A DNA stretch of 64,000 nucleotides from Oculina patagonica (Eukaryota). The stretch spans positions 15,252,001 through 15,316,000 of the forward strand of contig NC_135762.1 in the NCBI RefSeq assembly GCF_052425735.1. The letters are read 5' to 3'. The position numbers and the translations under genes are program-made. The notes below the pieces were generated by a model. That model searched no databases. It worked only from the letters and a program-made list of their open reading frames with translations, and had not been told where the DNA came from. Below are positions 1 through 64,000 of this stretch, one piece after another (the first letter of the stretch is position 1; every line of letters starts with the position of its first letter).

Positions 1-759
1 CATACAAATGTCGGCTGAGTCATTATTTTTTTCGTCGCCAAAATGAAATTGAAAGCGGGATTTTTACGTTTTGGATATTGTTTATCTCCAAAAGGTTTCG
101 ATCCTCATTTCAATATTTGACAGCTGTTTTAATTAAGCCTTCCGCATTTTCTAAGAAATGTTTTTAACAAAACACCTTTCTTTTGTGTCACAGCCACTTG
201 TTAGTTTCTCAGAAAAAATATTTATCTTGAAAAATTCTTAATTTATTGACTCTGTTCTGAAAATGGTGTGACATATATCACGATTTACTAAGCGTGATTT
301 TTGGAAGATGTCCGATCGCTGTAAGACTTACAATAGTTGCACATTAGGGGGCAGTGTATAGACAACTAAAATTGTCCAACCTGTATATATAGCAGTTACA
401 GGACGAATACCAAATACTACATTGGCCGTATTCCCCCACAACGGCCAAAGTGGCTGTTTCAAATGTTTTTAGGGATTTTTTGTTCACTCCAGGAGTAGAA
501 AATAAATCTAGCTCCCTAATACCGCAACAAAGCAATGTCTAGCGCTCAGCACAAGTCAGGTATACCGTGACTAAATATAGCAAGTTACAGACAGTTTTTT
601 CTGCTAAATATTTCCTCATGATATATTCTGAAAAATATTAAACAGAACGTGTACAGAAAATAAGGGTGATTATTACGACAGGCTATTTCGCAAAGTGAAA
701 ATGAAGTTGCCATTTAATATAATTCTAGACAAAATTAATTGTCAAAGAGAAAAGGAGAT

Positions 760-1125
760 TTAAGTTCCTGAAATTCGATTGTCATTTACAATATTTCTTG
801 GTGTAGAACGTATTTTGCCCGCAAACCATCCGCTTGAGGCCATCCCCTCTATGACTTGTCTATCGTCGGACGCTGCAGCAGGTTGAGCGGAATCTGGCTC
901 GCTCTCCACAATTAATTTTCCACTCTGCAGGTCAAACACTAGTCTTTCTTTCCCTTTACTTCCTTCTCCACCTCTTGCAATAACTTTAAGTCGACTTGCA
1001 ACCACCTCTGACTTCAATACTTGTGTACTACCGTCTTCCGCTTTTGTTTCTTCATCTTTCTGTATTACAAAGTGAAAGTCAAATTCTCTTGCGGCCTGTT
1101 GGTTGCTTTTCTCTGTTTGGTCCAT
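760..1125 (-). CDS. Small 'FF-tail' family protein P1 (121 aa, divergent member)
   Basis: ATG at 1125 (MDQTEK...). Contains ERLVFDLQSGKLIV...DRQVIEGMASSGWF, which aligns by eye with the LVFxPxTGKL...GFF core of the neighbouring paralogs. Intronless. Confidence 0.7.
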   Translation of the reverse strand: MDQTEKSNQQAAREFDFHFVIQKDEETKAEDGSTQVLKSEVVASRLKVIARGGEGSKGKERLVFDLQSGKLIVESEPDSAQPAAASDDRQVIEGMASSGWFAGKIRSTPRNIVNDNRISGT

Positions 1126-1404
1126 TGCAATGTAATCTAGAAGCTTTAGCTTCACATATACAACAAAGTTTCGATATATCTGAAGGGAATGTGACAAACC
1201 AGTAACCTTAAATAAATTATAAATCAAGAACACCAGTATCAATACTAAAATTTGGTCTCAACTTTGCATAGGGAAAAAGCCCTTTACGATTGTTTACAAT
1301 ACGTCCAGGCAAGATGCCGCTTCCGCTCTAGTGTCCAAAAATGGTATTTCTTTGTTATCTGGTTTTCCTTATTAGGTTTGATTCGAGTCACGTTGGTTAA
1401 CACT

Positions 1405-1485
1405 TTCCAAGAAAAAAATATGCATGAGGTCATAGTCTCGTTTAAGAAGTCAGATAACAAAGAGAAAGAGGTTGAAACCGAAAGT
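1405..1485. promoter_or_regulatory. Putative bidirectional promoter elements between P1 and P2: GAS and ISRE-like sites
   Basis: TTCCAAGAA at 1405-1413 (TTCN3GAA) and GAAACCGAAAGT at 1474-1485 (GAAANNGAAA), in the ~510 bp between the divergent ATGs at 1125 and 1639. Confidence 0.5.
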
Positions 1486-1638
1486 AGAGTGCGAAGAAGG
1501 GAAACCCAACACAAACGAGCAGAACGTCTACGTAAATAACTGGAGATATTCTAATAGTTCATCGCTCCATAAGCACTACGATACGAAGAATTGCTAGTCT
1601 TCTTCTTAAAGGTTGTCACGACAAGAATAATTTCGAAG

Positions 1639-1878
1639 ATGTCTTCTAACCCGCAACGCATTCAAGAACACCTCGAGAACAGAGGAGGCAGCTCTGAAGC
1701 GCTGGTGTTTGATCCTGCCACAGGAAAGTTGATGGTGAAGCCACAACGAGAAGCCCAAAATTCCGCCGACAGGACCGTCATGTTGGACATGAACAAGAGT
1801 GGATCTGGAGGATTCTTCAACTTCGGCGCTTGCGACTGGCGACAGACAAGTGATAGAGACTATGTTCTGAATTTATGA
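1639..1878 (+). CDS. Small 'FF-tail' family protein P2 (79 aa)
   Basis: ATG at 1639: MSSNPQRIQEHLENRGGSSEALVFDPATGKLMV...DRTVMLDMNKSGSGGFFNFG...; clear similarity to P3-P5. Confidence 0.8.
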   Translation: MSSNPQRIQEHLENRGGSSEALVFDPATGKLMVKPQREAQNSADRTVMLDMNKSGSGGFFNFGACDWRQTSDRDYVLNL

Positions 1879-2975
1879 ACACGACAATGAGTTAAATCAA
1901 TGCAGCGCAATGAAGAACTTTGCTACCTTTAAATCTCTAGCTGATAGGAACAGGCAGCGGACAGTTGTTGCAAAATTTGTTTTAGTTATCTGACAATTTG
2001 CTTAGAGTTACTCAGTCTACTGTAGAATAGTGACTCAGTATCAGGTGGCATCAGTACATACTTGTTATATTCAAATGTTTATAGCTCAGTTGGGATGTGT
2101 CCTGGCGAATGATAGTTCCCTTCCATAAACGTTAAAATTGTAAATGTATGTTTAAACTGAAATACATAATTTCTTGGCTTGTATTCGGGTCAGTATATAT
2201 ATTTTCTAAAATTTTAAGCACGCCATTTTGCACGCTTGGAAGTAGTCTTTTGTATTGAGCCATATTGATATTCTAGGAAATGTGGTGAATTATTTCAGAA
2301 TACAGTAAATATAAACCTTAGCATTGTCCACCCGGTTAATTAGTTTTTTTTTTATTGCTGGCTGTCGTTGCATTATTTTTTTGATGAAATCTCGGGAACA
2401 AAATAAAATATATGCTACTTGTCACCTTTCACCTGTTTGCTGGGGAGCCCCTATCATTATTTGTTTCCGAGAAATAAGCACTTCCGGTGGCTTTTATTAG
2501 TGGCATTGTTGTGGTTTTTTTTTTTTTTTTGGGGAAAATAATTTTTTTTTTTTTTTTTTTTTGGTCTTTTTTTTTTTTTCAGTTTCGACTTGGGAAAGAT
2601 CACGACATTCAATTGTCACGAAAGCATGACAGCAAACATGACGCGAGGGTTGAGGGTTGATATAAATACATGGGGACTAAAAGAACCCTTTTCGGCAAAA
2701 ACGAAATCATTTTATTCAAGGCTGTTTACCGCTTTCGTTGCACGTTATTTTCGTTACCTGCTTAGATTTGTTACAATCATTGAACGATACTGCCAATGTC
2801 TGTGTTTCGATTAAAATCTATATGACCACTTTATTAGGTATTTATACTAAGTAAAGATGAAATACTTAAGAAAGAACCAGACAGATTCTGATACATTGCA
2901 TACATCGATTATTCAATTGTCTTTTACTAACAATAATGCAACTTAGAAATGCTTTGCTGACAGTCAAAAACTCAT

Positions 2976-4268
2976 TTATTTCCCTGGAGACGAGAAAAAT
3001 TCGACATTTTCTGCAGTGGCCTCCATATCTTGGCATGTCTTGCAGTCAGATTTTCTTTCGCTCATCATTGGATACCACCTAAGAATTCCAGGCTTGTCGA
3101 ACCTATGAAAGCCGTCTGGTGGGTATCCAGCGTACTGCTGCTCTCTGCGGTTGGCCCACATGTAATAGGGAGCCACCAGATCCTTCTCCAACGGCGCCAG
3201 TGCGCTGTCCTTACCTCGGCACAGCTCTACCAGGGCTAACTTCACCAGCATGTTGCCAATGGGAATGATGTCAGACGAAAGCCCAACCTGAATCGTGGCC
3301 GTCACTTCGTCGTCTCCAACATAAGGAGGATTAGCCTCGCGAGCTTGACGGAAGGAAGACATCTCTTCCGCGCTGGCTTCCATCGCCGCATCAGCGTAGA
3401 TGCACGAGAAGCATGGGCCATCTTTTGGTCTAACTCGCAGCACTTCTCCCCCTGCAGCTCTAACGGCGCACTTTCCGTAGAAGGTGGGGATGCCCAGCTC
3501 TATGGACAATGTGTTGATGTTGAGTCTGCTTCTTATGTTATCGGTCGCAGCCATGATAACGTCGCATCCTTTGAGAATTCTTCTGGCGTCGTCTAAATTG
3601 TTGATGTTGGTGTTGTGAATCTCTACCTCAGCAAATGGGTTCTTGTCTAGGATGCGGTCTCGCATAACATTCGTCTTCAGACGCCCTAGATCGCTTAGCC
3701 CACAAATATGGCGGATGATGTTATGCAGCTCAATCCGATCGAAGTCGACCAATACAAACTTGCCAACTCCGGCCTTGGCCAGCTCTATTGCTACGTGGGA
3801 GCCGCCACTTCCAAGCCCAACCACTGCAACTTTTCGCTCCTCCAACAGACTCGACTCGAGTATGCCATGACTGCGTGAGTAAAGCTGGGATCTTCGTGGT
3901 TGGCGCAGGACAGCCGCTTGCTCTATGGGTTCAGTTGACTTCGGCCGCACACAAACTCTGACATGGTCGTCTTCAGAAACCAGGATTGCAATTTGTGGCT
4001 CATCGAGGGGTGGGAGATTGGATATTAGAGTAGAGGCAATTTTCAGAACCTCTGTACACGGAGGTAGCTCTTTAAAGACCTTGAAAACGACTCGCTTTTC
4101 TGGTTTACCCGGAGCGGCGCTGTATTTAACCCGGACGTGGATTGTGTCACAGTCGTCAAACGCTGTCACGGAAAAGCGTTTCTCACCGGCTTCTTCGTTT
4201 TTGAGGACATCAGTAAAATTAGGTTGCAAGAAACAAACAACTTTACGATTGTCTTCTTCTTCGCCCAT
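2976..4268 (-). CDS. ThiF/MoeB/E1-like adenylyltransferase (430 aa) with an unassigned N-terminal ~125-aa domain
   Basis: Arg-finger LYSR, Rossmann VAVVGLGSGG, DFDRIELHNIIRH, GRLK, ATDN and two Zn-binding CxxC pairs (CFSC, CKTC). Intronless. Confidence 0.92.
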   Translation of the reverse strand: MGEEEDNRKVVCFLQPNFTDVLKNEEAGEKRFSVTAFDDCDTIHVRVKYSAAPGKPEKRVVFKVFKELPPCTEVLKIASTLISNLPPLDEPQIAILVSEDDHVRVCVRPKSTEPIEQAAVLRQPRRSQLYSRSHGILESSLLEERKVAVVGLGSGGSHVAIELAKAGVGKFVLVDFDRIELHNIIRHICGLSDLGRLKTNVMRDRILDKNPFAEVEIHNTNINNLDDARRILKGCDVIMAATDNIRSRLNINTLSIELGIPTFYGKCAVRAAGGEVLRVRPKDGPCFSCIYADAAMEASAEEMSSFRQAREANPPYVGDDEVTATIQVGLSSDIIPIGNMLVKLALVELCRGKDSALAPLEKDLVAPYYMWANRREQQYAGYPPDGFHRFDKPGILRWYPMMSERKSDCKTCQDMEATAENVEFFSSPGK

Positions 4269-4315
4269 CGTATTTAGTTCCTGGTTCTTCTGATCGAACT
4301 AAAATCACAAATGTT

Positions 4316-4746
4316 GAAATTGAAATAAATCGATACCATCATTCTTAGAATTTCCATCCATCTTTTGATTGGATAATTTCGTTTCGGTGACGAAACTGCA
4401 ATAAATATAAGCCTCTTTTTCCTGGAATTTTATTGCCTGTTGAGATGCTAAACAACAGATCAAATTATACAGCTGATGTCAATCTGGTGTTTAGCGTTTT
4501 CAAAGACACAAGAAGCAAGAACGCGCTCACCTTAAAATTGTTTATTTGATGATCTGTTTAGCTTGCCTTCTTGTTACATACTATAAAACAGATCACAGTT
4601 TACTGATAGCACTGAAATTAAAATCATCTTGTTACGGATCAAAAATTATTTATTGGAAACTGAAATAGAAAATGAAACAAGGGAAAACACCGTCCCGTCA
4701 CGCTACAGCAGCTGTGAGTCGGAATGTCTTCCGCTTATTCTGAGAA
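4316..4746. promoter_or_regulatory. GAS/ISRE-like cluster upstream of the E1-like gene
   Basis: GAAATTGAAA 4316-4325, TTCTTAGAA 4342-4350, TTTCGTTTC 4377-4385, TTCCTGGAA 4419-4427, GGAAACTGAAA 4655-4665, TTCTGAGAA 4738-4746. Confidence 0.5.
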
Positions 4747-6060
4747 TTCCTTCTGTACTGATTGAGCATGCTCCAGTTTGTACGTTTGTACGTGGACTCT
4801 GGGAACGAGATTGCGTTTGTATATATGCTGAAATCTGGTGTTACGATACTTGGATAACGGCAATGAACTACAGTATTTTACAAAACTTGAATTATTACTT
4901 GTTGCTCAAAAACTGTTTCAAAGTTGCATTCAACAGTACGAATTATAAATTGCATTCGACAGTTATTTTCTTCTACTTGAAATGCTCAACATTACCTAGA
5001 ATGCTTTGTCCCCGAAGGTGTCGAGGACAGAGCTGAATTGATGGATTTATAACGAGCATGCACCCTTGCCGCTTGATTATGAACACATAAATTATTGCAA
5101 TCAACAAGGACGCGAGATGTGTCACAGCATTTAAATGGTGAGCCCCTCTCGGAGGTTTTTAGGGTACAAGGGAAAATGGCCTTGAAGAATTGGGAACACG
5201 GGAACAAAACCTGTCTTTCTGATAATTTTGAAAACCGGGATCTGAAAAATCGGCAAAATACTTCTAAGGAACAATACATCACAAGGGAATATCTTTGGGG
5301 AACGTTCGTCGGCTAGCTTCATTTCCAACGACATCAAAAAAATTGTCAACGTAGAATGAAACGGGCAGTTACAAAGACTCTTTCCTGGTTTATTGTGATA
5401 GTGCATCCAATCTGAAAAAGGTTGAAAAACTTAACTAAAAAACTTAACCCTTTCAAGTAACGTTTATCTCTAATTTGAAATAACAAGAAGCCACTCAATG
5501 ATTATGGTCTGCAATCAATACGCAGTAGTGATTTCCCAAGGACATTCATCTTAACAGCTAAGCATAACATCACTGTGGGAATGAAAAAGAAATAAGAAAA
5601 TGTTAAAAACGCACTGTTTTAAGAGACTCCTGTTTCAGGAAACACCCTGCATGTACGCATAATTTGACACGCTTTTCTAGCTACATTACAAGATTAATTG
5701 CTTACAAGAGGTTAATTTCCAAGAAAATCGATCAGGAAGTAATTGTAAAAAGTCTTTCTGACATGACCCTGGCAACAGCAGAACACATCAACAACAGAGG
5801 GTAGCAACGGGTTGGAACTGCAATGATAGACAGCTTAATTTTACAGAGTTCTTGTGAAATATAAAATATTCGCTCGACAAGTTTCTTGGTGGTAGTATTG
5901 AAAGTGGAGGTTCAAAGTTGTACTACAGTACGAGTTCCCGGACTGTGTTGTCCGAGTGTCCATCGAGTCCAAACACTTTAGCTTTTAAAAAATTTAGTAC
6001 AAGCTAATGTTCCAGAGTTACTTTGCCTCAGACGATCCCTGTGATCTCAGCTTGTCACGT

Positions 6061-6270
6061 TCAGCACACGCAAACGAAAAATCCTCCTCCATCACGCTTG
6101 TTCATAGCTGTGACAACCTCTCGTCCTGGCCTGATTCGAGCCTGTACTTTGTTCATTACCTCAAGCTTCCCGGTTTCAGGGTTAAAGACCAATGCTTCTT
6201 GTCGACTACCGCCACTTTCAAAAAAATTGGTTACTGCACCCTGCCTAGGACGGGATGGAGCTGAACCCAT
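6061..6270 (-). CDS. Small 'FF-tail' family protein P3 (69 aa, MGSAPS N-myristoylation motif)
   Basis: MGSAPS...EALVFNPETGKLEV...REVVTAMNKRDGGGFFVCVC*. Confidence 0.8.
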   Translation of the reverse strand: MGSAPSRPRQGAVTNFFESGGSRQEALVFNPETGKLEVMNKVQARIRPGREVVTAMNKRDGGGFFVCVC

Positions 6271-6810
6271 GCTTCAATTCAGGACGTCATCAACCGTGGT
6301 CAAAGTAATACATAGGTGATGTTTGCATTGGTATAGCCGTTTATCGAAGTTTGTTTTATGCATATTTACCGCATGTATAATTTGAATTGACACTTATTTG
6401 CTTAAACGAGGTCATTTTCTGAGAAAATCAGGAAGACCTCTTAAAGCGTCTAAATCCGACAAGAGCTACTGAAAAGATTTCAACAGCAAGAAATGGAAAC
6501 CTTGAAATATTAGATCATATCAAACCATATTGATTCACGTCACTAATAAAATGTTTCAATATAAACACTCCCAGGAAAAAAACTAAAATCTCTATGTACA
6601 GTTGTTGTCTTTTTTTTTTCAAAATTCTTGCATAACACTCACCGGACACAAATGCAAGTTAACGCACACGGTTTATCGCCTATATGCTTTAAAGAAAGTT
6701 AGATATTGTGCGTTTTAAACAAAGGTGAACACTGAAAATCTCATTCAAATGTACTTTTGGTACGTCAATCTCCGTGTTTCATCTAACACGAATAGCGGAA
6801 TTGCTGAAAA

Positions 6811-7107
6811 TTATCTTACAAAGAATCCTCCACTTCCAGGTTTGTTTACGTCCAAGACGACGTGACGACCTGGCCTCGTATCTTCCTTTCTTACTATTTC
6901 AAGTCTTCCTGAGGCCGAATTGAAGACCATCTCTTCCATTGCATTGCCACCATTTTCAAAAAACCTTTCCATCTTAGTAGGCTGTTCCTGGGGAGTAGCC
7001 GGGTACGACGAACCTGCTCTTGGTTCTTTTGGGATCTCCGGGGCAATCCGTGGACTTGGTTGAATGATCCTACTCGGAGGTCTTGAAACTGATGAACATG
7101 AACCCAT
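6811..7107 (-). CDS. Small 'FF-tail' family protein P4 (98 aa, MGSCSS start)
   Basis: MGSCSS, Pro-rich linker, EEMVFNSASGRLEI...RHVVLDVNKPGSGGFFVR*. Confidence 0.8.
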   Translation of the reverse strand: MGSCSSVSRPPSRIIQPSPRIAPEIPKEPRAGSSYPATPQEQPTKMERFFENGGNAMEEMVFNSASGRLEIVRKEDTRPGRHVVLDVNKPGSGGFFVR

Positions 7108-8056
7108 TTTTAGAGCGACATCAACCTTGCCTACGTGCTACTCACTGGAGATCTTGTATAGTAACGAGCTTTGTTGTGTTGATTTCAAACGTGAACTCGA
7201 ACAGTAGCCTGGGTTCCAGAAACCCTTTCTTACAGCGCTAAGATTAAGAGGGTATGGGGTGGGGTGGGGTGGAAAAATGAGACAAAACATCTTTCCCCTC
7301 CAGTCCCGACTATAAAGTGTAGAAAGACTAATTCAGTTATAACTTATGCCAAAATCAACGTATATTGATCTGTAATCAATGATTGGTGTCTTTCCACAAA
7401 GGCAGGCACCAGGGGTCTAATCAAAGACAGTGCGTAGCCTCAAATAACTCCAACAGATAACTGTCCGGCTATATTCAAGATCAGTGTTGTGATGAATTTG
7501 TTTGGTTAGGGAACAGTTCTCATTTGTGGCTAAGGGGGGACAGAGGGGGAGTCGGCGATATTATTTTACCAACGCAGGCATAAACATGGTGTACCACACG
7601 ATGGCCGAAATATGTTATATCCAGATAACAGGCCCCTCGTTCAGTTATGTGACGCCAAAGCGTGACATGCTTTGCTGCATTACCCAGAAAAAGCACCCTC
7701 TCCCCCTTCCAGCATAAAATAGGACACTCCCCAGGAAGTAATTCTGACACGACCCTAGCAACAGCAAAACATATCAACAACAGAGGGAAGCAACGGTTGT
7801 GGAACTGCAATGATGGAAAGCTTAATGTTACAGCGTTTATGTGTTACAGCGTGAAATACAAAATATTCGATCGAAAAGTTTCTTGGTGGTAGTGTTGAAA
7901 GAGGAGGTTAAAAAATGAACTACAGTACGCGGAGTTCCGTGGCCAGGACATGTGTTGTCCGAGTGTCCATTGAGTTCAAACACTTCAGCTTGTAAAAAAA
8001 TTCAAATTTCCAGTTAATGTTAAAGAGTTACTTTGCCTCAGATGATCCCTGTGATC

Positions 8057-8278
8057 TCAGCTTGTCATGTTCAGGACAAAGCGAAAGAATCCCCCTCCGT
8101 CAGGACTGTTCATAGCTGTGACAACCTCTCGTCCTGGCCTGCCATGAGCCTCTGCTTTGTTCGTTACCTCCAGCTTTCCAGTTTCTGAATTAAAGACCAG
8201 CTCTTCTTTTCGATTACCGCCACTTTCCAGAAATTTTGCTACTTCACTTGGTCTCGGACGTGATGGAGCGGAACCCAT
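8057..8278 (-). CDS. Small 'FF-tail' family protein P5 (73 aa, paralog of P3)
   Basis: MGSAPS...EELVFNSETGKLEV...AMNSPDGGGFFRFVLNMTS*. Flanks are homologous to the P3 flanks. Confidence 0.8.
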   Translation of the reverse strand: MGSAPSRPRPSEVAKFLESGGNRKEELVFNSETGKLEVTNKAEAHGRPGREVVTAMNSPDGGGFFRFVLNMTS

Positions 8279-8498
8279 GTTTCAATTCAGGATGTGAGTT
8301 TTGCTGTGGTATAGCCGTTTATTAAAGTTAATTTCATGCATACTTCCTGTACTGCATAGTTTGGATTGACACTTATTTGCTTAAACGAGGTCATTTTCTG
8401 AGAAAATCAGGAAGCCCTCTTAAGACGTCTAGATGTGACAAGAGCTACTACTGTAAAAATGGAAGAAATGGAAACTGTGAAATATTATATTACATATA

Positions 8499-10352
8499 TA
8501 GATTACTTCATGGAAAGTGCGCGCGTACGGTGTTTACGCACGAGTTGTTGACGTATCAGAAATCGAACGAACAACAAAATCGTTGAAAAAAGACATTTCA
8601 TGAGATTATTCTCGTGTCTTAAAATTGTTCTAATTGGATAAGAAATCGAATATCAAGAGTTTTTTACTCAACAAGTACAAGAATGAAATATAGAAATAAG
8701 AACTAAGAATACGTAACCGTGCTATTGCAAGGGAGGGCTATCTTCATCCGAAGAATCTAAAATACGTTTAACACGCTTGAAGGTGTGCTTTCTTGTTGCT
8801 GAGTACGCATTAGGCGACTGACTTACTGTGTTTATAGAAATGTTAAAGTGTCCTCCATGAAACACGGCTCCGCTAAATACACTTGCTCCAGGCAATGTTG
8901 GACTGCTTGACGACTGAAAACTACAAGACAGAGTTTCAGCTTCACTCTCTGTAGCCAATGCTCGATGAACTTTTGCAGAAGATTCAGTCGAGGTCGCACT
9001 CAGTAGCCTTGACATTTTTTTTTTTGCTGTTGTTGGGAAATGTGGCTATAATTGTTAATGCTTTGGACATTTTTGTGGCCTGGGAGCTGCATAATGTGAC
9101 TGGGAGGTATATCGCTGTCGTTTAGTTTTTGTACCATGCGTTTTCGAGCGCTGTGATAAGTCAGTCGTTTACTTGAAAGGCCTCCTTTTTCCGCCATGGT
9201 TTTCATCAGACTATTCAATTTGTTCTGACCCATTGCACTTGATTTAAACCACAGTTTTTTCGACGAAGGACTTTTTGTGTAATTTATTCCGAGATAGAAT
9301 GGCGCATCAGGTTTATACATCGCGTCAGGTCTCTTTTCGGAATAAATTTTGTAAACGGCAACTGGATCTCTTTCAGGTGGACCGTTTGGTGCTGCAAAAG
9401 CCTTCGGTTTAACAGCTCTGACATTTCGAGGTTCAGCTCCCGTTCTAGTTTTCGTTTGACGTTCAGAATACTCTAGGTATTCAGTCCGTCGGCTTCCATG
9501 TGAAGTTCCACGTCGCCCCAAGTCATCTGCCGATGTTCTTCACAGCCTCTCAAACCAAAATGCACTGAATTGAAAAGCCAGAGTGTGTTTAGCAAAGCTT
9601 CGGCATTTGAGATTCCCAGTAAATTCTTTTCGAAAAGAATGTTTTCCTCCACATCAGTCAAAGCTTCGGCTGCGTTGGGTTTGTTCCCTTTGCCTTCTTT
9701 TTTCAGTTGTTTGCTGCGAGCTTCCAGACATTTTCTTGCTTGATCAAACACAGTGTCTTCGATAATACTCGCTGAGTACTTGCGTTATCTTAAATACCGG
9801 TTAAAACTTGAGAACAACCCTCGAAGGCTCGATGGTTCATAGTCTTGACCATCTTTTCTTTTCACACTAAGAATGAATTCACTAAGGTAACGCCTGAGCT
9901 CCTCTGGTTGGATGTCTTCAATTTTTCTTTGTTCGTTTTTCTCCAGCAGAAATGTAGAAAGCAGATTCACATCCCGCTGCGTTTTCGCTCGAGTGTTTTT
10001 GTTTTCCTGCTCTGTAATATATTCTTCGATGGGTTTACTTAATGGTTTAAACCTACTGCCAGAAGATTCAGCCATAGTTGTTAATGAGAACGTTTTAAAC
10101 CGTCCACAAATGTACTGCGAAAGGCCAAAAAATTTCAAGCAGTGAGAAAGCTAGCGCCATCGACAAAGCTACCACGTTTGCTCCACGTTCATTGGAAATG
10201 TTGATGCGTTTTGACAGCCGCTTTCTGATTGGACGAAACGGGTTTCTCACGTGTAAGAAAGTCGTTTCGCGGTTGTCATTGGCTGCGAGAATTTCCGAAC
10301 CGTGTTTTTAACAGATCAATTCTAACTGTAAATCTCAGTATGTATGAAATAA
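8499..10352 (-). mobile_element. Crypton-type tyrosine-recombinase DNA transposon with a disrupted ORF (~8722-10075)
   Basis: Split ORFs carry tyrosine-recombinase motifs HFGLRGCEEH, YHSARK and PGHKNVQSINNY. The block is absent at the equivalent point of the paralogous units (~6520 and ~12430), which gives approximate ends. Confidence 0.8.
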
Positions 10353-10608
10353 AAAACCATATTGCTACAGTCACTAATGAAATAATTCAATAACACACAC
10401 TCCCGGAAAAAAAGAAAACCCCTATTCTCAGTGTTTGTCCTAATAAATGTGTCCTGTTATTTTTTAGTTCTTGTATAACACACACAGAAAAATACAACTT
10501 ATCTCACCCGCCTTTGTGCCTAGAAGAACGTTAGATAATGTTCATTCACAAAAAAGGGGAAAATATGACTCAAATCTACTTTTCCTACGTAAAACTCTCT
10601 GTTCTATC

Positions 10609-10791
10609 TCAAAGGTATAGCAGAATTGGGAAATATTGTCTGAAAAAGAATCCTCCACTTCCAGGTTTGTTTACGTCCAAGACGACGTGACGACCTGGCC
10701 TCGTATCTTCCTTTCTTACTATTTCAAGTCTTCCTGAGGCCGAATTGAAGACCATCTCTTCCATTGCATTGCCACCACTTTCAATAATAAC

Positions 10792-10837
<46 letters not shown>

Positions 10838-11080
10838 TAATAATAATAATAATAATAAAAAAATAATAACTGTTTTATTGGAAGAGCTTCCACATAGTGG
10901 CTCTTCGTCTTCCAAATAAACTAAATTTACAAAAAGCCTTTCCATCTTAGTAGGCTGTGTCTGGGGAGTATCCGGGTACGACGAACCTGCTCTTGGTTCT
11001 TTTGGGATCTCCGGGGCAATCCGTGGACTTGGTTGAATGATCCTTCTCAGAGGTCTTGAAATTGATGAACATGAACCCAT
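10609..11080 (-). pseudogene. P6: copy of P4 disrupted by a ~150-bp insertion
   Basis: Near-identical to P4 on both sides of an insertion at ~10783-10930. The 5' half is MGSCSS...KMERLF and the 3' half is ESGGNAMEEMVFN...GGFFFRQ. Confidence 0.8.
10783..10930 (-). mobile_element. Short retroelement 3'-end with (TTA)n tail
   Basis: On the minus strand AATAAA is followed by a long (TTA)n tract; the block is absent from P4. Confidence 0.55.
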
Positions 11081-12051
11081 TTTTAGAGCGACATCAACCT
11101 TGCCTACGTGCTACTCACTGGAGATCTTGCATAGTAACGAGCTTTGTTGTGTTGATTTTAAACGTGAACAGTAGCCTGGGTTCTAGAACCCCTTTCTTAC
11201 AGCGCTAAGATTGAGAGGGTATGGGGTAGGGTGGAAAAATGAGACAAAACATCTTTCCCCTCCAGTCCCGACTATACAGTGTAGAAAAAAGACTAATTCA
11301 GTTATAACTTATGCCAAAATCATCGTATTTTGATCTGTAATCAATGATTGGTGTCTTTCCACAAAGGCAGGCACCAGGGGTCTAATCAAAGACAGTGCGT
11401 AGCCTCAAATAACTCCAACAGATAACTGTCCGGCTATATTCAAGATCAGATGAATTTGTTTGGTTAGGGAACAATTGTCATTTGTGGCTAAGGGGGTGGG
11501 GGGGGGGGGCAGAGGGGGAGTCGGCGATATAATTTTACCAACACAGGCATAAACATGGTGTACCACACGATGGCCGAAATATGTTATATCCAGATAACAG
11601 GCCCCTCGTTCATGATCAGTTATGTGATACCAAAGCGTGACACGCTTTGCTGCACCCAGAAAAAAGCACCCCCTCCCCCTTCCAGCATAAAATAGGACAC
11701 TCCCTACTTCAGGACTTTTCCCCTCAGCTACTTCAGATTTGACACGTTAATAAAGTTATTATTATTATTGTTGCATTTTCCTGGTTGTTTCTCTGAACTA
11801 GACTTGGCCTCAGCAAGAAAAACAGATACGTAAGGCTGTTAAGACTTGTTTGGAGATTGGACAGTCAACACGTTCGAAACACGTCGTGTTAAGATATAAT
11901 AAATGCGTTAGTTCACTTCTTGTTGTTTATTATGCAGACCAAAATCTCCCCAATTTCATTACCGATTATTCTTCCTTATAGCAGTCGACCCAAAGTTTTG
12001 CAGTTGCTGTGATCACGAAATCTTGATCCATTGACTTCATTATTAAGCATG

Positions 12052-12254
12052 TCACCGTCGAAAGAAGCCAGAGCCAGTGTCTGATCCACTTGGGTTTGAT
12101 ATGATTTTCACTTTCGTTGTGTTTCTATAGGCTTCTCATCTGGTCATAACCTCCAGGTTTTTGGATTAAAGACCAATGCTTCTTGTCGACTACCGCCACT
12201 TTCAATAAAGTTAGTTACTGCACTCTGCCTCTGATGTGTTGGAACTGAACCCAT
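12052..12254 (-). pseudogene. P7: chimeric FF-tail pseudogene (P3-type 5' half, P8-type 3' half)
   Basis: Reads MGSVPTHQRQSAVTNFIESGGSRQEALVFNPKT, then a frameshift, then LEVMTR*EAYRNTTKVKIISNPSGSDTGSGFFRR*. Not in the ORF track. Confidence 0.8.
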
Positions 12255-12679
12255 GTTTCAATTCAGGACGTCATCAACCGAAGGCGAAGTACTGCGTAGT
12301 ACTGCGTTCTTTATGCATACTTCCTGTATGCACTGTTCGGATTGACACTACTTATTTGCTTAGACGGGGTCATTTACTGAGAAAATCAGGAAGTCCCCTT
12401 AAGGCGTCTAGAAATGGGAATATTACATATACTAACCATATTGCTACACGTCACTAATAGTTCAATAAAACACACTCCATGTAAAGTGTCTTAATAACCA
12501 TGTTTTGTGTTTTTTGTTCTTTGAAAGGTCTTGTACTTGTATAACACACACACACACAGCTTATCGCCTATTTGCTGAGATGAAAGTTAGATAATGTACA
12601 TTCAAAACAAAGTGGGGGTACTGGAAATTTGATTCGATTGTACTTTTGATACGTAAATCCCCGTGTTTCATCCCACACG

Positions 12680-12742
12680 TATAGAAAAGTTGGTGAAGAT
12701 TGTCTGACAAAGAACCCCCCCGCGTCGAAGTTTGTTTACTTC
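12680..12742 (-). pseudogene. 3' remnant of a P4-type gene
   Basis: Minus strand encodes ...VNK...GGFFVRQ. Downstream 12550-12680 matches the P4 3' flank (~6660-6810); the 5' part is missing. Confidence 0.6.
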
Positions 12743-12921
12743 CGGATTCCTTCCAGTATTAAAAACGTTAACATTTGTAAGTATTAATTATTAAGCTTAT
12801 GTTCACCCCTTATCAAAACTTTCTTTAATTTGTCGCGATTGATTTCCTTGTCCTTACGTTGTACACAGAATACATCAGGCAACAGATGCGGATTTCATTG
12901 AAACGGTAATATCATTTTTAA

Positions 12922-13935
12922 CCCTTTAACCGGCAGATTTCTGTGACTTTCTTAAGGGGTTTTTTGGGCTTATACATTCTGTAGAACTTCGTGATTGCAT
13001 ATAAGAAGTCCAAGTAAAAATGTGTGCTGTTTCGAAAAACCGAGGGCTCAGATTTTTATTGTGACGTCAGTAGTCGGCAGTTGCTTCGTTTGTAGGCGAG
13101 CTGTTGGGCTTGGATTTGGCTCGTTTTGTGTTTATAAGTGATTTTTCGAGTCATTTTTCACTGCAGAAGCCCCCAGGCTGGCATCATTAAGCTAGAGTGG
13201 TGGGTAGAGGCCAGCATCTGAAAGAAACCAGAGGTGAGAGATGATTTTGTCTTGATTGGAACGCCAGAAATATTCGAATCGAAAGATGGCGGTCCATGGG
13301 TAAAGTTGTCTCTCTGGCCGTTCTGTGTGTGGATTCCAAGACCTGCCAAGGCATTTTGGACGAGTTCTGACTTCCAAAGAATGCAATCGGTGCAACATTT
13401 TGCCGGCAGGATTGGGTGGCTCGACACTTATAAAAAATATATGGAATGAAGGTAGGAAGCCTTTCATGCCGCCGCCATGACTGTTTTTCCCAAGCATCCC
13501 TTTCGGTCAGCAACGAGGAAATTACAGGTTTGCAAGCATAGCTCTAATCGAATAGTAATTGCTGAGTCTTCTGAATGATTGATGGGAAATTTCCTTGGTG
13601 AACGGAAGGGAATAGGGTTGAAGTTTGCTGCAAATGTATATTTTTGAAGTCAGAATTATTTTTTCATTAAAAAAATGGAGGCAAAGATGTGTGTTTTTTG
13701 TTGTTGTCCTGTTACGTAGAAAACGGGCATTTTCAAATTTGCTGCTGAACAAACAACCATATGCAACAGAAATCAAGAGTTGTAGTCAGTTAGTTGGCTT
13801 TTAAAGCTATGAAAATTATCACTTTGCCATAAAAAGCAGTCATTAATATCATGTGCCCAGATATGTAAAAGCTAGAGTGTTTTCAATCACTGCTGGTGTT
13901 TTTCGTACACATATGTACGATTGCCGGTTAAAGGG
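12922..13935. mobile_element. Non-autonomous piggyBac-like element
   Basis: 14-bp TIR CCCTTTAACCGGCA/TGCCGGTTAAAGGG, flanked by TTAA at 12918-12921 and 13936-13939. Confidence 0.8.
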
Positions 13936-13951
13936 TTAAATGATAACTTAA

Positions 13952-14484
13952 GGTATCACGGAAGGAAAATTGGCGTTTTTGTTCCAAGTGAAATTGTGTG
14001 CAAACCATCAACGGTAACCCCAATAAAGTATATATTTTCTGAAAGCTTATTGAATAAAGATTGCAATTTTGGATTTTGATTTGATCATATAGACCATAAT
14101 AAGCAACGTCAGCATTTTGTTTGCAATTATGAAATGGCGTATTTAGGGCTTCTTTAAGTTTAAAAATTCGTAAAAAATTAATGGAGCAAGAAAAGAAAAA
14201 TCTGAGACACCGTTTTTTAGACCAATATATATAGATCAAATAGCACATAAAAGTTTAGGCTCTCACGTAAATGTGTTCTCAAATAAACCTAAAGTTACGC
14301 AACATCATAATTGCAAACAAAATGCTGACGTTGCATATTATGGTCTATATGATGCAAACAAAATCCACAATTAGAATCTTTATTCATTAAGCTTTCAGAA
14401 AATATGTACTTTATCGGGGTTACCACTGATGGTTTGCACACAATTTGACTTCAACGAAAACGCCAATTTTCCTTCCGTGATACC
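13952..14484. mobile_element. TTAA-specific MITE with long TIRs (Kolobok-like ends)
   Basis: GGTATCACGGAAGGAAAATTGGCGTTTT... matches ...AAAACGCCAATTTTCCTTCCGTGATACC as an imperfect inverted repeat of >150 bp. TTAA on both sides. Confidence 0.75.
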
Positions 14485-14686
14485 TTAAAAGTGATTAAAT
14501 TAACTTAAAAGTTTATTCGCCATTTCGTGTATTAAACACGCCCGACTTTAACACTGTGATCTAATATACACCATAGAAAACAAATAATGTGCATTTGATT
14601 TTAATTATGCCAATCACAAAACCTTTAAAACAGAACGTAAAATTTCTTTCCATACCCGGCATACCATGACATACGTAAAAATAACT

Positions 14687-15364
14687 TTACATCAGTACGC
14701 AACAAGAGCTTCTGTTAGGGTGATAAACCATTAAGGGTCGCTCGATCTCTCTAGTGTCTTTCCGAGTTGATTTTTGAAGTATTTCTTGTAGAGAAGCTAT
14801 ATCTCCATTCGTGTTAATACACTCTGCTCCATCTTCAAAAATCTTAAGACATTTTGAACGAAAAGGACTTTCATTCGACAGGAGGTTAAATCTTCCTTGT
14901 ACCATCTCGCGCTTTGTTCCAGTCTCTTCAAACAGAAAGCATCCAACACTTACGGCGACTTCTCCATAGTCATCCGTTTCAATGTTGGCAATAAACAAGA
15001 GAAAGCGACTCAAGCCATATTTTGGCATGTTTGTCCACACTGTTCGTTGATCCCCGCCACTTGGTTGTCTAAGACCGATTCTGTGGTGGGAATGCCACTC
15101 GCCAATGTGGCAAACGCCTTCCTTGCCAGTCAAAATGGAGCCAACTTTCTCTAAGTACTCCACGTCTTGGTAAAAAGAGTGGGTAGTCCTTTTACAATTT
15201 TTACCAGGACCCAATACAAGTTGTATTACTGCACTATGATCGTCGGACCACAGACCGAACAAATCTCCGCCGGTCTCCAGGCTTTGGTTCTTTATAACAC
15301 AGGCGCACATTTGCTTGTACTCACTGGCATAGATAGCGACTGTAAATTCTCTATCTGTGGACAT
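14687..15364 (-). CDS. JAB/MPN+ (JAMM) metalloprotease 1, prokaryotic-JAB-like, C-terminal CaaX (CVLM)
   Basis: ETGGDLFG (catalytic Glu) and HIGEWHSHHRIGLRQPSGGD (HxH-x7-S-x2-D JAMM motif). Intronless; ends SSCCVLM*. Confidence 0.9.
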   Translation of the reverse strand: MSTDREFTVAIYASEYKQMCACVIKNQSLETGGDLFGLWSDDHSAVIQLVLGPGKNCKRTTHSFYQDVEYLEKVGSILTGKEGVCHIGEWHSHHRIGLRQPSGGDQRTVWTNMPKYGLSRFLLFIANIETDDYGEVAVSVGCFLFEETGTKREMVQGRFNLLSNESPFRSKCLKIFEDGAECINTNGDIASLQEILQKSTRKDTREIERPLMVYHPNRSSCCVLM

Positions 15365-15746
15365 GAGGAGATAATAAGAAGACCCATTTTTTTACGTCAG
15401 ATAAATTAAAGAGGAAAGTCTTGTTTCATTTTTGCAACTGAGAACCAATTTTAAAAAGGGGTTTGCGGAAATTGCTCATGGAACGTGTACGTAAACAAAG
15501 AAAATCTTTTTGGCAATTTGCATCTCATTTGGTGTTAACTTGGCGTGACAAGCCTGGTTTCTCAAAACAGTCATTAAATGAAAGAATGTCAAACACAAAT
15601 CCATGTCAAGCTTCCTTATAGCCAATCCTCCAAAGCATGGAAAGATAAATAGCTCGCAACAAAGGTAACAGAAAATATATATAGGTTTCAAACAAAAAAA
15701 AAAGGTTTATTTTTCATGAGTCAGTGATGTAAATAAGACACTAAAA

Positions 15747-15773
15747 GGTCATTTTCTGAGAAATTTAGGAAGT
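15747..15773. promoter_or_regulatory. Shared GGTCATTTTCTGAGAAA (GAS) plus AGGAAG (ETS-like) module
   Basis: The same 17-mer occurs at ~6410, ~8389 and 16721, with a one-mismatch copy at ~12368. It lies upstream of JAB1 and of P3, P5 and P7. Confidence 0.55.
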
Positions 15774-17001
15774 CTTTTCTGGTCAGTCAAACACGACAAC
15801 CAGAAAAAAACAACAGGACAACAACAGAGTATCGACTCAGTTTTGACATTTAATGTTATTAAAGTTTTAGACTAGTTCAGTATTATTCTTCTCTGAGTTA
15901 CATAGCTTCGAATACATATCTTAATGTCCAATGAACTTGGTAAATATAGATTACAGAGTACTAAACGCTGTGATTTATGTCCTAAAACTAATACTGTATT
16001 TATTCGAAGTTTAAATAAGTGCATAAATATATAGTATTGTTTCCAGAGTTATCGAAACACTGGGAGTAGTTTAATTTGGGAGATCTACTACTCGAATAAG
16101 CTGGGAACTCGAACCATAGCCGAACGATATAGTTTGCTTGTTTGCCTTTTTAATCACTGCGCTTTTCCTGCTTCTCAACATGCACATTTACTAGTCAGTA
16201 ACATCATAATTCGTTTAAAACTCGAAAAAAGATTGTATAATAATTTCTAAAGTAAAAGGCTTGGATCGATATATAAAGTTCGCATACAGTTGCGATCTCT
16301 GTAAAAATATTTACACGTACATAGATTTTGTCCATTTTGACAAGGTCCCTCAGTAAAGATCATATCAGATTCTTATGAGACACGCTTAAGTGAATAAAAG
16401 CTAAGTTAAAAAATTAACCTACGATCGCTTCAAGAGAATTTTTGTTAGTTGTCACTCTATCTCCTCTCCTCTCTTAATATGTTGCACCGGCTTTACATTC
16501 ACTTTTGTGAATCCTTATAGTTCCTTGAGTACATCGCTATTAAAACGAGTAGAGGAGAAGAAAAGATCATTAATTGTTAGCTTTTTCAAAACCTCTTTAT
16601 CCTGATAGTACACCCTAATTTTGGATTTTTAGCACATATTTCTATCAGGTTTCCAAGACGTTTCCGCCGAATAAGTTCAACAATTTGCATAACAGGATTT
16701 AAGTCAACCCCCTAAAAGGAGGTCATTTTCTGAGAAAACTAAAAAGTCGCTAAACAATGCATGCATTGGCAACGGTGTGATAGCCTCAAATTTGTTTCAG
16801 TGCATTCTACACGAATTTATTTTTGCTATAAATATTCTTTACTTCTTTTGTTTTCGTTTTCATCGTTTTGCCATCTAACGGTTTGGCAACTCTGCTCTGT
16901 CAGCTAGATGTATCTGTAGGTCGACAGTCGCTCATTCAAGCTCTGTTCCTGTACAAGTCGATTATATATTTGTAAGATTGATTGGCTAAAACTACGATTC
17001 T

Positions 17002-17808
17002 TTAAAGTATTTCACAAACGGGGCAGCGCTTTCTTATTTCATAAACAATTCGAAACAGCCTACCCCCTTCATTTTCACTCGTAGCCCCTTGCTCCGGGTC
17101 GTGTTTGCGACGCTTCTTCGGTTTAATATCCACCACAGCTTCTTCTTTATGTTTGGGTGGCCTCCTCCGATTATCACTCATCACAGGTCGCTCGCTCAGC
17201 ATAGACGTCCCTGTTGTTACTTCCAAAGACTTCACGTCTTCATCCCTGTTCAGACACTCTGCTCCTTTTTGTAAAACGCTCAGGCATTTTGGACGGAAGG
17301 GGCTTTCATTCGGCAAGAGGTGGAACTTTCCTTGCAACACTTGTAACTTCTGGTTGGTTCCCTTTACAAATTCAAACAGAAAGCATCCAACGCTAACAGC
17401 TTCGCATCCATAACTTTGTGTCTCAATGTTGGCAATAAACAAAAGAAAACGGCTTAAGCCATATTTAGGCATGTTTGTCCACACTGTTCGTTCATCTCCG
17501 CCACTTGGTCGCTTAAGACCGATTCTGTGGTGGGAATGCCACTCGCCTATATGGCAAACACCTTCCTTGCCTGTCAAATTGGAGCCAGCTTTCTCTAGGT
17601 ACTCCACGTCTTGGTAGAACGAGTGGGTTGCTCGCTGACAGTTTTTACCAGGACCCAATACAAGCTGAATTACTGCCCTACGATCGTCAGACCACAAACC
17701 GAACAAATCTCCGCCGGTTTCCAGGCTTTGGTTCTTCAAGACCCAGGCACATATTTCTTTGTATTCGTTGGCATAAATAGCCACTGTAAATTCCCTTTTT
17801 GTCGACAT
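17002..17808 (-). CDS. JAB/MPN+ (JAMM) metalloprotease 2, C-terminal polybasic region and CaaX (CEIL)
   Basis: Close paralog of JAB1 with ETGGDLFG and GEWHSHHRIGLKRPSGGD. Tail includes KPKKRRK and ends RKRCPVCEIL*. Confidence 0.9.
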   Translation of the reverse strand: MSTKREFTVAIYANEYKEICAWVLKNQSLETGGDLFGLWSDDRRAVIQLVLGPGKNCQRATHSFYQDVEYLEKAGSNLTGKEGVCHIGEWHSHHRIGLKRPSGGDERTVWTNMPKYGLSRFLLFIANIETQSYGCEAVSVGCFLFEFVKGTNQKLQVLQGKFHLLPNESPFRPKCLSVLQKGAECLNRDEDVKSLEVTTGTSMLSERPVMSDNRRRPPKHKEEAVVDIKPKKRRKHDPEQGATSENEGGRLFRIVYEIRKRCPVCEIL

Positions 17809-17880
17809 AGATCCGCTAAGACTTTCAAAGGTTTTTCTAAAAATTCTGACTTTGAACTTATGTTGATACTATCATGTCAA

Positions 17881-17987
17881 TTTCAATTTCGTAGGAAATT
17901 GAAAACACATGCATCGGAAGCTTTTGACCGTCTATAACTTTTCATGTTTTGGCCTGGTGTGATGCTGAGATATGCGATTTCTTGGAA
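17881..17987. promoter_or_regulatory. ISRE-like and GAS sites upstream of JAB2
   Basis: TTTCAATTTC 17881-17890, GGAAATTGAAA 17894-17904, TTCTTGGAA 17979-17987. Confidence 0.5.
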
Positions 17988-19181
17988 ATCGGACAATCTA
18001 ATCATGTCAAAACACCACAGCCGGATGAGTACTTGAATTTGCATAGTAATCATCCATTGAATTACACATGCAGCGCAACGTCAAAATTCTACCGCCTAAT
18101 ATACATATTCTTTAATGTCACACATTAAATAATGTCATTGCTATAAATTTCGAAATGGAGCCAATTTACTCATTGAAGTGTTGATAGCATAGCCATAACT
18201 GAACCAACTAGAGGCTGATAGATTAACGTTGTATTTATTTCTCGCTTTGTTATTTCGCTTTGTTTTGCAGAAATTCTTAGAAATGTTTTGGTTGATCATC
18301 ACACTCGATCAACGGGACTTGACCTCTAGGTTTCGTGGAATTCTGAGAAAAACAGGATGTTGTTATGCAAATGACATTCTTCCATGTCAATCAAGGCCTC
18401 GGCTGTGGAGTGAAAGCTGTATCCGAACCTTGTACCGTGTATTTCGTCCCTAGATGAAAATTTTATTTTTCTTCCAGTTTCGTCCCGGAAGTGGTTACTG
18501 AACAAAAAAAGGAAATAAACATACGGGAGGTCGCGAAGGGAGTAGATGGGGAAGCGTGGGGAGAGGAGGGGAGGGCAGGGGAGGGGAGGGGAGGGGAGAA
18601 GTGTAATGGGTTAAATTCTTCTGAAATTTACTTCCGGGTATCAAAAATTAGCAAGTTTAGTATTACTTATTCCCCTCTGAACAGATGACGTTTTTTTTTA
18701 TATTACTCGCAAAGGTGACAGATGTACAGGCGTATATCCCTCTTTCATTTTACTTAACTTATATAATGTTGCTAAGGACCAATTGCCTTAGCCGGGAAAA
18801 CTTGCCAACGTAAAAATATACAAATATATACAAATAACACAGAAATTGCTACTTCATGTAAGCAACGAATCAGCAAACTGTAACCTAGTTGTTTTTTTCA
18901 TTCCCTGCAATCTACAGTTAAAACTTTAATTCATCCACGCAGTTTTGCGATTAACTGGCACCTATAATAAGGCATGTAAGGCTGTTTAGTCTTGTTTGGA
19001 GATTGAACAGTCAAAACATTTGAAACCCGCTGTGTAAATATAAAAAATTGCTTTAGTTAACTTGTTGTTGTTTATTCTGCCGACAAAATACCGATGACTC
19101 CTTCCATAGAGCAGTCGACCCAAAATTTAGTAGTTACGGTGATAAAAAAATCTTGATCCATTGACTTCATTATTAAGCATG

Positions 19182-19727
19182 TCACCGTCGAAAGAAGCTA
19201 GAGCTGTCTGATCCACTTGGGTTCGTTATAATTTTTACCTTCGTCGTGTTTCTATAGGCTTCTCGTCTGGTCATTACCTCCATTTTTCCTGTTGAAAGGA
19301 CCATAACTAAGACAAAGCCTGGATATCGCTCAGGATCTTTCGAGAACTCGCTCACTGACGGTTGACGGTAACTATGGGACGCAACGTTTCGAGTGGGGCC
19401 GTCGTTTAACTTTCGAGAAGAGTCTACGTTGTAGCTTCTAGGAGATGCTGTATTCAAGTCTCGAGGAGGGACAGTGTTAAAGTTTAGATCGGGAACGGCA
19501 TTTAAGTTTCCATTTGGGACTGAGGTGAAGTTTCCAGGAGGCATGGGGAAAAGGTTTCCGTGTGGAGGAGCGTAAAGGTTCCCTGGCCATGGAGGAAAGG
19601 CGGCTAAGTTTGCAGGATGGACAGGATTGAAGCCTCCAGATGGTACAATGATGAAGTTTCCATAAGGGTCGAACATAAAGTTTCCATAAGGTGTAGCGAT
19701 TATGGGTCCAGAAGGGACAGTCCCCAT
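19182..19727 (-). CDS. FF-tail family protein P8 (181 aa) with N-terminal Pro/Gly/Asn octapeptide repeats
   Basis: MGTVPS start, about 12 degenerate PxGN[FL]xxx repeats, then FVLVMVLSTGKMEVMTRREA...KIITNPSGSDSSSFFRR*. Confidence 0.75.
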   Translation of the reverse strand: MGTVPSGPIIATPYGNFMFDPYGNFIIVPSGGFNPVHPANLAAFPPWPGNLYAPPHGNLFPMPPGNFTSVPNGNLNAVPDLNFNTVPPRDLNTASPRSYNVDSSRKLNDGPTRNVASHSYRQPSVSEFSKDPERYPGFVLVMVLSTGKMEVMTRREAYRNTTKVKIITNPSGSDSSSFFRR

Positions 19728-20441
19728 TTTGTGCTCACAAAATATATCGCAACTTATTCAACTGGCTCAACGTTTCAAAAGTGACTGTGATACAAAATAA
19801 TATAAATTGCTTAGTGTGACTACTTACTGAAACAAGGTGAATGACAACAGTTTTTCTTACTGGTCAGCGGTAAATGAGAGTCTCAAATCCATGAAATGTC
19901 ACACGCGAAAGTTATATGTTTTTGATGTTTGGTTCCGGTTGCTGGTTCCGGTAGTACATAAAAACATTTTCAGTGAACTCGAGCATAATTTATGATGGCG
20001 GCAAATGGCCAGAGCTTCTATAACTAATCGTCCAGAACTATTGTCATATTTTCAGGATGAAGCGATCAAATTACATTACATAACAAAACAAAAATACGTT
20101 TGCCATAGCTACTGTAAAACAGTTGTGACTGACAGTGATTAAAAAAAGAGCCGCAGAGTGACAGGCCAATTTTCTACCAAAACAACAACAAAAACAACAA
20201 CAACAACAAAAATAGAAGAAAACCAACAACAACAGAAAGAACGACAGCAACAACAGGCTGGACACCGTGCAGAGAGACAACCAAATGTCGTGTACAAAAT
20301 TTTATTATTCTCAAATAATCATAACAACTTGCACGTAATTCAAAGTTATAAAATGTTGAAACTAAGCATTGTGAGTAGAGCTTGATACCTGGGCTAAAGC
20401 TATAGCAAATTGAGACGTAAACTTTACACCATAGTAATAGA

Positions 20442-21714
20442 TCACACATTTTGAATAGTATGGCGATTAATGTTTATGTTCACGTTTGAGAAAATCCTTC
20501 CGCATGACTCATAAATGGGATCATAAAAGCACTTCACAAAAAATAGCCAGACTTTCCCCATCAGCCCTAATGGAATCAACCAGAGACGGACGAAAGGTGT
20601 AAACACCCAAATCATTAAGAAGCTCATTATCCCACATGTCAGACCATAAAGAAAGGACAGGAGGCCGCCAAATACAATCGTCAGAATCGAGTATGTCCCC
20701 AGGACAGTGCCATCGTAGATGGTTTTAGTGAAGTGGTGAGAACATTGTGGACTGTGGACTGCTGATGGTTCGCAGATTACATCTGAGTAGGCGACCTAAA
20801 AGAAGAAAAATCAAATTGATGGAAATAAACAAAGAGAAATGGGTTTCATAAACCTTATGATGTTATATCATCATCATCATCATCATCATCATCATTTTTT
20901 CTACGAAAAGTTTATGTAATTAGGTGTTATGTGTCAGTTTCTTGTCATTATGTTAGCTTTACAATAGATGATCTAAGAGCTTAACGTCACGGAACTTTCA
21001 TTACATGTTTATATTGATGAATTTTATACAAGCGATCCTTTGGTATATGCCTGTACTTGTAAGTGCGATTCTCGATAAGGGTAATGGATGAATCGATTGA
21101 CTAAACTCATTAAACATATTTAATTTGATTATATTAAAGTAGGTATTTGTTGTTTCATTTTTGTTACGCCACACTTCATTTTTGGTGGATTATGTTAATT
21201 TGACGTTCCCAGGTTTTGTCTTGAATAAATTAATTTGAGCTAATTTGCTTTAAAGCGAGAAAATATCCCTTTTCTGCGCCCTACTACCAAACCGAAACCA
21301 CCACTGGCGTATTTATAGGTCAACTAATTTTTGTGTAAAGAGTGACTATTTATATTCAGCAATGTCAGTGGTGATGTGTACGACATCGTAACAAATCACA
21401 GGACAAAACTGTCAAAGCGACGTATGTTCGCTGTCAAGGTACATGAGTAAATATTAGTGTACTGCAAAAAAAGATATAATTTTACCGAATTAACGTATAG
21501 TTACCATCGGAGAACTGTTCGGGCACTTATCAACAAGAATCAACAAGAGATAGTAGCATAAATTGTAACTATAACGCAGACGAAGCATCATACGGTGCAC
21601 TGACTATATTCTGAATACACTGAATATATCGTTCATCGTTTGTACCTTCAGAAAAGCGTTATGATTTTGTGGATCCCTGTCCTCGAAATCCGTTAGTATC
21701 GGCTGCCTGTCCAT
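20442..21714 (-). CDS. Caveolin family protein A (2 exons: 21714-21646 and 20795-20442; 140 aa)
   Basis: Spliced product MDRQPILTDFEDRDPQNHNAFLK|VAYSDVICEPSAVHS... matches the caveolin RDP..N...K..FEDVIAEP signature. Long hydrophobic hairpin and C-terminal DPxYESCGRIFSNV. GT/AG phase-0 intron. Confidence 0.88.
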
Positions 21715-21936
21715 TCTTCTCACTTGGGCACAAAAATGCTACTTGGTAGTTAAAGCAGTACTGCAAATAGCCCAACAGACGGTCACGAGCTGTCAAATTG
21801 TCCACTTCGAACCGGAAATAATTCTGCATATATCTTTATGTAACGCTTCACGTGTAACGCCACCGACTAAGAGCTTCCACGAAACTCGTTTGTTATAGCC
21901 CCCTCGAGCGGGTTCTCGAGCGGGTGGGGAAAGGTA

Positions 21937-22111
21937 ATAGGCCATTTCCGAGTTACCATTTGCCTCTGCTTCAAAACGAGTCTGCGTGCGAAACCATTCA
22001 AATGAGTTTGTTTTGCATGAAAATGGACCTGTAGGTAAAACTCATATGAACGGTTTCGCACGTAGACTCGCTTTGAAACAGAGGGAAAGGGTAACTCGGA
22101 AATGGCCTATT
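21937..22111. mobile_element. Short palindromic MITE (second copy at ~55708-55894)
   Basis: AATAGGCCATTTCCGAGTTACC...GGTAACTCGGAAATGGCCTATT inverted ends; a related copy occurs later in the window. Confidence 0.7.
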
Positions 22112-22581
22112 GTGTATATCAAAATGCCTGTACATTTTCCGCGACTCTTCTCCTGATTAAACTAAGCCCCCCCCCCCCCCCCACCCCTCCCGCCGAAAAG
22201 TTTCAGTACGCCAATTCTCGATATATTCAAATTCTAACTTGGATTTACTCATCCCTGAATCTCGATGAGATATCTTTTGTTTTTTTTTCCTTCACGCCTC
22301 AGAGGCAAGCCAGAGTTTTAACGTATTGGAAGAAAGAGGGTCCATACGGGGTCGTAATGGACTTCCATATGGGTCCTTGATGGAATCCGTTGTTACTATC
22401 ATGCCATTCAATGATAAAATTTTTGTGTTCGTATGCCGCAAAATGAGGAACAGAACAATTATATGTGATGGAAACCAACAATGGTAACTATTCTTATTCA
22501 ATAAGGTGTAAGGATGATTGGAGCAGAAAACACGATAGAATGATAGAAACATGATAGTACAATATTGTGTTTATTATCATT

Positions 22582-22614
22582 TTTCAGTTTCCAAGAAATC
22601 AGTATTTCGTAGAA
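22582..22614. promoter_or_regulatory. Overlapping ISRE and GAS sites upstream of the E2-like gene
   Basis: TTTCAGTTTCC 22582-22592 overlaps TTCCAAGAA 22589-22597; TTCGTAGAA at 22606-22614. Confidence 0.55.
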
Positions 22615-22769
22615 ATAATTATAAATGCATAATGTAAGCCACGGATTGGCGAGCTTGTTATTGGTTGCTTTTATTTGCACAGTGTGGTAAAACGGAAGCA
22701 CTTCCGCAATTCTTCGAGTTTGTGTCAAAGCGAAAGCATCGACAGTAAAGACATTAACTGACCGTAAGA

Positions 22770-23219
22770 ATGAGTTGGAGTTCGCAGCAACGAACAAGAC
22801 TCGGGTTGGAGAAAGATATTTTAGACAGCAAGTTAAAGAACGTGTCGTGGATTAATCCCACATCGGCTGGAAACACCCGAGTCGAATGGCGAGTGAACAC
22901 AAACAACGACAACAGCTACACGCTTCGTGTCTACCTCTCGGCGAATTTTCCAAATGAATGCCCGATACTGGTTGTAAGCTCTCCTTCATCTCCTCTGAGG
23001 AAAAAGAATGGATCTCTTCTCGACAGTACGGACGGGAGTGATCATGTTTATGGAAGCATCGATGGCTTGACACAAATTTGCCACTTCAATAAAAGCAAGT
23101 GGACGAGCGAAAATACCGTCTACCAAGTCCTTATGAAAGGGCGCATCTGGCTGGAAGCTTACGAAATTCATCGGCGTACTGGGGAATATCTGGAGAAATA
23201 TCTGGCGCACATGCAGTGA
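22770..23219 (+). CDS. Divergent E2/UBC-fold conjugating enzyme (149 aa)
   Basis: N-terminal helix RLGLEKDIL, LRVYLSANFPNECPILVV (FPxxxP), HVYGSIDGLTQICH (Cys at the UBC active-site position) and WTSENTVYQVL (conserved Trp). Intronless. Confidence 0.8.
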   Translation: MSWSSQQRTRLGLEKDILDSKLKNVSWINPTSAGNTRVEWRVNTNNDNSYTLRVYLSANFPNECPILVVSSPSSPLRKKNGSLLDSTDGSDHVYGSIDGLTQICHFNKSKWTSENTVYQVLMKGRIWLEAYEIHRRTGEYLEKYLAHMQ

Positions 23220-25011
23220 ATTAAGACTGAACGATCATCCAGCTGATTTTGGTGGATAAAAATATAGTTTTGCAAGCAGTAGTTCCATCACGAAGGACAT
23301 TTAATAATGTAAGGAGACATTGACTTATAGAACTGAGTAACAAGTTATTTCTGATCATGTCCGATGTGAGTGTAGTACGAAATTGAGGTTGTTGTAGTAA
23401 TTATTTAACTTTTAAAAGTAATGTTCTGGATGTCGGCAGTGGTAACCACAATGCCGTCACATCGAAATATGCGCCATTTATGATTTATTGGCAAGTGATT
23501 AAGAGCCTGCTTTTTTAGTCTAGATGTGCTTACGTATTTAGTAGTCAAAGTACTAAACGATGACCTAAATGGAAAATTTACATTTTCATCAAGTTGTATT
23601 TTAAGGTCTTTTAACTTGGTACCTGCATATCTTGCTTTAAAGCATAAGGCAAAAGAGAAAAATTGTACTAACAATTAAATTTCCGTGTCATACAAATTTA
23701 TAACATCGCAATAAATCAAAGCATTTTCTCGGAAGGTGGTTGTTTTTCTCTACATTTTTCTCAGAAGACTTTGAAGGGTCACTTTAACCTCACTGCATGG
23801 GGCAGGCTTGTAACGCAAAAACATGAATTCCAATCAATAATATTTCTTATTGGCAGGAAAAAAGGAGAAATGGTTTCAAATGCGACTACTATAATGTTTT
23901 CTTTTTATAAACCTTTGGGCAGTGGCACAAGATTGCTACATTCTCTGTCCCCTAATAGTGGCATCAAGCTTGATAAAGCTGAATCAATCATACTTTTTAT
24001 CTGATCAACAGCATTTGGTACTAGCATGTTCCAAATTCAAGGAAAATTCTAGCAGTGTATAATTTTATAGTTTTGTTTACGGATAGATCACGCACTTGAA
24101 TTGCTATAGCCTTTTGTTTATGTGAAAACAATTTACGATTTTCTTTCTTGGAAATACGCGAGTTTTCAACTACATTAGCACCATATGTTTGATGAGTTTT
24201 TTTCACACGCCGGATTCTTTCATTCAGGAGTTTGCCTGTAAGACAAGAGCGCATACGCAAAATACGACATCTATTGAGCTTAATCGGCCTTAGAACACAC
24301 TCGAGATCAATAAATTCTGCATTTACTAGCGAATACATTTTACTGTTAAATGAATACATTTTTGTGGTGACAACGCGCATAGGTCAATAACTGAATTCGG
24401 GAATGTGACCCTTTCTTTATAGTTTACAACTAAATCGTTCCAACATGGAAAGTATAAGTTACTCCTCCCCACGCAGGTTTGTTAACAACTAGTCAGTACT
24501 TCAGTTTATGGATATTAACGGCTCGTCTTAGAAAAGTTATGGATAAAATATTTACAATATAATTCTCAAGGGGGTATCATAGTTTTCTTGTAAGACACAC
24601 AACATACCTTTCGGTTCGTTTTAGAGAAATTGCTCGCGTTGCTTACTACCAGGCAGTTGATAATAATACAATTTTACAATCGAACTTGCAATCCTCGCAG
24701 TTTCGGACAGCTATAAAGTAATTAGTTGTGTCGCCTCGACTAATCGCAAATTATAATAACAAGTGAGTGACTACAAAAAACAAAGACAACTTCCTGAATT
24801 GGAACATCACGGCAAATACAGGCGGCCAGTCAGTGTAAGGAAGAGCGGCTGATAATGGAGCTAACGTTTAAAATGTACAATCCTCCTCGATCCTGTCTGT
24901 CGAGCCAACTTTGCCCATCTCTGCGATCTCAATTTCTTGCAGACCAAACATCTTCCAGGAACGGTAATAAAAACTCCAAATCCGTCGGACTCCGCAAGGG
25001 CAAGAGCATTG

Positions 25012-25618
25012 TCATCGTCTAAAGAAGCTAGAACTGCCTGATCTGGATTAACTTGGGGTCGAAACAATTTTCACTTTGTTTGCATTTCTCTGAGCTTCTC
25101 GTCTGCTCATGACCTCCATCTTTACCATAGAAAGGATCATAACTAAGACAAAGCCCGGGTATTGCTTGGGATTTTTAGAAAACTCCTTCACTGATGGATA
25201 GGAGTGCTTCTGGGACACAGCGTTAACGTTTCGAGAAGGGGCCGCGTTTAAGTTTCGTCGAGGGGTGGCATTCAATTTTCGAGGAGGGTCAACGTTGTTG
25301 TTTCGTGGAGGGCTGAGGTTATACCTTCTAGAAGGGACAACGTTAATGTTACCAGGAAATACGGCGTTTACTATAAAGTTTTGTTGAGAGATCGAGATAA
25401 AGCTATTCCAGGAGCCACGCCGTCAGGGTTTCCTAGAGGCGCGGGGAAGACGTTTTCAAGAGGAACGGCGAAGCTGTTCACAGGAGGAACGGCAGTGAAG
25501 TTTTCGGGTGCCGCGACTTTCAAGCTTTCAAGAGGGTGACAGCAAAGTGTCCACATGGATGGGCGAAATAGTTTCCAGAAGGAACGGCGATAAAGTTACC
25601 GGACGGGACGGCCCACAT
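25012..25618 (-). pseudogene. P9: degenerate paralog of P8
   Basis: Starts MWAVPSGNFIAVPSGN (Gly2 lost), has frameshifts in the repeat region and ends KVKIVSTPS*SRSGSSSFFRR* with a premature TAA at 25048-25050. Confidence 0.75.
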
Positions 25619-26780
25619 TTTCTAATATAACGACGTTTCACAAGTGAAATTGTTACCAAACGACAAAGACCTAAACTTTCCTCAGGTAACAGATTCAGCT
25701 AACATTGCTGAGTACTTTCCGATGTATATTTATCTCTACTGGTCAGCGGTACGAAAGTAACTGAGTCTACAGTCTCCATGATCGATCAGCGGTACATGTA
25801 ATCTCGTTCCCATTGCCCGCGCCCCACTTGACCAGCGGTGGCGCTTCCTGACCCCTTGTTGATGGGGACGCGGGCTCTGGAAACGAAATTACGGTACGTG
25901 TAGAAATCTGCTGGTCCCGCGAATAAAACATCTGCTCTTGACTAAAAATTTGATTGAGGAAGTATTATTTGTCTAATTATTAACAGAAAAGAAAATTCAT
26001 TACAAGGAAAAATTAAAGGGATGATGACATGAAAGTTTTGCTTTGAACTCAGAGCTTATCAATAATTGCTTACTAACTTATATAACCACAACATAGCAAT
26101 GATTACAATAAGTTTTCTTTCGTTCTAACGTTGAGTTATCAGCTGGTTAGTCATTTCGATATCATTGAATGATTTATGACTAATCTACAGAGCAAAGGAT
26201 TTTCGATGATACATTTGTGATCAATTTTATTTAACACCATTATTTAACTGAAATGGTAACGGGAGTCGTGCATGGTTTTTGCACTCACTTCGACATGGAA
26301 ATGAACTTGGATAATTTTATCAGTTTTTGTATTTTCGAAAAGTTACAAATGATCCTAAAAGTGCCACGTCTAAATAATTCTTTAGGTTATAGTGGTCCCT
26401 GAAAATTCATTAAAAGAACATATAATTTGCTACACGAGAAGTTTTACACTGTTTAATTTTTGTCAAATTTGAGCTCTGACCATGTTAGAAACCGAAAGTT
26501 CACGGCAGTCCTGCTAGTTTGAAATTAGGTTACTGCAAAGTTTACTTGTGCATTACGTTGAATATTGTATTTGTATTTTTTTTATACTTCCGTTGTATGA
26601 CTTAAAAATATGCAACTATATGGCATATTATAAGTTGCATTGCTAGCTAGGTGAGTTCGAACACTGAACTTCAGTGATTGAAACCGAAAGTACAAAAAGC
26701 TGAGTCAGTATTCCTCTTAATGCAGGTAACCAACAAACATCTCTTCTCAGTGAAAACCAGACAACCACAGTTCTGTCTTG

Positions 26781-27212
26781 CTAGCCGAGCCAGATTAGTC
26801 CTTCCCTCTGATATCGATGGCGATCCGCTTTATTGCAGATTCCAAGTTGTCCACTTGTAACGTCGAAATATAAAAGCCTTTCGGTTGAACTTCCTTGCAA
26901 ATATTCCAAGATCGTGTCTTCGTTAGACGTTTGCCGGAAGAACCCAGAGTTATCTGAACGGTCGGATTCACTTGAACTAGAAACGATTTTAACCTGTGCC
27001 CCGCTAGTGCGCGCTTCTAGTCTAGTCATAATCTCCATTTTTCCCGTAGCAAGGACCAAGACCAACACGAAGCCGGGATAACGATCTGGGTTGTTTGAGA
27101 ACTCGCTTACGGATGGACGGCTGCTCCGTTGAGAAGTTCTACTGTTTTGAGGACGAACGACTTCGGCGTTTAAATGTCGAGGAACGCGGCGTGTACTTTC
27201 TTCTGCCCCCAT
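26781..27212 (-). CDS. FF-tail family protein P10 (143 aa) with two tandem core domains
   Basis: ATG at 27212 (MGAEES). Core 1 is FVLVLVLATGKMEI...SDNSGFFRQ; core 2 is TILEYLQGSSTERLLYFDVTSGQLGI.... Confidence 0.7.
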   Translation of the reverse strand: MGAEESTRRVPRHLNAEVVRPQNSRTSQRSSRPSVSEFSNNPDRYPGFVLVLVLATGKMEIMTRLEARTSGAQVKIVSSSSESDRSDNSGFFRQTSNEDTILEYLQGSSTERLLYFDVTSGQLGICNKADRHRYQREGLIWLG

Positions 27213-28517
27213 TTCAGTTATCAATCGAAGAATTCGGATATAAGGCTCTCAAAATTTCTTCAGTGGTATTGTTGATAAATAGAGCTGACTTGCTTCTGAA
27301 GATGGATACCGAAAGATGATATGATGACATAATAACATGCAAATTCCTGGAACTGTCTTCTTCGCTGTTGTTGGTCAGCGGAAGTGGTAATCGCTTTTCC
27401 GGGAATCGTTGAAAAGAGGAAGTTGCTTGTCCCCAGTTCTACCGATGAGACAATTAATTTACGAGGGATGAAATATCTCTCTTTTCTCTGCTTGCTTTCC
27501 ATTGATGTTAGCAACAGTTCTCTCTCCACAGACGACTGTGAACAAATCAGAAGCGGAAGTGAGTCGGGTCCCAGTTTGAGTTCCGGTAACACTTGTTAAA
27601 GTCGCGGGGATCACCTTCGGCTCATCATTATATTTATTTAAAGCGTATGCACGAATGGCAACGACTGACATCGACACATTTCAAAATATTCATGACTGGA
27701 TAAAAATGTGAGTGCTTGCGCTTGATTTGATGTGTTCGCGTATGGTGCGTGTTGTGTTCGTGTAATGGTGGGAAGGGGTGTGGCACGGATTGTGATCGCT
27801 TTTAAATGTTACAATGTCAGAGCTCTTTTCATTCAAAACTCAATATAAAGTGTATCTTGCATCTTTCGTTTATATTTCGTACTAGTCTTTTTTAACTTCC
27901 CGGTTGTATTCTCTTTTGTGGTTCAAGCGAGGATTCCTCGCTTGAAGGAGGAAGTTAAACACAGGTGAAATGCACTTAAAACACACGAAATTTTAATCCC
28001 TCAATTGGCAAGAAATTCAAAGTATCCCTTCGTTCCATTAATTTTCCTTTATCCAGCAATTTTAAGTAAGTAGTAAAACATGACCTGTTTGAAGCCAATC
28101 AAAATGCGTAGCCATCAGTGTCCTATCCTATACCCTGCCATAAAAAAAGCGAAAAAAAAAAATAAACAGGAATAAACAGGAAATCACAATTTAGGTAAGC
28201 TGTCCATCACAACATACGTGCCATGGCAACATCTCGAGCTCGTCGGATTGTTGGTAGCTATAGTGTATTGAAAGGGCAACATATAAATCGCGTTAATTTT
28301 TGTTTATTTTGATAACCTGACTGCTCGAATAGGTCATATGAATCTCTTCGTCCCACCGTCCTTCTAGTTATTCCAGCATTTTTCTGAGAGCTTGCTTTAG
28401 TCTAACAGTTCTTTTTATTTTTCTTTCTTTCAAAAATGATGATTCCAGTAACGCAAGGCACCTTTAAGCAGCAAGATTGTCACACTAGACGTGCCTGACT
28501 CGTCCCAGTCGTCTCTA

Positions 28518-28936
28518 ACCGTATTTACTCGAATAAGCGCCGCGGCGCTTAATAAATTTTTCGTGCCTCAAGTGCGGCGCTTATTCGAGGGCGGCGCTTT
28601 TTTGAGGGCGGCGCTTATTTAAAAATTGGACGCCACAAACAATCTTATCTAGGCGAAACTTCTACTGTAACTAAAGAAGGATCTTTTGACTGTCAGTATT
28701 CGTCTCTTACGGGAGAGAATTGTTGCGCTTGAAAAAGTTCACGGCCTTCACAACGTTAACAGAACTACGTATATTGTAAGAATTTTGGATAGAAAATAAT
28801 AAATGGCGAGCGGTAAAATAATAAATTTGAACTGCAAATCATCGCTTTTGATGAAAAGGAATTTCCAAGGCTGTTTTAGATTTGCTTTGTAGTACGGTGC
28901 TTATTTGGGGGCGGCGCTTATTCGAGTAAATACGGT
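28518..28936. mobile_element. MITE nested in a second short inverted-repeat element (~28495-29009)
   Basis: ACCGTATTTACTCGAATAAGCGCCGC...GCGGCGCTTATTCGAGTAAATACGGT; outer ends CTGACTCGTCCCAGTCGTCT/AGACGACTGGGGACGAGTCAG. Confidence 0.7.
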
Positions 28937-29135
28937 ATGCGAAAATTGATCCTCCGTGTTCAGCAGTCGACGCAAGACGGACTCAAAAGACGACTGGGGA
29001 CGAGTCAGCTGGATGTGGCAACCATTGAAGGCTGCTGACCTATAACTTTTTCGAGTTAATGTTAATTCTCCTCACTGCTTATAACTGTCACCGCCCTGCG
29101 AAGATAGAAACGTTTTCATCACGCCAATGATAACC

Positions 29136-29204
29136 ATGGACATTCAGCCAGTTCTTCCGGAATACGAGAACAGGGATCCGGGGAGTCAAAATGATTTTGT
29201 GAAG
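29136..29204 (+). other. Extra caveolin first exon (alternative or orphan)
   Basis: MDIQPVLPEYENRDPGSQNDFVK followed by a GT donor. Duplicate of 30740-30808 with no second exon of its own. Confidence 0.7.
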
Positions 29205-30739
29205 GTACAAACGAATGAACTTAAATCGATTTTGAACTTGTCGTCTGTGTAAGGGGATCTGTGACATAGCTCGTGCGCTGAACTCTGCCTAGGCAGTTAT
29301 GTAGTTAATTGGTTTTGACATAGCCTGCGTAGCAGGCGCCGTAGTTTCGAGCGTACGTATGGGAAACGCGAAAGGCGCGAGTGGTTAAAATGCGTTAAAA
29401 ACGTAAACAAACGCCTGCTACGCAGGCTAGTTTTAACAAGGAACGAATGCAAACTTTAAACCTATCGTTTATAATTCCCAGTAAATTACTGGATTTTTCC
29501 ATCGCATCTCACCAGCCTTGTCTCGCGTTAGTGCCTTGTGATAAGTAGAAAGTGATGGGAATCGAATCGTCGTTGTAAGCCATTTTTGAAGTATTTTGAG
29601 AGGGTAGGAACGATATTTTAGAAATGCAGATTGTTTCTGTGAGAATCCGTTTGACGTTTTATCAGAGCATGATTTTCTGACTACTTGCAATACGGAAATT
29701 CAAGATAGGTAGGTTTGGTCGAGCGGACTGTGTCAAATGGATCTGCGCTGGTCAATGGTTTTCCCGTTTATATATTATTCAGTTTGTGTTGCCATCTGAG
29801 CTCTTTAAAAATCTTTGTGTTTATTTTTGACTTGTTCGCCTATCGTTTTTACTTGACTTCATCAAAATTTTAAATTCAAAATTGTTAACCCTATAAAGCT
29901 GTTCCTTTCACATTTGAGACAACCTAACTCGATGTAATCTCAAATGTTATGGAAACGAACAGTTTCCGCACTACACAAAATGGCCGTCATGTGATAAAGC
30001 AGTAAACTAAAACAGAAGATTTCAGTTAACTGAAACGTGTGTCAGCTGAGCTGTCATTGTGTATGGTGCTGATTCTGTCCTTAAAGGACTGCGTATGATC
30101 TGTCACGTTTCCTACAAAGCAACCAATCATTTTGTCTCAGATTCAGATTAACTTCATATTCTAATTTTAAAAAATAACCTAAAAATCTCCAATTCTTCTT
30201 ACTTCTCTAAATTTAACTAATCCTTTAAGAAAAACTATCTCCTCTCAAAATCTCCAAAAATCACCCAAATACTTACACAACACCCCTAAACATAGACTTA
30301 TTGGACGAGCATAGGGTTTTTGCATTGTTTAAAAAGCGAACGAGATATTTCCAAAAAACTCATGAAAAGCGGCAGAAAAAAACCTTTATGTTAAGTCCCG
30401 CCTTGTGCTCAAAATATATGTCAATCCATTCGTCCCTCAACCAGATACTACAACAGGATACTACGATCGAACGACAATTACACAAATTATTTTCTGCGTT
30501 TTCCTAAAAGCTTGCTTTAGTCTTTGTTCTTTCTTCCTTTTTTTTCCTTTTTCGAAATTATGATTCCAACGTGAGGCACCTCACGTCCTGGGAGCAGCTA
30601 GATTGTCACACTAGACGTGGTATTCATCGAAAGGTGCTGACCATTAACGCGCGCTGCTTAAAACTTGCTAAAACTGTCACAGGACCTTACAACATCACTG
30701 TGCGCAGTTAGAAACGTTATTATCACGCCAATGATAACC

Positions 30740-33713
30740 ATGGACAGCCAGCCATCGCTCCCGGAATTTGAGAACAGGGATCCGGGGAGTCAAAATGATT
30801 TTGTGAAGGTACGAACGAATGAACTTTACTCTATTTTGAACTTATAGTCCGTGAGAGGATCTGTGACATAGCTCGTGCGCTGAACTCTGCCTAAGCAGTT
30901 CTATAGCTAATTGGTTTTGACAAGGAACGAAAGCAAACTTTAAAGCGAACGTTTATAAATTCCCAGTAAATTACTGGATTTATCCATCGCATCTCACCAG
31001 CCTTGTCTTGCGTTAGTAGAAAGTGATGGAAATCGAATCTGTCGTTGTAAGCCATTTTTGAGTTTTTTTTAGAGGGTAGGTTCGGAGTGTGAGAATCCTT
31101 TCAACGTTTTATCAGCACATGATTTTCTGGCTACTTGAAATACGGACATTCAGGGTAGTTTTGGTTGAGTGGGCTGCGTCAAATGGATTTGCGCTGGCCT
31201 ATTTGGGGATATTTTCCCGTTTATTGTTCAGTTCGTGTTTTCATCCGAGCTCTAGTTACGTTTAGTGCTTTACGTTCATTCTCGACCTTTTGGCCTATAG
31301 AGCGTTTTTTCCTGGCGTCAATAAAATTCTAAATACAAAACTATTTAAAGCTGTTCAAAACAGTTCTTTTGGCGTATTCTAGACATACATCAGTGTCTAA
31401 TTGCTGGGGAAACAGTATATGCCATAAGAGTGTTTTGTTTTGGAAATAAGGAATTTTAAAATTCGAGACAACCTAATTCAACATGATCTCAAATTTTACA
31501 GAAACCAATATTTCTGAGCACTTATCAGATAATTATGCTAATTATAATAAGTTTAATGAGTTAAGTATTTTGATGTGCAACCTTGAACGCATAAGTTTGG
31601 TTAGCAAAATCTTCCTTCCCAGTTCACGAAGACAGTTTTGGTCGCCGTATTAGTGTACCAAAGTGAAACCGGCAATATTGTGTACCCATACAAAACTCTG
31701 TGATTACCGAATTTTGTTTTCCCTATTACTTGGCTAACGTAATCTCAAATGTTATAGACAGTTTCCGCACTACACAAATGGCCGTCATGTGATAAAGCAG
31801 TGAAACTAAAACAGAAGATTTGAGTTAACTGAAACGTGTGTCAGCACGTGTCCTTAAAGGATTGCATATGATCTGTCACGTTTCCTACACAGCAACCAAT
31901 CATTTTGTCTCAGATTGGAATGAGGGGGACAGTGAGGGGTGCTGAACACCGCATTACCGCAAAAAAAAAAAAAAAAAAAATCAGTTAATATCGCAATACC
32001 GCAAACAAATTTGGCAAATAATGCAATTTCACAGTAAGCTTGCATATTTGGCAAAATTGTCGACGTGATGGCAAAAAGCGAGGCAAAAACGAGCGTTGGG
32101 ACCGTGAAAACAATGACACGACATTAAACTGATTGTTGAGACAGTGAATTTTGCATAAAAAAATGTTTGACAAAATAAGGCTGTTTCAGCTTGCTTACGA
32201 AACGACCAGAAACGGATAAAAATGGTCGGGAAAATGTGAAGGATAAGATTCTATACCGATCCCGCAGGTTCAAGATTAAAATTACCGAAATACCGCATGA
32301 AAAATTGGCGAATACCGCAAACCCTAATATCCCCCTCAAAATACCTGAAATGCTTTTCAATTATATGCTAAGATATAAGACTCACTGAGTGATAACAAAA
32401 CTACTCCAAAGTGCAACGCATGACTTTCTTCACGAAATCAAATTTGGCCAAAAACTTGGCTGTAGGGAGAGCTGCCAAGTTAACATTTGGGGAATAACAT
32501 ACGCTTCACCTACCCAACAGTTTTTGATGCAAGCAAAACGAGTAAGCTGGCTTTAATATCGACGTAAAAAGGCACAATAATAGGTAAAACATTAGCAATG
32601 ATCAATAAACGTGCAAAGCACTTACACAATAAATAAAGTCATGATTAACGGCATGTTGTAGAACAAGTTGGTCACAAATTCAAACTGCATAAAAATGTGA
32701 ACAGTCGCACGTGCGAAGCTAATTGAAAAAGACACGTGATACAATAACAGTCTTGGATGTAACAAAACGAGATGTAACGCAATCTTGGTTACAAAGAGGG
32801 AAACCACGGTTGTCTAAGCAAGATTGAGTACGAATACGAGTTTTCACTGAAACCAAATTCGTGTACCTCCTAAAATCTTATCACACCAATCTTATCCATA
32901 ACGTTTATTTATGTGTTAGTCAGCAACAAGAAAGTCTCAAAATTCGAGGGACACAGTTGTCTCGAAATTCCAAAGTCGTACTCCAACTCGATCTCGTACT
33001 AATCTCAAATCTAAAAGTTGTTTATATCTTAGTGAAAGAACCTTTTTTCCTCGCAATTTTTTTAATAATGTTAGAAATATGAGGAAGTAATGAGTTTAAA
33101 GTCATTATAAAGGTGGTGGTTAAGCGTTTTTTCGTGTTCCGTGTAATTAAGTAAACGTAAAAGACTTTTTTCCCGTGAATATGAACGTAATATAAAACCG
33201 CTAGTATGTCGTTACAAAGCCGTCAGTTCACAGCTCCTGTTAATGCCTATTACAAACTTCCTTTAAAAATGAGTCTAAGAAGGCATTTTGAATTACTTGT
33301 AACACCTTTCATGTTTTTCTCTTTTAACATAGTACGACTTTGCGTTATATTCTCTACAGGTTGCTTATTCAGATGTTATCTGCGAGCCATCAGCAGTCCA
33401 AAGCCCTCAATGCTCTTACCAGTTCATCAAAATCATCTATGATTACACCCTCTATATCACGTACTCGGTTCTGACGATTGTATTTGGCGGCCTTCTGTCC
33501 TTTCTGTACGCTTTGTCCTGTGGAACGTTGAGCTTCTTCATGATTTGGGTGGCTACTCCGTTTCTCCGTTTCTGGCTTATTCCGCTGGGGCTTGCTGGGA
33601 AGTTCTGGATCGCCATTGTGAAGTGCTGTTGCGATCCCTATTTCGAGTCATGCGGAAGGATTTTCTCAAACATCAACATGAACATTAATCACCGTACTAT
33701 TCAAAATGTGTAG
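30740..33713 (+). CDS. Caveolin family protein B (2 exons: 30740-30808 and 33360-33713; 140 aa)
   Basis: MDSQPSLPEFENRDPGSQNDFVK|VAYSDVICEPSAVQSPQC...DPYFESCGRIFSNINMNINHRTIQNV*. Same exon sizes as caveolin A (69 + 354 nt). Confidence 0.88.
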
Positions 33714-48017: not shown

Positions 48018-51000
48018 TATTTAACAACAAAAAAAGCCTTGGCCGTGCTTTGTTCTGTTATAAAGCACGCAAGGAAGTGACGAGAGCACGAAAGAAGTGT
48101 AGGGTGAACACGAGCCGCAGGCGTGTGTTTCTCCCTACTTCTTGAGTGCTATCGTCACTTCCTTGAGTGCTTTATAACAGAACAAAGGACTACCAAGGCT
48201 TTTTTATTTGTTTTATAATGAAGTTTTACTTAAAAATTTAGAGAAATTGGATTTAAACAAGATGTAATCTCAGGATGCGCGCGCAGAATGGCGTGACGGA
48301 TCGTACGCGATGGAGTCAAAAGTCTTTTGATCTACAAATTCTTTTTATTTCAAAAACGCATCTGAATTTTTGAAATACAAGCACGTTAATTAAGCACTAC
48401 TTGAGGCCTTATCATTACTTTTTGATAGAGCTGAACCACTCAAATCTTGAAAATTCTCCTCGGTTTGCTAAAACAGCGAGATTTGAAATGATCTACAAGC
48501 TGCACGCGCACGCAAACGGTAAAAGATGGCGAGAGCACTCGTAAGCAGCGTGCTTTATACTCTCTTAATATACAATCTTCGTTCACTGTCCAAAATCCAC
48601 GCGCGCCATTGGTTAAAATCGAGCACGTGATTTTCCTTTACCTGTCGTCAGCAAACTCCAACAGTGCAGTATTGACAATAATGCACAAAAATCGTGCATT
48701 ATTGAAAATGTTTTCAGCTTCAAGGCTTGCAAAAGTGGAAGAAAAAGATATTCCTCAAATTATCAACGATTCAATACCAAAAAATACCAAGAAGAAAACA
48801 ACCTGGAGTGTTTTCATTTTCAAAGGTAAACTGAAGCTGAATTTTTTGTGTGCGATTGACTTGCTGGCTTGCAATTGTAAAAGCGATCGGCTCACCTTGA
48901 ACAAGCTTCTCGCTGACTGTATTTATGAACGACTCCAGCTAAAGAACAATTTAATGGACCATTTTGAGCTTTATTTATTTTTCAGCTTATTTTGGATTTC
49001 TGTATTATTGATCTTTACAGCCTGCATGTATAATTATGTACTACTCAAATTCTTATTATTATTCATTAAAAGTCTAGTTCAAAGTTCGGTGAATCGTGTT
49101 TTTCTTGCAGTGTACTCAGATTGTATATTAAAAGGGTTAGAGACTGTTAGTTCGTGTTTTGTTGACAAATACACGCACTTGCTGGCCGCACAATGAACTC
49201 GAAATTTTTAATACTGCACTCGGCTACGCCTCGTGCAGTATTGAAAATTCTCGTTCATTGTGTGGCAAGCGCGTGAGTGTATTTGTCAACAAAACACTCA
49301 CAACAGTCTCTAACCCATAATTAATATACAATCTTCGTTCACTGTCCAAAATCCACGCGCGCAATTGGTTAAAATAGATCACGTGATTTTGCTTTACCTG
49401 TCGTCAGCAAACTCAGACAGTGCAGTATTGACAATAATGCACAAAAATCGTGCATTATTGAAGGTGTCTTCAGCTTCAAAGCTTGTAGAAGTGGAAGAAA
49501 AGTATATTCCTCAAATTATTAACGATCCAATACCAAACAAAATCGAAGAGGATAACAACTTGAAGCGCTTTCATGTTCAAAGGTAAACTGCAGCTCAATA
49601 AATACATTTTTGTGTGCGATTGACTTGCTTGTAGTTGCTTGATTGTGAAAGCCATCGACTTGCATTGAACAAGCTTCTCGCTGACTGTATTTATGAACGA
49701 CCACAGCTGATGAACGATTTTATGAACCATTTTAAGTTTTATTTCTGTACGGCTAATTTGTGATTTTTGAGTCTAATGCTTGCGTGCGCTTTGCGCATGC
49801 GCATTAGACTCTTTGTTATATGAAAAAAGCTGTTAGCAATCCCAAGGGAATGGTTCGGGATCGATAATCGTTCGCTGTAATGTAGAAAACAATGATCAGC
49901 TGCAAGAACGGACTCCGTACGGACACGCACGATTAGTTTCAATTAAAAACAGCCAATCAGCGACACGTGTTCCCACGCATAATTAAAAGTTCTTTCTCAA
50001 GTCACGATTATTCAACACTTGTCCCGGCCTTTGCCATACACTGAAATCGAATTTCATGCTTTTACGACTCTCAGAGATCTTAAGTTCTTCTTACAGCTAG
50101 AAAAATCATAAAATGGTTACATTGATATGGAAGTGATGATTCGCGAAATTTGTACATCATGATAAACAGTCTTCGCTCCTGTGTATGGTAGCTCGATAAT
50201 AATTGCCTAGTTTCCAGCGTTCAAAAGGTCATCATTATATTGACGTGAGCATTTACACCCGTTTTTAGGAAAATCTGTCACTAAGTGCTTACAGTACAAT
50301 GGAGTAACAGTCACTATTTCAAGTGCTTTTATTGCAAAATTTGTTTCAAGAGTCATCATCAAAATGGTGAAAAATCTGAAAGAAAACGATGTGAAGTTCT
50401 TCAACCCTTGTTGTAATGAACATGCTTTTTGTAAATCGTCACGCAATCTTGTCCAAATGTTTAATCGTTTCTGCTTTAACGGACAATACGGAAGAAGTAA
50501 CATCAACTCTTGTTCATACTTTAAATTTTGTGAAGCATATAACATTTATGACTGTTTCGTTTTCATCCATAATCATCCACGATGCCCCTAGCTTGCTATA
50601 AGCATTTTAAATTAAACTCCCGAACACAAACCTCTAACCAATTTTAACCGGCTTACGAAAACCGCGCAATCTGTATCACTATGCCATACGGCATTAGACT
50701 CATGTCACCCTTGGTGACCTATTTTTATATTATTGATGTAATCCCGTGTAATTATGTACTACTACACTTCTTATTTTTAAACATTAAGTTTGTTGTTTGA
50801 AGTTCGTTAAGTCGATGATCGCTTGCAGTTCGATGCAGTGTACTCAGATTGTATATTAAAAGGGTTAGAGTCTGTTCGTTCGTGTTTTGTTGACAAATAC
50901 ACGCACTTGCTGGCCTCACAATGAACTCAAAATTTTCAATACTGCACTCGGCTACGCCTCGTGCAGTATTGAAAATTTCTCGTTCATTGTGCGGCCAGCG

Positions 51001-51108
51001 CGTGCGTGTATTTGTCAACAAAACACTCACAACAGTCTCTAACCCATAAATAAAGCACGCTGTTTAAACCAATCAGAACGCTCGTTAGATTGTCACTTTA
51101 TTATAACA
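48018..51108. mobile_element. Nested non-autonomous elements with long hairpins and internal duplications (Crypton-like)
   Basis: Hairpins at ~48030-48210, ~49120-49320 and ~50845-51047, and a direct repeat of ~48565-48960 at ~49322-49730. The block interrupts the 3' flank shared by the Ly6 copies. Confidence 0.55.
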
Positions 51109-52063
51109 TACTGTAACCACAGTAGCACAGAATTAAAATAAAAGCACTTGTCAACCGTGGCGCTTTTCGTGACTCAACAATGCTTTGTATAAAGGGAAAT
51201 AGCTTTTATACAAAAAAGCACAGAAATACGTTTATCTTCTCCACGGTCCTTTCACTTTGGGCAGCCTCTCCTGGAGGGAGGGGGGGGGGGGGGGGTTGGC
51301 ACACGCTTATTTGGCCTGAAAGGGAACGCACCGCTGAACAGGGTAGGGCTTTCAGGGTCCTTCGCCGTAAACTGGGTACACTCTCGACACACTGAAAAAA
51401 TAATACTGCAGACACGACAGGTACGAAAGGAGTTCGAGGTCTTTGTCTTAAGTCACGCTTAAGGTTTTTGGCTCGCTTCGCTCGTCAACCCACTCGGGAG
51501 CCTGTTCGCAGGCTATTTGTGGGAAGCAAAACCTCCCGAAAACTCTAGAAAAACTTCGGACGATCTTTGGCAATCTTCGGCGGTCCCTTAATGACCTGCG
51601 AAGTCTTCTGATTTTTTTTTGATGATCTTCGAAAATCGTCGGAAATATTTGGATGATCTCCGGAAGCGTTAGGAGAGCTTTTTAGGGTAGCTGGAGAGCT
51701 ATTTAGGCGAACCAAAGCGCTATTCGACGCCTGCCACGCAGGCTTAGCGGAGCGCTATTTTGACTTACCGGACGCTATTTAGGCTAGCTGGAGTGCACAT
51801 CTGCATCTGAGCACTAACGTTATAGTAAATCACCGACCAATCAATGTTTTTTATATGAGTCAAAGTCCGCAAAGCTTCAAAGTTTGCCGAAACTTTATTT
51901 AAATAGTAATTAATTGCTTTCATTGATGATCTGCGAAGGGGAGAAGGGGATTGGGGAGGGGAGGCGGGCGTTGGTAGTACACGCAAACTTTAATTCGGGG
52001 TTCAAAACATTTTTAACTGATCACATACGAACCTAGTAAATGACCTAGCTCACCAAGAGTCTT

Positions 52064-52185
52064 TCGTAGCTTAGCGGTTAGAACGTCCAAACAGTATCTG
52101 GGAGGCCATGGGCTCGATTCCTGCGTCGGAGACTCGGATGTTTCTTTGCCCCACGCTCGAGACAAAAGGAATGTTTCACTTTTAA
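52064..52185 (+). mobile_element. tRNA-derived SINE-like element
   Basis: A-box-like GTAGCTTAGCGGTTAGA and B-box-like GGCTCGATTCC without a full cloverleaf; a related inverse copy lies at ~56505-56600. Confidence 0.55.
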
Positions 52186-53044
52186 TCAACATACTTGATT
52201 ATTCAGGATTCTTTCCTCGACCGACTGCTCCCATTGTAAAGCTGCTTAGCATGATGAATAAAACTTTGAATTAATAATTGTTGTGCTTTTCTTGTGTGTG
52301 TGTGTTTTTTTGGAAGGACTGTTGAAAGACAAGCAAAACTGAAACATAGTATATTGCAAGAAGTACCGACAGCATTTTTTAATCGTCAAATGAAGTCAGT
52401 TATGTCGCGTGCTCTAGTTTGTGCGCTACGTTGAAACTTATCAACCACGCATTTATATTTATAATTTGGCTTGCTAATACCGTCCAAGACATTTCCAAGG
52501 TCACCTCAATCCTATTTCTAAACGCTTGAAAAGGCAAAGGCGAGGAGCTCACACCCATCATCTGTCAGTATATCGTCTTGTATCGTGCGAAGGACAAACT
52601 AAGATCTTTTCTATTTTGGACTTTCTGTTGGAAAAACTAAGGTAAGATGGCGACAGATAGTGATCTAACGTAATTCATTTTTTACACGTTTTCAGGGAAA
52701 AAGTGTAGGTTAATTAAATGTAGACGTAGATGTTAGAGAACAAAATTCCGCTCGTAACCACAGATAGAAAGAAAAGTCCCCTTAAAGTGCTAATGTTCTT
52801 CGATTCAACAGCAAGGCATCGGCAGACCCAGGATTCCAAAACCTTTTCGAGTTCTTCGTGCTAAAAGAAACCTGAGAAGTCCGACAATAAAATATTTGTT
52901 TGCCCCAAGGCCAAGAATACCACAAACGCAAATGGAACTATGTTACACGAATTATTGTTTGTTTCAAACACACCAGTTCGAAGCCCAACCTCTTTATGTA
53001 ACTTTATATAATCTCTTCAAATAAATCATTTAGTTTGAAAGTAC

Positions 53045-53562
53045 ATGTAGAACGCCGGTAACTCGAACTCGGATAACTCGAAAATCCCGCTAATAAACTC
53101 GATCGAACTAAGGTCAACTCTGAACTTCGATTTCCCTTGGATTTGACACCACTTTTCAGTCATTTTTACTCGGTTAACTCGAACTCGGGTAACTCGAAAA
53201 CCAAGCTAACTCGAATTAGATTTCGTTTCCCCTGGTCAAAATTTGGGTCAAATTTACCCCGATAACTCGAAAACCGGTTCTTGCAACTCGCCACGGTTGC
53301 TCATTGATTAGAGCAACGAAGAAATCACGTATTTGATCTCCATTTTCCACTCTAATCGTAAGAATGTATGGCTGTGTTAAAGCTTCTGACGAGATAAGTT
53401 CAAATTGTACTGTGCTGTATACTGAAGTGCTTTAAAATCAGTAAACTATCAATTATTAACTTGGCAAATTAAATATTCAATCGACCCCGATAACTCGAAA
53501 CCCCACGAACTCGAACTGTTTGTCGTTTCCTTCAGAGTTCGAGTTACCGGGGTTCTACTGTA
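53045..53562. mobile_element. Tc1/mariner-pogo-like MITE
   Basis: TGTAGAACGCCGGTAACTCGAAC...GTTCGAGTTACCGGGGTTCTACTG; absent from the duplicated segment at ~58685. Confidence 0.7.
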
Positions 53563-53780
53563 CTGTATGATCTCCAAAAAGAGTATTTCTGGTGGCTGGG
53601 AAATCACATATGTAACTCGGGTTTTGAATTGAAAGTTGCGTGATAAAGTGATTCGAATTTATTATTCCGTTCCACTTTAATAATTTCAAGCTGTGACAAA
53701 TTTCTATTCACTGTTGCAAATTATTAAATCGTTTTTCCCCTTTCATTTATATCCAGCTGTCATCAGAGTTGAGCAGAACA

Positions 53781-55060
53781 ATGCGGTGGTCATTGGCGAT
53801 TTTTGTGGCTGTCTGTACACTGCCATCCGGTGAGCACACTTACATCAAGTGATTTTTGATTAAAACAAAGCCACAATTGCTATGTGAAATGAATTGTTCC
53901 CTCGCCTTCCTGTTGTTAATGTGATCAGTCCAAAAGTGCTAGATAGAATTAATTTTGGCTTTCCATATACAGTGTTTGCAGGTGGTAGACCATGTCAGAC
54001 CTGCACCAAAAGTCCGCTCCAGTCTCCAGAGCAGTGTAACATGTCTAATATTGAAGACTACTGTGGAAGCAATGACAAGTATGATACCCTTACTATGACA
54101 TGATAATTATTACAAGTTCTCACTACCATCCACGCTTCACCTATTCGGAGGACGAGTTATTATTTTTCATCTTCATCGTATATCCGTACTGCATGTAGAT
54201 AAGTTGTAAAACTGTGTACGTAGCCAAGCGTAAGCGTTGGATGTAAAACTCTTTGTATGTAGAAAGTGTACACTTTAAATATCCACTGTGGCACAAGGGG
54301 CGGATAGTATGGCGGCGTGCATGCATACATTTTCAAATAAGAATGGCGCAACCATACATCATATGTTTTGCAGAGTTTCATCTTGGCTTTTCGTAGGGGC
54401 ACAGATATTGTCTGCATAACCTGAGATAATGCCCTTCCTCCGTACTTATCACTCCGAAAAATACTGAGAATGAAAAAAAAAAAAAAAACGCCTGATCGAA
54501 AGTAATTGTCTGTATATATAAACAAGGTGTCCGTACAAGGCAGGCTAATTTGAGAGAAAATGAATGAGCTGAGACCCAAACCGCTGCAATTAAAACGAAA
54601 TCAGTCAGTATAAAGCGGGTGTCCGTAAAACGGGGTTCGATTGTAATGTATTTATCTTTTAATCTCTCTTTTTAGGTGCATCGCATTAACAGCCGAGTTG
54701 ATGAACGGTACGTTGGTTGGTATGCGAGGTTGTTTTCCTGACAGTGCTGGCCAGTGTACCAACATCTCTGCCTGCAACCAGGGAAATGAAAGTCTTCCTG
54801 ATGGGGTTTATTTTGAACGCTGCGTGGCTGAATGTTGCACTCAGGATCGGTGCAATAAAGGACTCTTCCCAATGCTGCCTGAGCTGCCAAGTCCCTCATC
54901 AGTCCGTGTAATGGTCAGCAGCTCCATTGCTGGCTCAGCTAAAACTACGCAAGCTTCAACCACTCAAGCACCAAAAGATCCAACTGCTGCCGGCATTAAG
55001 ATGAAGGCATTCTTACATTTGCCAATCTTTCTACTCATTATAATCAAAATAATGAGTTAA
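53781..55060 (+). CDS. GPI-anchored Ly6/uPAR (three-finger) protein 3 (exons 53781-53829, 53973-54078, 54676-55060)
   Basis: MRWSLAIFVAVCTLPSVFA signal peptide, PCQTC...CCTQDRCN and hydrophobic tail; paralog of copy 1. Confidence 0.8.
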
Positions 55061-55586
55061 GCGTTGAGTCATACACTTGAGAAAAGTAATCAACTTGTGC
55101 TTCTTAGATAACACTAGTTTCACGTCACAATTTTTTTTTATCAGTCTGTAACCGCGGGGCCACAGAATGGAAATAAAAGCACAGGTTATGCGTGATACAT
55201 TTTGAAGAGGTTACTTTATCTAAGAGAAATAACTTTTGTACAAACAAGCACAGGATGCTTTTTTAAGCCTGTTTAAACCACATTCATTTCGGGCAGTTCC
55301 TGGAGTGAGGGGGAACTCCCTTATTGGACTAAACAGTAACGTACCGGTAAACAGGGCAGTGTTTTCAGTGCCCTTCGCCGTAAACTGGGTATGCCCTTAA
55401 CACACTGAAAGAATGATACCGCAGACTAAAACGTAGCAGGTACGAAAGGAGCTCGAGGTCTGAGAAAAGAAACGAACAACGCGTTCGGATACTTGTAGAA
55501 CCCACTGATGTCTCAGTAAAACGAGACTAAACCAATAAATAAATGAAATGAGACACTGTGAATCGTGGCCACTGAAAAAAATTCAG

Positions 55587-55659
55587 TGGCTCAGGTAGGA
55601 CTCGAACCCACGACTTTCGGGCTACATGACCACTGCTCTACCATCTGAGCTACAAAGCC
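55587..55659 (-). mobile_element. tRNA-derived SINE head or tRNA pseudogene
   Basis: GGCTTTGTAGCTCAGATGGTAGAGC...GTGGGTTCGAGTCCTACCTGAGCCA. D and T arms fold but the anticodon stem does not pair. Confidence 0.6.
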
Positions 55660-57882
55660 ACAGATGGGAACAGCGCGTGAGTGAATCCCGTATGATCTTA
55701 AAACACGAATAGGCCATTTCCGAGTTTCCCTTTGCCTCTGTTTCAAAAGGAATCAACGAGTGAAACTATTCATATAAAAATGAGTTTCACCTACAGGTAC
55801 ATTTTCATGCAAATCAAACTCATTTTCAGTTGAATGGTTTCGCACGTAGACTCGTTTTGAAACCGAGGCAAAGGGTAATTCGGAAATGGCCTATTTTTTT
55901 TTCAGTGGCCAAGATTCACAGCGTCAGGTCTCATTTCGTTAATTTGTTATGACTTAGGATGATTCTATAGTTCGTCTCATGTTTTTAACAATTGTTTGTG
56001 CGAAATTGTCGTTTTTCCGACTCCGGCCAGCTTTATTTGTCAAACATGTGTTGTTCCCCAATAGATACGTCTCCATGAAAATATAACGACTCCCGGAAAT
56101 TTTTGATTCATCAGAGTCTGCGAATGGCGAAAGCAAAGAGAGTCGGTACTTACGCAGCATGATACCATGCTTTGCGTTAATTGAATATTCATGCGAATAA
56201 AATATATGGGGAAGAAAATATTCCGATAACTCTAGAAACCCTCGGGTGATCTTCGGCAATATTATCTGCGAAATCGTCTGAATCCTTTGGATGATCTCCG
56301 GAAGTGTTCGGAGTTCTGTTTGGGCTAACGGGAGGGCTATCTTGGCTAACCGGACGCTACTTAGGCTATACCCAGCGTGCTGATTAGTCTAACCCGAGTG
56401 CCTTTTAGGGAATGAACATTAATTTTTTAAAGGTGAGATCAAAAATCTTGAAAATAGTGAGCCAGTTTTTAAACCATAACACAAGGTTTGAATTGTGTGA
56501 AAGATGAAATATTCAGCATGTCGCGAGCGTGGGACAAAGAGAAAATCTGAGTTCCTGACGGAAATCGAACCCATGACCTCGTGGGTTTGTTTCCCGTCGG
56601 GGACTCATTTACCGAGCTTAAAATTTTTCATCTTCCTTTATTCATCACCATACAGTGTGATTTTTGTTTGTTAATTCATTCTTATGTCAAAAGTGCACGA
56701 ATGATTTGCAAAATTTAGATTCACTATAAAAGACGACTTTTTAAAACGGCTTTTTTTTTTAAAAAAAAAGGTTGTACGAAAATGATGTTTAACACCCACA
56801 GTTTAAACTAAAACTGTAGGCCACAAATAGTTATATCAACTGAAGTTCAAAATACGTCACGCCTTTCAAAATTTTCTGCCTGTTTTCTAAACGCACTAAC
56901 GCATGGTCTGTCTGCGTAGAACTGTAGACCTATGTATTTTTACGAAATGTAAAGAAAAAATATACAGTCATACTTAGTTGTATTGCGAAACTCCCTGATA
57001 AAGCGTGCACTAGTCACAAGAAACTTGTAGGAAAGAATAATTTAAAATAGTTTTACAACTCAAGTAATTTGGGAAAAGACTGATTTCTATTAATACAAAA
57101 TCGACTTTGATGGTTTATGGGAGCATCGCGAAAGATGAACAGGTCTTTAGTTTTGTTGGAAAGAGCCTTCTACTCCCACTAGATGTTGTATCTATCTTAT
57201 GTACTCTGTCTTATGTAGTTTTATATATTACAAGTGTTTTTGTCACCATTTGAAATTGTACATATTTTTTTAGTCCATTTCACTCGATCTATTTTAAACT
57301 TTATTTTTATTTACACGACCCCATCGTGTATAAATTAGCAAATGGTAAACGACATAGCGTACACTATGGAATTATGGATGTACGCGGGAGGTTGCTAAGC
57401 ACGAATAAAGCGTAAGAGTCACACGAGACGATAGCCGAGTGCGGCTCTAGCTTTTTAACCAATCAGAGCGCGCGCTTTACTTTAGTTGTGCTGTAATAAA
57501 GGTTTTACTTACTGGCTGCTTGCTTTCTTGTTTGCTGGCTTGCTTACTTACTTACTTACTTAATTACTTACCCTACGTTCGTCAGTAGGTGAGTGGTATG
57601 TTTAATAACTTTAACCACTACGATAAAACACTTCGATAAAAAGCCACGGTGCAATTGTAACTGAGGCCACGTCCTGGCTGGACACCTTTGTTTGAGCTGA
57701 TAGCTACACAGAAAATTATGTTTGTCTTGAGTTCAAGATACTAAGCTATTAATCCCTATCAAGATTTGTCTACTTCCAGTGTTCCCATAATGACAACTAC
57801 ACGCGCATACATAGGTGACCTGTAAGTGACGTCGTTACCTTTCAAGTATGCCTAAACTCTGAATATTTTAAAAACATAACAG

Positions 57883-58855
57883 ATTCAGGATACTTTCCAC
57901 GATCTACTGCTCCCATTGTAAAGCTTCTTAGCATGATGATTACAGCTACTAATTAATAATTGTTTTGCTCTTTCTTGTGTTGTTTTTTTCGTTGGAACGT
58001 GTTTTAAGACAAGCAAAACTGAAACAAAGTATTGCAAGAGTTACCGACAGCATTTTTTGATCGTAAAATGAAATCAGTTCCGTCGCGTGCTCTAGTTTGC
58101 GGTCCGCTACGTTGAAACTTAACAACCACGCATTAATATTTATAATTTGGTCTCAACTGTTCAAGGTCACTTCAATCCTATTTTTTCAACGGTTGAAAAG
58201 GCAAAGGCGAGGAACTCACACCCATCATCTGTCAGTATATCGGTTTTTATTGTGCGAAGGACTAACTAAGATCTTTCTATTTTGCACACCCTGTTGGAAA
58301 TACGACAGATAGTGATCTAACGTAATTCATTTCTATTACGTATTCAGCGAAAAAGTGTAGCTTAATTTATATAGACGTATATGTTAGAAAACACAATTCC
58401 GCTCATAACCACAGATAGAAAAAGCAGTCCCCTTAAGTGCTAATGTTCTTCGATTCAACAGCAAGGCATCGGCAGACCCAGGATTCCAAAACCTTATCAA
58501 GCTCTTCGTGCTAAAACAAACCTGAGAAGTCCGACATAAAATATTTGTTTGCCCCAAGGCCAAGATCGAATACCACCGTTATGCAAATGGCTATATGTTG
58601 ACACGAATTATTGTTTGCTTCAAACAAACCAGGCAGTCACTTTATGTAACTTTATACAACCTCCCCAAACAAAATAATTTGGAAGTACTGTATGATCTCC
58701 ACAAAGAGTATTTCTGGTGGCTGGGAAGTCACATGAAACTCGGGTTTTGAATTTAAAAATGCGTGATAAGGTGTTTTGATCGAATTTATTGTTTCGTGCT
58801 ACTAGTCAGCAAGCTGCGACAAATTTCTATTCACTGTTGCAAATAATTAAATTGT
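57883..58855 (+). repeat. Duplicate of the Ly6 copy 3 upstream region (~52200-53730), truncated before exon 1
   Basis: Colinear high similarity to 52200-53730 minus the MITE. Confidence 0.75.
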
Positions 58856-59424
58856 TATTAAACTAACAATAAGTCGGCACATAACAGTGACATCATCGCA
58901 AAGGTAAATAAATTTTTCTTGATCACCAACAATCGTCATTCAACTCGACAGACGACCTAACTCTGCTTGAACTACTAGAAGTTTCCATGTAGCTTGTGGG
59001 TATCCATCCATAAATTTACAAAAAAAAAAACGTTTATTCCTACAATCTATGATCTTTTGACTATCTAAAGTGCAGATAGTTTACAAATAGATTGGATTCC
59101 AAAATCCAACTTTAAGATTAATATTACAAGAGTTGATGTTCGCGGGAGAAAATATGTCTCAGTGGCCCACTCCGGCAAGGGCTAAAATGTTCTCCAAAAA
59201 CATATTAAAGAGCCAAAAACATATTTGCATATTTATTTTATAATAATTCCAAAAAAAAAAATTAGTATGGGTAATCAAATGGTGACGAGTGAAATTAGGA
59301 AATAATTTCACGCGCATTTTGTCAAAATTCTAATAATTTCCCGAGCCTTTAGGCGAGGGAAATTATAAGAATTTTGACAAATTGCAAGTGAAATTATTTC
59401 CTAATTTCACGAGTATAACATTTG

Positions 59425-59924
59425 NNNNNNNNNNNNNNNNNNNNNNNNNNNNNNNNNNNNNNNNNNNNNNNNNNNNNNNNNNNNNNNNNNNNNNNNNNNN
59501 NNNNNNNNNNNNNNNNNNNNNNNNNNNNNNNNNNNNNNNNNNNNNNNNNNNNNNNNNNNNNNNNNNNNNNNNNNNNNNNNNNNNNNNNNNNNNNNNNNNN
59601 NNNNNNNNNNNNNNNNNNNNNNNNNNNNNNNNNNNNNNNNNNNNNNNNNNNNNNNNNNNNNNNNNNNNNNNNNNNNNNNNNNNNNNNNNNNNNNNNNNNN
59701 NNNNNNNNNNNNNNNNNNNNNNNNNNNNNNNNNNNNNNNNNNNNNNNNNNNNNNNNNNNNNNNNNNNNNNNNNNNNNNNNNNNNNNNNNNNNNNNNNNNN
59801 NNNNNNNNNNNNNNNNNNNNNNNNNNNNNNNNNNNNNNNNNNNNNNNNNNNNNNNNNNNNNNNNNNNNNNNNNNNNNNNNNNNNNNNNNNNNNNNNNNNN
59901 NNNNNNNNNNNNNNNNNNNNNNNN
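59425..59924. other. Assembly gap (500 N), true size probably near zero
   Basis: Joining the flanks gives CATTTG+ATTAC, which completes the inverted repeat of GTAATCAAATG at 59271. Confidence 0.8.
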
Positions 59925-59959
59925 ATTACTAGTTCGATATTATCACGCGAATGATAAAC

Positions 59960-62900
59960 ATGGAACGCCAGCCAGTGCTCCGGGAATACGAGAACAGGGA
60001 TCCGGGGAGTCAAAGTGATTTTGTGAAGGTACGAGCTAATGAAACTTTAATATATGTTGAACTTATAGTCTGTGCAAGAGGATCTATGACATAGCTTGTG
60101 CTGCTGAACTCTGCCATTTAGGCAGTTGCGTAGCTGATTGATTTCGACGATGAGCGAAATGCAAACTTTACATTTATAATGCCCAATTAATTACGGGATT
60201 TCTCAATTTTGTCTCACTGGCCTTCCCTTGAATTAGTACCCTGCGAGTTTAGTAGAAAGAGAAGGGAGGCGAGTCTGTCGTTGTAAGCCATTTTTGATGT
60301 ATTTTGAGAGGGTAGGTACGGTATTTTAGAAATGCAGATTGTTTCTGTGAAAATGTGTTTAACATTTTATCAGAACATGATTTTCTGACTACTTGAAATA
60401 CGGAGATTCAACAAAGATAGGTTTGGCCGAGCGGGTGGCGTCAAATGGATCTGCGCTGGTCAATTGTTTTTATATATTATTCAGTTTGTCGTAAAAAATG
60501 TTGTCGTTAATCATCGTGGTAGAGTACAATAATAATAAAGTATTTTTCGTTTGTCTCACGACGTAGTGTCACTACGTCGTGAGACAAACGAAAAACACTT
60601 TATTTTTACTCAGGTTGTGTTGTCATCTGAGCTCTTTAAAAAATACTTATTTACCTTTAGTGCTTTAAAAATAGGTAGTTTTGATTGAGTTGTCGGGGTC
60701 AAATGGATCTGCGCTGGTCTATTTAGGGATATTTTCCCGTTTATTGTTCAGTTCGTGTTTTCATCCGAGCTCTAGTTACGTTTAGTGCTTCACGTTCATT
60801 CTCGACCTTTTGGCCTATAGAGCGTTATCTGCTGGCGTCAACAAAATTCTACAGAAAAAACTTTAAACTCAACTGTTCAAAACTTTACTTTTAGCGTATA
60901 GACATCAGTGTCTTATTGCTGAGGAAATTATGTGCCATAAGAGTGTTTTGTTTTGGAAATAAGGAATTTTAAAATTCGAGACAACCTAGTTCAACATGAT
61001 CTCAAATTTTACAGAAACCAATATTTCTGAGCACTTTTCAGATAATTATGGTAATAAGTTTAAAGAGTTAAGTATTTTGATGTGAAGCCTTGAAGGCATG
61101 ACTTTGGTTAGCAGAATCTTCTTCCCTTCACGAAGACAGCTTTGGCCGCCGTGTTACTGTACTCAAGTGAAACCGGCAATAATGCGGACCCATAGAAAAC
61201 TCTGTAATTTCCGAATTTTTTTTCCCAATAACTTGGCTGCAGTAGGCACTGCCAAACTAAAATTTGGGAAATATATTTCTTTCTACCTACTCCACAATCT
61301 CTGAATTTGTAAATGTTTTTAATGAACAAAACGATATTGTTATGTTGGTAAAAACGCTCTACTGAATTACAATACACCTTTTATACTCTCAAGGCTAATT
61401 AAATAGTTTCTTAAATAGCTCCGCGAAGTCTTTTTAAGCAAGGATGCACGTCATTGGAGTATAGGAAATAGATAGATCCAGCCAATTACTCAGCAAGTTT
61501 GAAGGACACCTCATTGTGGCCTAGATGACAAACTGTTCTGTGCCGAATTTAATTCGAATTTGGACCGGGCCAAATCAACAAAAATACGCGTGTTGATTCA
61601 GACATCGAACTTAATTTGCGGTAAACACTCTTCACGATGCATGCCTGAACCGAGCCTCACTGCATTTAAAAATACGGCGTCGCCATGCAAGGGACAGCGA
61701 GTCGAATATTTTCATCCAGAAGACATTTTTGACATAATGTTTTCGATGAAAAAGAAGATCCTTGTGGTATTTCTAGTGATGAAGAAAGCGATTATGACAG
61801 GAAACTCAGAATTCAGAGCGAATTATGAAGGTAAGCGATCGATGAATTCGAGCACATGGCTTCGCAAGGGCTACACGATTGAAGATACGCCCCTGAAATG
61901 CGAGGAAATACTACTCAGATTGCCCATGAGCTATAGGATAAGTGGAGTTCGTCTAAAGATAAAGCCAATAACTAACCACTAAAGTCGTCTTTGTATTTTC
62001 TTTGTTGTTCTAATTAGTTTACAACACATGGGTAACCAAGCTTTTGTTGAACCGAGAAGTCCTGGATGCTAAACTAATTTGCATTTGATGTTACGACAAA
62101 ATAATAATATCACTGGGTAAGAAAAACTTTTACCGTTGCTAGGAGATTTTGGTTTTTGGCCAATCACTAAACCGAACAAACAATGGGTATTGTTTCTCAA
62201 TTTCGTGTTGAGCTCGTAAGAACAATGAGCACTTTCATTCCCCTGGTTAGGTTTGGAAAAGGCGACAAACTTGAGCCTTTGCCCACATGGACGGTTATGC
62301 AAAAAAAATTTCGCAAACGGAAATGAATTTTAGTTGTGTTTTTGAAATAAAATAAATTATAAATATTTTCGCATAGGGTGAGTTAGTTTTTATGCAGGTA
62401 TACACCTTATTCATAAATGGCGGACGCGCGGTTTAAGATTGGGCCGAGTACATGGAAACGAGGCTAGTGAGGCGTCGCTTCGCGGGAAATTAAAAGATTT
62501 GTATGAAGGATTCGTGCTATTTCATGTTTATCTCTTCAATTCAGCCATCGTTTTCAACGTTTTTCAAGATTTTTTTGCTGAGAGCGTTGAGAGTGATTTA
62601 GATTGTCTTGTTTGGAGGTTACATAGCGTTTTTATTGCGAAGATTCGCAGCAACGTGTACAAGTTCACAGCTAAAAATACTAAGTGTTTTGAGAATGGCG
62701 TCGAGTTCATCGGTTTCTCTGTGTGAAGATGACATTCCCGGTTCTTTGTTTGGTTCGAGAAAGCCAGCGGAGCTAGGAAACGAAGCTTTGAAATTTTGGT
62801 TAAAATGTCGTGGTGATAACTGCAAAGGATTGAAAACCAAGGCACAGCTATTGAAACGTCCTTAATGTCCTTTCTTTATGCTTTGTCCTGTGGAACGTTG

Positions 62901-63087
62901 AGCTTCTTCATGATTTGGGTGGCTACTCCATTTCTCCGTATCTAACTTATTTCACTGGGGCTTGCTGGGAAGTTTTGGATCGCCATTGTGAGATGCTACT
63001 GCGATCCCTATTTCGAGTCATTCGGAAGGATTTTCTCAAACATCAACGTGAACATTAATCGCCATACTATTCAATGAAAATGTGTAG
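59960..63087 (+). pseudogene. Caveolin C pseudogene (exon 1 at 59960-60028; 5'-truncated exon 2 at ~62866-63087)
   Basis: Exon 1 is MERQPVLREYENRDPGSQSDFVK. Exon 2 lacks its acceptor and 5' part and has TAA in place of Trp at ~62943. Confidence 0.8.
62400..62865 (+). mobile_element. Truncated transposon fragment with a SAP-like domain replacing the start of caveolin C exon 2
   Basis: MASSSS...ELGNEALKFWLKCRGDNCKGLKTKAQLLKR breaks off and abuts caveolin coding sequence. Confidence 0.45.
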
Positions 63088-64000
63088 CTTTTAAACCATA
63101 GTTTGTCTTGCATGAGTTGTAAAAGTAAGAAGCGTGAAAGTTTCTTTGTAATGTACTATTATACATTCAGCCAGAACATTTCACAATACTCAGGGTGGTC
63201 AGTTTCATTAGCTTGCAACTTTAAACCTATAACTGCAGTTGCAATGGGAACAAGTAAATATTGTGAACCTATTTTTTAAGCAAAACATTTCTTCGTTTCT
63301 ATAAGTTTAGGAACTTGGATTCTTTCATGTAACAAAAAAATTGAAATTAAAACAACTAGGTCTAATTAAAAGTAGATCTTTGAAATATCATTGAAATAAA
63401 CTTGAAAACAAAAAAAGGTTTCAATTGAAAATGTTAGTTTCCTGCTGCGGATACATGAGAAGGGGTTTTTATTTCCAAACTCGGAGCGCAAATAAAATTT
63501 AAAAGCGTGAGATATTTCGTCTGATATCATAAAGATGTTTGTAATTTTAATTTGTATCGAAAGGAAGTCAAGAAATAAAATTATGTTATTATGTTGTTAT
63601 TCCTCGCGAAGCGAGGCCGAAGGCCGAGCGTAGCGGGGTGTATAATTTTGTCCCTCAAAGGGCTCAGGCGGGATCAAATCTCGTGTGGAGTTTACGGTCA
63701 TATATATATATTTGTGATCTTGGTGTGTGGCGGAAATAACGTCACACGGCCGCGCGCTGGTGGCCTAATGGTGTGAGGCGTCGAACTTGAAATCAGATCT
63801 TCGGGACTGAAGGCGGGGGTTCGAACCCGGCTAGGGTTTTTTTTATTACTTTTTTTTGTGGGTTCGAATCCTGAGCCTTTCATTTTTATCGTTTTTCTTT
63901 TCGGATTAAAATAACACTGATTTCCACATAATACTCCCTCAACGCCTATTCAGGCTATAAACCTTTCATCGCCATCAGGGGCGCGCGGGCGGAGGGTTCG

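Follow-up and report, generated by a model that had tools for sequence, protein, structure and literature searches.

A coral gene cluster that appears to descend from a bacterial four-gene operon and may attach small Phe-Phe-ended peptides to other molecules

Genes of the cluster

The window analysed here is a stretch of 64,000 nucleotides from the coral Oculina patagonica. Within it lie one ThiF-type E1, one E2, two JAMM proteases and ten small paralogs with FF tails (seven intact, three broken). The original prediction had named all of these, and every open reading frame was present at the position it had assigned. The peptide copies were found and graded with a family HMM and tblastn, and the HMM values below are E-values.

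2976-4268, minus strand: E1, ThiF-type adenylating enzyme, 430 aa (Pfam ThiF, PADLOC, motifs)
14687-15364, minus strand: JAB1, JAMM metalloprotease, 225 aa (PADLOC JAB 1.2e-16; JAMM motif at 91-105)
17002-17808, minus strand: JAB2, JAMM metalloprotease paralog, 268 aa (PADLOC JAB 1.7e-15; JAMM motif)
22770-23219, plus strand: E2, stand-alone UBC-fold protein, 149 aa (PADLOC, AlphaFold2, Foldseek)
763-1125, minus strand: type A peptide variant, intact, 121 aa from the first Met; tail ..SSGWF; HMM 1e-14
1639-1875, plus strand: type A peptide, intact, 79 aa; tail ..GSGGFF plus 16 residues; HMM 5e-26
6064-6270, minus strand: type A peptide, intact, 69 aa; start MGSAPS; tail ..GGGFFVCVC; HMM 1.8e-18
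6814-7107, minus strand: type A peptide, intact, 98 aa; start MGSCSS; tail ..GSGGFFVR; HMM 5e-15
8060-8278, minus strand: type A peptide, intact, 73 aa; start MGSAPS; tail ..GGGFF plus 8 residues; HMM 1e-18
10639-11080, minus strand: type A peptide, interrupted; tblastn pieces 10862-11080 and 10639-10782
12055-12254, minus strand: broken chimeric copy; tblastn matches with in-frame stops
19185-19727, minus strand: type B peptide, intact, 181 aa; start MGTVPS; tail ..SSSFFRR; HMM 0.012 (weak)
25021-25618, minus strand: type B peptide, multi-frame; tail ..SSSFFRR out of frame with the core; pseudogene
26784-27212, minus strand: type B peptide, intact ORF, 143 aa; start MGAEES; two HMM domains, full-sequence E=1.5e-6
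34187-34267, minus strand: fragment like the N-terminus of the 26784-27212 copy; tblastn E=3.9e-4, beyond the range of the original prediction

The E1 matches Pfam ThiF at E=1.4e-35 and retains its motifs, with GLGSGG at residues 151-156, DFDRIELHNIIRHICG at 175-190 and two CxxC pairs at 286 and 409. An N-terminal alpha/beta domain (residues 1 to about 135) precedes the adenylation domain (about 140-413), and the chain ends in ..VEFFSSPGK. The CBASS E1-E2 models of PADLOC match it at 1e-31, over the E1 half only, and in Foldseek the matches to Cap2, BubCD and Atg7 are the ones that reach past the adenylation domain. A crossover-loop Cys is absent at the site where ThiF, ATG7 and Cap2 carry theirs, which leaves the relay from E1 to E2 uncertain. 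The E2 combines an FPNxxP motif, His92, Cys104-His105 and Trp111, and the Cys-His pair is invariant across 22 homologs. It matches a PADLOC E2 model at E=3.5e-6, its AlphaFold2 model has a pLDDT of 94, and all 50 of its 50 best Foldseek PDB matches are UBC E2 enzymes.

Both JABs keep the full E...HxH...S..D motif, and the catalytic domains of JAB1 and JAB2 share 73% identity, with a dN/dS of 0.13 between the two genes. JAB1 ends in a CaaX box, CVLM (222-225), with a Cys ahead of it, an arrangement of the farnesyl plus palmitoyl type, and the box is kept in its orthologs. JAB2 contains a basic KKRRK stretch and ends in CEIL (CaaX-like, geranylgeranyl type), its orthologs ending in C-A/V/T-L-L; a CaaX ending occurs in 65 of 120 JAB homologs.

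Five type A copies match the family HMM (E=1e-14 to 5e-26), the variant at 763-1125 being cluster representative P0269 among the profile matches. The three type B copies match it weakly (E=1.5e-6 to 0.13) and have in common a hairpin motif and an FF tail. The type B copy at 19185-19727, in which a Pro/Gly/Asn/Phe-rich repeat region leads into the core ..FVLVMVLSTGKMEVM.., cross-matches type A copies in tblastn. In the copy at 26784-27212 a first unit ending ..NSGFF is followed in frame by a truncated type A-like unit without an FF end. The copy at 10639-11080 is probably a pseudogene: in a three-frame reading it contains an insertion of about 80-110 nt with an (ATT)n microsatellite, and the reading frame changes. 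That at 12055-12254 joins a type A N-terminus to a type B C-terminus (..GSGFFRR). Of the seven intact peptide ORFs, five fit a PROSITE-type N-myristoylation pattern (6064-6270, 6814-7107, where palmitoylation is also possible, 8060-8278, 19185-19727 and 26784-27212), and two broken copies likewise start MGS.

A bacterial cassette and its animal relatives

The window E1, E2 and JAB proteins are 43-48% identical to those of a bacterial cassette, JAB-E2-peptide-E1, that was located through its E2 in 30 bacterial loci, mostly of cyanobacteria and actinobacteria. In Aerosakkonema JAB, E2 and E1 lie within one operon, the E2 being 44% (E=7e-44) and the E1 48% identical to the window proteins. Cyanobacteria arrange the genes as JAB-E2-PEP-E1, actinobacteria as PEP-E1-JAB-E2 and proteobacteria as E1-JAB-E2-PEP. 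The likeness to a prokaryotic operon layout that the original prediction had proposed is thus borne out by actual operons, and the cassette is only distantly related to CBASS Cap2/Cap3. By sequence, the small proteins of the window are homologs of its fourth gene. Since the same four kinds of gene are linked in four other animal loci, and the peptide adjoins the enzymes in 25 of the 30 bacterial loci, the gene set of the window is beyond chance.

Those four animal loci are in Desmophyllum (two), Dendronephthya and Oscarella, so that the cluster is syntenic across stony corals, an octocoral and a sponge. The Desmophyllum L042 E1 ortholog is 91% identical (dN/dS 0.09), and orthologs of the 1639-1875 peptide (dN/dS 0.18) adjoin E1 both there and on Logan contig L044. 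The E1 had been called intronless, which holds within the window, but the octocoral ortholog contains introns. In trees the animal genes group with bacterial ones, the animal E1s forming one clade (SH-aLRT 100) and the animal E2s another (92). Across the cluster, dN/dS runs from 0.09 to 0.18, and the genes are under purifying selection. They sit on Mb-scale animal scaffolds amid collagen-type genes and eukaryotic transposons, some of which lie inside the cluster, and the E1 is also found in an Oscarella pearsei transcriptome set. Synteny, octocoral introns, internal transposons, dN/dS, the single animal clades and the transcribed Oscarella E1 together identify these as animal genes rather than contamination.

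It is accordingly very improbable that the cluster consists of ordinary eukaryotic pathway members, bacterial contaminants or a decaying relic of transfer. The E1 homologs of Oscarella and Corticium do bear the names UBA5 and MOCS3-like at NCBI, and three of the window's peptide copies are broken. The E1, however, is 46-48% identical to cyanobacterial E1s and scores about 380 bits against its best bacterial relatives, against 60 bits for UBA5, the best solved eukaryotic E1, and 50-60 bits for UBA5, ThiF and MoeB as a group; no rhodanese domain was found in it with Pfam. The nearest PADLOC models for all three enzymes are those of CBASS Cap2/Cap3, in keeping with the earlier view that they are unlike canonical animal Ubl enzymes. 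Intact catalytic motifs, the low dN/dS, the animal scaffolds with their transposon and collagen-type neighbours, the octocoral introns, and CaaX and myristoylation signals that are eukaryotic additions all contradict this reading. The cluster instead appears, from its sequence, to be a working-looking gene set descended from a bacterial four-gene operon.

A candidate peptide-conjugation pathway

The best explanation, which is considered probable, is that the cluster is an animal descendant of this cassette of JAMM protease, UBC-type E2, short FF-ended peptide and ThiF-type E1, and that it conjugates the peptide to targets. The original interpretation is thereby largely supported, and is extended by a bacterial origin, by a peptide that is an ancestral member of the operon, by a mature end that is likely Phe-Phe rather than Gly, and by lipidation signals acquired in corals. 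Homology, linkage in bacteria and animals, fusions, catalytic motifs, purifying selection and lipidation motifs are observed; each chemical step, conjugation included, is what we infer, and so are the precise point of cleavage, the target and any defensive role.

The family peptide comprises about 60 residues, with a predicted helix, hairpin, short strand and short helix rather than a beta-grasp fold, and has no match in Pfam, NCBIfam or the PDB, as expected of the non-ubiquitin modifier that had been proposed. It ends in G-F-F followed by 0-8 residues. The earlier emphasis on a Gly/Ser-rich FF tail stands for the aromatic pair, which is FF in 98 of the 111 family members having the motif; the Gly/Ser-rich stretch as such is not the conserved part. 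Translation stops exactly at the pair in seven genuine members and 1-6 residues past it in 49.

The precursors would be made with a short extension beyond the conserved G-F-F, which a JAB would trim; in bacteria it would also free the peptide from E1 or from tandem repeats. The new C-terminal carboxylate, most likely on the second Phe, would then be adenylated by E1, although we know of no precedent among Ubl E1s for a bulky Phe as the adenylated residue, and the cut may alternatively fall between G and FF, leaving Gly exposed. The activated peptide would pass to Cys104 of E2, possibly by way of the Cys that is invariant in the RHxCG motif of E1, and from there to an amino group of a target, a linkage that the JABs might also undo. 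Recruitment of the separate E2 is probably the task of the E1 N-terminal domain, by analogy with the N-terminal domain of ATG7 and the linker domain of Cap2. The stony-coral sequences predict N-myristoylation of most modifiers and prenylation of both JABs, which suggests that tagging and untagging would take place on membranes and that a target, once tagged, would acquire a lipid anchor. No target or E3 was identified.

Among 36 sampled bacterial-type E1s (mostly cyanobacterial), 21 carry the peptide fused to their N-terminus, with the junction directly after GFF, and unfused E1s begin 1-4 residues downstream. In an AlphaFold2 model of a natural fusion the peptide has a pLDDT of 71-85 and the GFFA junction falls below 50, consistent with an exposed linker. 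Its inclusion in the E1 chain of many cyanobacteria, where it is modelled with good confidence, also suits a scheme in which it is never transferred, being instead a detachable regulatory or structural E1 subunit or a pseudo-substrate, with something else as the true substrate (for example the FF tail of E1 itself or some unlinked protein, as the CD-NTase is for Cap2). An FF-like tail conserved at E1 C-termini mimics the peptide end, so that the FF motif could be a docking element rather than a reactive end, and CBASS offers a precedent for E1/E2/JAB modules acting on a non-Ubl protein tail. This scheme nonetheless seems unlikely. The window has ten copies of the peptide to a single E1; free and fused copies stand side by side within one operon (L012, L021, L026); the peptide is fused to JAB in one protein (P0301) and occurs in tandem two-unit precursors (P0249, P0261, P0271, P0287, P0364); variable extensions follow the invariant FF; and proteobacterial cassettes keep the peptide although their E1 lacks both tail and N-domain. 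These fusions, tandem precursors and stops at or just past G-F-F favour the modifier role first proposed for the small proteins.

Maturation of the RiPP type, in which E1 would adenylate the peptide C-terminus to yield a modified, cyclised or nucleotidylated peptide, and JAB would serve as a leader or follower protease with no protein conjugation, is quite unlikely, and has been weakened. MccB and PaaA do appear among the relatives of the E1 in sequence and fold, the gene beside E1 encodes a short substrate peptide without a beta-grasp, and the extra N-terminal domain could clamp it. A UBC-fold E2 with an invariant Cys-His, however, is constant in the cassette and plays no part in the RiPP routes that are known, the cassette loci share no recurrent exporter or immunity gene, E1/JAB fusions and tandem precursors resemble polyubiquitin logic, and the coral peptides carry cytosolic N-myristoylation signals and no signal peptides. 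Conjugation remains the preferred reading: small non-ubiquitin peptides ending in Phe-Phe appear, from sequence, to be attached to other molecules by the cluster enzymes. No published account of the system was found in the literature and, if true, it would represent peptide tagging of a type without prior description in animals.

Comparison with known systems

Sporadic bacterial operons combining E1-like, E2-like and JAB proteins, as the cluster does, were described as classes 6a-6e (Iyer, Burroughs and Aravind 2006; PMC1779556). None of the five combines a stand-alone JAB, a stand-alone E2, an E1 with the N-domain seen here and a short FF-ended non-beta-grasp peptide. Pup and MccA-type peptides are likewise short, lack the ubiquitin fold and react through the C-terminus, and MccB is a ThiF-family enzyme acting on a peptide. 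Pupylation, however, relies on a glutamine-synthetase-like ligase rather than E1 and E2, whereas the product of MccB is a peptidyl-nucleotide antibiotic, made without E2 or JAB.

The ATG7-ATG3/ATG10-ATG8/ATG12 system resembles the cluster in its homodimeric non-canonical E1 with an N-terminal domain recruiting a separate E2 (Atg7 aligns with the cluster E1 over about 600 columns), in a modifier precursor trimmed by a protease and in membrane-associated chemistry. ATG8 and ATG12 are nevertheless Gly-ended beta-grasp proteins, ATG7 has a crossover-loop Cys, and ATG4 is a cysteine protease rather than a JAMM enzyme; since the animal cluster genes group with bacterial ones, there is no orthology with ATG genes. 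Bil (BilABCD) and Bub operons, too, encode a separate E1, E2 and JAB/DUB with a dedicated small modifier, the C-terminus of which is pre-processed by the DUB (bioRxiv 10.1101/2023.09.26.559546), and BubCD is among the top E1 fold matches. The modifiers of Bil and Bub, however, are Ubls with a beta-grasp fold and a Gly or Ala-Gly end, in contrast to the predicted helix-plus-hairpin peptide of the cluster, with no Ubl match and an aromatic end.

All three window enzymes have their best HMM matches in CBASS Cap2/Cap3, which also supplies, in 7TO3, the best E1 fold match. Cap2 and the cluster E1 are both non-canonical E1s of the homodimer type that carry an additional domain, N-terminal or linker. 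In type II CBASS, Cap2 (an E1-E2 fusion) and Cap3 (a JAB) conjugate the CD-NTase C-terminus, a substrate that is not beta-grasp and for which a flexible tail suffices, with the JAB both trimming and reversing (bioRxiv 10.1101/2022.03.31.486616). The substrate is thus non-beta-grasp in both systems. Unlike Cap2, the cluster E1 and E2 are separate proteins, the E1 lacks the crossover-loop Cys, and the E2 is near canonical UBC (Pro-rich motif, Trp after the Cys, full helices), whereas that of Cap2 is ATG3/ATG10-like. The cluster has neither CD-NTase nor effector, its substrate is a dedicated peptide of about 60 residues ending in Phe-Phe, and the system occurs in animals.

Enzymes of the cluster

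The region at 760-27212 was originally predicted, from sequence alone, to encode an operon-like animal conjugation system comprising an E1, an E2, two JAB proteases and small modifiers unrelated to ubiquitin. The ORF list, along with a six-frame motif scan and tblastn, confirmed all of these genes, including the ten intact or broken small paralogs, and the overall reading is supported by comparative evidence in the form of linkage in bacteria and animals, gene fusions and tandem precursors. There is little doubt that animals carry a functional, bacterially derived module of E1, E2, JAB and peptide. The enzyme genes are as follows.

2976-4268 (-), E1 of the ThiF family, 430 aa; Pfam ThiF, E=1.4e-35
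14687-15364 (-), JAB1; PADLOC JAB, 1e-16; ends CCVLM (CaaX box CVLM)
17002-17808 (-), JAB2; PADLOC JAB, 2e-15; ends CEIL
22770-23219 (+), E2 with UBC fold, 149 aa; PADLOC E2 models, 3.5e-6

The E1 contains the motifs GLGSGG and DFDRIELHNIIRHICG together with two CxxC zinc motifs; the Rossmann-type ATP site (GxGxxG, Asp, Arg) and the paired CxxC zinc site are invariant across 51 homologs. The PADLOC E1-E2 profiles are matched in their E1 half only (profile positions 168-424 of 426), and Pfam recognises nothing in the N-terminal domain. Among 5.8 billion proteins searched, close homologs came from corals (91-93% for Desmophyllum pertusum and Oculina patagonica; also Actinostola and Dendronephthya), with further homologs in the homoscleromorph sponges Oscarella lobularis, O. 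pearsei and Corticium candelabrum (42-47%) and in cyanobacteria (44-48% identity over ~90% of the length). The closest non-animal relatives are cyanobacterial (46-48% identity, ~380 bits), whereas the solved eukaryotic E1s are far weaker matches (UBA5, 60 bits; UBA2/UBA3, 28-31 bits). On these scores, and on trees that group the animal proteins with those of bacteria carrying the same gene set, canonical UBA5 or MOCS3 orthology is rejected, which agrees with the original judgement that the enzymes are unlike members of the canonical animal ubiquitin-like pathways. The NCBI names of the Oscarella lobularis and Corticium candelabrum homologs (P0054, P0383), ‘ubiquitin-like modifier-activating enzyme 5’ and ‘MOCS3-like’, do not fit this evidence.

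ThiF, ATG7 and Cap2, the E1-E2 fusion of type II CBASS, hold their catalytic Cys on the crossover loop, whereas the E1 described here does not: no conserved Cys occurs between the first CxxC and the QVGLSSD helix in either the homolog alignment or the window protein, and the sole invariant non-zinc Cys sits in RHxCG. Because the E1 Cys of Cap2 is dispensable in vitro (bioRxiv 10.1101/2022.03.31.486616), direct attack by the E2 is possible. An AF2 model of a natural peptide-E1 fusion (pLDDT 80) gave Foldseek matches to Cap2, then BubCD, UBA5, MoeB, ThiF, Atg7 and MccB, and only Cap2, BubCD and Atg7 aligned past the adenylation domain. This modelled correspondence suggests an E2-recruiting role for the N-terminal domain, as known for the ATG7 N-terminal domain and the Cap2 linker (bioRxiv 10.1101/2022.03.31.486616).

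The E1 alignment and loci L011-L031 also revealed that E1s of cyanobacterial, actinobacterial and animal type bear an aromatic-pair tail of their own at the C-terminus (..DxFFG, ..DNIFA or ..EDNIFAS, ..SSYFGAPEGVR), which in the window E1 (2976-3010) reads ..VEFFSSPGK. This tail resembles the end of the small peptides and partly co-varies with it; the short, proteobacterial-type E1s have no such tail.

The E2 has no strong Pfam match. An AF2 model built from 22 homologs (pLDDT 94) retrieved UBC E2 enzymes, including Ubc9, UbcH5, UbcH7 and Rad6, as all 50 of its top 50 PDB matches (TM 0.47-0.58), and the window protein has the UBC arrangement in which the catalytic Cys lies between the beta-meander and helix 2. 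Among the 22 homologs, Cys104-His105, Trp111 and FPNxxP are invariant and His92 is nearly so. The predicted E2 fold and active-site Cys are therefore borne out, by the Foldseek matches and the invariant Cys104.

JAB1 and JAB2 share 73% identity over the catalytic domain, and both contain the E...HxH...S..D motif (ETGG at 30-33, HSHH........SGGD at 91-105), the JAMM motif being kept by most JAB homologs. Against the NCBIfam Cap3 equivalog a window JAB scores 14.6 bits, for a cut-off of 200, and the PADLOC JAB models match at 1e-16, values that fit a relative rather than a member. The C-termini of the family are more varied. A CaaX box ends 65 of the 120 best homologs, in two conserved styles (..CCSLM and ..RRRCPFCALL), and the remainder include hydrophobic, tail-anchor-like or Cys-rich ends. 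JABs of the bacterial loci bear a C-terminal UBC/RWD-like extension (L001 8556-9524, L029 1903-3018), where the similarity is weak (E2 HMM 1.8e-4 in L029). To judge from the sequences, this extension has been lost from the animal JABs, which appear to carry lipidation or tail-anchor signals instead.

The FF-tail peptides

Seven intact and three broken copies of the small peptide gene were found within the cluster by the six-frame motif scan and tblastn, and the same scan added one fragment outside it.

34187-34267, peptide fragment

Two types are distinguished. Type A has the consensus ..LE.GG..E.LVF(N/D)..TGKL.V.....VV...N...GGFF and type B ..FVLVMVLSTGKMEVM.....SSFFRR; the family HMM matched type A copies at 1e-14 to 5e-26 and type B copies weakly. 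The insertion that interrupts the copy at 10639-11080 shows no clean GT-AG boundaries and so is more likely to have disrupted the gene than to be an intron. An (ATT)n microsatellite lies within this insertion, at ~10780-10870.

The peptide was traced into bacteria through the cyanobacterium Aerosakkonema funiforme, whose E1 has 64 additional residues at the N-terminus; this extension, ..QKLVFDPTTGELVV.....PDAVVADQIAEEGFF, is the coral type A motif. The same peptide is encoded as a free 72-residue protein on Acaryochloris plasmid pREB3, with the stop codon directly after GFF. A profile of 13 sequences, searched against 1.84 billion representatives, matched 280 proteins at E<=1e-3, mostly of 56-140 residues. 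A hairpin motif followed by an aromatic pair was present in 111 of 127 small matches; the pair is FF in 98 of these 111 and is preceded by Gly in 94. Seven genuine members stop exactly at the pair, 49 stop 1-6 residues later, and none of the 111 stops at the Gly before FF. Several family members are tandem two-unit precursors. Fusion to the E1 N-terminus occurs in 21 of 36 aligned bacterial-type, mostly cyanobacterial, E1s, with the junction immediately after GFF, and unfused E1s start 1-4 residues downstream; one protein, P0301, is a fusion of peptide and JAB.

In a natural fusion, the AF2 secondary structure of the peptide comprises a helix (3-19), two strands (26-31 and 36-41), a short strand at ~52 and a helix (55-59). 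The helix and hairpin are modelled at good confidence and the GFFA junction at low confidence, as would be expected of an exposed cleavage site. Neither the small proteins nor the free Acaryochloris peptide belong to any family in Pfam, NCBIfam and PADLOC scans, and the peptide profile gave only chance matches to PDB sequences. With no beta-grasp in the modelled secondary structure and no match in Pfam, NCBIfam or PDB sequences, the proposal that these small modifiers are not of the ubiquitin type holds.

Of the seven intact window peptides, five have an MG start that conforms to the PROSITE myristoylation pattern (N-terminal MGxxx[STAGCN]), and two broken copies start with MGS; octocoral and sponge peptides have no MG start. 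Together with the C-terminal CaaX boxes of the JABs, these myristoylation motifs point, as a motif-level prediction, to a pathway that in stony corals is bound to membranes.

Bacterial cassettes and descent in animals

The Aerosakkonema funiforme operon encodes a JAB (322 aa), an E2 (149 aa; 44% identity to the coral E2, E=7e-44) and, last, the E1. A survey with an E2 profile against one genome per prokaryotic species recovered 30 loci of such a cassette. Cyanobacterial carriers include Nostoc, Anabaena, Microcoleus, Trichodesmium, Spirulina, Pseudanabaena, the sponge symbiont Hormoscilla and the ascidian symbiont Prochloron, and others belong to Actinomycetota, Proteobacteria, Binatia, Planctomycetota and Thermodesulfobacteriota. 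The genes occur in three orders, the E2 being a separate, adjacent gene, and HMM annotation found the peptide in 25 of the 30 loci, as a free gene, as a fusion or as both. The sole other recurrent neighbour across the 30 loci is a STAND NTPase of ~455 residues with an N-terminal HTH and an NB-ARC/nSTAND1 domain, divergently transcribed beside the JAB gene in 14 cyanobacterial loci; no counterpart was found in the window or the animal loci.

L001 7012-8370 (-), STAND NTPase
L012 4443-5837 (-), STAND NTPase
12 further cyanobacterial loci, STAND NTPase

A metagenomic cassette (L009) with a tandem peptide, a short E1 and a JAB directly adjoins cas2; the ORF upstream of it was considered as an E2 and rejected, as it is not one.

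In animals, the genes are linked in the following loci.

Oscarella lobularis: E1, four JABs, E2 copies and peptide within 21 kb
Dendronephthya: three E2s, JAB, E1 and two peptides, linked
Desmophyllum locus 1: E1, E2 and peptides, linked
Desmophyllum locus 2, ortholog of the window: E1, the ortholog of the 1639-1875 peptide in the same relative position, more peptides, and JABs

The synteny check proposed with the original prediction thus found E1, E2, JAB and peptide genes linked in Oscarella, Dendronephthya and two Desmophyllum loci (E1, E2 and peptides in locus 1), as well as in bacteria. Only coding parts still align between window and Desmophyllum DNA, and dN/dS is 0.09 for E1, 0.18 for the peptide and 0.13 between the JAB1 and JAB2 paralogs. 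The octocoral E1 is split by introns. The window, at ~39% GC, is eukaryotic in character, and contamination is rejected on the grounds of eukaryotic-type DNA with transposons in the cluster, the octocoral E1 introns and the linked loci of other animals. A short Logan contig is genomic and colinear with the window; the sole transcript-level hint of expression is a EukProt entry from Oscarella pearsei.

Several other elements share the window. Inside the cluster, with peptide copies on either side, is a broken Crypton-like tyrosine-recombinase element at 9000-10138 (-), whose three ORFs contain pieces of DUF3504, Phage_integrase and QRICH1/SAM-like type. Beyond it are a Myb/SANT-like ORF, a Harbinger-type DDE_Tnp_4 transposase in two overlapping pieces and a 232-residue ORF with no family match (36322-36927 (+), 38369-39179 (-), 40566-41264 (-)). 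Three paralogous Cys-rich ORFs of 120-148 residues (44113-44547, 47510-47956 and 54698-55060 (+)), with hydrophobic N- and C-termini, a Ser/Thr-rich stalk and no Pfam match, look like secreted or GPI-anchored proteins.

In the E1 trees, animals form one clade (SH-aLRT 100) in which sponges are sister to cnidarians and octocorals stand apart from hexacorals, and this clade joins the cyanobacterial radiation with actinobacteria outside. The E2 tree also unites the animals (92), here beside actinobacteria (90). The donor can therefore be specified no more finely than as a bacterium that, by these trees, would have carried a cassette of the cyanobacterial/actinobacterial type. The simplest reading is that the genes were transferred once, long ago, then descended vertically and were lost many times; two separate transfers, from donors that are close to each other and unsampled, are conceivable, as is transfer from animal to animal. 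The presence of the system in homoscleromorph sponges and anthozoans places it possibly in the ancestor that these share with all other animals.

The cassette is present in Hormoscilla (L019, L020, L022) and Prochloron didemni (L027), symbionts of sponges and ascidians. Symbiont cyanobacteria are a plausible ecological route for transfer into animals; in the trees, the animal clade is not specifically beside either genus. A phage vector is unsupported, since the viral collection (IMG/VR) gave a single distant contig, L041. On that contig, viral or from a mobile element, an HTH-JAB, an E2 and a peptide-like-E1 fusion are neighbours of a serine-recombinase-like ORF.

Proposed mechanism and relation to known systems

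The comparative pattern is that of ubiquitin-like modifiers: a dedicated small gene accompanies E1, E2 and JAB, occurs fused to the enzymes and in tandem precursors, and encodes an invariant end followed by an extension that varies. A scheme of trimming, adenylation, thioester formation and transfer is favoured for this reason. The JAB would trim the peptide precursor, the E1 would adenylate the trimmed peptide, and the peptide would then form a thioester on Cys104 of the E2 before transfer to a target, a link that the JAB might also reverse. Cleavage after FF is favoured over cleavage between Gly and FF, because FF is better conserved than the Gly and some genes stop at FF. That the module conjugates FF-peptides in this manner is probable on the sequence evidence.

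A broader and more tentative reading, to which we give slightly less than even weight, is that animals possess a hitherto unknown covalent modification. An E1 and E2 of bacterial type would couple short peptides of non-ubiquitin fold, often lipid-anchored, to other proteins or to lipids by way of a C-terminal Phe-Phe, and JAMM proteases that are themselves prenylated would take them off again. The bacterial cassette from which the genes derive (JAB-E2-peptide-E1, with the STAND NTPase alongside in cyanobacteria) would be a system of conflict or defence that has not been described, and the cluster of animals would be a domesticated derivative of it with a role in immunity or symbiosis. If so, E1/E2 chemistry would gain a class of modifier that is neither beta-grasp nor Gly-terminated, a rule to which the CBASS cyclase tail is, to our knowledge, the only exception so far. 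It would also be one of few bacterial pathways of several genes to have stayed complete and linked in animal genomes, apparently from before the split of sponges and cnidarians. The usual lists of the animal ubiquitin-like repertoire do not include the system. Tags that bear myristoylation signals and proteases that bear prenylation signals suggest rewiring to membranes, and conjugation could lipid-anchor the target. For bacteria, this is a compact set of four genes that occurs in six phyla or more, beside STAND NTPases in cyanobacteria, and is a candidate for anti-phage activity.

The E1, E2 and JABs all match PADLOC models of CBASS Cap2/Cap3 (Cap3 being the JAB of type II CBASS) rather than eukaryotic families. 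In type II CBASS, however, Cap2 is a single E2-E1 fusion, whereas the window E2 is a separate gene 18 kb from E1, and the operon encodes an effector and a CD-NTase (the cGAS/DncV-like cyclase that is the conjugated substrate), neither of which is among the window ORFs. Neither is found among the conserved flanking ORFs of the 30 bacterial loci, where the STAND NTPase is the only recurrent extra gene. With no E1-E2 fusion and no CD-NTase, membership of CBASS is rejected. The cassette would work like CBASS Cap2/Cap3 and the bacterial ubiquitination-like Bil/Bub operons, but without the defining features of each (E1-E2 fusion, CD-NTase, beta-grasp modifier). Beta-grasp modifiers have a beta-beta-alpha-beta-beta fold of ~70 or more residues and a mature C-terminal Gly, usually Gly-Gly; the FF peptide lacks that fold in the AF2 secondary structure and its conserved end is an aromatic pair. 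RiPP clusters of the MccB/PaaA kind share a precursor peptide and a ThiF-like enzyme, but the cassette always has an E2 too, and no transporter or immunity gene recurs in the bacterial loci. Nor does it fit any of operon classes 6a-6e (Iyer et al. 2006). No description of the cassette or its animal homologs was found in the openly accessible literature covered, including Iyer 2006, Kaur 2020 and the Ledvina and Chambers preprints. The only trace there is a ‘thif family protein’ tabulated among anthozoan genes of bacterial origin (Bhattacharya 2016; PMC4878875), which may be the anthozoan E1 of this type. What is familiar is the chemistry of E1, E2 and JAB; the class of modifier, its occurrence in an animal host and the predicted lipidated form are new.

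Follow-up and report, generated by a model that had tools for sequence, protein, structure and literature searches.

Target genes of STAT proteins, such as vertebrate CISH/SOCS and the Stat92E targets of Drosophila, carry GAS elements, at multiple or tandem sites, with the consensus TTCN3GAA (TTCYNRGAA being the STAT5 optimum), and the core of the IRF-binding ISRE is GAAANNGAAA. In the vertebrate ISG15 system (ISG15, UBA7, UBE2L6 and USP18) all components are co-induced through shared promoter elements. The window analysed here, a 64,000-nucleotide stretch of Oculina patagonica DNA, holds a cluster of E1, E2, JAB and small-protein genes whose enzymes resemble bacterial anti-phage modules (CBASS Cap2-Cap3 and Bil-type operons) at the level of E1, E2 and JAB domains in PADLOC profiles, with matches below the cut-offs to the NCBIfam 6A-MBL cap2_3 and Cap3 models; unlike those modules, the coral genes are separate, have their own promoters and reside in an animal genome.

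The coral sites share with GAS elements a nine-base palindrome with strict 3-nt spacing, a Y-N-R core and T/A-rich flanks, and several lie within a few hundred bases of a gene start, often paired 15-50 nt apart. They differ in that STAT binding is putative, the targets are bacterial-type enzymes, and some sites are part of a longer conserved composite that also contains AGGTCA and AGGAAG. To our knowledge, the coral host has no interferon and no established JAK, a canonical JAK not being established for cnidarians in general. Similarly, GAAA-N2-GAAA direct repeats occur near the palindromes with the spacing of the ISRE/IRF-E of interferon-stimulated genes, including four consecutive GAAA units at 4656-4677; IRF binding is putative, however, and the repeats are less universal than the palindrome, Desmophyllum showing no enrichment of them (2 vs 2.2) and Actinostola a weak one (4 vs 2.5). 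As in the ISG15 system, activating, conjugating and deconjugating enzymes and candidate small partners carry the same inducible-type elements, although the coral enzymes are of bacterial ThiF, E2 and JAB type rather than UBA7 or USP18, the genes lie together in a physical cluster, and the dominant element is GAS-type and not ISRE.

Genes of the cluster

The E1 (a ThiF-type adenylating enzyme) is encoded by an intronless ORF of 430 aa (2976..4268, minus strand; Pfam ThiF 1.5e-35, PADLOC E1-E2 1.2e-31). Its orthologs across Anthozoa are 93-56% identical, followed by cyanobacterial proteins (46-48%), which are its nearest non-animal relatives. JAB1, a Prok-JAB/JAMM-type isopeptidase (14687..15364, minus strand), was recognised by PADLOC JAB (6.4e-17), Pfam Prok-JAB (3.7e-4) and a visible HSHH...SGGD motif, and similarity identified JAB2 (17002..17808, minus strand) as its paralog (72% identity). 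The E2-like protein (22770..23219, plus strand; PADLOC E2 3.7e-6) has orthologs that adjoin E1 in loci L004, L005, L012 and L013. Introns are present in the cluster genes of the octocoral.

The small proteins comprise G1 (763..1125, minus strand), of a ...G[FW]F superfamily, and the A and B types. Small protein A at 1639..1875 (plus strand) is divergent from G1 and has a C-terminal ...SGGFF plus a tail. Its copies, all on the minus strand, lie at 6064..6270 (MGSAPS start, GGGFF... end), 6814..7107 (without a strict site within 600 nt upstream), 8060..8278 (a recent duplicate of the 6064-6270 gene, promoter included) and 10612..11080 (interrupted by a simple repeat; a recent duplicate of 6814-7107). 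Small protein B, also on the minus strand, is found at 19182..19727 (MGTVPSG start, SSSFF end; only a relaxed TTCN3GAA, at -242), at 26781..27215 (two core repeats) and as a fragment without a start codon at 25051..25422 (pseudogene or exon; no upstream site). Family searches with the small proteins returned zero matches, and a structure model of moderate confidence gave no fold match, with no ubiquitin fold seen. The description of the cluster as ISG15-like in a preceding sequence-only reading is thus unsupported on the modifier side.

Enrichment and specificity of the elements

Across the whole window TTCYNRGAA occurs 27 times, compared with 6.39 +/- 2.33 in dinucleotide shuffles. Positions 1-28000 contain 23 of these sites (3.1 expected from shuffles, z 11.4), with 24 counted up to 34372, and 28-64 kb contains four (3.4 expected). 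The earlier estimate by eye of about 20 sites in the first 34 kb agrees with these counts, and all twelve coordinates that it listed are exact matches. Real non-cluster DNA carries four sites in 51.3 kb (0.078 per kb), making the cluster 10.5-fold denser (Poisson p 3e-16). The excess is specific to the arrangement: within 1-28000, TTC-N3-GAA is found 35 times against 13.4 (z 5.9), while all other spacings from 0 to 8, including the heat-shock-factor spacing N2, and the reverse arrangement GAA-Nk-TTC remain at background level, and the control core TTCRNYGAA shows no excess (4 vs 3.3). With duplicates and coding sequence masked, TTC-N3-GAA was the best non-low-complexity dyad among 14,266 tested (31 vs 8.2, z 8.0). 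KappaB sites are not concentrated in the cluster.

Such an excess could be devoid of regulatory meaning if it stemmed from base composition, constraints on coding sequence, duplication of segments or a small mobile element; the sites at 6417 and 8396 are indeed recent duplicates, and a 17-nt composite is common to six sites. All other site flanks are unrelated, however: flank comparison identified that single duplicate pair, to which 5717 is weakly related, so that about 21 sites are independent. Of the 23 sites, 22 remain when duplicates and coding sequence are masked, and none lies inside a conserved CDS. The same-composition controls (the RNY core, the other spacings and the reverse order) show no excess, and eight further anthozoan loci repeat the excess of TTCYNRGAA although their non-coding DNA can no longer be aligned. 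This explanation is already contradicted and we regard it as highly improbable; the earlier contention that duplication alone does not account for the sites holds.

Of the 23 sites, 13 fall in the 600-nt zones upstream of conserved ATGs, which together make up 26% of the sequence (p 0.002), and the genes behind them are the non-homologous E1, E2, JAB1, JAB2 and five small-protein genes, as had been proposed. At least one strict site is present at 9/13 genes, in keeping with the claim that most components are preceded by such motifs; four genes are without one, and ten sites are more than 600 nt from any recognised ATG.

The IRF-type core GAAANNGAAA (GAAA-N2-GAAA) matches 25 times against 8.95 +/- 2.69. 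When the spacing of GAAA repeats was varied, N2 gave 17 vs 3.7 (z 7.1), seven of the 17 having the extended form GAAANNGAAAS, and N6 was the sole other elevated spacing, being elevated also in the control region. Both elements thus match the STAT (TTCN3GAA and STAT5-type TTCYNRGAA) and IRF consensus sites named in the sequence-only reading, diagnostic spacings included. Its ISRE-type sites are present, those at 17881 and 22582 being on the minus strand, but two of their coordinates (4655 and 17894) were off by one and are corrected to 4656 and 17895. Additionally, 27 of 66 ISRE-type clusters have a palindrome no more than 100 nt away, with 8.3 expected.

Arrangement of sites at individual genes

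Upstream of E1 (minus strand), two conserved blocks are separated by poorly conserved sequence. The proximal block (4282..4427) presents, in gene orientation, TTCCAGGAA at 4419 (-151), a CCAATCA box at 4366, TTCTAAGAA at 4342 (-74) and the ISRE-type TTTCAATTTC at 4316 (-48); its TTCTAAGAA and CCAATCA are invariant in an alignment of five species and conserved in Desmophyllum too, and distances of about -80 and -155 recur in L001, L002, L004 and L007. The distal block (4656..4746) combines TTCTGAGAA at 4738 (-470), where substitutions are confined to degenerate positions, an adjoining ETS-like AGCGGAAGA and three overlapping GAAANNGAAA at 4656-4677. As a donor-like AAG|GTGAGC and an acceptor-like CAG with its pyrimidine tract are found upstream of the ATG, the proximal block may be intronic rather than a promoter. 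An ORF at 4587-5033, considered as a further gene preceded by sites, was rejected; its protein is not conserved and its DNA is E1 upstream sequence. The 514-nt divergent promoter of G1 and small protein A contains TTCCAAGAA at 1405..1413 (-280 and -226, respectively) and GAAACCGAAA at 1474..1483 (plus strand). The interval in which the 3' ends of E1 and small protein A converge holds TTCTAGGAA (2271..2279), not conserved in L006, and TTCCGAGAA (2465..2473), conserved there; neither is assigned to a gene.

The 17-nt composite, in which six sites share an AGGTCA half-site and AGGAAG, is on the plus strand throughout. A degenerate copy of the composite GGTCATTTTCYNRGAAA (5710..5726) holds site 5717 with no downstream gene recognised. 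GGTCATTTTCTGAGAAA (6410..6426) contains site 6417, at -147 relative to the small A gene at 6270, and is followed by AGGAAG; its duplicate (8389..8405) contains site 8396, at -118 relative to the small A gene at 8278, and GAAATGGAAA occurs near each (6490 and 8465). A decayed composite, TTACTGAGAA (12368..12384), stands beside a decayed small A copy. The composites at 15747..15763 (site 15754, -390 of JAB1) and 16721..16737 (site 16728, -1364 of JAB1, between it and the JAB2 3' end) have exact counterparts at the corresponding places in L007 (2518 and 1597).

JAB promoters preserve the order distal site, GTCACGC, proximal site; the GTCACGC element of JAB1 is at 15543..15549 (minus strand), and TCAC.C between the two sites is invariant in 8/8 aligned promoters. 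At JAB2, TTCTTGGAA (17979..17987, -171) aligns with the distal site of other JAB promoters and is lost in L007 (TTCTTGAAA), and an inverted GAAATTGAAA pair (17881..17904, -73 and -87) stands where those promoters have the proximal palindrome; further upstream are TTCTTAGAA (18274..18282, -466) and TTCTGAGAA (18341..18349, -533), the latter overlapping a relaxed TTCN3GAA at 18332. The E2 promoter module (22582..22614, plus strand) consists of an ISRE-type TTTCAGTTTC overlapping TTCCAAGAA (22589, -173), then a relaxed TTCGTAGAA (22606), a tandem pair also present in Desmophyllum (TTCGGAGAA then TTCCTAGAA). Two sites 32 nt apart, TTCTCGGAA and TTCTCAGAA (23726..23766), lie about 500 nt beyond the E2 stop, followed by TTCTTGGAA (24145..24153) and TTCCAGGAA (24953..24961); none of these four is assigned to a gene. 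The small protein B gene at 26781..27215 is preceded (27344..27405) by TTCCTGGAA (27344, -129) and TTCCGGGAA (27397, -182), with GCGGAAGT and an ETS-like GAGGAAGT alongside.

Conservation and candidate readers

TTCYNRGAA is likewise in excess at the orthologous clusters of other anthozoans: L001-L004 have 15 sites each where about 2.5 are expected, L007 has 12 (1.5 expected), Actinostola 19 (2.7) and Dendronephthya 17 (2.1). Most loci show no excess of the control core TTCRNYGAA, although Actinostola L012 has 6 against 2.9. GAA-N3-TTC stays at background except in L003 (23 vs 10.6), and the non-cluster flanks of L003 and L004 contain zero sites. Upstream sites are present at 26 of 32 E1, E2 and JAB genes in the orthologous clusters of other stony corals, an anemone and an octocoral. 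The consensus is retained in 9/11 site comparisons, whereas perfect conservation is seen in only 8-19% of the neighbouring 9-mers; changes between species fall at the Y, N and R positions, and flanks diverge while positions are kept. Co-regulation of the cluster through shared cis-elements is thus well founded on sequence grounds, given the specific enrichment, the exclusion of duplication, the unrelated genes and the conservation of position and number across Anthozoa. As read from sequence, the motifs amount to a conserved cis-regulatory code by which a conjugation cluster of bacterial derivation is co-regulated.

This code would comprise TTCYNRGAA palindromes, GAAA-N2-GAAA and a few accessory elements (the CCAAT box of E1, the GTCACGC of the JABs and ETS-like GGAAG cores), and would place every transcription unit of the anthozoan E1/E2/JAB/small-protein cluster under common control. 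The bacterial-type enzymes would form one operon in bacteria, and in the animal each gene has a promoter of its own; the same sites in each promoter would allow co-expression, shared transcription-factor sites having presumably replaced the operon. The palindrome is most likely read by a dimer of an anthozoan, STAT5-like STAT and the GAAA repeats by IRF-family proteins, which together would give stimulus-dependent, coordinated transcription, probably with an innate immune trigger. We assign a probability of roughly 0.55 to this reading, by which motifs conserved in front of most genes would mediate a coordinated, possibly immune-triggered switching-on. In Nematostella a single STAT and five IRFs are present, several of them induced by 2'3'-cGAMP (PMC8713801), and homologs of IRF2, STAT5A, ELF1 and ELK1 are up in poly(I:C)-activated immune cells (PMC13319465).

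Nine-base motifs can be common to unrelated factors, and in bilaterians BCL6/Ken-type zinc-finger repressors compete for STAT-like sites. It is conceivable, though clearly less probable, that the motifs co-regulate the cluster but that the palindrome is read by another, possibly lineage-specific factor (e.g. a zinc-finger repressor of that type) in a programme tied, for instance, to stress, to the stage of development or to the state of symbiosis rather than to immune induction. All of the enrichment and conservation evidence fits this equally, and the AGGTCA and AGGAAG of the 17-nt composite at six sites hint at non-STAT partners. Additionally, the sponge cluster shows no TTCYNRGAA enrichment, indicating that the link between motif and system is not intrinsic. 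In Nematostella, moreover, 2'3'-cGAMP induction was not measurably reduced when nvSTAT or individual nvIRFs were partially knocked down (PMC8713801). Conversely, the restriction to N3 and to YNR and the flanking T/A correspond to STAT-dimer preferences, coupling to IRF-type repeats is typical of antiviral promoters, and the kinship of the enzymes to bacterial anti-phage E1/E2/JAB modules favours a defence role.

Less probable still is that the sites set constitutive, cell-type-restricted expression (e.g. in specialised immune, gland or cnidocyte lineages) and not acute induction. The CCAAT box and ETS-like cores do suggest a standing promoter, yet it is inducible genes that typically combine multiple and tandem STAT-type sites with ISRE-type repeats. 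The IRF-expressing basal programmes reported for immune cells of Stylophora and Nematostella would also accommodate constitutive expression (PMC13319465).

A JAB-like gene of roughly 480 aa lies off the left edge of the window. The site at 149..157 (TTCTAAGAA), conserved in L007 and L001, is probably part of its promoter, to which TTCTCAGAA at 206..214, conserved in L007, is also attributed; the orthologs of this gene, at 10347 in L007 and 14747 in L001, have three upstream sites.

Enrichment and placement of palindromic sites in the gene cluster

The first 28 kb of the window are filled by a mostly intronless gene cluster, which comprises a ThiF-type E1 gene (2976-4268, minus strand; Pfam 1.5e-35, PADLOC E1-E2 1.2e-31), an E2-like gene (22770-23219, plus strand; PADLOC E2 3.7e-6) and two Prok-JAB paralogs, JAB1 (14687-15364, minus strand; 6.4e-17 for the PADLOC JAB profile) and JAB2 (17002-17808, minus strand; also matching the PADLOC JAB profile), all NCBIfam matches of E1, E2 and JAB lying below the curated cut-offs. 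The genes are separate, occupy both strands with spacers of 0.5-5 kb, and lie amid caveolin genes and animal transposons. Also present are about nine copies of a single small-protein superfamily (763-1125, 1639-1875, 6064-6270, 6814-7107, 8060-8278, 10612-11080, 19182-19727, 25051-25422 and 26781-27215), characterised by a myristoylation-type N-terminus (MGxxxS or MG[ST/A]xxS), a core of approximately 45 aa (E.LVF[DN]xx[ST]GKLEV...DR.VV, or LVF[DN]xx[ST]GKLxV) and, in the C-terminal part, a conserved [SG]G[FW]F ahead of a variable tail. No family match was found for these proteins in Pfam, NCBIfam or PADLOC. A ubiquitin fold was not supported, as an AlphaFold2 model of moderate confidence (pLDDT 65.8) was not of the beta-grasp type, which constitutes weak negative evidence, and a Foldseek comparison of the model with the PDB gave no fold match (best E 1.4). 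The E1/E2/JAB enzymes may use these small proteins as substrates or modifiers.

The GAS-type palindrome TTCYNRGAA (strict site) occurs 27 times in the whole window against 6.4 expected, with 23 occurrences in 1-28000 (3.1 expected, z 11.4) and four in 28-64 kb (3.4 expected), the latter stretch serving as control DNA from the same genome. The site coordinates of the sequence-only reading proved exact to within one base for both motif types, and the enrichment that it had estimated by eye was confirmed by a cluster density 10.5 times that of real non-cluster DNA (51 kb only; Poisson p 3e-16). When spacings of 0-8 nt were assessed in both orientations, the excess was limited to TTC-N3-GAA (35 versus 13.4 in 1-28000), every other spacing (0-2, 4-8) and the reversed half-site order being at background level; it was furthermore limited to the Y-N-R core (RNY control, 4 versus 3.3). 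The extended consensus is c-a-T-T-TTCYNRGAA-A-t, the base at -1 being T in 16 of the 23 sites and that at +9 being A in 15. The ISRE-type repeat GAAA-N2-GAAA is likewise over-represented in the cluster (17 versus 3.7, z 7.1), the excess being specific to the N2 spacing, and of the 66 ISRE-type clusters counted in the window and eight other loci, 27 have a palindrome no more than 100 nt away (8.3 expected, p 7e-9).

Copying of a few sites by duplication or by a mobile element was considered as a source of the excess. Comparison of 60-nt flanks identified one duplicate pair (6417/8396) with a weak relative at 5717, and 22 of the 23 sites were left once coding sequence had been masked throughout, along with every later copy of a duplicate; TTC-N3-GAA then ranked top of 14,266 dyads (31 versus 8.2, z 8.0), setting aside the C-run dyads of a simple tract. 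This origin is thus ruled out, in agreement with the earlier claim that duplication alone does not explain the sites, and a coding-sequence artefact is equally ruled out as no site falls in conserved CDS. Heat-shock elements are excluded since TTC-N2-GAA and GAA-N2-TTC are at background. NF-kappaB sites, at 9 versus 4.5 in the whole window, are found within 1-28 kb at 2442 and 12389 alone and so are not concentrated in the cluster. The full CRE palindrome is not enriched, GTCACGC is only mildly over-represented overall, and a search for contiguous 6- and 7-mers enriched upstream returned no dominant extra motif, GCGGAAG recurring in four genes. ETS-like GGAAG cores are over-represented beside the palindromes.

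With genes defined by protein-level conservation with other species and their starts set at the first in-frame ATG, 13 of the 23 strict sites fall in the 600 nt preceding the ATG of a conserved gene, a zone that makes up 26% of the sequence (p 0.002). The sites were said to precede non-homologous genes, which is indeed the case: E1 has strict sites at -74, -151 and -470 nt from the ATG, E2 at -173 (with a relaxed TTCN3GAA site at -156), JAB1 at -390, JAB2 at -171, -466 and -533, and five small-protein genes between -118 and -280. Four genes have no strict site upstream, and a caveolin exon embedded in the cluster (20445-20795, minus strand) has no upstream site. An ORF at 4587-5033 was rejected as a site-preceded gene, its protein not being conserved and its sequence being E1 upstream DNA.

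Ten sites fall outside assigned promoters. Sites 149 and 206 match the promoter of a JAB-like gene of roughly 480 aa located just beyond the left edge of the window (promoter at window 92-224), and are conserved in L007 and L001, two of the E1-centred loci fetched from other assemblies. Site 2465 is kept in L006, another such locus, whereas site 2271 is not, and four sites at 23.7-25 kb have no assigned gene; tblastx found no genes hidden beside 2271, 2465, 5717, 16728 and 23726-24953. The JAB-like gene beyond the left edge lies downstream of E1 and is conserved, at 415-487 aa, in L001 (14747-16195), L002 (14755-16254), L003 (14198-15514) and L007 (10347-11786). In L003 it shows two JAB-like segments, and in every one of these loci two or three palindromes precede it.

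A 17-nt composite, GGTCATTTTCYNRGAAA, in which an AGGTCA half-site is joined to the palindrome with AGGAAG a few bases on, was observed at 5710-5726, 6410-6426, 8389-8405, 12368-12384, 15747-15763 and 16721-16737, and elsewhere at L007 1597 and 2518 and at L001 8750, the last upstream of a small gene. Sites 15754 and 16728 are exact copies of this composite, and the matching places in L007 carry it too. Unrelated genes, JAB1 as well as small-protein genes, have the composite upstream of them, and its orientation with respect to the gene does not vary.

Conservation of the sites across species

Orthologs of the cluster are present in annotated anthozoan assemblies, E1 identity ranging from 93 to 56% across Anthozoa (Desmophyllum, Actinostola and Dendronephthya), with 47% to the sponge Oscarella and 46-48% to cyanobacteria; a 'thif family protein' is already listed among the anthozoan genes gained from bacteria (PMC4878875). 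The E1 CDS of Dendronephthya (L013, 10007-11891) lies in three blocks and thus contains introns, which, judged from gene structure, would be consistent with long residence in animal genomes; stony-coral E1 is mostly a single ORF, the Desmophyllum E1 model being split.

Strict sites were enriched in the anthozoan loci, at 15 versus about 2.5 each in L001, L002, L003 and L004 (Desmophyllum), 12 versus 1.5 in L007, 7 versus 2.5 in L005, 19 versus 2.7 in L012 (the anemone Actinostola) and 17 versus 2.1 in L013 (the octocoral Dendronephthya), the RNY control being near background in most loci (6 versus 2.9 in L012). Palindromes were absent from the non-cluster flanks of L003 (GPCR side) and L004 (SNARE side). 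Of the 32 E1/E2/JAB genes in the eight anthozoan loci, 26 are preceded by a site at no more than 600 nt; in the sponge this applies to one of seven. In Oscarella lobularis (GCA_947507565.1), E1 and several E2 and JAB paralogs are clustered at 5298-19773 of L014; despite this gene content, L014 shows no palindrome excess (3 versus 2.5) and its cluster is enriched neither in TTCYNRGAA nor in GAAANNGAAA. Since this sponge cluster lacks motif enrichment, the cluster may be older than, or acquired separately from, its anthozoan regulatory code.

Alignments revealed site positions kept inside otherwise diverged DNA. The consensus was retained in nine of 11 site comparisons in alignable non-coding DNA, whereas only 8-19% of neighbouring 9-mers were perfectly conserved, and substitutions fell at degenerate positions, as at site 4738 (TTCTGAGAA to TTCTAAGAA to TTCCAAGAA) and site 4419 (TTCCTGGAA to TTCTTGGAA). 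In the JAB promoters a distal palindrome comes first, then an invariant GTCACGC and then a proximal palindrome, which two copies have exchanged for an ISRE-type inverted pair; the tandem pair of the E2 promoter is common to the window and Desmophyllum. The claim of co-regulation is strongly supported by these comparative data, and we consider it highly probable (about 0.9) that the sites are functional cis-regulatory elements linking the separate transcription units of the cluster.

The region upstream of E1 consistently shows a distal palindrome, then CCAATCA, the proximal TTCTAAGAA, an ISRE-type repeat and finally the ATG; TTCTAAGAA and CCAATCA are invariant in five species, and site distances of approximately -80, -155 and -420 recur among species. 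Two conserved blocks (4282-4427 and 4656-4746) each contain both motif types, including a GAAA-N2-GAAA kept beside the proximal palindrome, and are separated by poorly conserved DNA. An acceptor-like pyrimidine tract and CAG, the latter invariant in five species, lie about 30 nt before the ATG (window 4297, minus strand), and a donor-like AAG/GTGAGC lies about 250 nt upstream of E1 (window 4516, minus strand). These splice-like signals may delimit a 5'UTR intron; alternatively, the TCAGA, which follows the CCAAT box by about 70 nt, could act as an initiator. The short contigs from Logan and ENA that were checked for transcription starts proved to be genomic rather than transcript. Because a 5'UTR intron is possible, the proximal block may be either promoter or intronic enhancer.

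Candidate regulators and relation to known systems

The GAS element is TTCN3GAA, with TTCYNRGAA as the STAT5 optimum, and the GAAA-N2-GAAA companion repeats correspond to the IRF core. The description of the motifs as STAT and IRF consensus sites is therefore upheld, spacing and Y-N-R core being those of STAT dimers. The N3 spacing and core fit a STAT-type reading; heat-shock-factor spacing is excluded and kappaB is not concentrated in the cluster. On these motif features, binding by STAT (at TTCTGAGAA/TTCTAAGAA) and IRF (at GAAATTGAAA) would be somewhat favoured. ISRE-type enrichment is present in L001, L002, L003, L007 and L013, weak in L012 and L005, and absent from L004, the excess thus not being universal. 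STAT and IRF are the candidate factors, and for immune induction of the cluster the odds appear even.

That cnidarians encode the candidate factors agrees with Nematostella, which has a single STAT gene and several IRFs, some of them induced by 2'3'-cGAMP (PMC8713801). Partial knock-down of nvSTAT or single nvIRFs left the cGAMP response without measurable change and was uninformative, and NF-kappaB is the only factor tied to part of that response (PMC8713801). Homologs of IRF2, STAT5A, ELF1 and ELK1 are elevated in Nematostella immune cells activated with poly(I:C) (PMC13319465); among the entries listed in the supplements to that study, ThiF/JAB genes are housekeeping ones only, with no 'Prok-JAB' entry. 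Full-text searches of the accessible literature returned nothing relevant on coral ThiF expression or a cnidarian Cap2/Cap3-like system, and no paper describing the cluster or its regulation.

The term 'ISG15-like' applied by the sequence-only reading is reduced to an analogy, given that the small proteins show neither a ubiquitin fold nor a family match and that the enzymes are bacterial-type. Like the ISG15 system, the cluster has a dedicated E1, an E2-like protein and deconjugating enzymes (the two JABs), with promoter elements shared across the machinery as in vertebrate ISG15 co-induction. Unlike it, the enzymes are not UBA7, UBE2L6 and USP18, and GGFF with a variable tail closes the small proteins, in contrast to a ubiquitin-fold modifier with a Gly-Gly end; the cluster is not a member of the ISG15 system. 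The prokaryotic-type E1, E2 and JAB domains are shared with bacterial defence modules of the Cap2-Cap3 or Bil type, from which the cluster differs in not being an operon in a prokaryotic genome. Transcription-factor sites common to the genes seem to have taken the place of operon co-expression. The cluster illustrates how bacterial-origin genes, which bacteria transcribe as one operon, can stay co-regulated in an animal when each gains the same sites.

The cluster bears on how animals that lack interferon induce antiviral and antibacterial genes. Tentatively, anthozoans might run an interferon-independent STAT-plus-IRF induction, a functional counterpart of the ISGF3/GAS control of interferon-stimulated genes. 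Among its targets would be a domesticated bacterial anti-phage conjugation system whose operon was turned, one gene after another, into a regulon, with this wiring maintained since before the hexacoral/octocoral split. The cluster is a candidate inducible defence system of reef-building corals. Its short, conserved, mutation-ready promoters, such as the E1 upstream stretch of approximately 500 nt, which carries three palindromes and two ISRE-type elements as well as a CCAAT box, make the STAT/IRF hypothesis directly testable. If this reading is true, these promoters would be a first defined group of direct STAT/IRF targets from a cnidarian, and the ISG15 logic of coordinated modifier, conjugation and deconjugation induction would have arisen independently of ubiquitin-fold ISG15.

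Mobile elements and other features of the window

A Crypton-like tyrosine recombinase (9003-10150, minus strand; DUF3504 and Phage_integrase, with a QRICH1-type N-terminal part) lies between segments 6734-7484 and 10559-11449, which are 89-99% identical, an arrangement which points to a small-protein gene having been duplicated recently in association with the transposon. The 28-64 kb stretch contains caveolin-domain exons (33333-33710, plus strand, Pfam 1.9e-22; 62855-63055, plus strand), remnants of a Harbinger/PIF-type transposon at 36322-39179 (a Myb/SANT ORF and split DDE_Tnp_4 ORFs), a tRNA gene (55587-55659, Rfam 44.8 bits) and an uncharacterised small family. Further duplicated segments lie at approximately 29-31.5 kb and at 60-61 kb, and N runs, kept unchanged in the analysis, occupy 35003-35502 and 59425-59924. 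The small family has three copies (ORFs 44098-44544, 47495-47953 and 54647-55057), and a palindromic kappaB-like sequence, GGGGAACTCCC, occurs at 44796-44806 and 55310-55320, about 250 nt beyond ORFs of this family, where it is probably part of the duplicated unit.

Follow-up and report, generated by a model that had tools for sequence, protein, structure and literature searches.

Small proteins beside bacterial-type E1, E2 and JAB genes in a stony coral: probably an undescribed non-ubiquitin protein tag

A stretch of 64,000 nucleotides from a stony coral (the whole of it hereafter called the window) carries about 11 copies of a family of small proteins. Judged from sequence, these are probably an undescribed, non-ubiquitin protein tag, since corals, a sponge and many bacteria carry them next to genes for ubiquitin-type E1, E2 and JAB enzymes. 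Its gene neighbourhoods show the family to be of bacterial type and to belong to a fixed four-gene operon. We favoured, at somewhat better than even probability, the explanation that the small protein serves as modifier in a bacterial-type conjugation system resembling Cap2/Cap3, and that it would be matured by the JAB peptidase at an aromatic pair.

The family in the coral window

The copies were recovered by a six-frame scan and by an HMM built from the copies themselves, with in-window E-values of 1e-27 to 1e-33. The family in the window is far beyond chance. Its members share a helix, an LVF[DN]xxTGKL hairpin, a short helix and a Gly/Ser tail that leads to FF. A first-pass annotation had proposed such a family of about 55 aa with a shared motif, and the tails that it quoted (VR, VCVC, RR, RFVLNMTS and NFGACDW...) were all as described. 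It had placed the family at 1639–8278. This interval does hold P2 to P5 and the E1 gene, but the family and its partner genes actually occupy 760–27212 (Table 1).

Table 1. Small-protein copies and partner genes in the window
Feature	Length (aa)	Position	Strand	Remarks
P1, subfamily D	~121	760..1125	-	hairpin ERLVFDLQSGKL; tail SSGWF ends at 823, then variable extension
P2, subfamily A	79	1639..1878	+	GSGGFF ends at 1818, then 19-aa variable tail; HMM E-value 7e-33
E1, ThiF-type adenylating enzyme	430	2976..4268	-	Pfam ThiF 1.4e-35; PADLOC CBASS E1-E2 models 1.1e-31
P3, subfamily B	69	6061..6270	-	MGSAPS start; GGGFF ends at 6076; tail VCVC
P4, subfamily C	98	6811..7107	-	MGSCSS start; Pro-rich N-terminal part; tail GSGGFFVR
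P5, subfamily B	73	8057..8278	-	GGGFF ends at 8084; tail RFVLNMTS
P6, subfamily C		10609..11080	-	microsatellite insertion separates N-terminal part from core; probably a pseudogene
P7, chimeric, frameshifted		12055..12257	-	N-terminal half B-type; tail P8-type GSGFFRR
JAB/JAMM peptidase 1	225	14687..15364	-	PADLOC JAB 1.2e-16; 43% identical to bacterial operon JAB
JAB/JAMM peptidase 2, paralogue of JAB 1	268	17002..17808	-	Pfam Prok-JAB 1.4e-5; PADLOC JAB 1.7e-15
P8	181	19182..19727	-	MGTVPS start; N-terminal GNF/GNL-rich repeats, core module, then SSSFFRR
E2-like protein	149	22770..23219	+	PADLOC E2 3.5e-6; conserved His92 and Cys104
Decayed P8-like copy		25014..25422	-	stops and frameshifts; tail SSSFFRR
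P9/10, subfamily E	143	26781..27212	-	MGAEES start; module 1 ends NSGFF at 26937, then second hairpin, ...LIWLG end

At least six small-protein subfamilies with differing N-terminal parts are conserved across many coral assemblies. Four of them have an MGxxxS start of the N-myristoylation type, so that some of the putative tags, if lipidated, may tether their targets to membranes. Subfamily A (P2) has 23 orthologues, with an identity of 0.81 in the core and 0.21 in the tail. Orthologues were also found for P1 (P0048, P0054 and others, among which P0075 has its C-terminal end exactly at GWF), P8 (P0225) and P9/10 (P0043 to P0066).

A word-indexed search found 85 homologues. An exhaustive profile search with the HMM gave 100 matches at E ≤ 1e-3, some of which were repeat proteins and probably false. 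The small protein has no family entry in Pfam, NCBIfam or PADLOC, and no description was found in the literature.

Bacterial operon and partner genes

The search of metazoan and bacterial genomes that the annotation had proposed found homologues beside E1, E2 and JAB in both. Among 79 bacterial loci from several phyla, 67 had the small module, either as an ORF of 64–90 aa abutting E1 or as an N-terminal fusion to E1. E1, E2 and JAB were all present in 69 of the 79. The gene order JAB-E2-small-E1 was nearly fixed, and clustering of all ORFs of at least 90 aa in the 79 loci gave no conserved family across phyla besides JAB, E2 and E1. The bacterial type and the fixed operon had gone unnoticed in the first pass.

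Several arrangements resembled ubiquitin-like precursors, with N-terminal fusions to E1 or E2 and with tandem copies. The first 63 residues of E1 in a cyanobacterial JAB-E2-E1 operon are the small-protein module. P0281 has two modules fused to E2, P0262 is a tandem pair, and loci L013, L015 and L028 each have a free copy plus an E1-fused one.

The family is not specific to corals. It also adjoins these E1, E2 and JAB genes in an octocoral and a sponge. In the sponge, a small ORF lies directly upstream of E1, an arrangement like that of bacteria. The full combination, namely a module with helix, [LM]xF[DN]PxTGxL hairpin and ...G[FYW][FA], adjoining or fused to an E1 of the clade together with the cognate E2 and JAB, was found in the coral window, the octocoral, the sponge and the 67 bacterial loci. 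The tie to E1/JAB neighbours that had been suggested thus held in all of these, and it took in E2 as well.

The coral E1 consists of an uncharacterised N-terminal domain, a Zn site (CxxC...CxxC) and a C-terminal ...NVEFFSSPGK tail. It is 48% identical to the cyanobacterial operon E1 and keeps all A3 invariant columns. No Cys was evident in its crossover segment, which we counted against the modifier explanation at the step of E1-to-E2 transfer. Both coral JABs retain the catalytic Glu, HxH, Ser and Asp, and are 43–48% identical to the cyanobacterial operon JAB. The E2 is 44% identical over its full length to that of the cyanobacterial operon.

Conservation break, predicted fold and proposed maturation

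The abrupt end of conservation at FF, noted in the first pass, was confirmed within subfamilies. Mean pairwise identity in three of them was 0.81, 0.71 and 0.75 for the core versus 0.21, 0.27 and 0.23 for the part after FF. The animal tails after FF vary from 0 to 41 residues within subfamilies; FF or WF is the very C-terminus in 5 of 111 animal members, and none ends before the motif. Bacterial members end 0 to about 25 residues past G[FY][FA], and some stop exactly at the motif (GFF in L031 and L037, GFA in L090). No GT splice donor was found right after FF in the window copies, so that the break does not mark an exon boundary. Conservation would end just as abruptly at a domain boundary with a linker behind it; this, too, we counted against the modifier explanation.

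The proposed dN/dS check gave 0.23–0.36 for the core (0.26 for P3 versus P5, 0.36 for subfamily E of P9/10), and the dN of the tail was at least four times higher. These substitution ratios indicated purifying selection on the core.

The last conserved residues are [FYW][FA]. The residue before them is mostly Gly, which was the sole invariant column in an alignment of 71 sequences, and is Ser, Asn or Asp in subfamily E/P8. Once the latter are included, the aromatic pair proves less variable than the diglycine, as had been claimed. Among the animal and bacterial members examined, none ends at Gly. A C-terminal Gly or Gly-Gly as last conserved residue, which would mark a beta-grasp modifier, was thus not seen.

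Two AlphaFold models concurred in a helix, a two-strand hairpin, a short helix, a 2-residue bridge and a flexible tail. The model of 56 residues had a pLDDT of 77.4 and a pTM of 0.57 (moderate confidence), with low confidence in the tail. This suggested, with moderate confidence, a small alpha/beta folded head followed by a flexible tail. The 4–5-stranded mixed sheet gripping one helix of the beta-grasp fold was absent from the models, and Foldseek searches of the PDB, AFDB clusters and ESM Atlas gave no beta-grasp match (best PDB E-value 1.6). This agrees with the earlier opinion that the predicted fold is not beta-grasp. No other known fold was shown by the model or these searches.

We interpreted the small protein as the donor of a self-contained system of four parts, the other three being the JAB peptidase, E2 and E1. 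It would be made as a precursor or fusion, with a folded head of about 40 residues and a flexible Gly/Ser or acidic tail that ends in GFF, GYF, GFA or GWF. JAB would trim everything past this aromatic pair, whether 0–40 variable residues, a second copy, or E1 or E2 itself. The exposed C-terminus would then be adenylated by the ThiF-type E1, and the tag would move to the E2 cysteine and on to an amine of some target. JAB may also reverse the conjugation. In sponges and cnidarians the whole kit is a gene cluster, and the putative modifier was expanded in corals.

Cleavage after the aromatic pair (FF|x) was moderately favoured over cleavage before it (G|FF). The latter is a live alternative because the Gly before FF is invariant in the 71 sequences and Cap2-type E1s require a terminal Gly or Ala; conjugation is lost when the Gly is replaced by Ser, Val, Arg or Trp. 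A terminal Phe on the small protein would therefore be unusual. There is a precedent for G|FF in QbsE/QbsD and CysO/Mec+, in which a prokaryotic JAB strips a short C-terminal extension and exposes an end that is adenylated by a ThiF-type enzyme. The QbsE extension is a Cys-Phe dipeptide after Gly-Gly. These carriers differ from the small protein, being beta-grasp (ThiS/MoaD) proteins of sulfur transfer that work with no E2.

Known systems and alternative explanations

In PADLOC, the coral E1, E2 and JAB scored best against profiles of CBASS conjugation components, and type II CBASS Cap2/Cap3 (E-values in Table 1) are distant relatives. With phmmer, no solved Cap2/Cap3 or Bil/Bub chain was matched by E1 at E ≤ 1e-5, E2 at E ≤ 10 or JAB at E ≤ 1. 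Cap2 conjugates a non-beta-grasp protein by its C-terminus. The CBASS donor, a cGAS-like CD-NTase, is like the small protein in lacking a beta-grasp and in being joined through a flexible C-terminal tail. Cap3, a JAB, cuts exactly past the last residue of the donor and reads the residues before it. The donor of E. cloacae CBASS ends in Phe-Ala, which resembles the GFA ends of some bacterial small proteins.

On the other hand, Cap2 is an E2-E1 fusion, whereas the coral and about 70 bacterial loci encode E1 and E2 separately. The small protein, unlike the CBASS donor, appears dedicated, with 60–120 aa and no enzymatic domain. It also often carries an extension or is part of a fusion, and so would need processing, and its last conserved residue is usually Phe where Cap2 requires Gly or Ala. 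A CD-NTase donor and a nucleotide-activated effector, which would define CBASS, were not among the conserved ORFs of at least 90 aa in the 79 bacterial loci. Nor did any of 18 coral-window ORFs searched in Pfam, or of the 10 among these also searched in PADLOC, match a nucleotidyltransferase.

The bacterial beta-grasp modifier systems (Bil/Bub) share all four functional parts (modifier, E2, JAB and E1) with the proposed system, and their modifiers are sometimes fused to E2, joined to varied N-terminal domains or in tandem. These modifiers are beta-grasp domains ending in Gly, whereas the small module is predicted to be helix-hairpin-helix-tail and has no beta-grasp match. Their CEHH and DUF6527 partners were not conserved in the 79 bacterial loci.

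The precursors of Ub, SUMO, NEDD8, ATG8 and UFM1 resemble the small protein in that strong conservation ends at the processing point and a freely varying extension or fused protein follows, in that some genes encode the mature end directly, and in the flexible tail before the end. They differ in fold, in the size of the folded core (about 40 residues here), in the terminus (Gly-Gly instead of an aromatic pair) and in the processing enzyme, which is a cysteine protease for them and would be a JAB metalloprotease here.

Pup is likewise a small (about 64 aa), non-beta-grasp, largely flexible protein tag. It is joined by the side chain of its C-terminal Glu/Gln through the glutamine-synthetase-like PafA/Dop, with no E1 or E2. 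No sequence similarity to Pup was found. The small proteins end in an aromatic pair and not in GGQ/GGE, and their neighbours are E1, E2 and JAB with no conserved PafA-like gene.

The small protein might instead be a detachable, non-covalent subunit or regulator of E1, such as an adaptor or a pseudo-substrate plug with its FF tail in a pocket; the true substrate would then be elsewhere, e.g. the C-terminus of a target protein or the FF-containing tail of E1. We considered this unlikely. In its favour, the module is often just the N-terminal domain of E1, conservation alone does not tell a processing site from a domain boundary with a linker, and a bulky terminal Phe fits poorly to the known Cap2 chemistry. 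Moreover, E1s of cyanobacteria, actinomycetes, one Anaerolineae MAG and animals have an acidic ...FF[G/A/S] tail of their own. This tail is missing from the E1s of Bacteroidota and Caldisericota, however, and so cannot be the general substrate. A subunit role also hardly explains the tandem copies (P0262), the fusion to E2 rather than E1 (P0281), or the one E1 kept in corals versus at least six conserved small-protein subfamilies, and it leaves the operon with no donor although the catalytic residues of E1, E2 and JAB are intact. A role as acceptor (target) or decoy was judged improbable. Apart from the small protein, no non-enzyme partner is conserved, and the Lys of its TGKL hairpin is nearly invariant in animals, but Glu or Gln replaces this Lys in most bacterial members. 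The strongest constraint is on the C-terminal tail rather than an acceptor site, and the N-terminal fusions, with their internal tail, would require cleavage anyway.

Highly improbable, in our estimate, is a RiPP precursor that an MccB-like ThiF enzyme adenylates at the C-terminus, with chemical modification to follow. By sequence, the solved proteins nearest to E1 include MccB and PaaA, and E1 has an extra N-terminal domain as in MccB. Against this, nearly all loci have, along with E1, a JAB isopeptidase and an E2 with a conserved Cys, the E1, E2 and JAB profiles point to CBASS conjugation, and the bacterial loci have no conserved genes for tailoring or export. The conserved part is, besides, a module of about 45 residues that is predicted to be folded, and not a short core peptide. 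We gave equally little credence to the coral copies being non-functional relics of horizontal transfer, unexpressed ORFs kept by chance. Three or four of the approximately 11 are indeed visibly broken (P6, P7 and the copy at 25014–25422). The relic explanation is hard to reconcile with the dN/dS of the core, the conservation of six subfamilies over many coral assemblies and the cluster being common to octocoral and sponge. Animal E1s also form one clade (SH-aLRT support 100%), and the octocoral E1 gene, which is not a single uninterrupted reading frame, appears to have introns. The interpretation of the first-pass annotation as a whole was partly supported.

The small-protein family in the window

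The genes for the small proteins lay in one cluster with those for a ThiF-type E1, an E2-like protein and two JAB/JAMM peptidases (see table). The window is eukaryotic, with a G+C content of about 39% and remains of transposons. The window was scanned for the motif in six frames, and an HMM was made from the copies; together they gave about 11 members of the small-protein family. Seven appeared intact (P1, P2, P3, P4, P5, P8 and P9/10). P6 was interrupted by a microsatellite, P7 carried a frameshift, and another copy was decayed.

Features of the window (positions in nucleotides)
Feature	Positions	Strand	Remark
Cluster of small-protein, E1, E2 and JAB genes	760-27212
ThiF-type E1	2976-4268	-	uninterrupted ORF
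C-terminus of E1	2976-3005		...NVEFFSSPGK
MGxxxS/T start of P3	6268-6251
MGxxxS/T start of P4	7105-7088		possible palmitoyl Cys in N-terminus
MGxxxS/T start of P5	8276-8259
Crypton-like tyrosine recombinase fragments	9000-10138	-	inside cluster, between P5 and P6
JAB/JAMM peptidase 1	14687-15364	-
JAB/JAMM peptidase 2	17002-17808	-
N-terminal part of P8	19344-19727		GNF/GNL-x-x-VP repeats
MGxxxS/T start of P8	19725-19708
E2-like gene	22770-23219	+
Decayed small-protein copy	25014-25422
Second hairpin and end of P9/10	26781-26936		subfamily E
MGxxxS/T start of P9/10	27210-27193
Run of N	35003-35502		500 bases
Myb/SANT-like ORF adjoining split DDE_Tnp_4 transposase	36322-36927; 38369-39179	+; -
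Cys-rich ORF	44113-44547	+	no Pfam match
Cys-rich ORF	47510-47956	+	no Pfam match
Cys-rich ORF	54698-55060	+
Run of N	59425-59924		500 bases

Alignment of the window copies showed exactly the shared sequence pattern that the first-pass annotation had claimed. A word-indexed search with this alignment gave 85 homologues in at least six subfamilies, every one of them conserved across many coral assemblies. The homologues included an annotated hypothetical protein of Acropora cervicornis. An exhaustive profile search added further animal and bacterial members.

The same annotation had described conservation that stops abruptly at the aromatic pair FF, and this was borne out in three subfamilies. 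Mean identity was 0.71-0.81 up to FF, against 0.21-0.27 beyond it, and the tail after FF was 0-41 residues long. The position following FF was occupied by 17 different residues. In five animal members FF or WF was the very end of the protein, and no member ended before it. Comparison of paralogues and orthologues gave a dN/dS of 0.23-0.36 for the core, and the dN of the tail was at least four times that of the core.

No family in Pfam, NCBIfam or PADLOC covered the small proteins, none was found by an ESM Atlas feature search, and P2 and P3 of the window had no record by exact look-up. The pattern is real and far beyond chance, and the family is conserved, under purifying selection and without a recognised counterpart in the databases searched.

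An exon boundary after FF was rejected, because no consistent GT donor was present there, the ORFs ended only a few codons later, and the proteins of subfamily E (P9/10) continued past FF into conserved sequence. The hairpin motif of the family resembles the blade motif of repeat proteins, and profile searches can therefore yield false positives. The long profile matches P0215, P0221, P0257, P0266 and P0267 were taken as such, being repeat proteins with repeated matches to the hairpin only. The bacterial repeat proteins P0221, P0257, P0266, P0267 and P0272 matched the profile solely through repeated 'AFDPATGQxVLFGG' hairpins. Logan contigs of an orthologue (P0056) occurred in many runs with neither poly(A) nor splicing signal, and their origin from RNA or DNA was indistinguishable.

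AlphaFold predicted a helix (3-10), two strands (16-21 and 26-31), a second helix (32-37) and a two-residue bridge. A first run with 27 aligned sequences and a second with 71 were concordant; the better model had a pLDDT of 77.4 and a pTM of 0.57, and its final ~14 residues were of low confidence. The core had earlier been judged too short, and its elements wrongly ordered, for a beta-grasp fold. The models agreed with this judgement, and Foldseek searches of PDB, AFDB clusters and ESM Atlas gave no beta-grasp match and no other convincing fold. The top AFDB matches were unnamed proteins of 60-100 aa, which may be members of the family.

The cluster in other animals and in bacteria

Among animals, the coral E1 had close full-length relatives in further scleractinians, in sea anemones, and in one octocoral and one homoscleromorph sponge. 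In the octocoral Dendronephthya the genes lay within 14 kb (L101:2389-13967): one E1, one JAB, two small genes and three copies of E2. This E1, flanked by the E2 copies and the small genes, was not one uninterrupted frame and so appears to contain introns. In the sponge Oscarella the four parts were clustered (L102:9389-11269); the small ORF immediately preceded E1 and shared its strand, an arrangement also found in bacteria. In sponges and cnidarians the four-part kit has been retained whole, with its genes clustered. In an unrooted maximum-likelihood tree the animal E1s formed one clade (SH-aLRT 100%), the halves of which were the cnidarians and the sponge group. Bhattacharya et al. (2016; PMC4878875) listed a 'thif family protein' as one of the anthozoan genes that originated in bacteria.

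Many bacteria contained relatives of the coral E1, at 42-48% identity. In the cyanobacterium Aerosakkonema, an operon encoded a JAB of 322 aa, an E2 of 149 aa and an E1 of 494 aa, with identities to the coral proteins of 43-48%, 44% and 48%, respectively. The E1 carried 63 extra N-terminal residues, which were the small-protein module, ending in ...AEEGFF.

Through an E1 alignment 79 bacterial loci were collected. They represented Cyanobacteria, Bacteroidota (gut Prevotellaceae among them), Caldisericota, Actinomycetes, Verrucomicrobiota, Chloroflexota and Myxococcota. JAB, E2 and E1 occurred together in 69 of them, nearly always in the order JAB-E2-E1. The small module was present at 67 of the 79, either as an ORF of 64-90 aa directly before the start of E1 or as an N-terminal fusion to E1; three loci had both forms. 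The module was duplicated in tandem in P0262, and two modules preceded the E2 in P0281. Bacterial small proteins extended 0 to ~25 residues past G[FY][FA], three of them ending exactly there. The 12 loci lacking the module were mostly truncated contigs or members of one gut Bacteroidales clade of MAGs (Barnesiella, Alistipes, Tannerella), which had an unexplained gap of ~120-250 bp where it would sit. No other conserved gene family of at least 90 aa besides JAB, E2 and E1 recurred across phyla. The small protein is a fourth component, unnoticed until now, of a JAB-E2-E1 operon that is widespread in bacteria.

At 13 cyanobacterial loci, a STAND/NACHT-type NTPase with an HTH_VMAP-M9 domain lay divergently beside the JAB gene (L002:7012-8370; e.g. 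L013:2970-4364). The neighbourhood of L002 also contained HNH, ParE, GmrSD, PemK and PIN genes and looks like a defence island. Several of the cyanobacterial loci had neighbourhoods resembling such islands.

The coral enzymes retained their conserved residues. E1 kept every invariant column of a 13-sequence alignment, including the glycine-rich ATP loop, Arg and Asp residues and four Zn cysteines. No cysteine was seen in the E1 crossover segment of this alignment; two further invariant cysteines lay in RHxCG and CDLI. E2 kept His92 and Cys104, and both JABs kept Glu30, His91-x-His93, Ser102 and Asp105.

Some E1s, the coral one included, had a C-terminus of an acidic stretch, then FF or IF and 1-5 variable residues (...NVEFFSSPGK in the coral, ...DDSFFG or ...EDNIFAS in cyanobacteria), which resembled an unprocessed small-protein tail (E1 alignment A3; loci L012-L028, L035, L036, L061 and L063). 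The E1s of cyanobacteria, actinomycetes, Anaerolineae and animals had this tail, and those of Bacteroidota and Caldisericota lacked it. It may be auto-inhibitory or self-conjugated.

Putative role of the small protein and site of cleavage

We interpreted the small protein as a donor because of its strict operon linkage, its fusions and tandem copies, its flexible tail and its precursor-like extensions. Its best-supported role is probably that of a modifier that is not beta-grasp. By profile, the closest characterised system was type II CBASS, in which the E1-E2 protein Cap2 adenylates and conjugates the flexible C-terminus of a non-beta-grasp protein, and the JAB Cap3 cleaves exactly after the last residue of the donor, depending on the residues before the cut. 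By analogy, the reaction would pass from JAB to E1 to E2 to target. The JAB would release the tail of the small protein, E1 would adenylate the freed tail, and the E2 cysteine would carry the tag to its target.

The main rival explanation makes the module a non-covalent subunit or pseudo-substrate of E1. The domain-boundary signature fits this role equally, and in its favour the E1 of some clades has its own acidic ...FF[G/A/S] tail. However, it accounts poorly for the fusions to E2 and the tandem copies, and leaves the operon without any other donor. An acceptor, a RiPP precursor or a relic are weaker explanations.

For the donor, two cut sites were considered. Cleavage after the aromatic pair (FF|x) is favoured as the likely one. 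Conservation takes in the pair and ceases there, some genes terminate right at it and none sooner, and Cap3-type enzymes read the residues ahead of the cut. Phe or Ala occupies the final conserved position. Of these, Ala is an established terminus for Cap2, and the CdnD of E. cloacae ends in Phe-Ala. Cleavage between Gly and the pair (G|FF) is the less likely alternative. In its favour, the Gly ahead of the pair was the sole invariant column of a 71-sequence alignment, and Cap2 fails with bulky residues at the terminus. Against this site, Ser, Asn or Asp replaced the Gly in subfamily E/P8. Covariation of the last residue (F/A) with E1 residues was dropped, because all GFA lineages lay within one E1 clade and provided no independent contrasts.

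To our knowledge, every dedicated modifier of an E1/E2 cascade is a beta-grasp protein with a terminal glycine, and the sole exception we know of is the CBASS cyclase, a self-conjugating enzyme. A miniature protein that serves only as a tag, with another fold and an aromatic end, would widen the known substrates of E1/E2/JAB enzymes. It would also supply the missing substrate of the orphan operons for JAB, E2 and E1 that occur widely in Cyanobacteria, Bacteroidota (among them human-gut Prevotellaceae), Caldisericota and Actinomycetes. Early-branching animals would then retain a complete bacterial-type conjugation kit as a cluster, with the tag expanded. The small module might double as a compact, orthogonal handle for protein ligation.

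More tentatively, sponges, cnidarians and many bacteria may share an unrecognised tagging pathway, with a non-beta-grasp tag of ~45 residues joined through a C-terminal aromatic residue by Cap2/Cap3-like E1, E2 and JAB. In corals the tag would have diversified, and some subfamilies, if N-myristoylated, might anchor their targets at membranes. Animals would then have a second modifier system of the E1/E2 type, one of bacterial kind.

Searches of the freely accessible literature found neither the small family nor the four-gene operon described. A 2006 survey of prokaryotic E1/E2/JAB operons defined classes 6a to 6e, none of which matches JAB-E2-small-E1. This operon was also absent from the papers on CBASS and on Bil and Bub, two bacterial ubiquitin-like conjugation systems.

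Coral-specific features and neighbouring sequences

Four of the six coral subfamilies started with MGxxxS/T (MGSAPS, MGSCSS, MGTVPS and MGAEES), and the start was kept in orthologues. It fits the N-myristoylation consensus (PROSITE). No bacterial member had such a start. The N-terminal parts differed widely among subfamilies, being Pro-rich in P4, repetitive in P8 and a charged region of 60 residues in P1. This suggests one conjugation handle fixed to different cargo or anchors.

The P8 repeats were degenerate, spanned ~130 residues ahead of the module, and recurred in the orthologue P0225. In subfamily E, a second hairpin, LYFDxTTGKL, followed FF, and the protein ended in ...DGLIWLG (orthologues P0043-P0066). 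This Gly/hydrophobic/aromatic ending may be a second, divergent tail. The di-module layout is reminiscent of ISG15 or FAT10.

The recombinase fragments contained DUF3504, Phage_integrase and QRICH1 domains, and the split transposase was of the Harbinger/PIF type. The runs of N represent assembly gaps or masking. The three Cys-rich ORFs were paralogous and encoded ~120-148 aa; Pfam was searched with the first two. All three had a hydrophobic end and the two full-length ones a hydrophobic start as well, and the products are possibly secreted or GPI-anchored.

Follow-up and report, generated by a model that had tools for sequence, protein, structure and literature searches.

The window, a stretch of 64,000 nucleotides of DNA from the stony coral Oculina patagonica (NCBI RefSeq assembly GCF_052425735.1, contig NC_135762.1, forward-strand positions 15,252,001 to 15,316,000), contains two genes for JAB-type peptidases, JAB1 and JAB2, whose parts are as follows:

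14687..15364, minus strand: JAB1, a JAMM/MPN+ metallopeptidase of the Prok-JAB (Cap3-like) type, 225 aa in a single ORF (PADLOC JAB model PDLC00890, E 1.2e-16; core dN/dS 0.2 versus an orthologue)
14690..14704, minus strand: end of JAB1, Cys-Cys-Val-Leu-Met, a CaaX box with X = Met (farnesyltransferase type) and an adjacent Cys as candidate palmitoylation site (homologue census)
14705..14743, minus strand: short tail of JAB1, from the ERPLM landmark to the Cys-Cys box
17002..17808, minus strand: JAB2, a longer-tailed paralogue of JAB1, 268 aa (Pfam Prok-JAB, 25.4 bits; AlphaFold2, pLDDT 85; Foldseek; core dN/dS 0.05)
17005..17034, minus strand: end of JAB2, R-K-R-C-P-V-C-E-I-L, a CaaX box with X = Leu (geranylgeranyltransferase-I type), a Cys at -7 and basic residues (homologue census)
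17035..17193, minus strand: tail of JAB2, with the ERPVM landmark, a low-confidence linker and then a predicted helix (AlphaFold2, landmark alignment)

JAB1 and JAB2 showed 73% identity across their first ~212 residues. An earlier, sequence-only reading of this DNA had called their tails unrelated; the tails do differ after approximately residue 212, but an (E)RP[LV]M landmark is common to both. Its account of the two C-terminal ends was borne out by ORF translation. JAB1 reads ...PNRSSCCVLM-stop (CaaX codons 14690-14701, minus strand), with a second Cys next to the box, and JAB2 reads ...RKRCPVCEIL-stop (CaaX codons 17005-17016, minus strand), with the basic patch R-K-R directly upstream of the Cys at -7. 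A further basic cluster, K-P-K-K-R-R-K-H, lies in the tail of JAB2 (17101-17124). Both CVLM and CEIL conform to the CaaX pattern of a Cys at -4, an aliphatic a2 residue and an X residue of the M/S/Q/A or L/F type.

The JAMM motif (Glu30, H91-x-H93, S102-x-x-D105) was complete in both proteins, and in an alignment of 83 sequences its catalytic residues were invariant or at least 90% conserved. Against the Pfam Prok-JAB family (PF14464, gathering cutoff 25 bits), JAB2 scored 25.4 and JAB1 20.9 bits, and matches to PADLOC JAB models were clearer (E 1e-16 and 2e-15). A single-sequence search of the PDB yielded one marginal match, Cap3 (PDB 9ild, E 0.034), and a PDB sequence search with an 83-sequence profile of the coral family yielded none, so that a fold comparison was needed. 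AlphaFold2 modelled the core of JAB2 with pLDDT values above 90, residues 205-247 with low confidence (pLDDT ~50 at 225-247) and a helix at residues 248-261 that runs into the last ten residues (pLDDT 60-70 at 248-267). Foldseek with this model gave 242 PDB matches at E ≤0.001, and the best 50 of these 242 were all MPN/JAMM-domain proteins, catalytic or pseudo-enzyme, among them BRCC36, Rpn11, CSN5/CSN6, AMSH, Cap3, archaeal JAMM1 and Npl4. As judged from its predicted structure, JAB2 has the JAMM/MPN fold. Ratios of dN/dS were 0.05-0.2 for the core and 0.4-0.55 for the tail, at a synonymous divergence above 1; the JAB cores are under purifying selection. DNA similarity between the two loci was limited to coding sequence. 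Purifying selection, coding-only similarity and conserved catalytic residues together suggest that JAB1 and JAB2 are functional genes.

The window also encodes candidates for the two other components of a conjugation module:

2976..4268, minus strand (the strand of the JABs): E1-like (ThiF) enzyme, 430 aa (ThiF, E 1.4e-35; CBASS E1-E2 model PDLC00829, E 1.1e-31)
22770..23219, plus strand: stand-alone E2-like protein, 149 aa (PADLOC E2 model PDLC00877, E 3.5e-6; weak RWD match)

Coral JAB, E2 and E1 showed 42%, 33% and 44% identity, respectively, to the products of a bacterial JAB-E2-E1 operon (loci L008 and L010; the E1 identity was measured against L008), with BLASTP E-values of 2e-31, 3e-26 and 2e-87. 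The best profile matches of the coral JABs were CBASS-type JAB models. These results agree with the proposal of the sequence-only reading that the proteases are of prokaryotic type. Genes are clustered as in the window at two further loci (L006 and L014), and other corals (L014, L006 and a Pocillopora gene model) retain the order JAB-JAB-small proteins-(E2)-E1. Depending on the species, JAB homologues adjoin dynein, GPCR or caveolin genes. The context of Cap3 in type II CBASS is absent, since E1 and E2 are separate genes and not a Cap2 fusion, and no CD-NTase was recognised among window ORFs of at least 150 aa (unspliced) or in the bacterial operon loci. By these similarities, the JAB, E1 and E2 genes of the window derive from a bacterial JAB-E2-E1 operon.

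The deposited annotation presents the JAB genes differently. NCBI model P0121 (KAL9972645.1 / XP_078372151.1; 470 aa) splices JAB2 residues 1 to ~248 (...SENEG) to JAB1 from residue 4 and omits the JAB2 CaaX box. If this protein, which joins JAB2 to JAB1, were correct, both would be exons of one tandem two-JAB gene, with the CaaX tail of JAB2 intronic and only the JAB1 box terminal. Multi-JAB proteins do occur among family representatives, and the proposed junction is flanked by a GT after the final JAB2 codon of the model and an AG before its JAB1 segment. However, this GT lies within a conserved Gly codon and the AG within conserved coding sequence, and dozens of homologues conserve both the ~20 codons past the proposed donor and the place of the stop, which would not be expected of an intron. 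JAB1 also has an ATG of its own and begins, like JAB2, with M-S-T-x-R-E-F. Merges by gene predictors are common at this cluster, since a Pocillopora model fuses four neighbouring genes into a product of 997 aa. We consider a single two-JAB gene quite improbable, and its product would still end in the JAB1 CaaX box. The conserved stop position argues, from homologous sequences, for the C-terminus of each ORF as the end of the product of the mature mRNA, with which the NCBI model disagrees for JAB2. An AATAAA lies ~180 nt downstream of the JAB2 ORF. Four short Logan contigs that carry homologues (L001, L011, L012 and L013), from runs of unspecified type, contained no poly(A) run and were uninformative on mRNA ends. 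Contig L002 is 4.5 kb in length.

The sequence-only reading had named conservation of the Cys at -4 among homologues as a check on its proposal. Among the 120 closest homologues, a set drawn mostly from metagenome assemblies and of uncertain breadth beyond Scleractinia, this Cys was kept in 66, of which 63 had a full CaaX box. Frequency of the box fell with distance, from 34 of the 40 closest homologues to 24 of the next 40 and five of the last 40. When Cys was present at -4, a2 was L, V, M or I in 61 of 66 sequences, and X was Leu in 40 and Met in 16. The Glu at a1 of JAB2 is unusual (2/66). Homologues carried 24 different CaaX tetrapeptides, and tails ranged from 51 to 251 residues after an ESPF landmark, some with internal repeats, with the box still terminal. 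The L014 orthologues end in CKIL and CVLM, and family members were found in both major scleractinian lineages (Oculina, Pocillopora, Porites). In the bacterial JABs (313-350 aa), the C-terminal domain is a different one and Cys at -4 is absent; together with retention of CaaX in the closest homologues, this supports the earlier suggestion that a eukaryote-specific anchor was added.

Two Cys-rich ORF ends could match a loose four-residue pattern by chance. The pattern is short: among stop-to-stop ORFs of at least 50 aa in the window, 4.8% had Cys at -4 and 1.6% matched a lenient CaaX definition, which puts two independent lenient matches at ~2.5e-4. Coincidence is refuted by the census, in which 63 of 120 homologues retained the box, in 24 tetrapeptides and at a synonymous divergence above 1, and its probability is negligible. 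The decisive evidence for the box is its conservation among homologues. A convergent gain of the two boxes was also rejected, because JAB1 and JAB2 share the (E)RP[LV]M landmark and a single CaaX-bearing clade in a rough tree (neighbour-joining, BLOSUM distances, without support values); the box would thus have been inherited and not gained twice.

A second membrane signal was likewise conserved, and it was specific to the class of box. An adjacent Cys was present in 15 of 16 homologues with X = Met, and CxxC spacing in 32 of 40 with X = Leu, with a mean of ~3 K/R in the 10 residues upstream. By sequence, the 'CC-a-a-M' class fits a farnesyl plus palmitoyl modification, and the 'basic, CxxC-a-a-L' class a geranylgeranyl modification assisted by polybasic sequence and by a further Cys.

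The two terminal Cys (CxxC in proteins like JAB2, CC in those like JAB1) might instead be a metal-binding, redox or purely S-acylated motif, with an incidental likeness to CaaX and no prenylation. CxxC is a common zinc half-site, and the last 20 residues of JAB2 were predicted to be helical, not extended. Four cluster representatives kept two Cys in the C-terminal region with the last Cys 6 or 7 residues from the end, three of them in CPxC spacing, so that the pair may have a role independent of prenylation. A metal site does not, however, require the aliphatic a2 found in 61 of 66 sequences or an X residue that is almost always Leu or Met, and despite the wide range of tail lengths, 66 of 120 homologues place the last Cys precisely at -4. 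The JAB1 type, moreover, lacks CxxC. More distant eukaryotic clades ended in tail-anchor-like hydrophobic segments (9), poly-Cys tracts (2) or separate CaaX boxes; such ends point to membranes and not to metals, and they suggest that membrane anchoring recurs in the family. We regard a function of the Cys pair without prenylation as unlikely.

Our preferred interpretation, which we hold to be probable, is that JAB1 and JAB2 are functional paralogues of bacterial operon descent in which the bacterial C-terminal domain was replaced by a putatively prenylated tail with a CaaX box and a second membrane signal. Because both genes carry a conserved CaaX box that their bacterial relatives lack, the borrowed enzyme is probably tethered to membranes in the manner of Ras and Rho. 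On this interpretation, a fast-evolving, mostly disordered tail took the place of the bacterial domain in the lineage of the corals, and all that this tail strictly keeps is the terminal CaaX box with its second membrane signal. Lipidation, cellular location and substrate of the JABs, which we infer, would be as follows. Cytosolic farnesyltransferase would modify the Cys at -4 of JAB1 (Cys222; X = Met), and geranylgeranyltransferase-I that of JAB2 (Cys265; X = Leu). The last three residues would then be cut off and the new end methylated; lipidation, trimming and methylation constitute the standard eukaryotic CaaX mechanism. Palmitoylation of the adjacent or upstream Cys, together with basic residues, would make membrane binding stable and place the peptidases on the cytosolic face of membranes, where they would act by processing precursors or by removing the conjugates that E1 and E2 produce. 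Since their anchor types differ, JAB1 and JAB2 probably work at different membranes.

Small proteins with a conserved C-terminal module, here called GFF proteins, are encoded around the E1, JAB and E2 genes:

760..1125, minus strand: GFF protein adjoining E1, 121 aa, module ending S-S-G-W-F-A (same E1 neighbour in the merged Pocillopora meandrina model)
1639..1878, plus strand: GFF protein, 79 aa
6061..6270, minus strand: GFF protein, 69 aa, M-G-S-A-P-S start (L014 orthologue ends one residue past GGFF)
6811..7107, minus strand: GFF protein, M-G-S-C-S-S start (N-myristoylation/palmitoylation-like), conserved module ending G-S-G-G-F-F plus two residues (poor AlphaFold2 model)
8057..8278, minus strand: GFF protein, 73 aa, M-G-S-A-P-S start
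10639..11080, minus strand: GFF copy, M-G-S-C-S-S start, two similar segments split by a simple-repeat stretch
19182..19727, minus strand: 181-aa protein directly upstream of JAB2, M-G-T-V-P-S start, low-complexity N-terminal half, divergent GFF-type module ending S-S-S-F-F-R-R
26781..27212, minus strand: 143-aa protein, M-G-A-E-E-S start, divergent GFF-type module

The small GFF proteins had no Pfam or PADLOC family match, a word search found four homologues, and the AlphaFold2 model of the protein at 6811..7107 was poor (one helix and one hairpin, pLDDT 64). For these reasons, an identity as ubiquitin-like beta-grasp modifiers was unsupported, and we treat them as no more than candidate partners. 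In one copy, GGFF is followed by GTAAGA, which suggested a splice donor; as a general feature this was rejected because the other copies lack a GT at this position. It is conceivable, and we propose it tentatively, that stony corals acquired a bacterial JAB-E2-E1 operon horizontally and built from it a conjugation pathway, tethered to membranes and comprising the whole cluster, in which the small M-G-x-x-x-S...G-F-F proteins are modifiers or substrates that two differently anchored JABs process or deconjugate at two membranes. If true, this pathway would parallel ubiquitin-like signalling in a lipid-anchored form, and it might serve immunity, a role presumed for its bacterial relatives.

Bacterial E1/E2/JAB modules are known to accompany anti-phage systems as accessories and to be related to the ubiquitin machinery. 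The present cluster places a module of this bacterial type in an animal genome, under selection in several coral lineages and with acquired eukaryotic addressing signals. For this orphan pathway, the CaaX box provides a concrete prediction, namely action at the cytosolic face of membranes. The JABs may further represent a 'eukaryotised' transferred enzyme, in which the core is frozen and the tail is free to evolve, with only the last four or five residues held. Since the C-terminus is a CaaX box in some clades, a hydrophobic tail anchor in others and poly-Cys in still others, the family forms a natural series for studying the gain of membrane targeting.

JABs of bacterial E1/E2/JAB operons (CBASS Cap3 type) share the catalytic domain and motif of the coral JABs, and all three coral genes have homologous counterparts in the bacterial JAB-E2-E1 operon, clustered likewise. 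In contrast to the bacterial JABs, the coral proteins are encoded by animal host genes, and their tail is disordered and bears a CaaX box. They differ from CBASS Cap3 in that coral E2 and E1 are separate proteins and no CD-NTase was seen by the bacterial operons or in the large ORFs of the window. BRCC36, AMSH/Sst2, Rpn11 and CSN5, which were top Foldseek matches (E ~3e-9, TM ~0.48), have the same fold and zinc site as the JAB2 model, but their sequence identity to coral JAB is just 11-19%. To our knowledge, these eukaryotic JAMM deubiquitinases are sited by protein partners and not by a lipid anchor. A full-text literature search returned prenylated deubiquitinases of other folds only, with no prenylated JAMM protease and no report of this coral cluster. 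The statement of the sequence-only reading that no such protease is known was thus upheld for the searchable literature, in which no JAMM peptidase with a conserved CaaX box was found. The two-signal anchors of Ras and Rho pair CaaX with polybasic sequence or with a palmitoylatable Cys close by; the coral JABs show both pairings, each tied to one X residue, but the box carries a peptidase where the Ras/Rho anchors carry a GTPase.

Deconjugating enzymes that are sent to membranes by a C-terminal prenylation site include yeast Miy1/human MINDY1 and USP32 (PMC11847538, PMC10485055). These are cysteine proteases that act on ubiquitin, whereas the coral JABs are metalloproteases of bacterial descent. 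Prokaryotic-type proteins with a CaaX box that is lipidated by host enzymes are represented by Legionella AnkB and similar bacterial effectors (PMC5506055, PMC4322725); such effectors are injected by the bacterium, whereas the coral JAB gene resides in the animal genome. Tethering of a ubiquitin-like pathway component by prenylation is exemplified by UBL3/MUB, membrane-anchored ubiquitin-fold proteins (PMC10511055). In UBL3/MUB it is the modifier that is lipidated, whereas in the coral it would be the peptidase and possibly also, via a different lipid, the small MG-starting proteins.

The window showed a G+C content of ca. 39% and few long open reading frames (ORFs), in keeping with an animal genome. 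Two neighbouring JAMM/MPN+ metallopeptidase genes of the Prok-JAB, Cap3-like type were found as intact ORFs:

14687-15364, minus strand: JAB1, 225 aa, ending in RSSCCVLM
17002-17808, minus strand: JAB2, 268 aa, ending in RKRCPVCEIL

These translations agreed with the sequence-only reading that both proteins end in CaaX prenylation boxes (Cys at position -4, followed by a1, a2, and X). A second Cys directly adjoined the box in JAB1; in JAB2 it was located three residues upstream of the box Cys and was preceded by R-K-R. Among random ORFs in the window with a length of 50 aa or more, 4.8% had a Cys at -4 and 1.6% a leniently defined CaaX box. Based on this background, chance occurrence of both boxes was estimated at ca. 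2.5e-4, so that the pair by itself was suggestive rather than decisive.

Use of JAB2 as query yielded 640 relatives, and a census of C-termini was performed on the 120 best matches. The Cys at -4, on whose conservation the sequence-only reading depended, was retained in 66 of these 120 listed homologues, and 63 showed a full CaaX box when rules for a2 and X were applied (34/40, 24/40, and 5/40 in the closest, next, and last 40 matches listed). Among the 66 listed homologues with Cys(-4), 61 had L, V, M, or I at a2, and X was mostly Leu (40 proteins) or Met (16 proteins); Glu at a1, as in JAB2, was rare among homologues. The listed homologues contained 24 different CaaX tetrapeptides, which indicated that the box was not one sequence copied repeatedly. 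Tail length, measured from a conserved ESPF landmark to the end, ranged from 51 to 251 residues, with internal repeats in some proteins, and the box was still terminal. Named family members originated from Oculina and Pocillopora as well as from Porites, which we take to represent two major scleractinian lineages.

Second signals differed by class. Among the matches listed, 15 of the 16 proteins with X = Met (JAB1 type, ca. 215-230 aa) had a further Cys adjoining the box. Of the 40 with X = Leu (JAB2 type, ca. 250-280 aa), 32 carried a Cys three positions before the box Cys, and this class had approximately three Lys/Arg in the 10 residues preceding the box. By general prenylation rules, these ends presumably correspond to predicted farnesyl plus palmitoyl and to predicted geranylgeranyl plus a polybasic stretch and second Cys, respectively. 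The CaaX box is almost certainly a selected feature, and it would probably also be prenylated and target the proteins to membranes. The C-terminal Cys pair may have an additional role, since four cluster representatives, three of them with CPxC spacing, retained the pair with its last Cys at position -6 or -7 instead of -4.

The JAB2 tail also contained a K-P-K-K-R-R-K-H cluster (17101-17124, minus strand) that resembles a nuclear localisation signal. A comparable basic cluster occurred in 18 of 39 X = Leu homologues, versus 4 of 16 with X = Met. Together with the CaaX box, such a cluster could point to the nuclear envelope.

JAB1 and JAB2 proteins shared 73% identity across their first ca. 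212 residues and diverged beyond. At the DNA level, similarity began at the ATG and was confined to the coding part common to both genes (81% identity, 14802-15364 versus 17237-17808); none was detected in the flanks of the two loci. The two tails had been called unrelated; this applied to the divergent stretch but not to an (E)RP[LV]M landmark common to both tail types, after which extra sequence is inserted in the JAB2 type. A neighbour-joining tree built from JAB cores, which was rough and without support values, grouped JAB1, JAB2, and the other coral CaaX proteins in one clade. This single clade and the shared landmark argued against convergent gain of the two boxes. Most simply, the box would be inherited and older than the JAB1/JAB2 duplication, with linkers diverging later.

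Elsewhere in the tree, a separate clade ended in Cys-Cys-x-Ile-Leu, and other groups had tail-anchor-like hydrophobic ends (9 proteins) or poly-Cys ends (2 proteins). Lys/Arg-rich ends in 23 family proteins fit membrane and nuclear targeting alike. Membrane attachment, by varied means, thus appears to recur across the JAB family, which provides independent support for the functional reading. Homologues adjoined dynein exons or GPCR genes, identifying them as eukaryotic host genes. Many long, more distant members (including representatives P0171, P0173, P0175, P0180, P0183, P0186, P0189, and P0194) combined a short aromatic start motif (M-x-W/F-...) with Lys-rich tails, and several long, more distant members contained two or three JAB domains.

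Judged from their sequences, JAB1 and JAB2 are functional genes. Across 83 aligned sequences, JAMM residues Glu30, His91, His93, Ser102, and Asp105 were either invariant or conserved to at least 90%. An AlphaFold2 model of JAB2 showed a confident core, low confidence for residues 205-247, and moderate confidence for a terminal helix (248-267); its fold matched BRCC36, Rpn11, CSN5, AMSH, an archaeal Rpn11-like enzyme, and Cap3. Against orthologues, dN/dS was low in the core (0.05-0.2) and higher in the tail (0.4-0.55), which appears relaxed overall, yet fixed at its end.

Both proteins matched PADLOC models for JABs of CBASS, a bacterial anti-phage system (E about 1e-16), and showed a weak match to Pfam Prok-JAB. 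Genes for two further components were located nearby:

2976-4268, minus strand: E1, matching ThiF and CBASS E1-E2 models
22770-23219, plus strand: stand-alone E2, matching PADLOC E2 (E 3.5e-6)

When bacterial and archaeal genomes were scanned, a compact JAB-E2-E1 operon was found in three metagenome-assembled genomes (Muribaculaceae, a proteobacterium, and Anaerolineae), including the following regions:

L008 1941-6844: bacterial JAB-E2-E1 operon
L010 3968-7491: bacterial JAB-E2-E1 operon

Identities to the Muribaculaceae genes were 42% for coral JAB2, 33% for E2, and 44% for E1. In contrast to the coral proteins, the operon JABs (313-350 aa) had a different C-terminal domain and no terminal CaaX. 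The earlier description, in which a prokaryote-type protease has received a eukaryote-specific anchor, was therefore accurate. A tyrosine integrase adjoined the Muribaculaceae operon, and a more distant HTH-JAB fusion was located at a prophage end beside a terminase and a serine recombinase (L015 393-6363), indicating that bacterial relatives ride on mobile elements.

The order JAB2-like, JAB1-like, small proteins, E1 was conserved on one strand. It recurred in an 11-kb contig from another assembly (boxes CKIL and CVLM), in Pocillopora meandrina, and, as JAB, JAB (CIML), small protein, E2, E1, in a 3.3-Mb contig. About ten copies of the small-protein family occurred within 760-34267:

760-1125, 1639-1878, 6061-6270, 6811-7107, 8057-8278, 10639-11080: small-protein copies
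12055-12236, 19182-19727, 25054-25618, 26781-27212, 34187-34267: further small-protein copies

The copies shared a module of ca. 45 residues with G-[FW]-F at its end, after which 2-20 variable residues preceded the stop; one copy was interrupted by in-frame stops. Of eight copies with a clear ATG, six started with M-G-x-x-x-S, as is usual for N-myristoylation, and position 4 was additionally Cys in two of the six. These proteins were conserved neighbours of the JABs and E1 in other corals. If they are JAB partners, enzyme and partner would both be lipid-anchored. Family searches with the window's small proteins matched no family, no such gene was seen in the bacterial JAB-E2-E1 operons, and a beta-grasp identity was not supported (the predicted structure was poor and not a beta-grasp).

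According to NCBI annotation, a 140-aa gene of the caveolin family (PF01146; ca. 20442-21714, minus strand; from L003 6095-7367) lies between E2 and a 181-aa M-G-T-V-P-S protein, so that a membrane-domain protein is located inside the cluster. ORFs with DUF3504 and phage-integrase (tyrosine recombinase) domains between small-protein genes (9000-10138, minus strand) suggest a Crypton-like mobile element. A Myb/SANT (MADF-like) ORF (36322-36927, plus strand) and another ORF weakly similar to HTH_Tnp_4 (40566-41264, minus strand) are probably transposon-derived. Runs of N (ca. 34990-35500 and 59420-59950) represent assembly gaps or masked sequence.

The deposited 470-aa Oculina patagonica protein (KAL9972645.1 / XP_078372151.1; contig CM126639.1 of GCA_052425735.1) joins JAB2 residues 1 to ca. 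248 to JAB1 from residue 4, letter for letter, and omits the CaaX box of JAB2. This model was judged a probable predictor merge, because many species conserve both the skipped JAB2 codons and the position of the stop, JAB1 retains its own start, and the proposed splice signals lie in conserved codons. In P. meandrina, four cluster genes were merged into a single 997-aa model. The 536-aa NCBI E1 model (2976-7107, minus strand) starts at 7107, the ATG of a small M-G-S-C-S-S protein in which GTAAGA directly follows GGFF; the predictor thus spliced the small protein onto the E1 ORF, reflecting either a merge or a real fusion transcript.

The combination of a JAMM peptidase with a predicted Ras/Rho-type anchor is a real observation, and its interpretation is supported. 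In line with the statement that no prenylated JAMM protease was known, a full-text literature search found none, nor a description of the coral JAB cluster. The concept of bacterial E1/E2/JAB operons as mobile units has been described (Iyer et al., 2006, PMC1779556; PMC3417536). Known prenylated proteins include the ubiquitin-like UBL3 (PMC10511055), and bacterial effectors can carry CaaX boxes (PMC5506055). The deubiquitinases Miy1/MINDY1 (PMC11847538) and USP32 (PMC10485055) are prenylated, as predicted for the coral JABs, but have folds other than JAMM.
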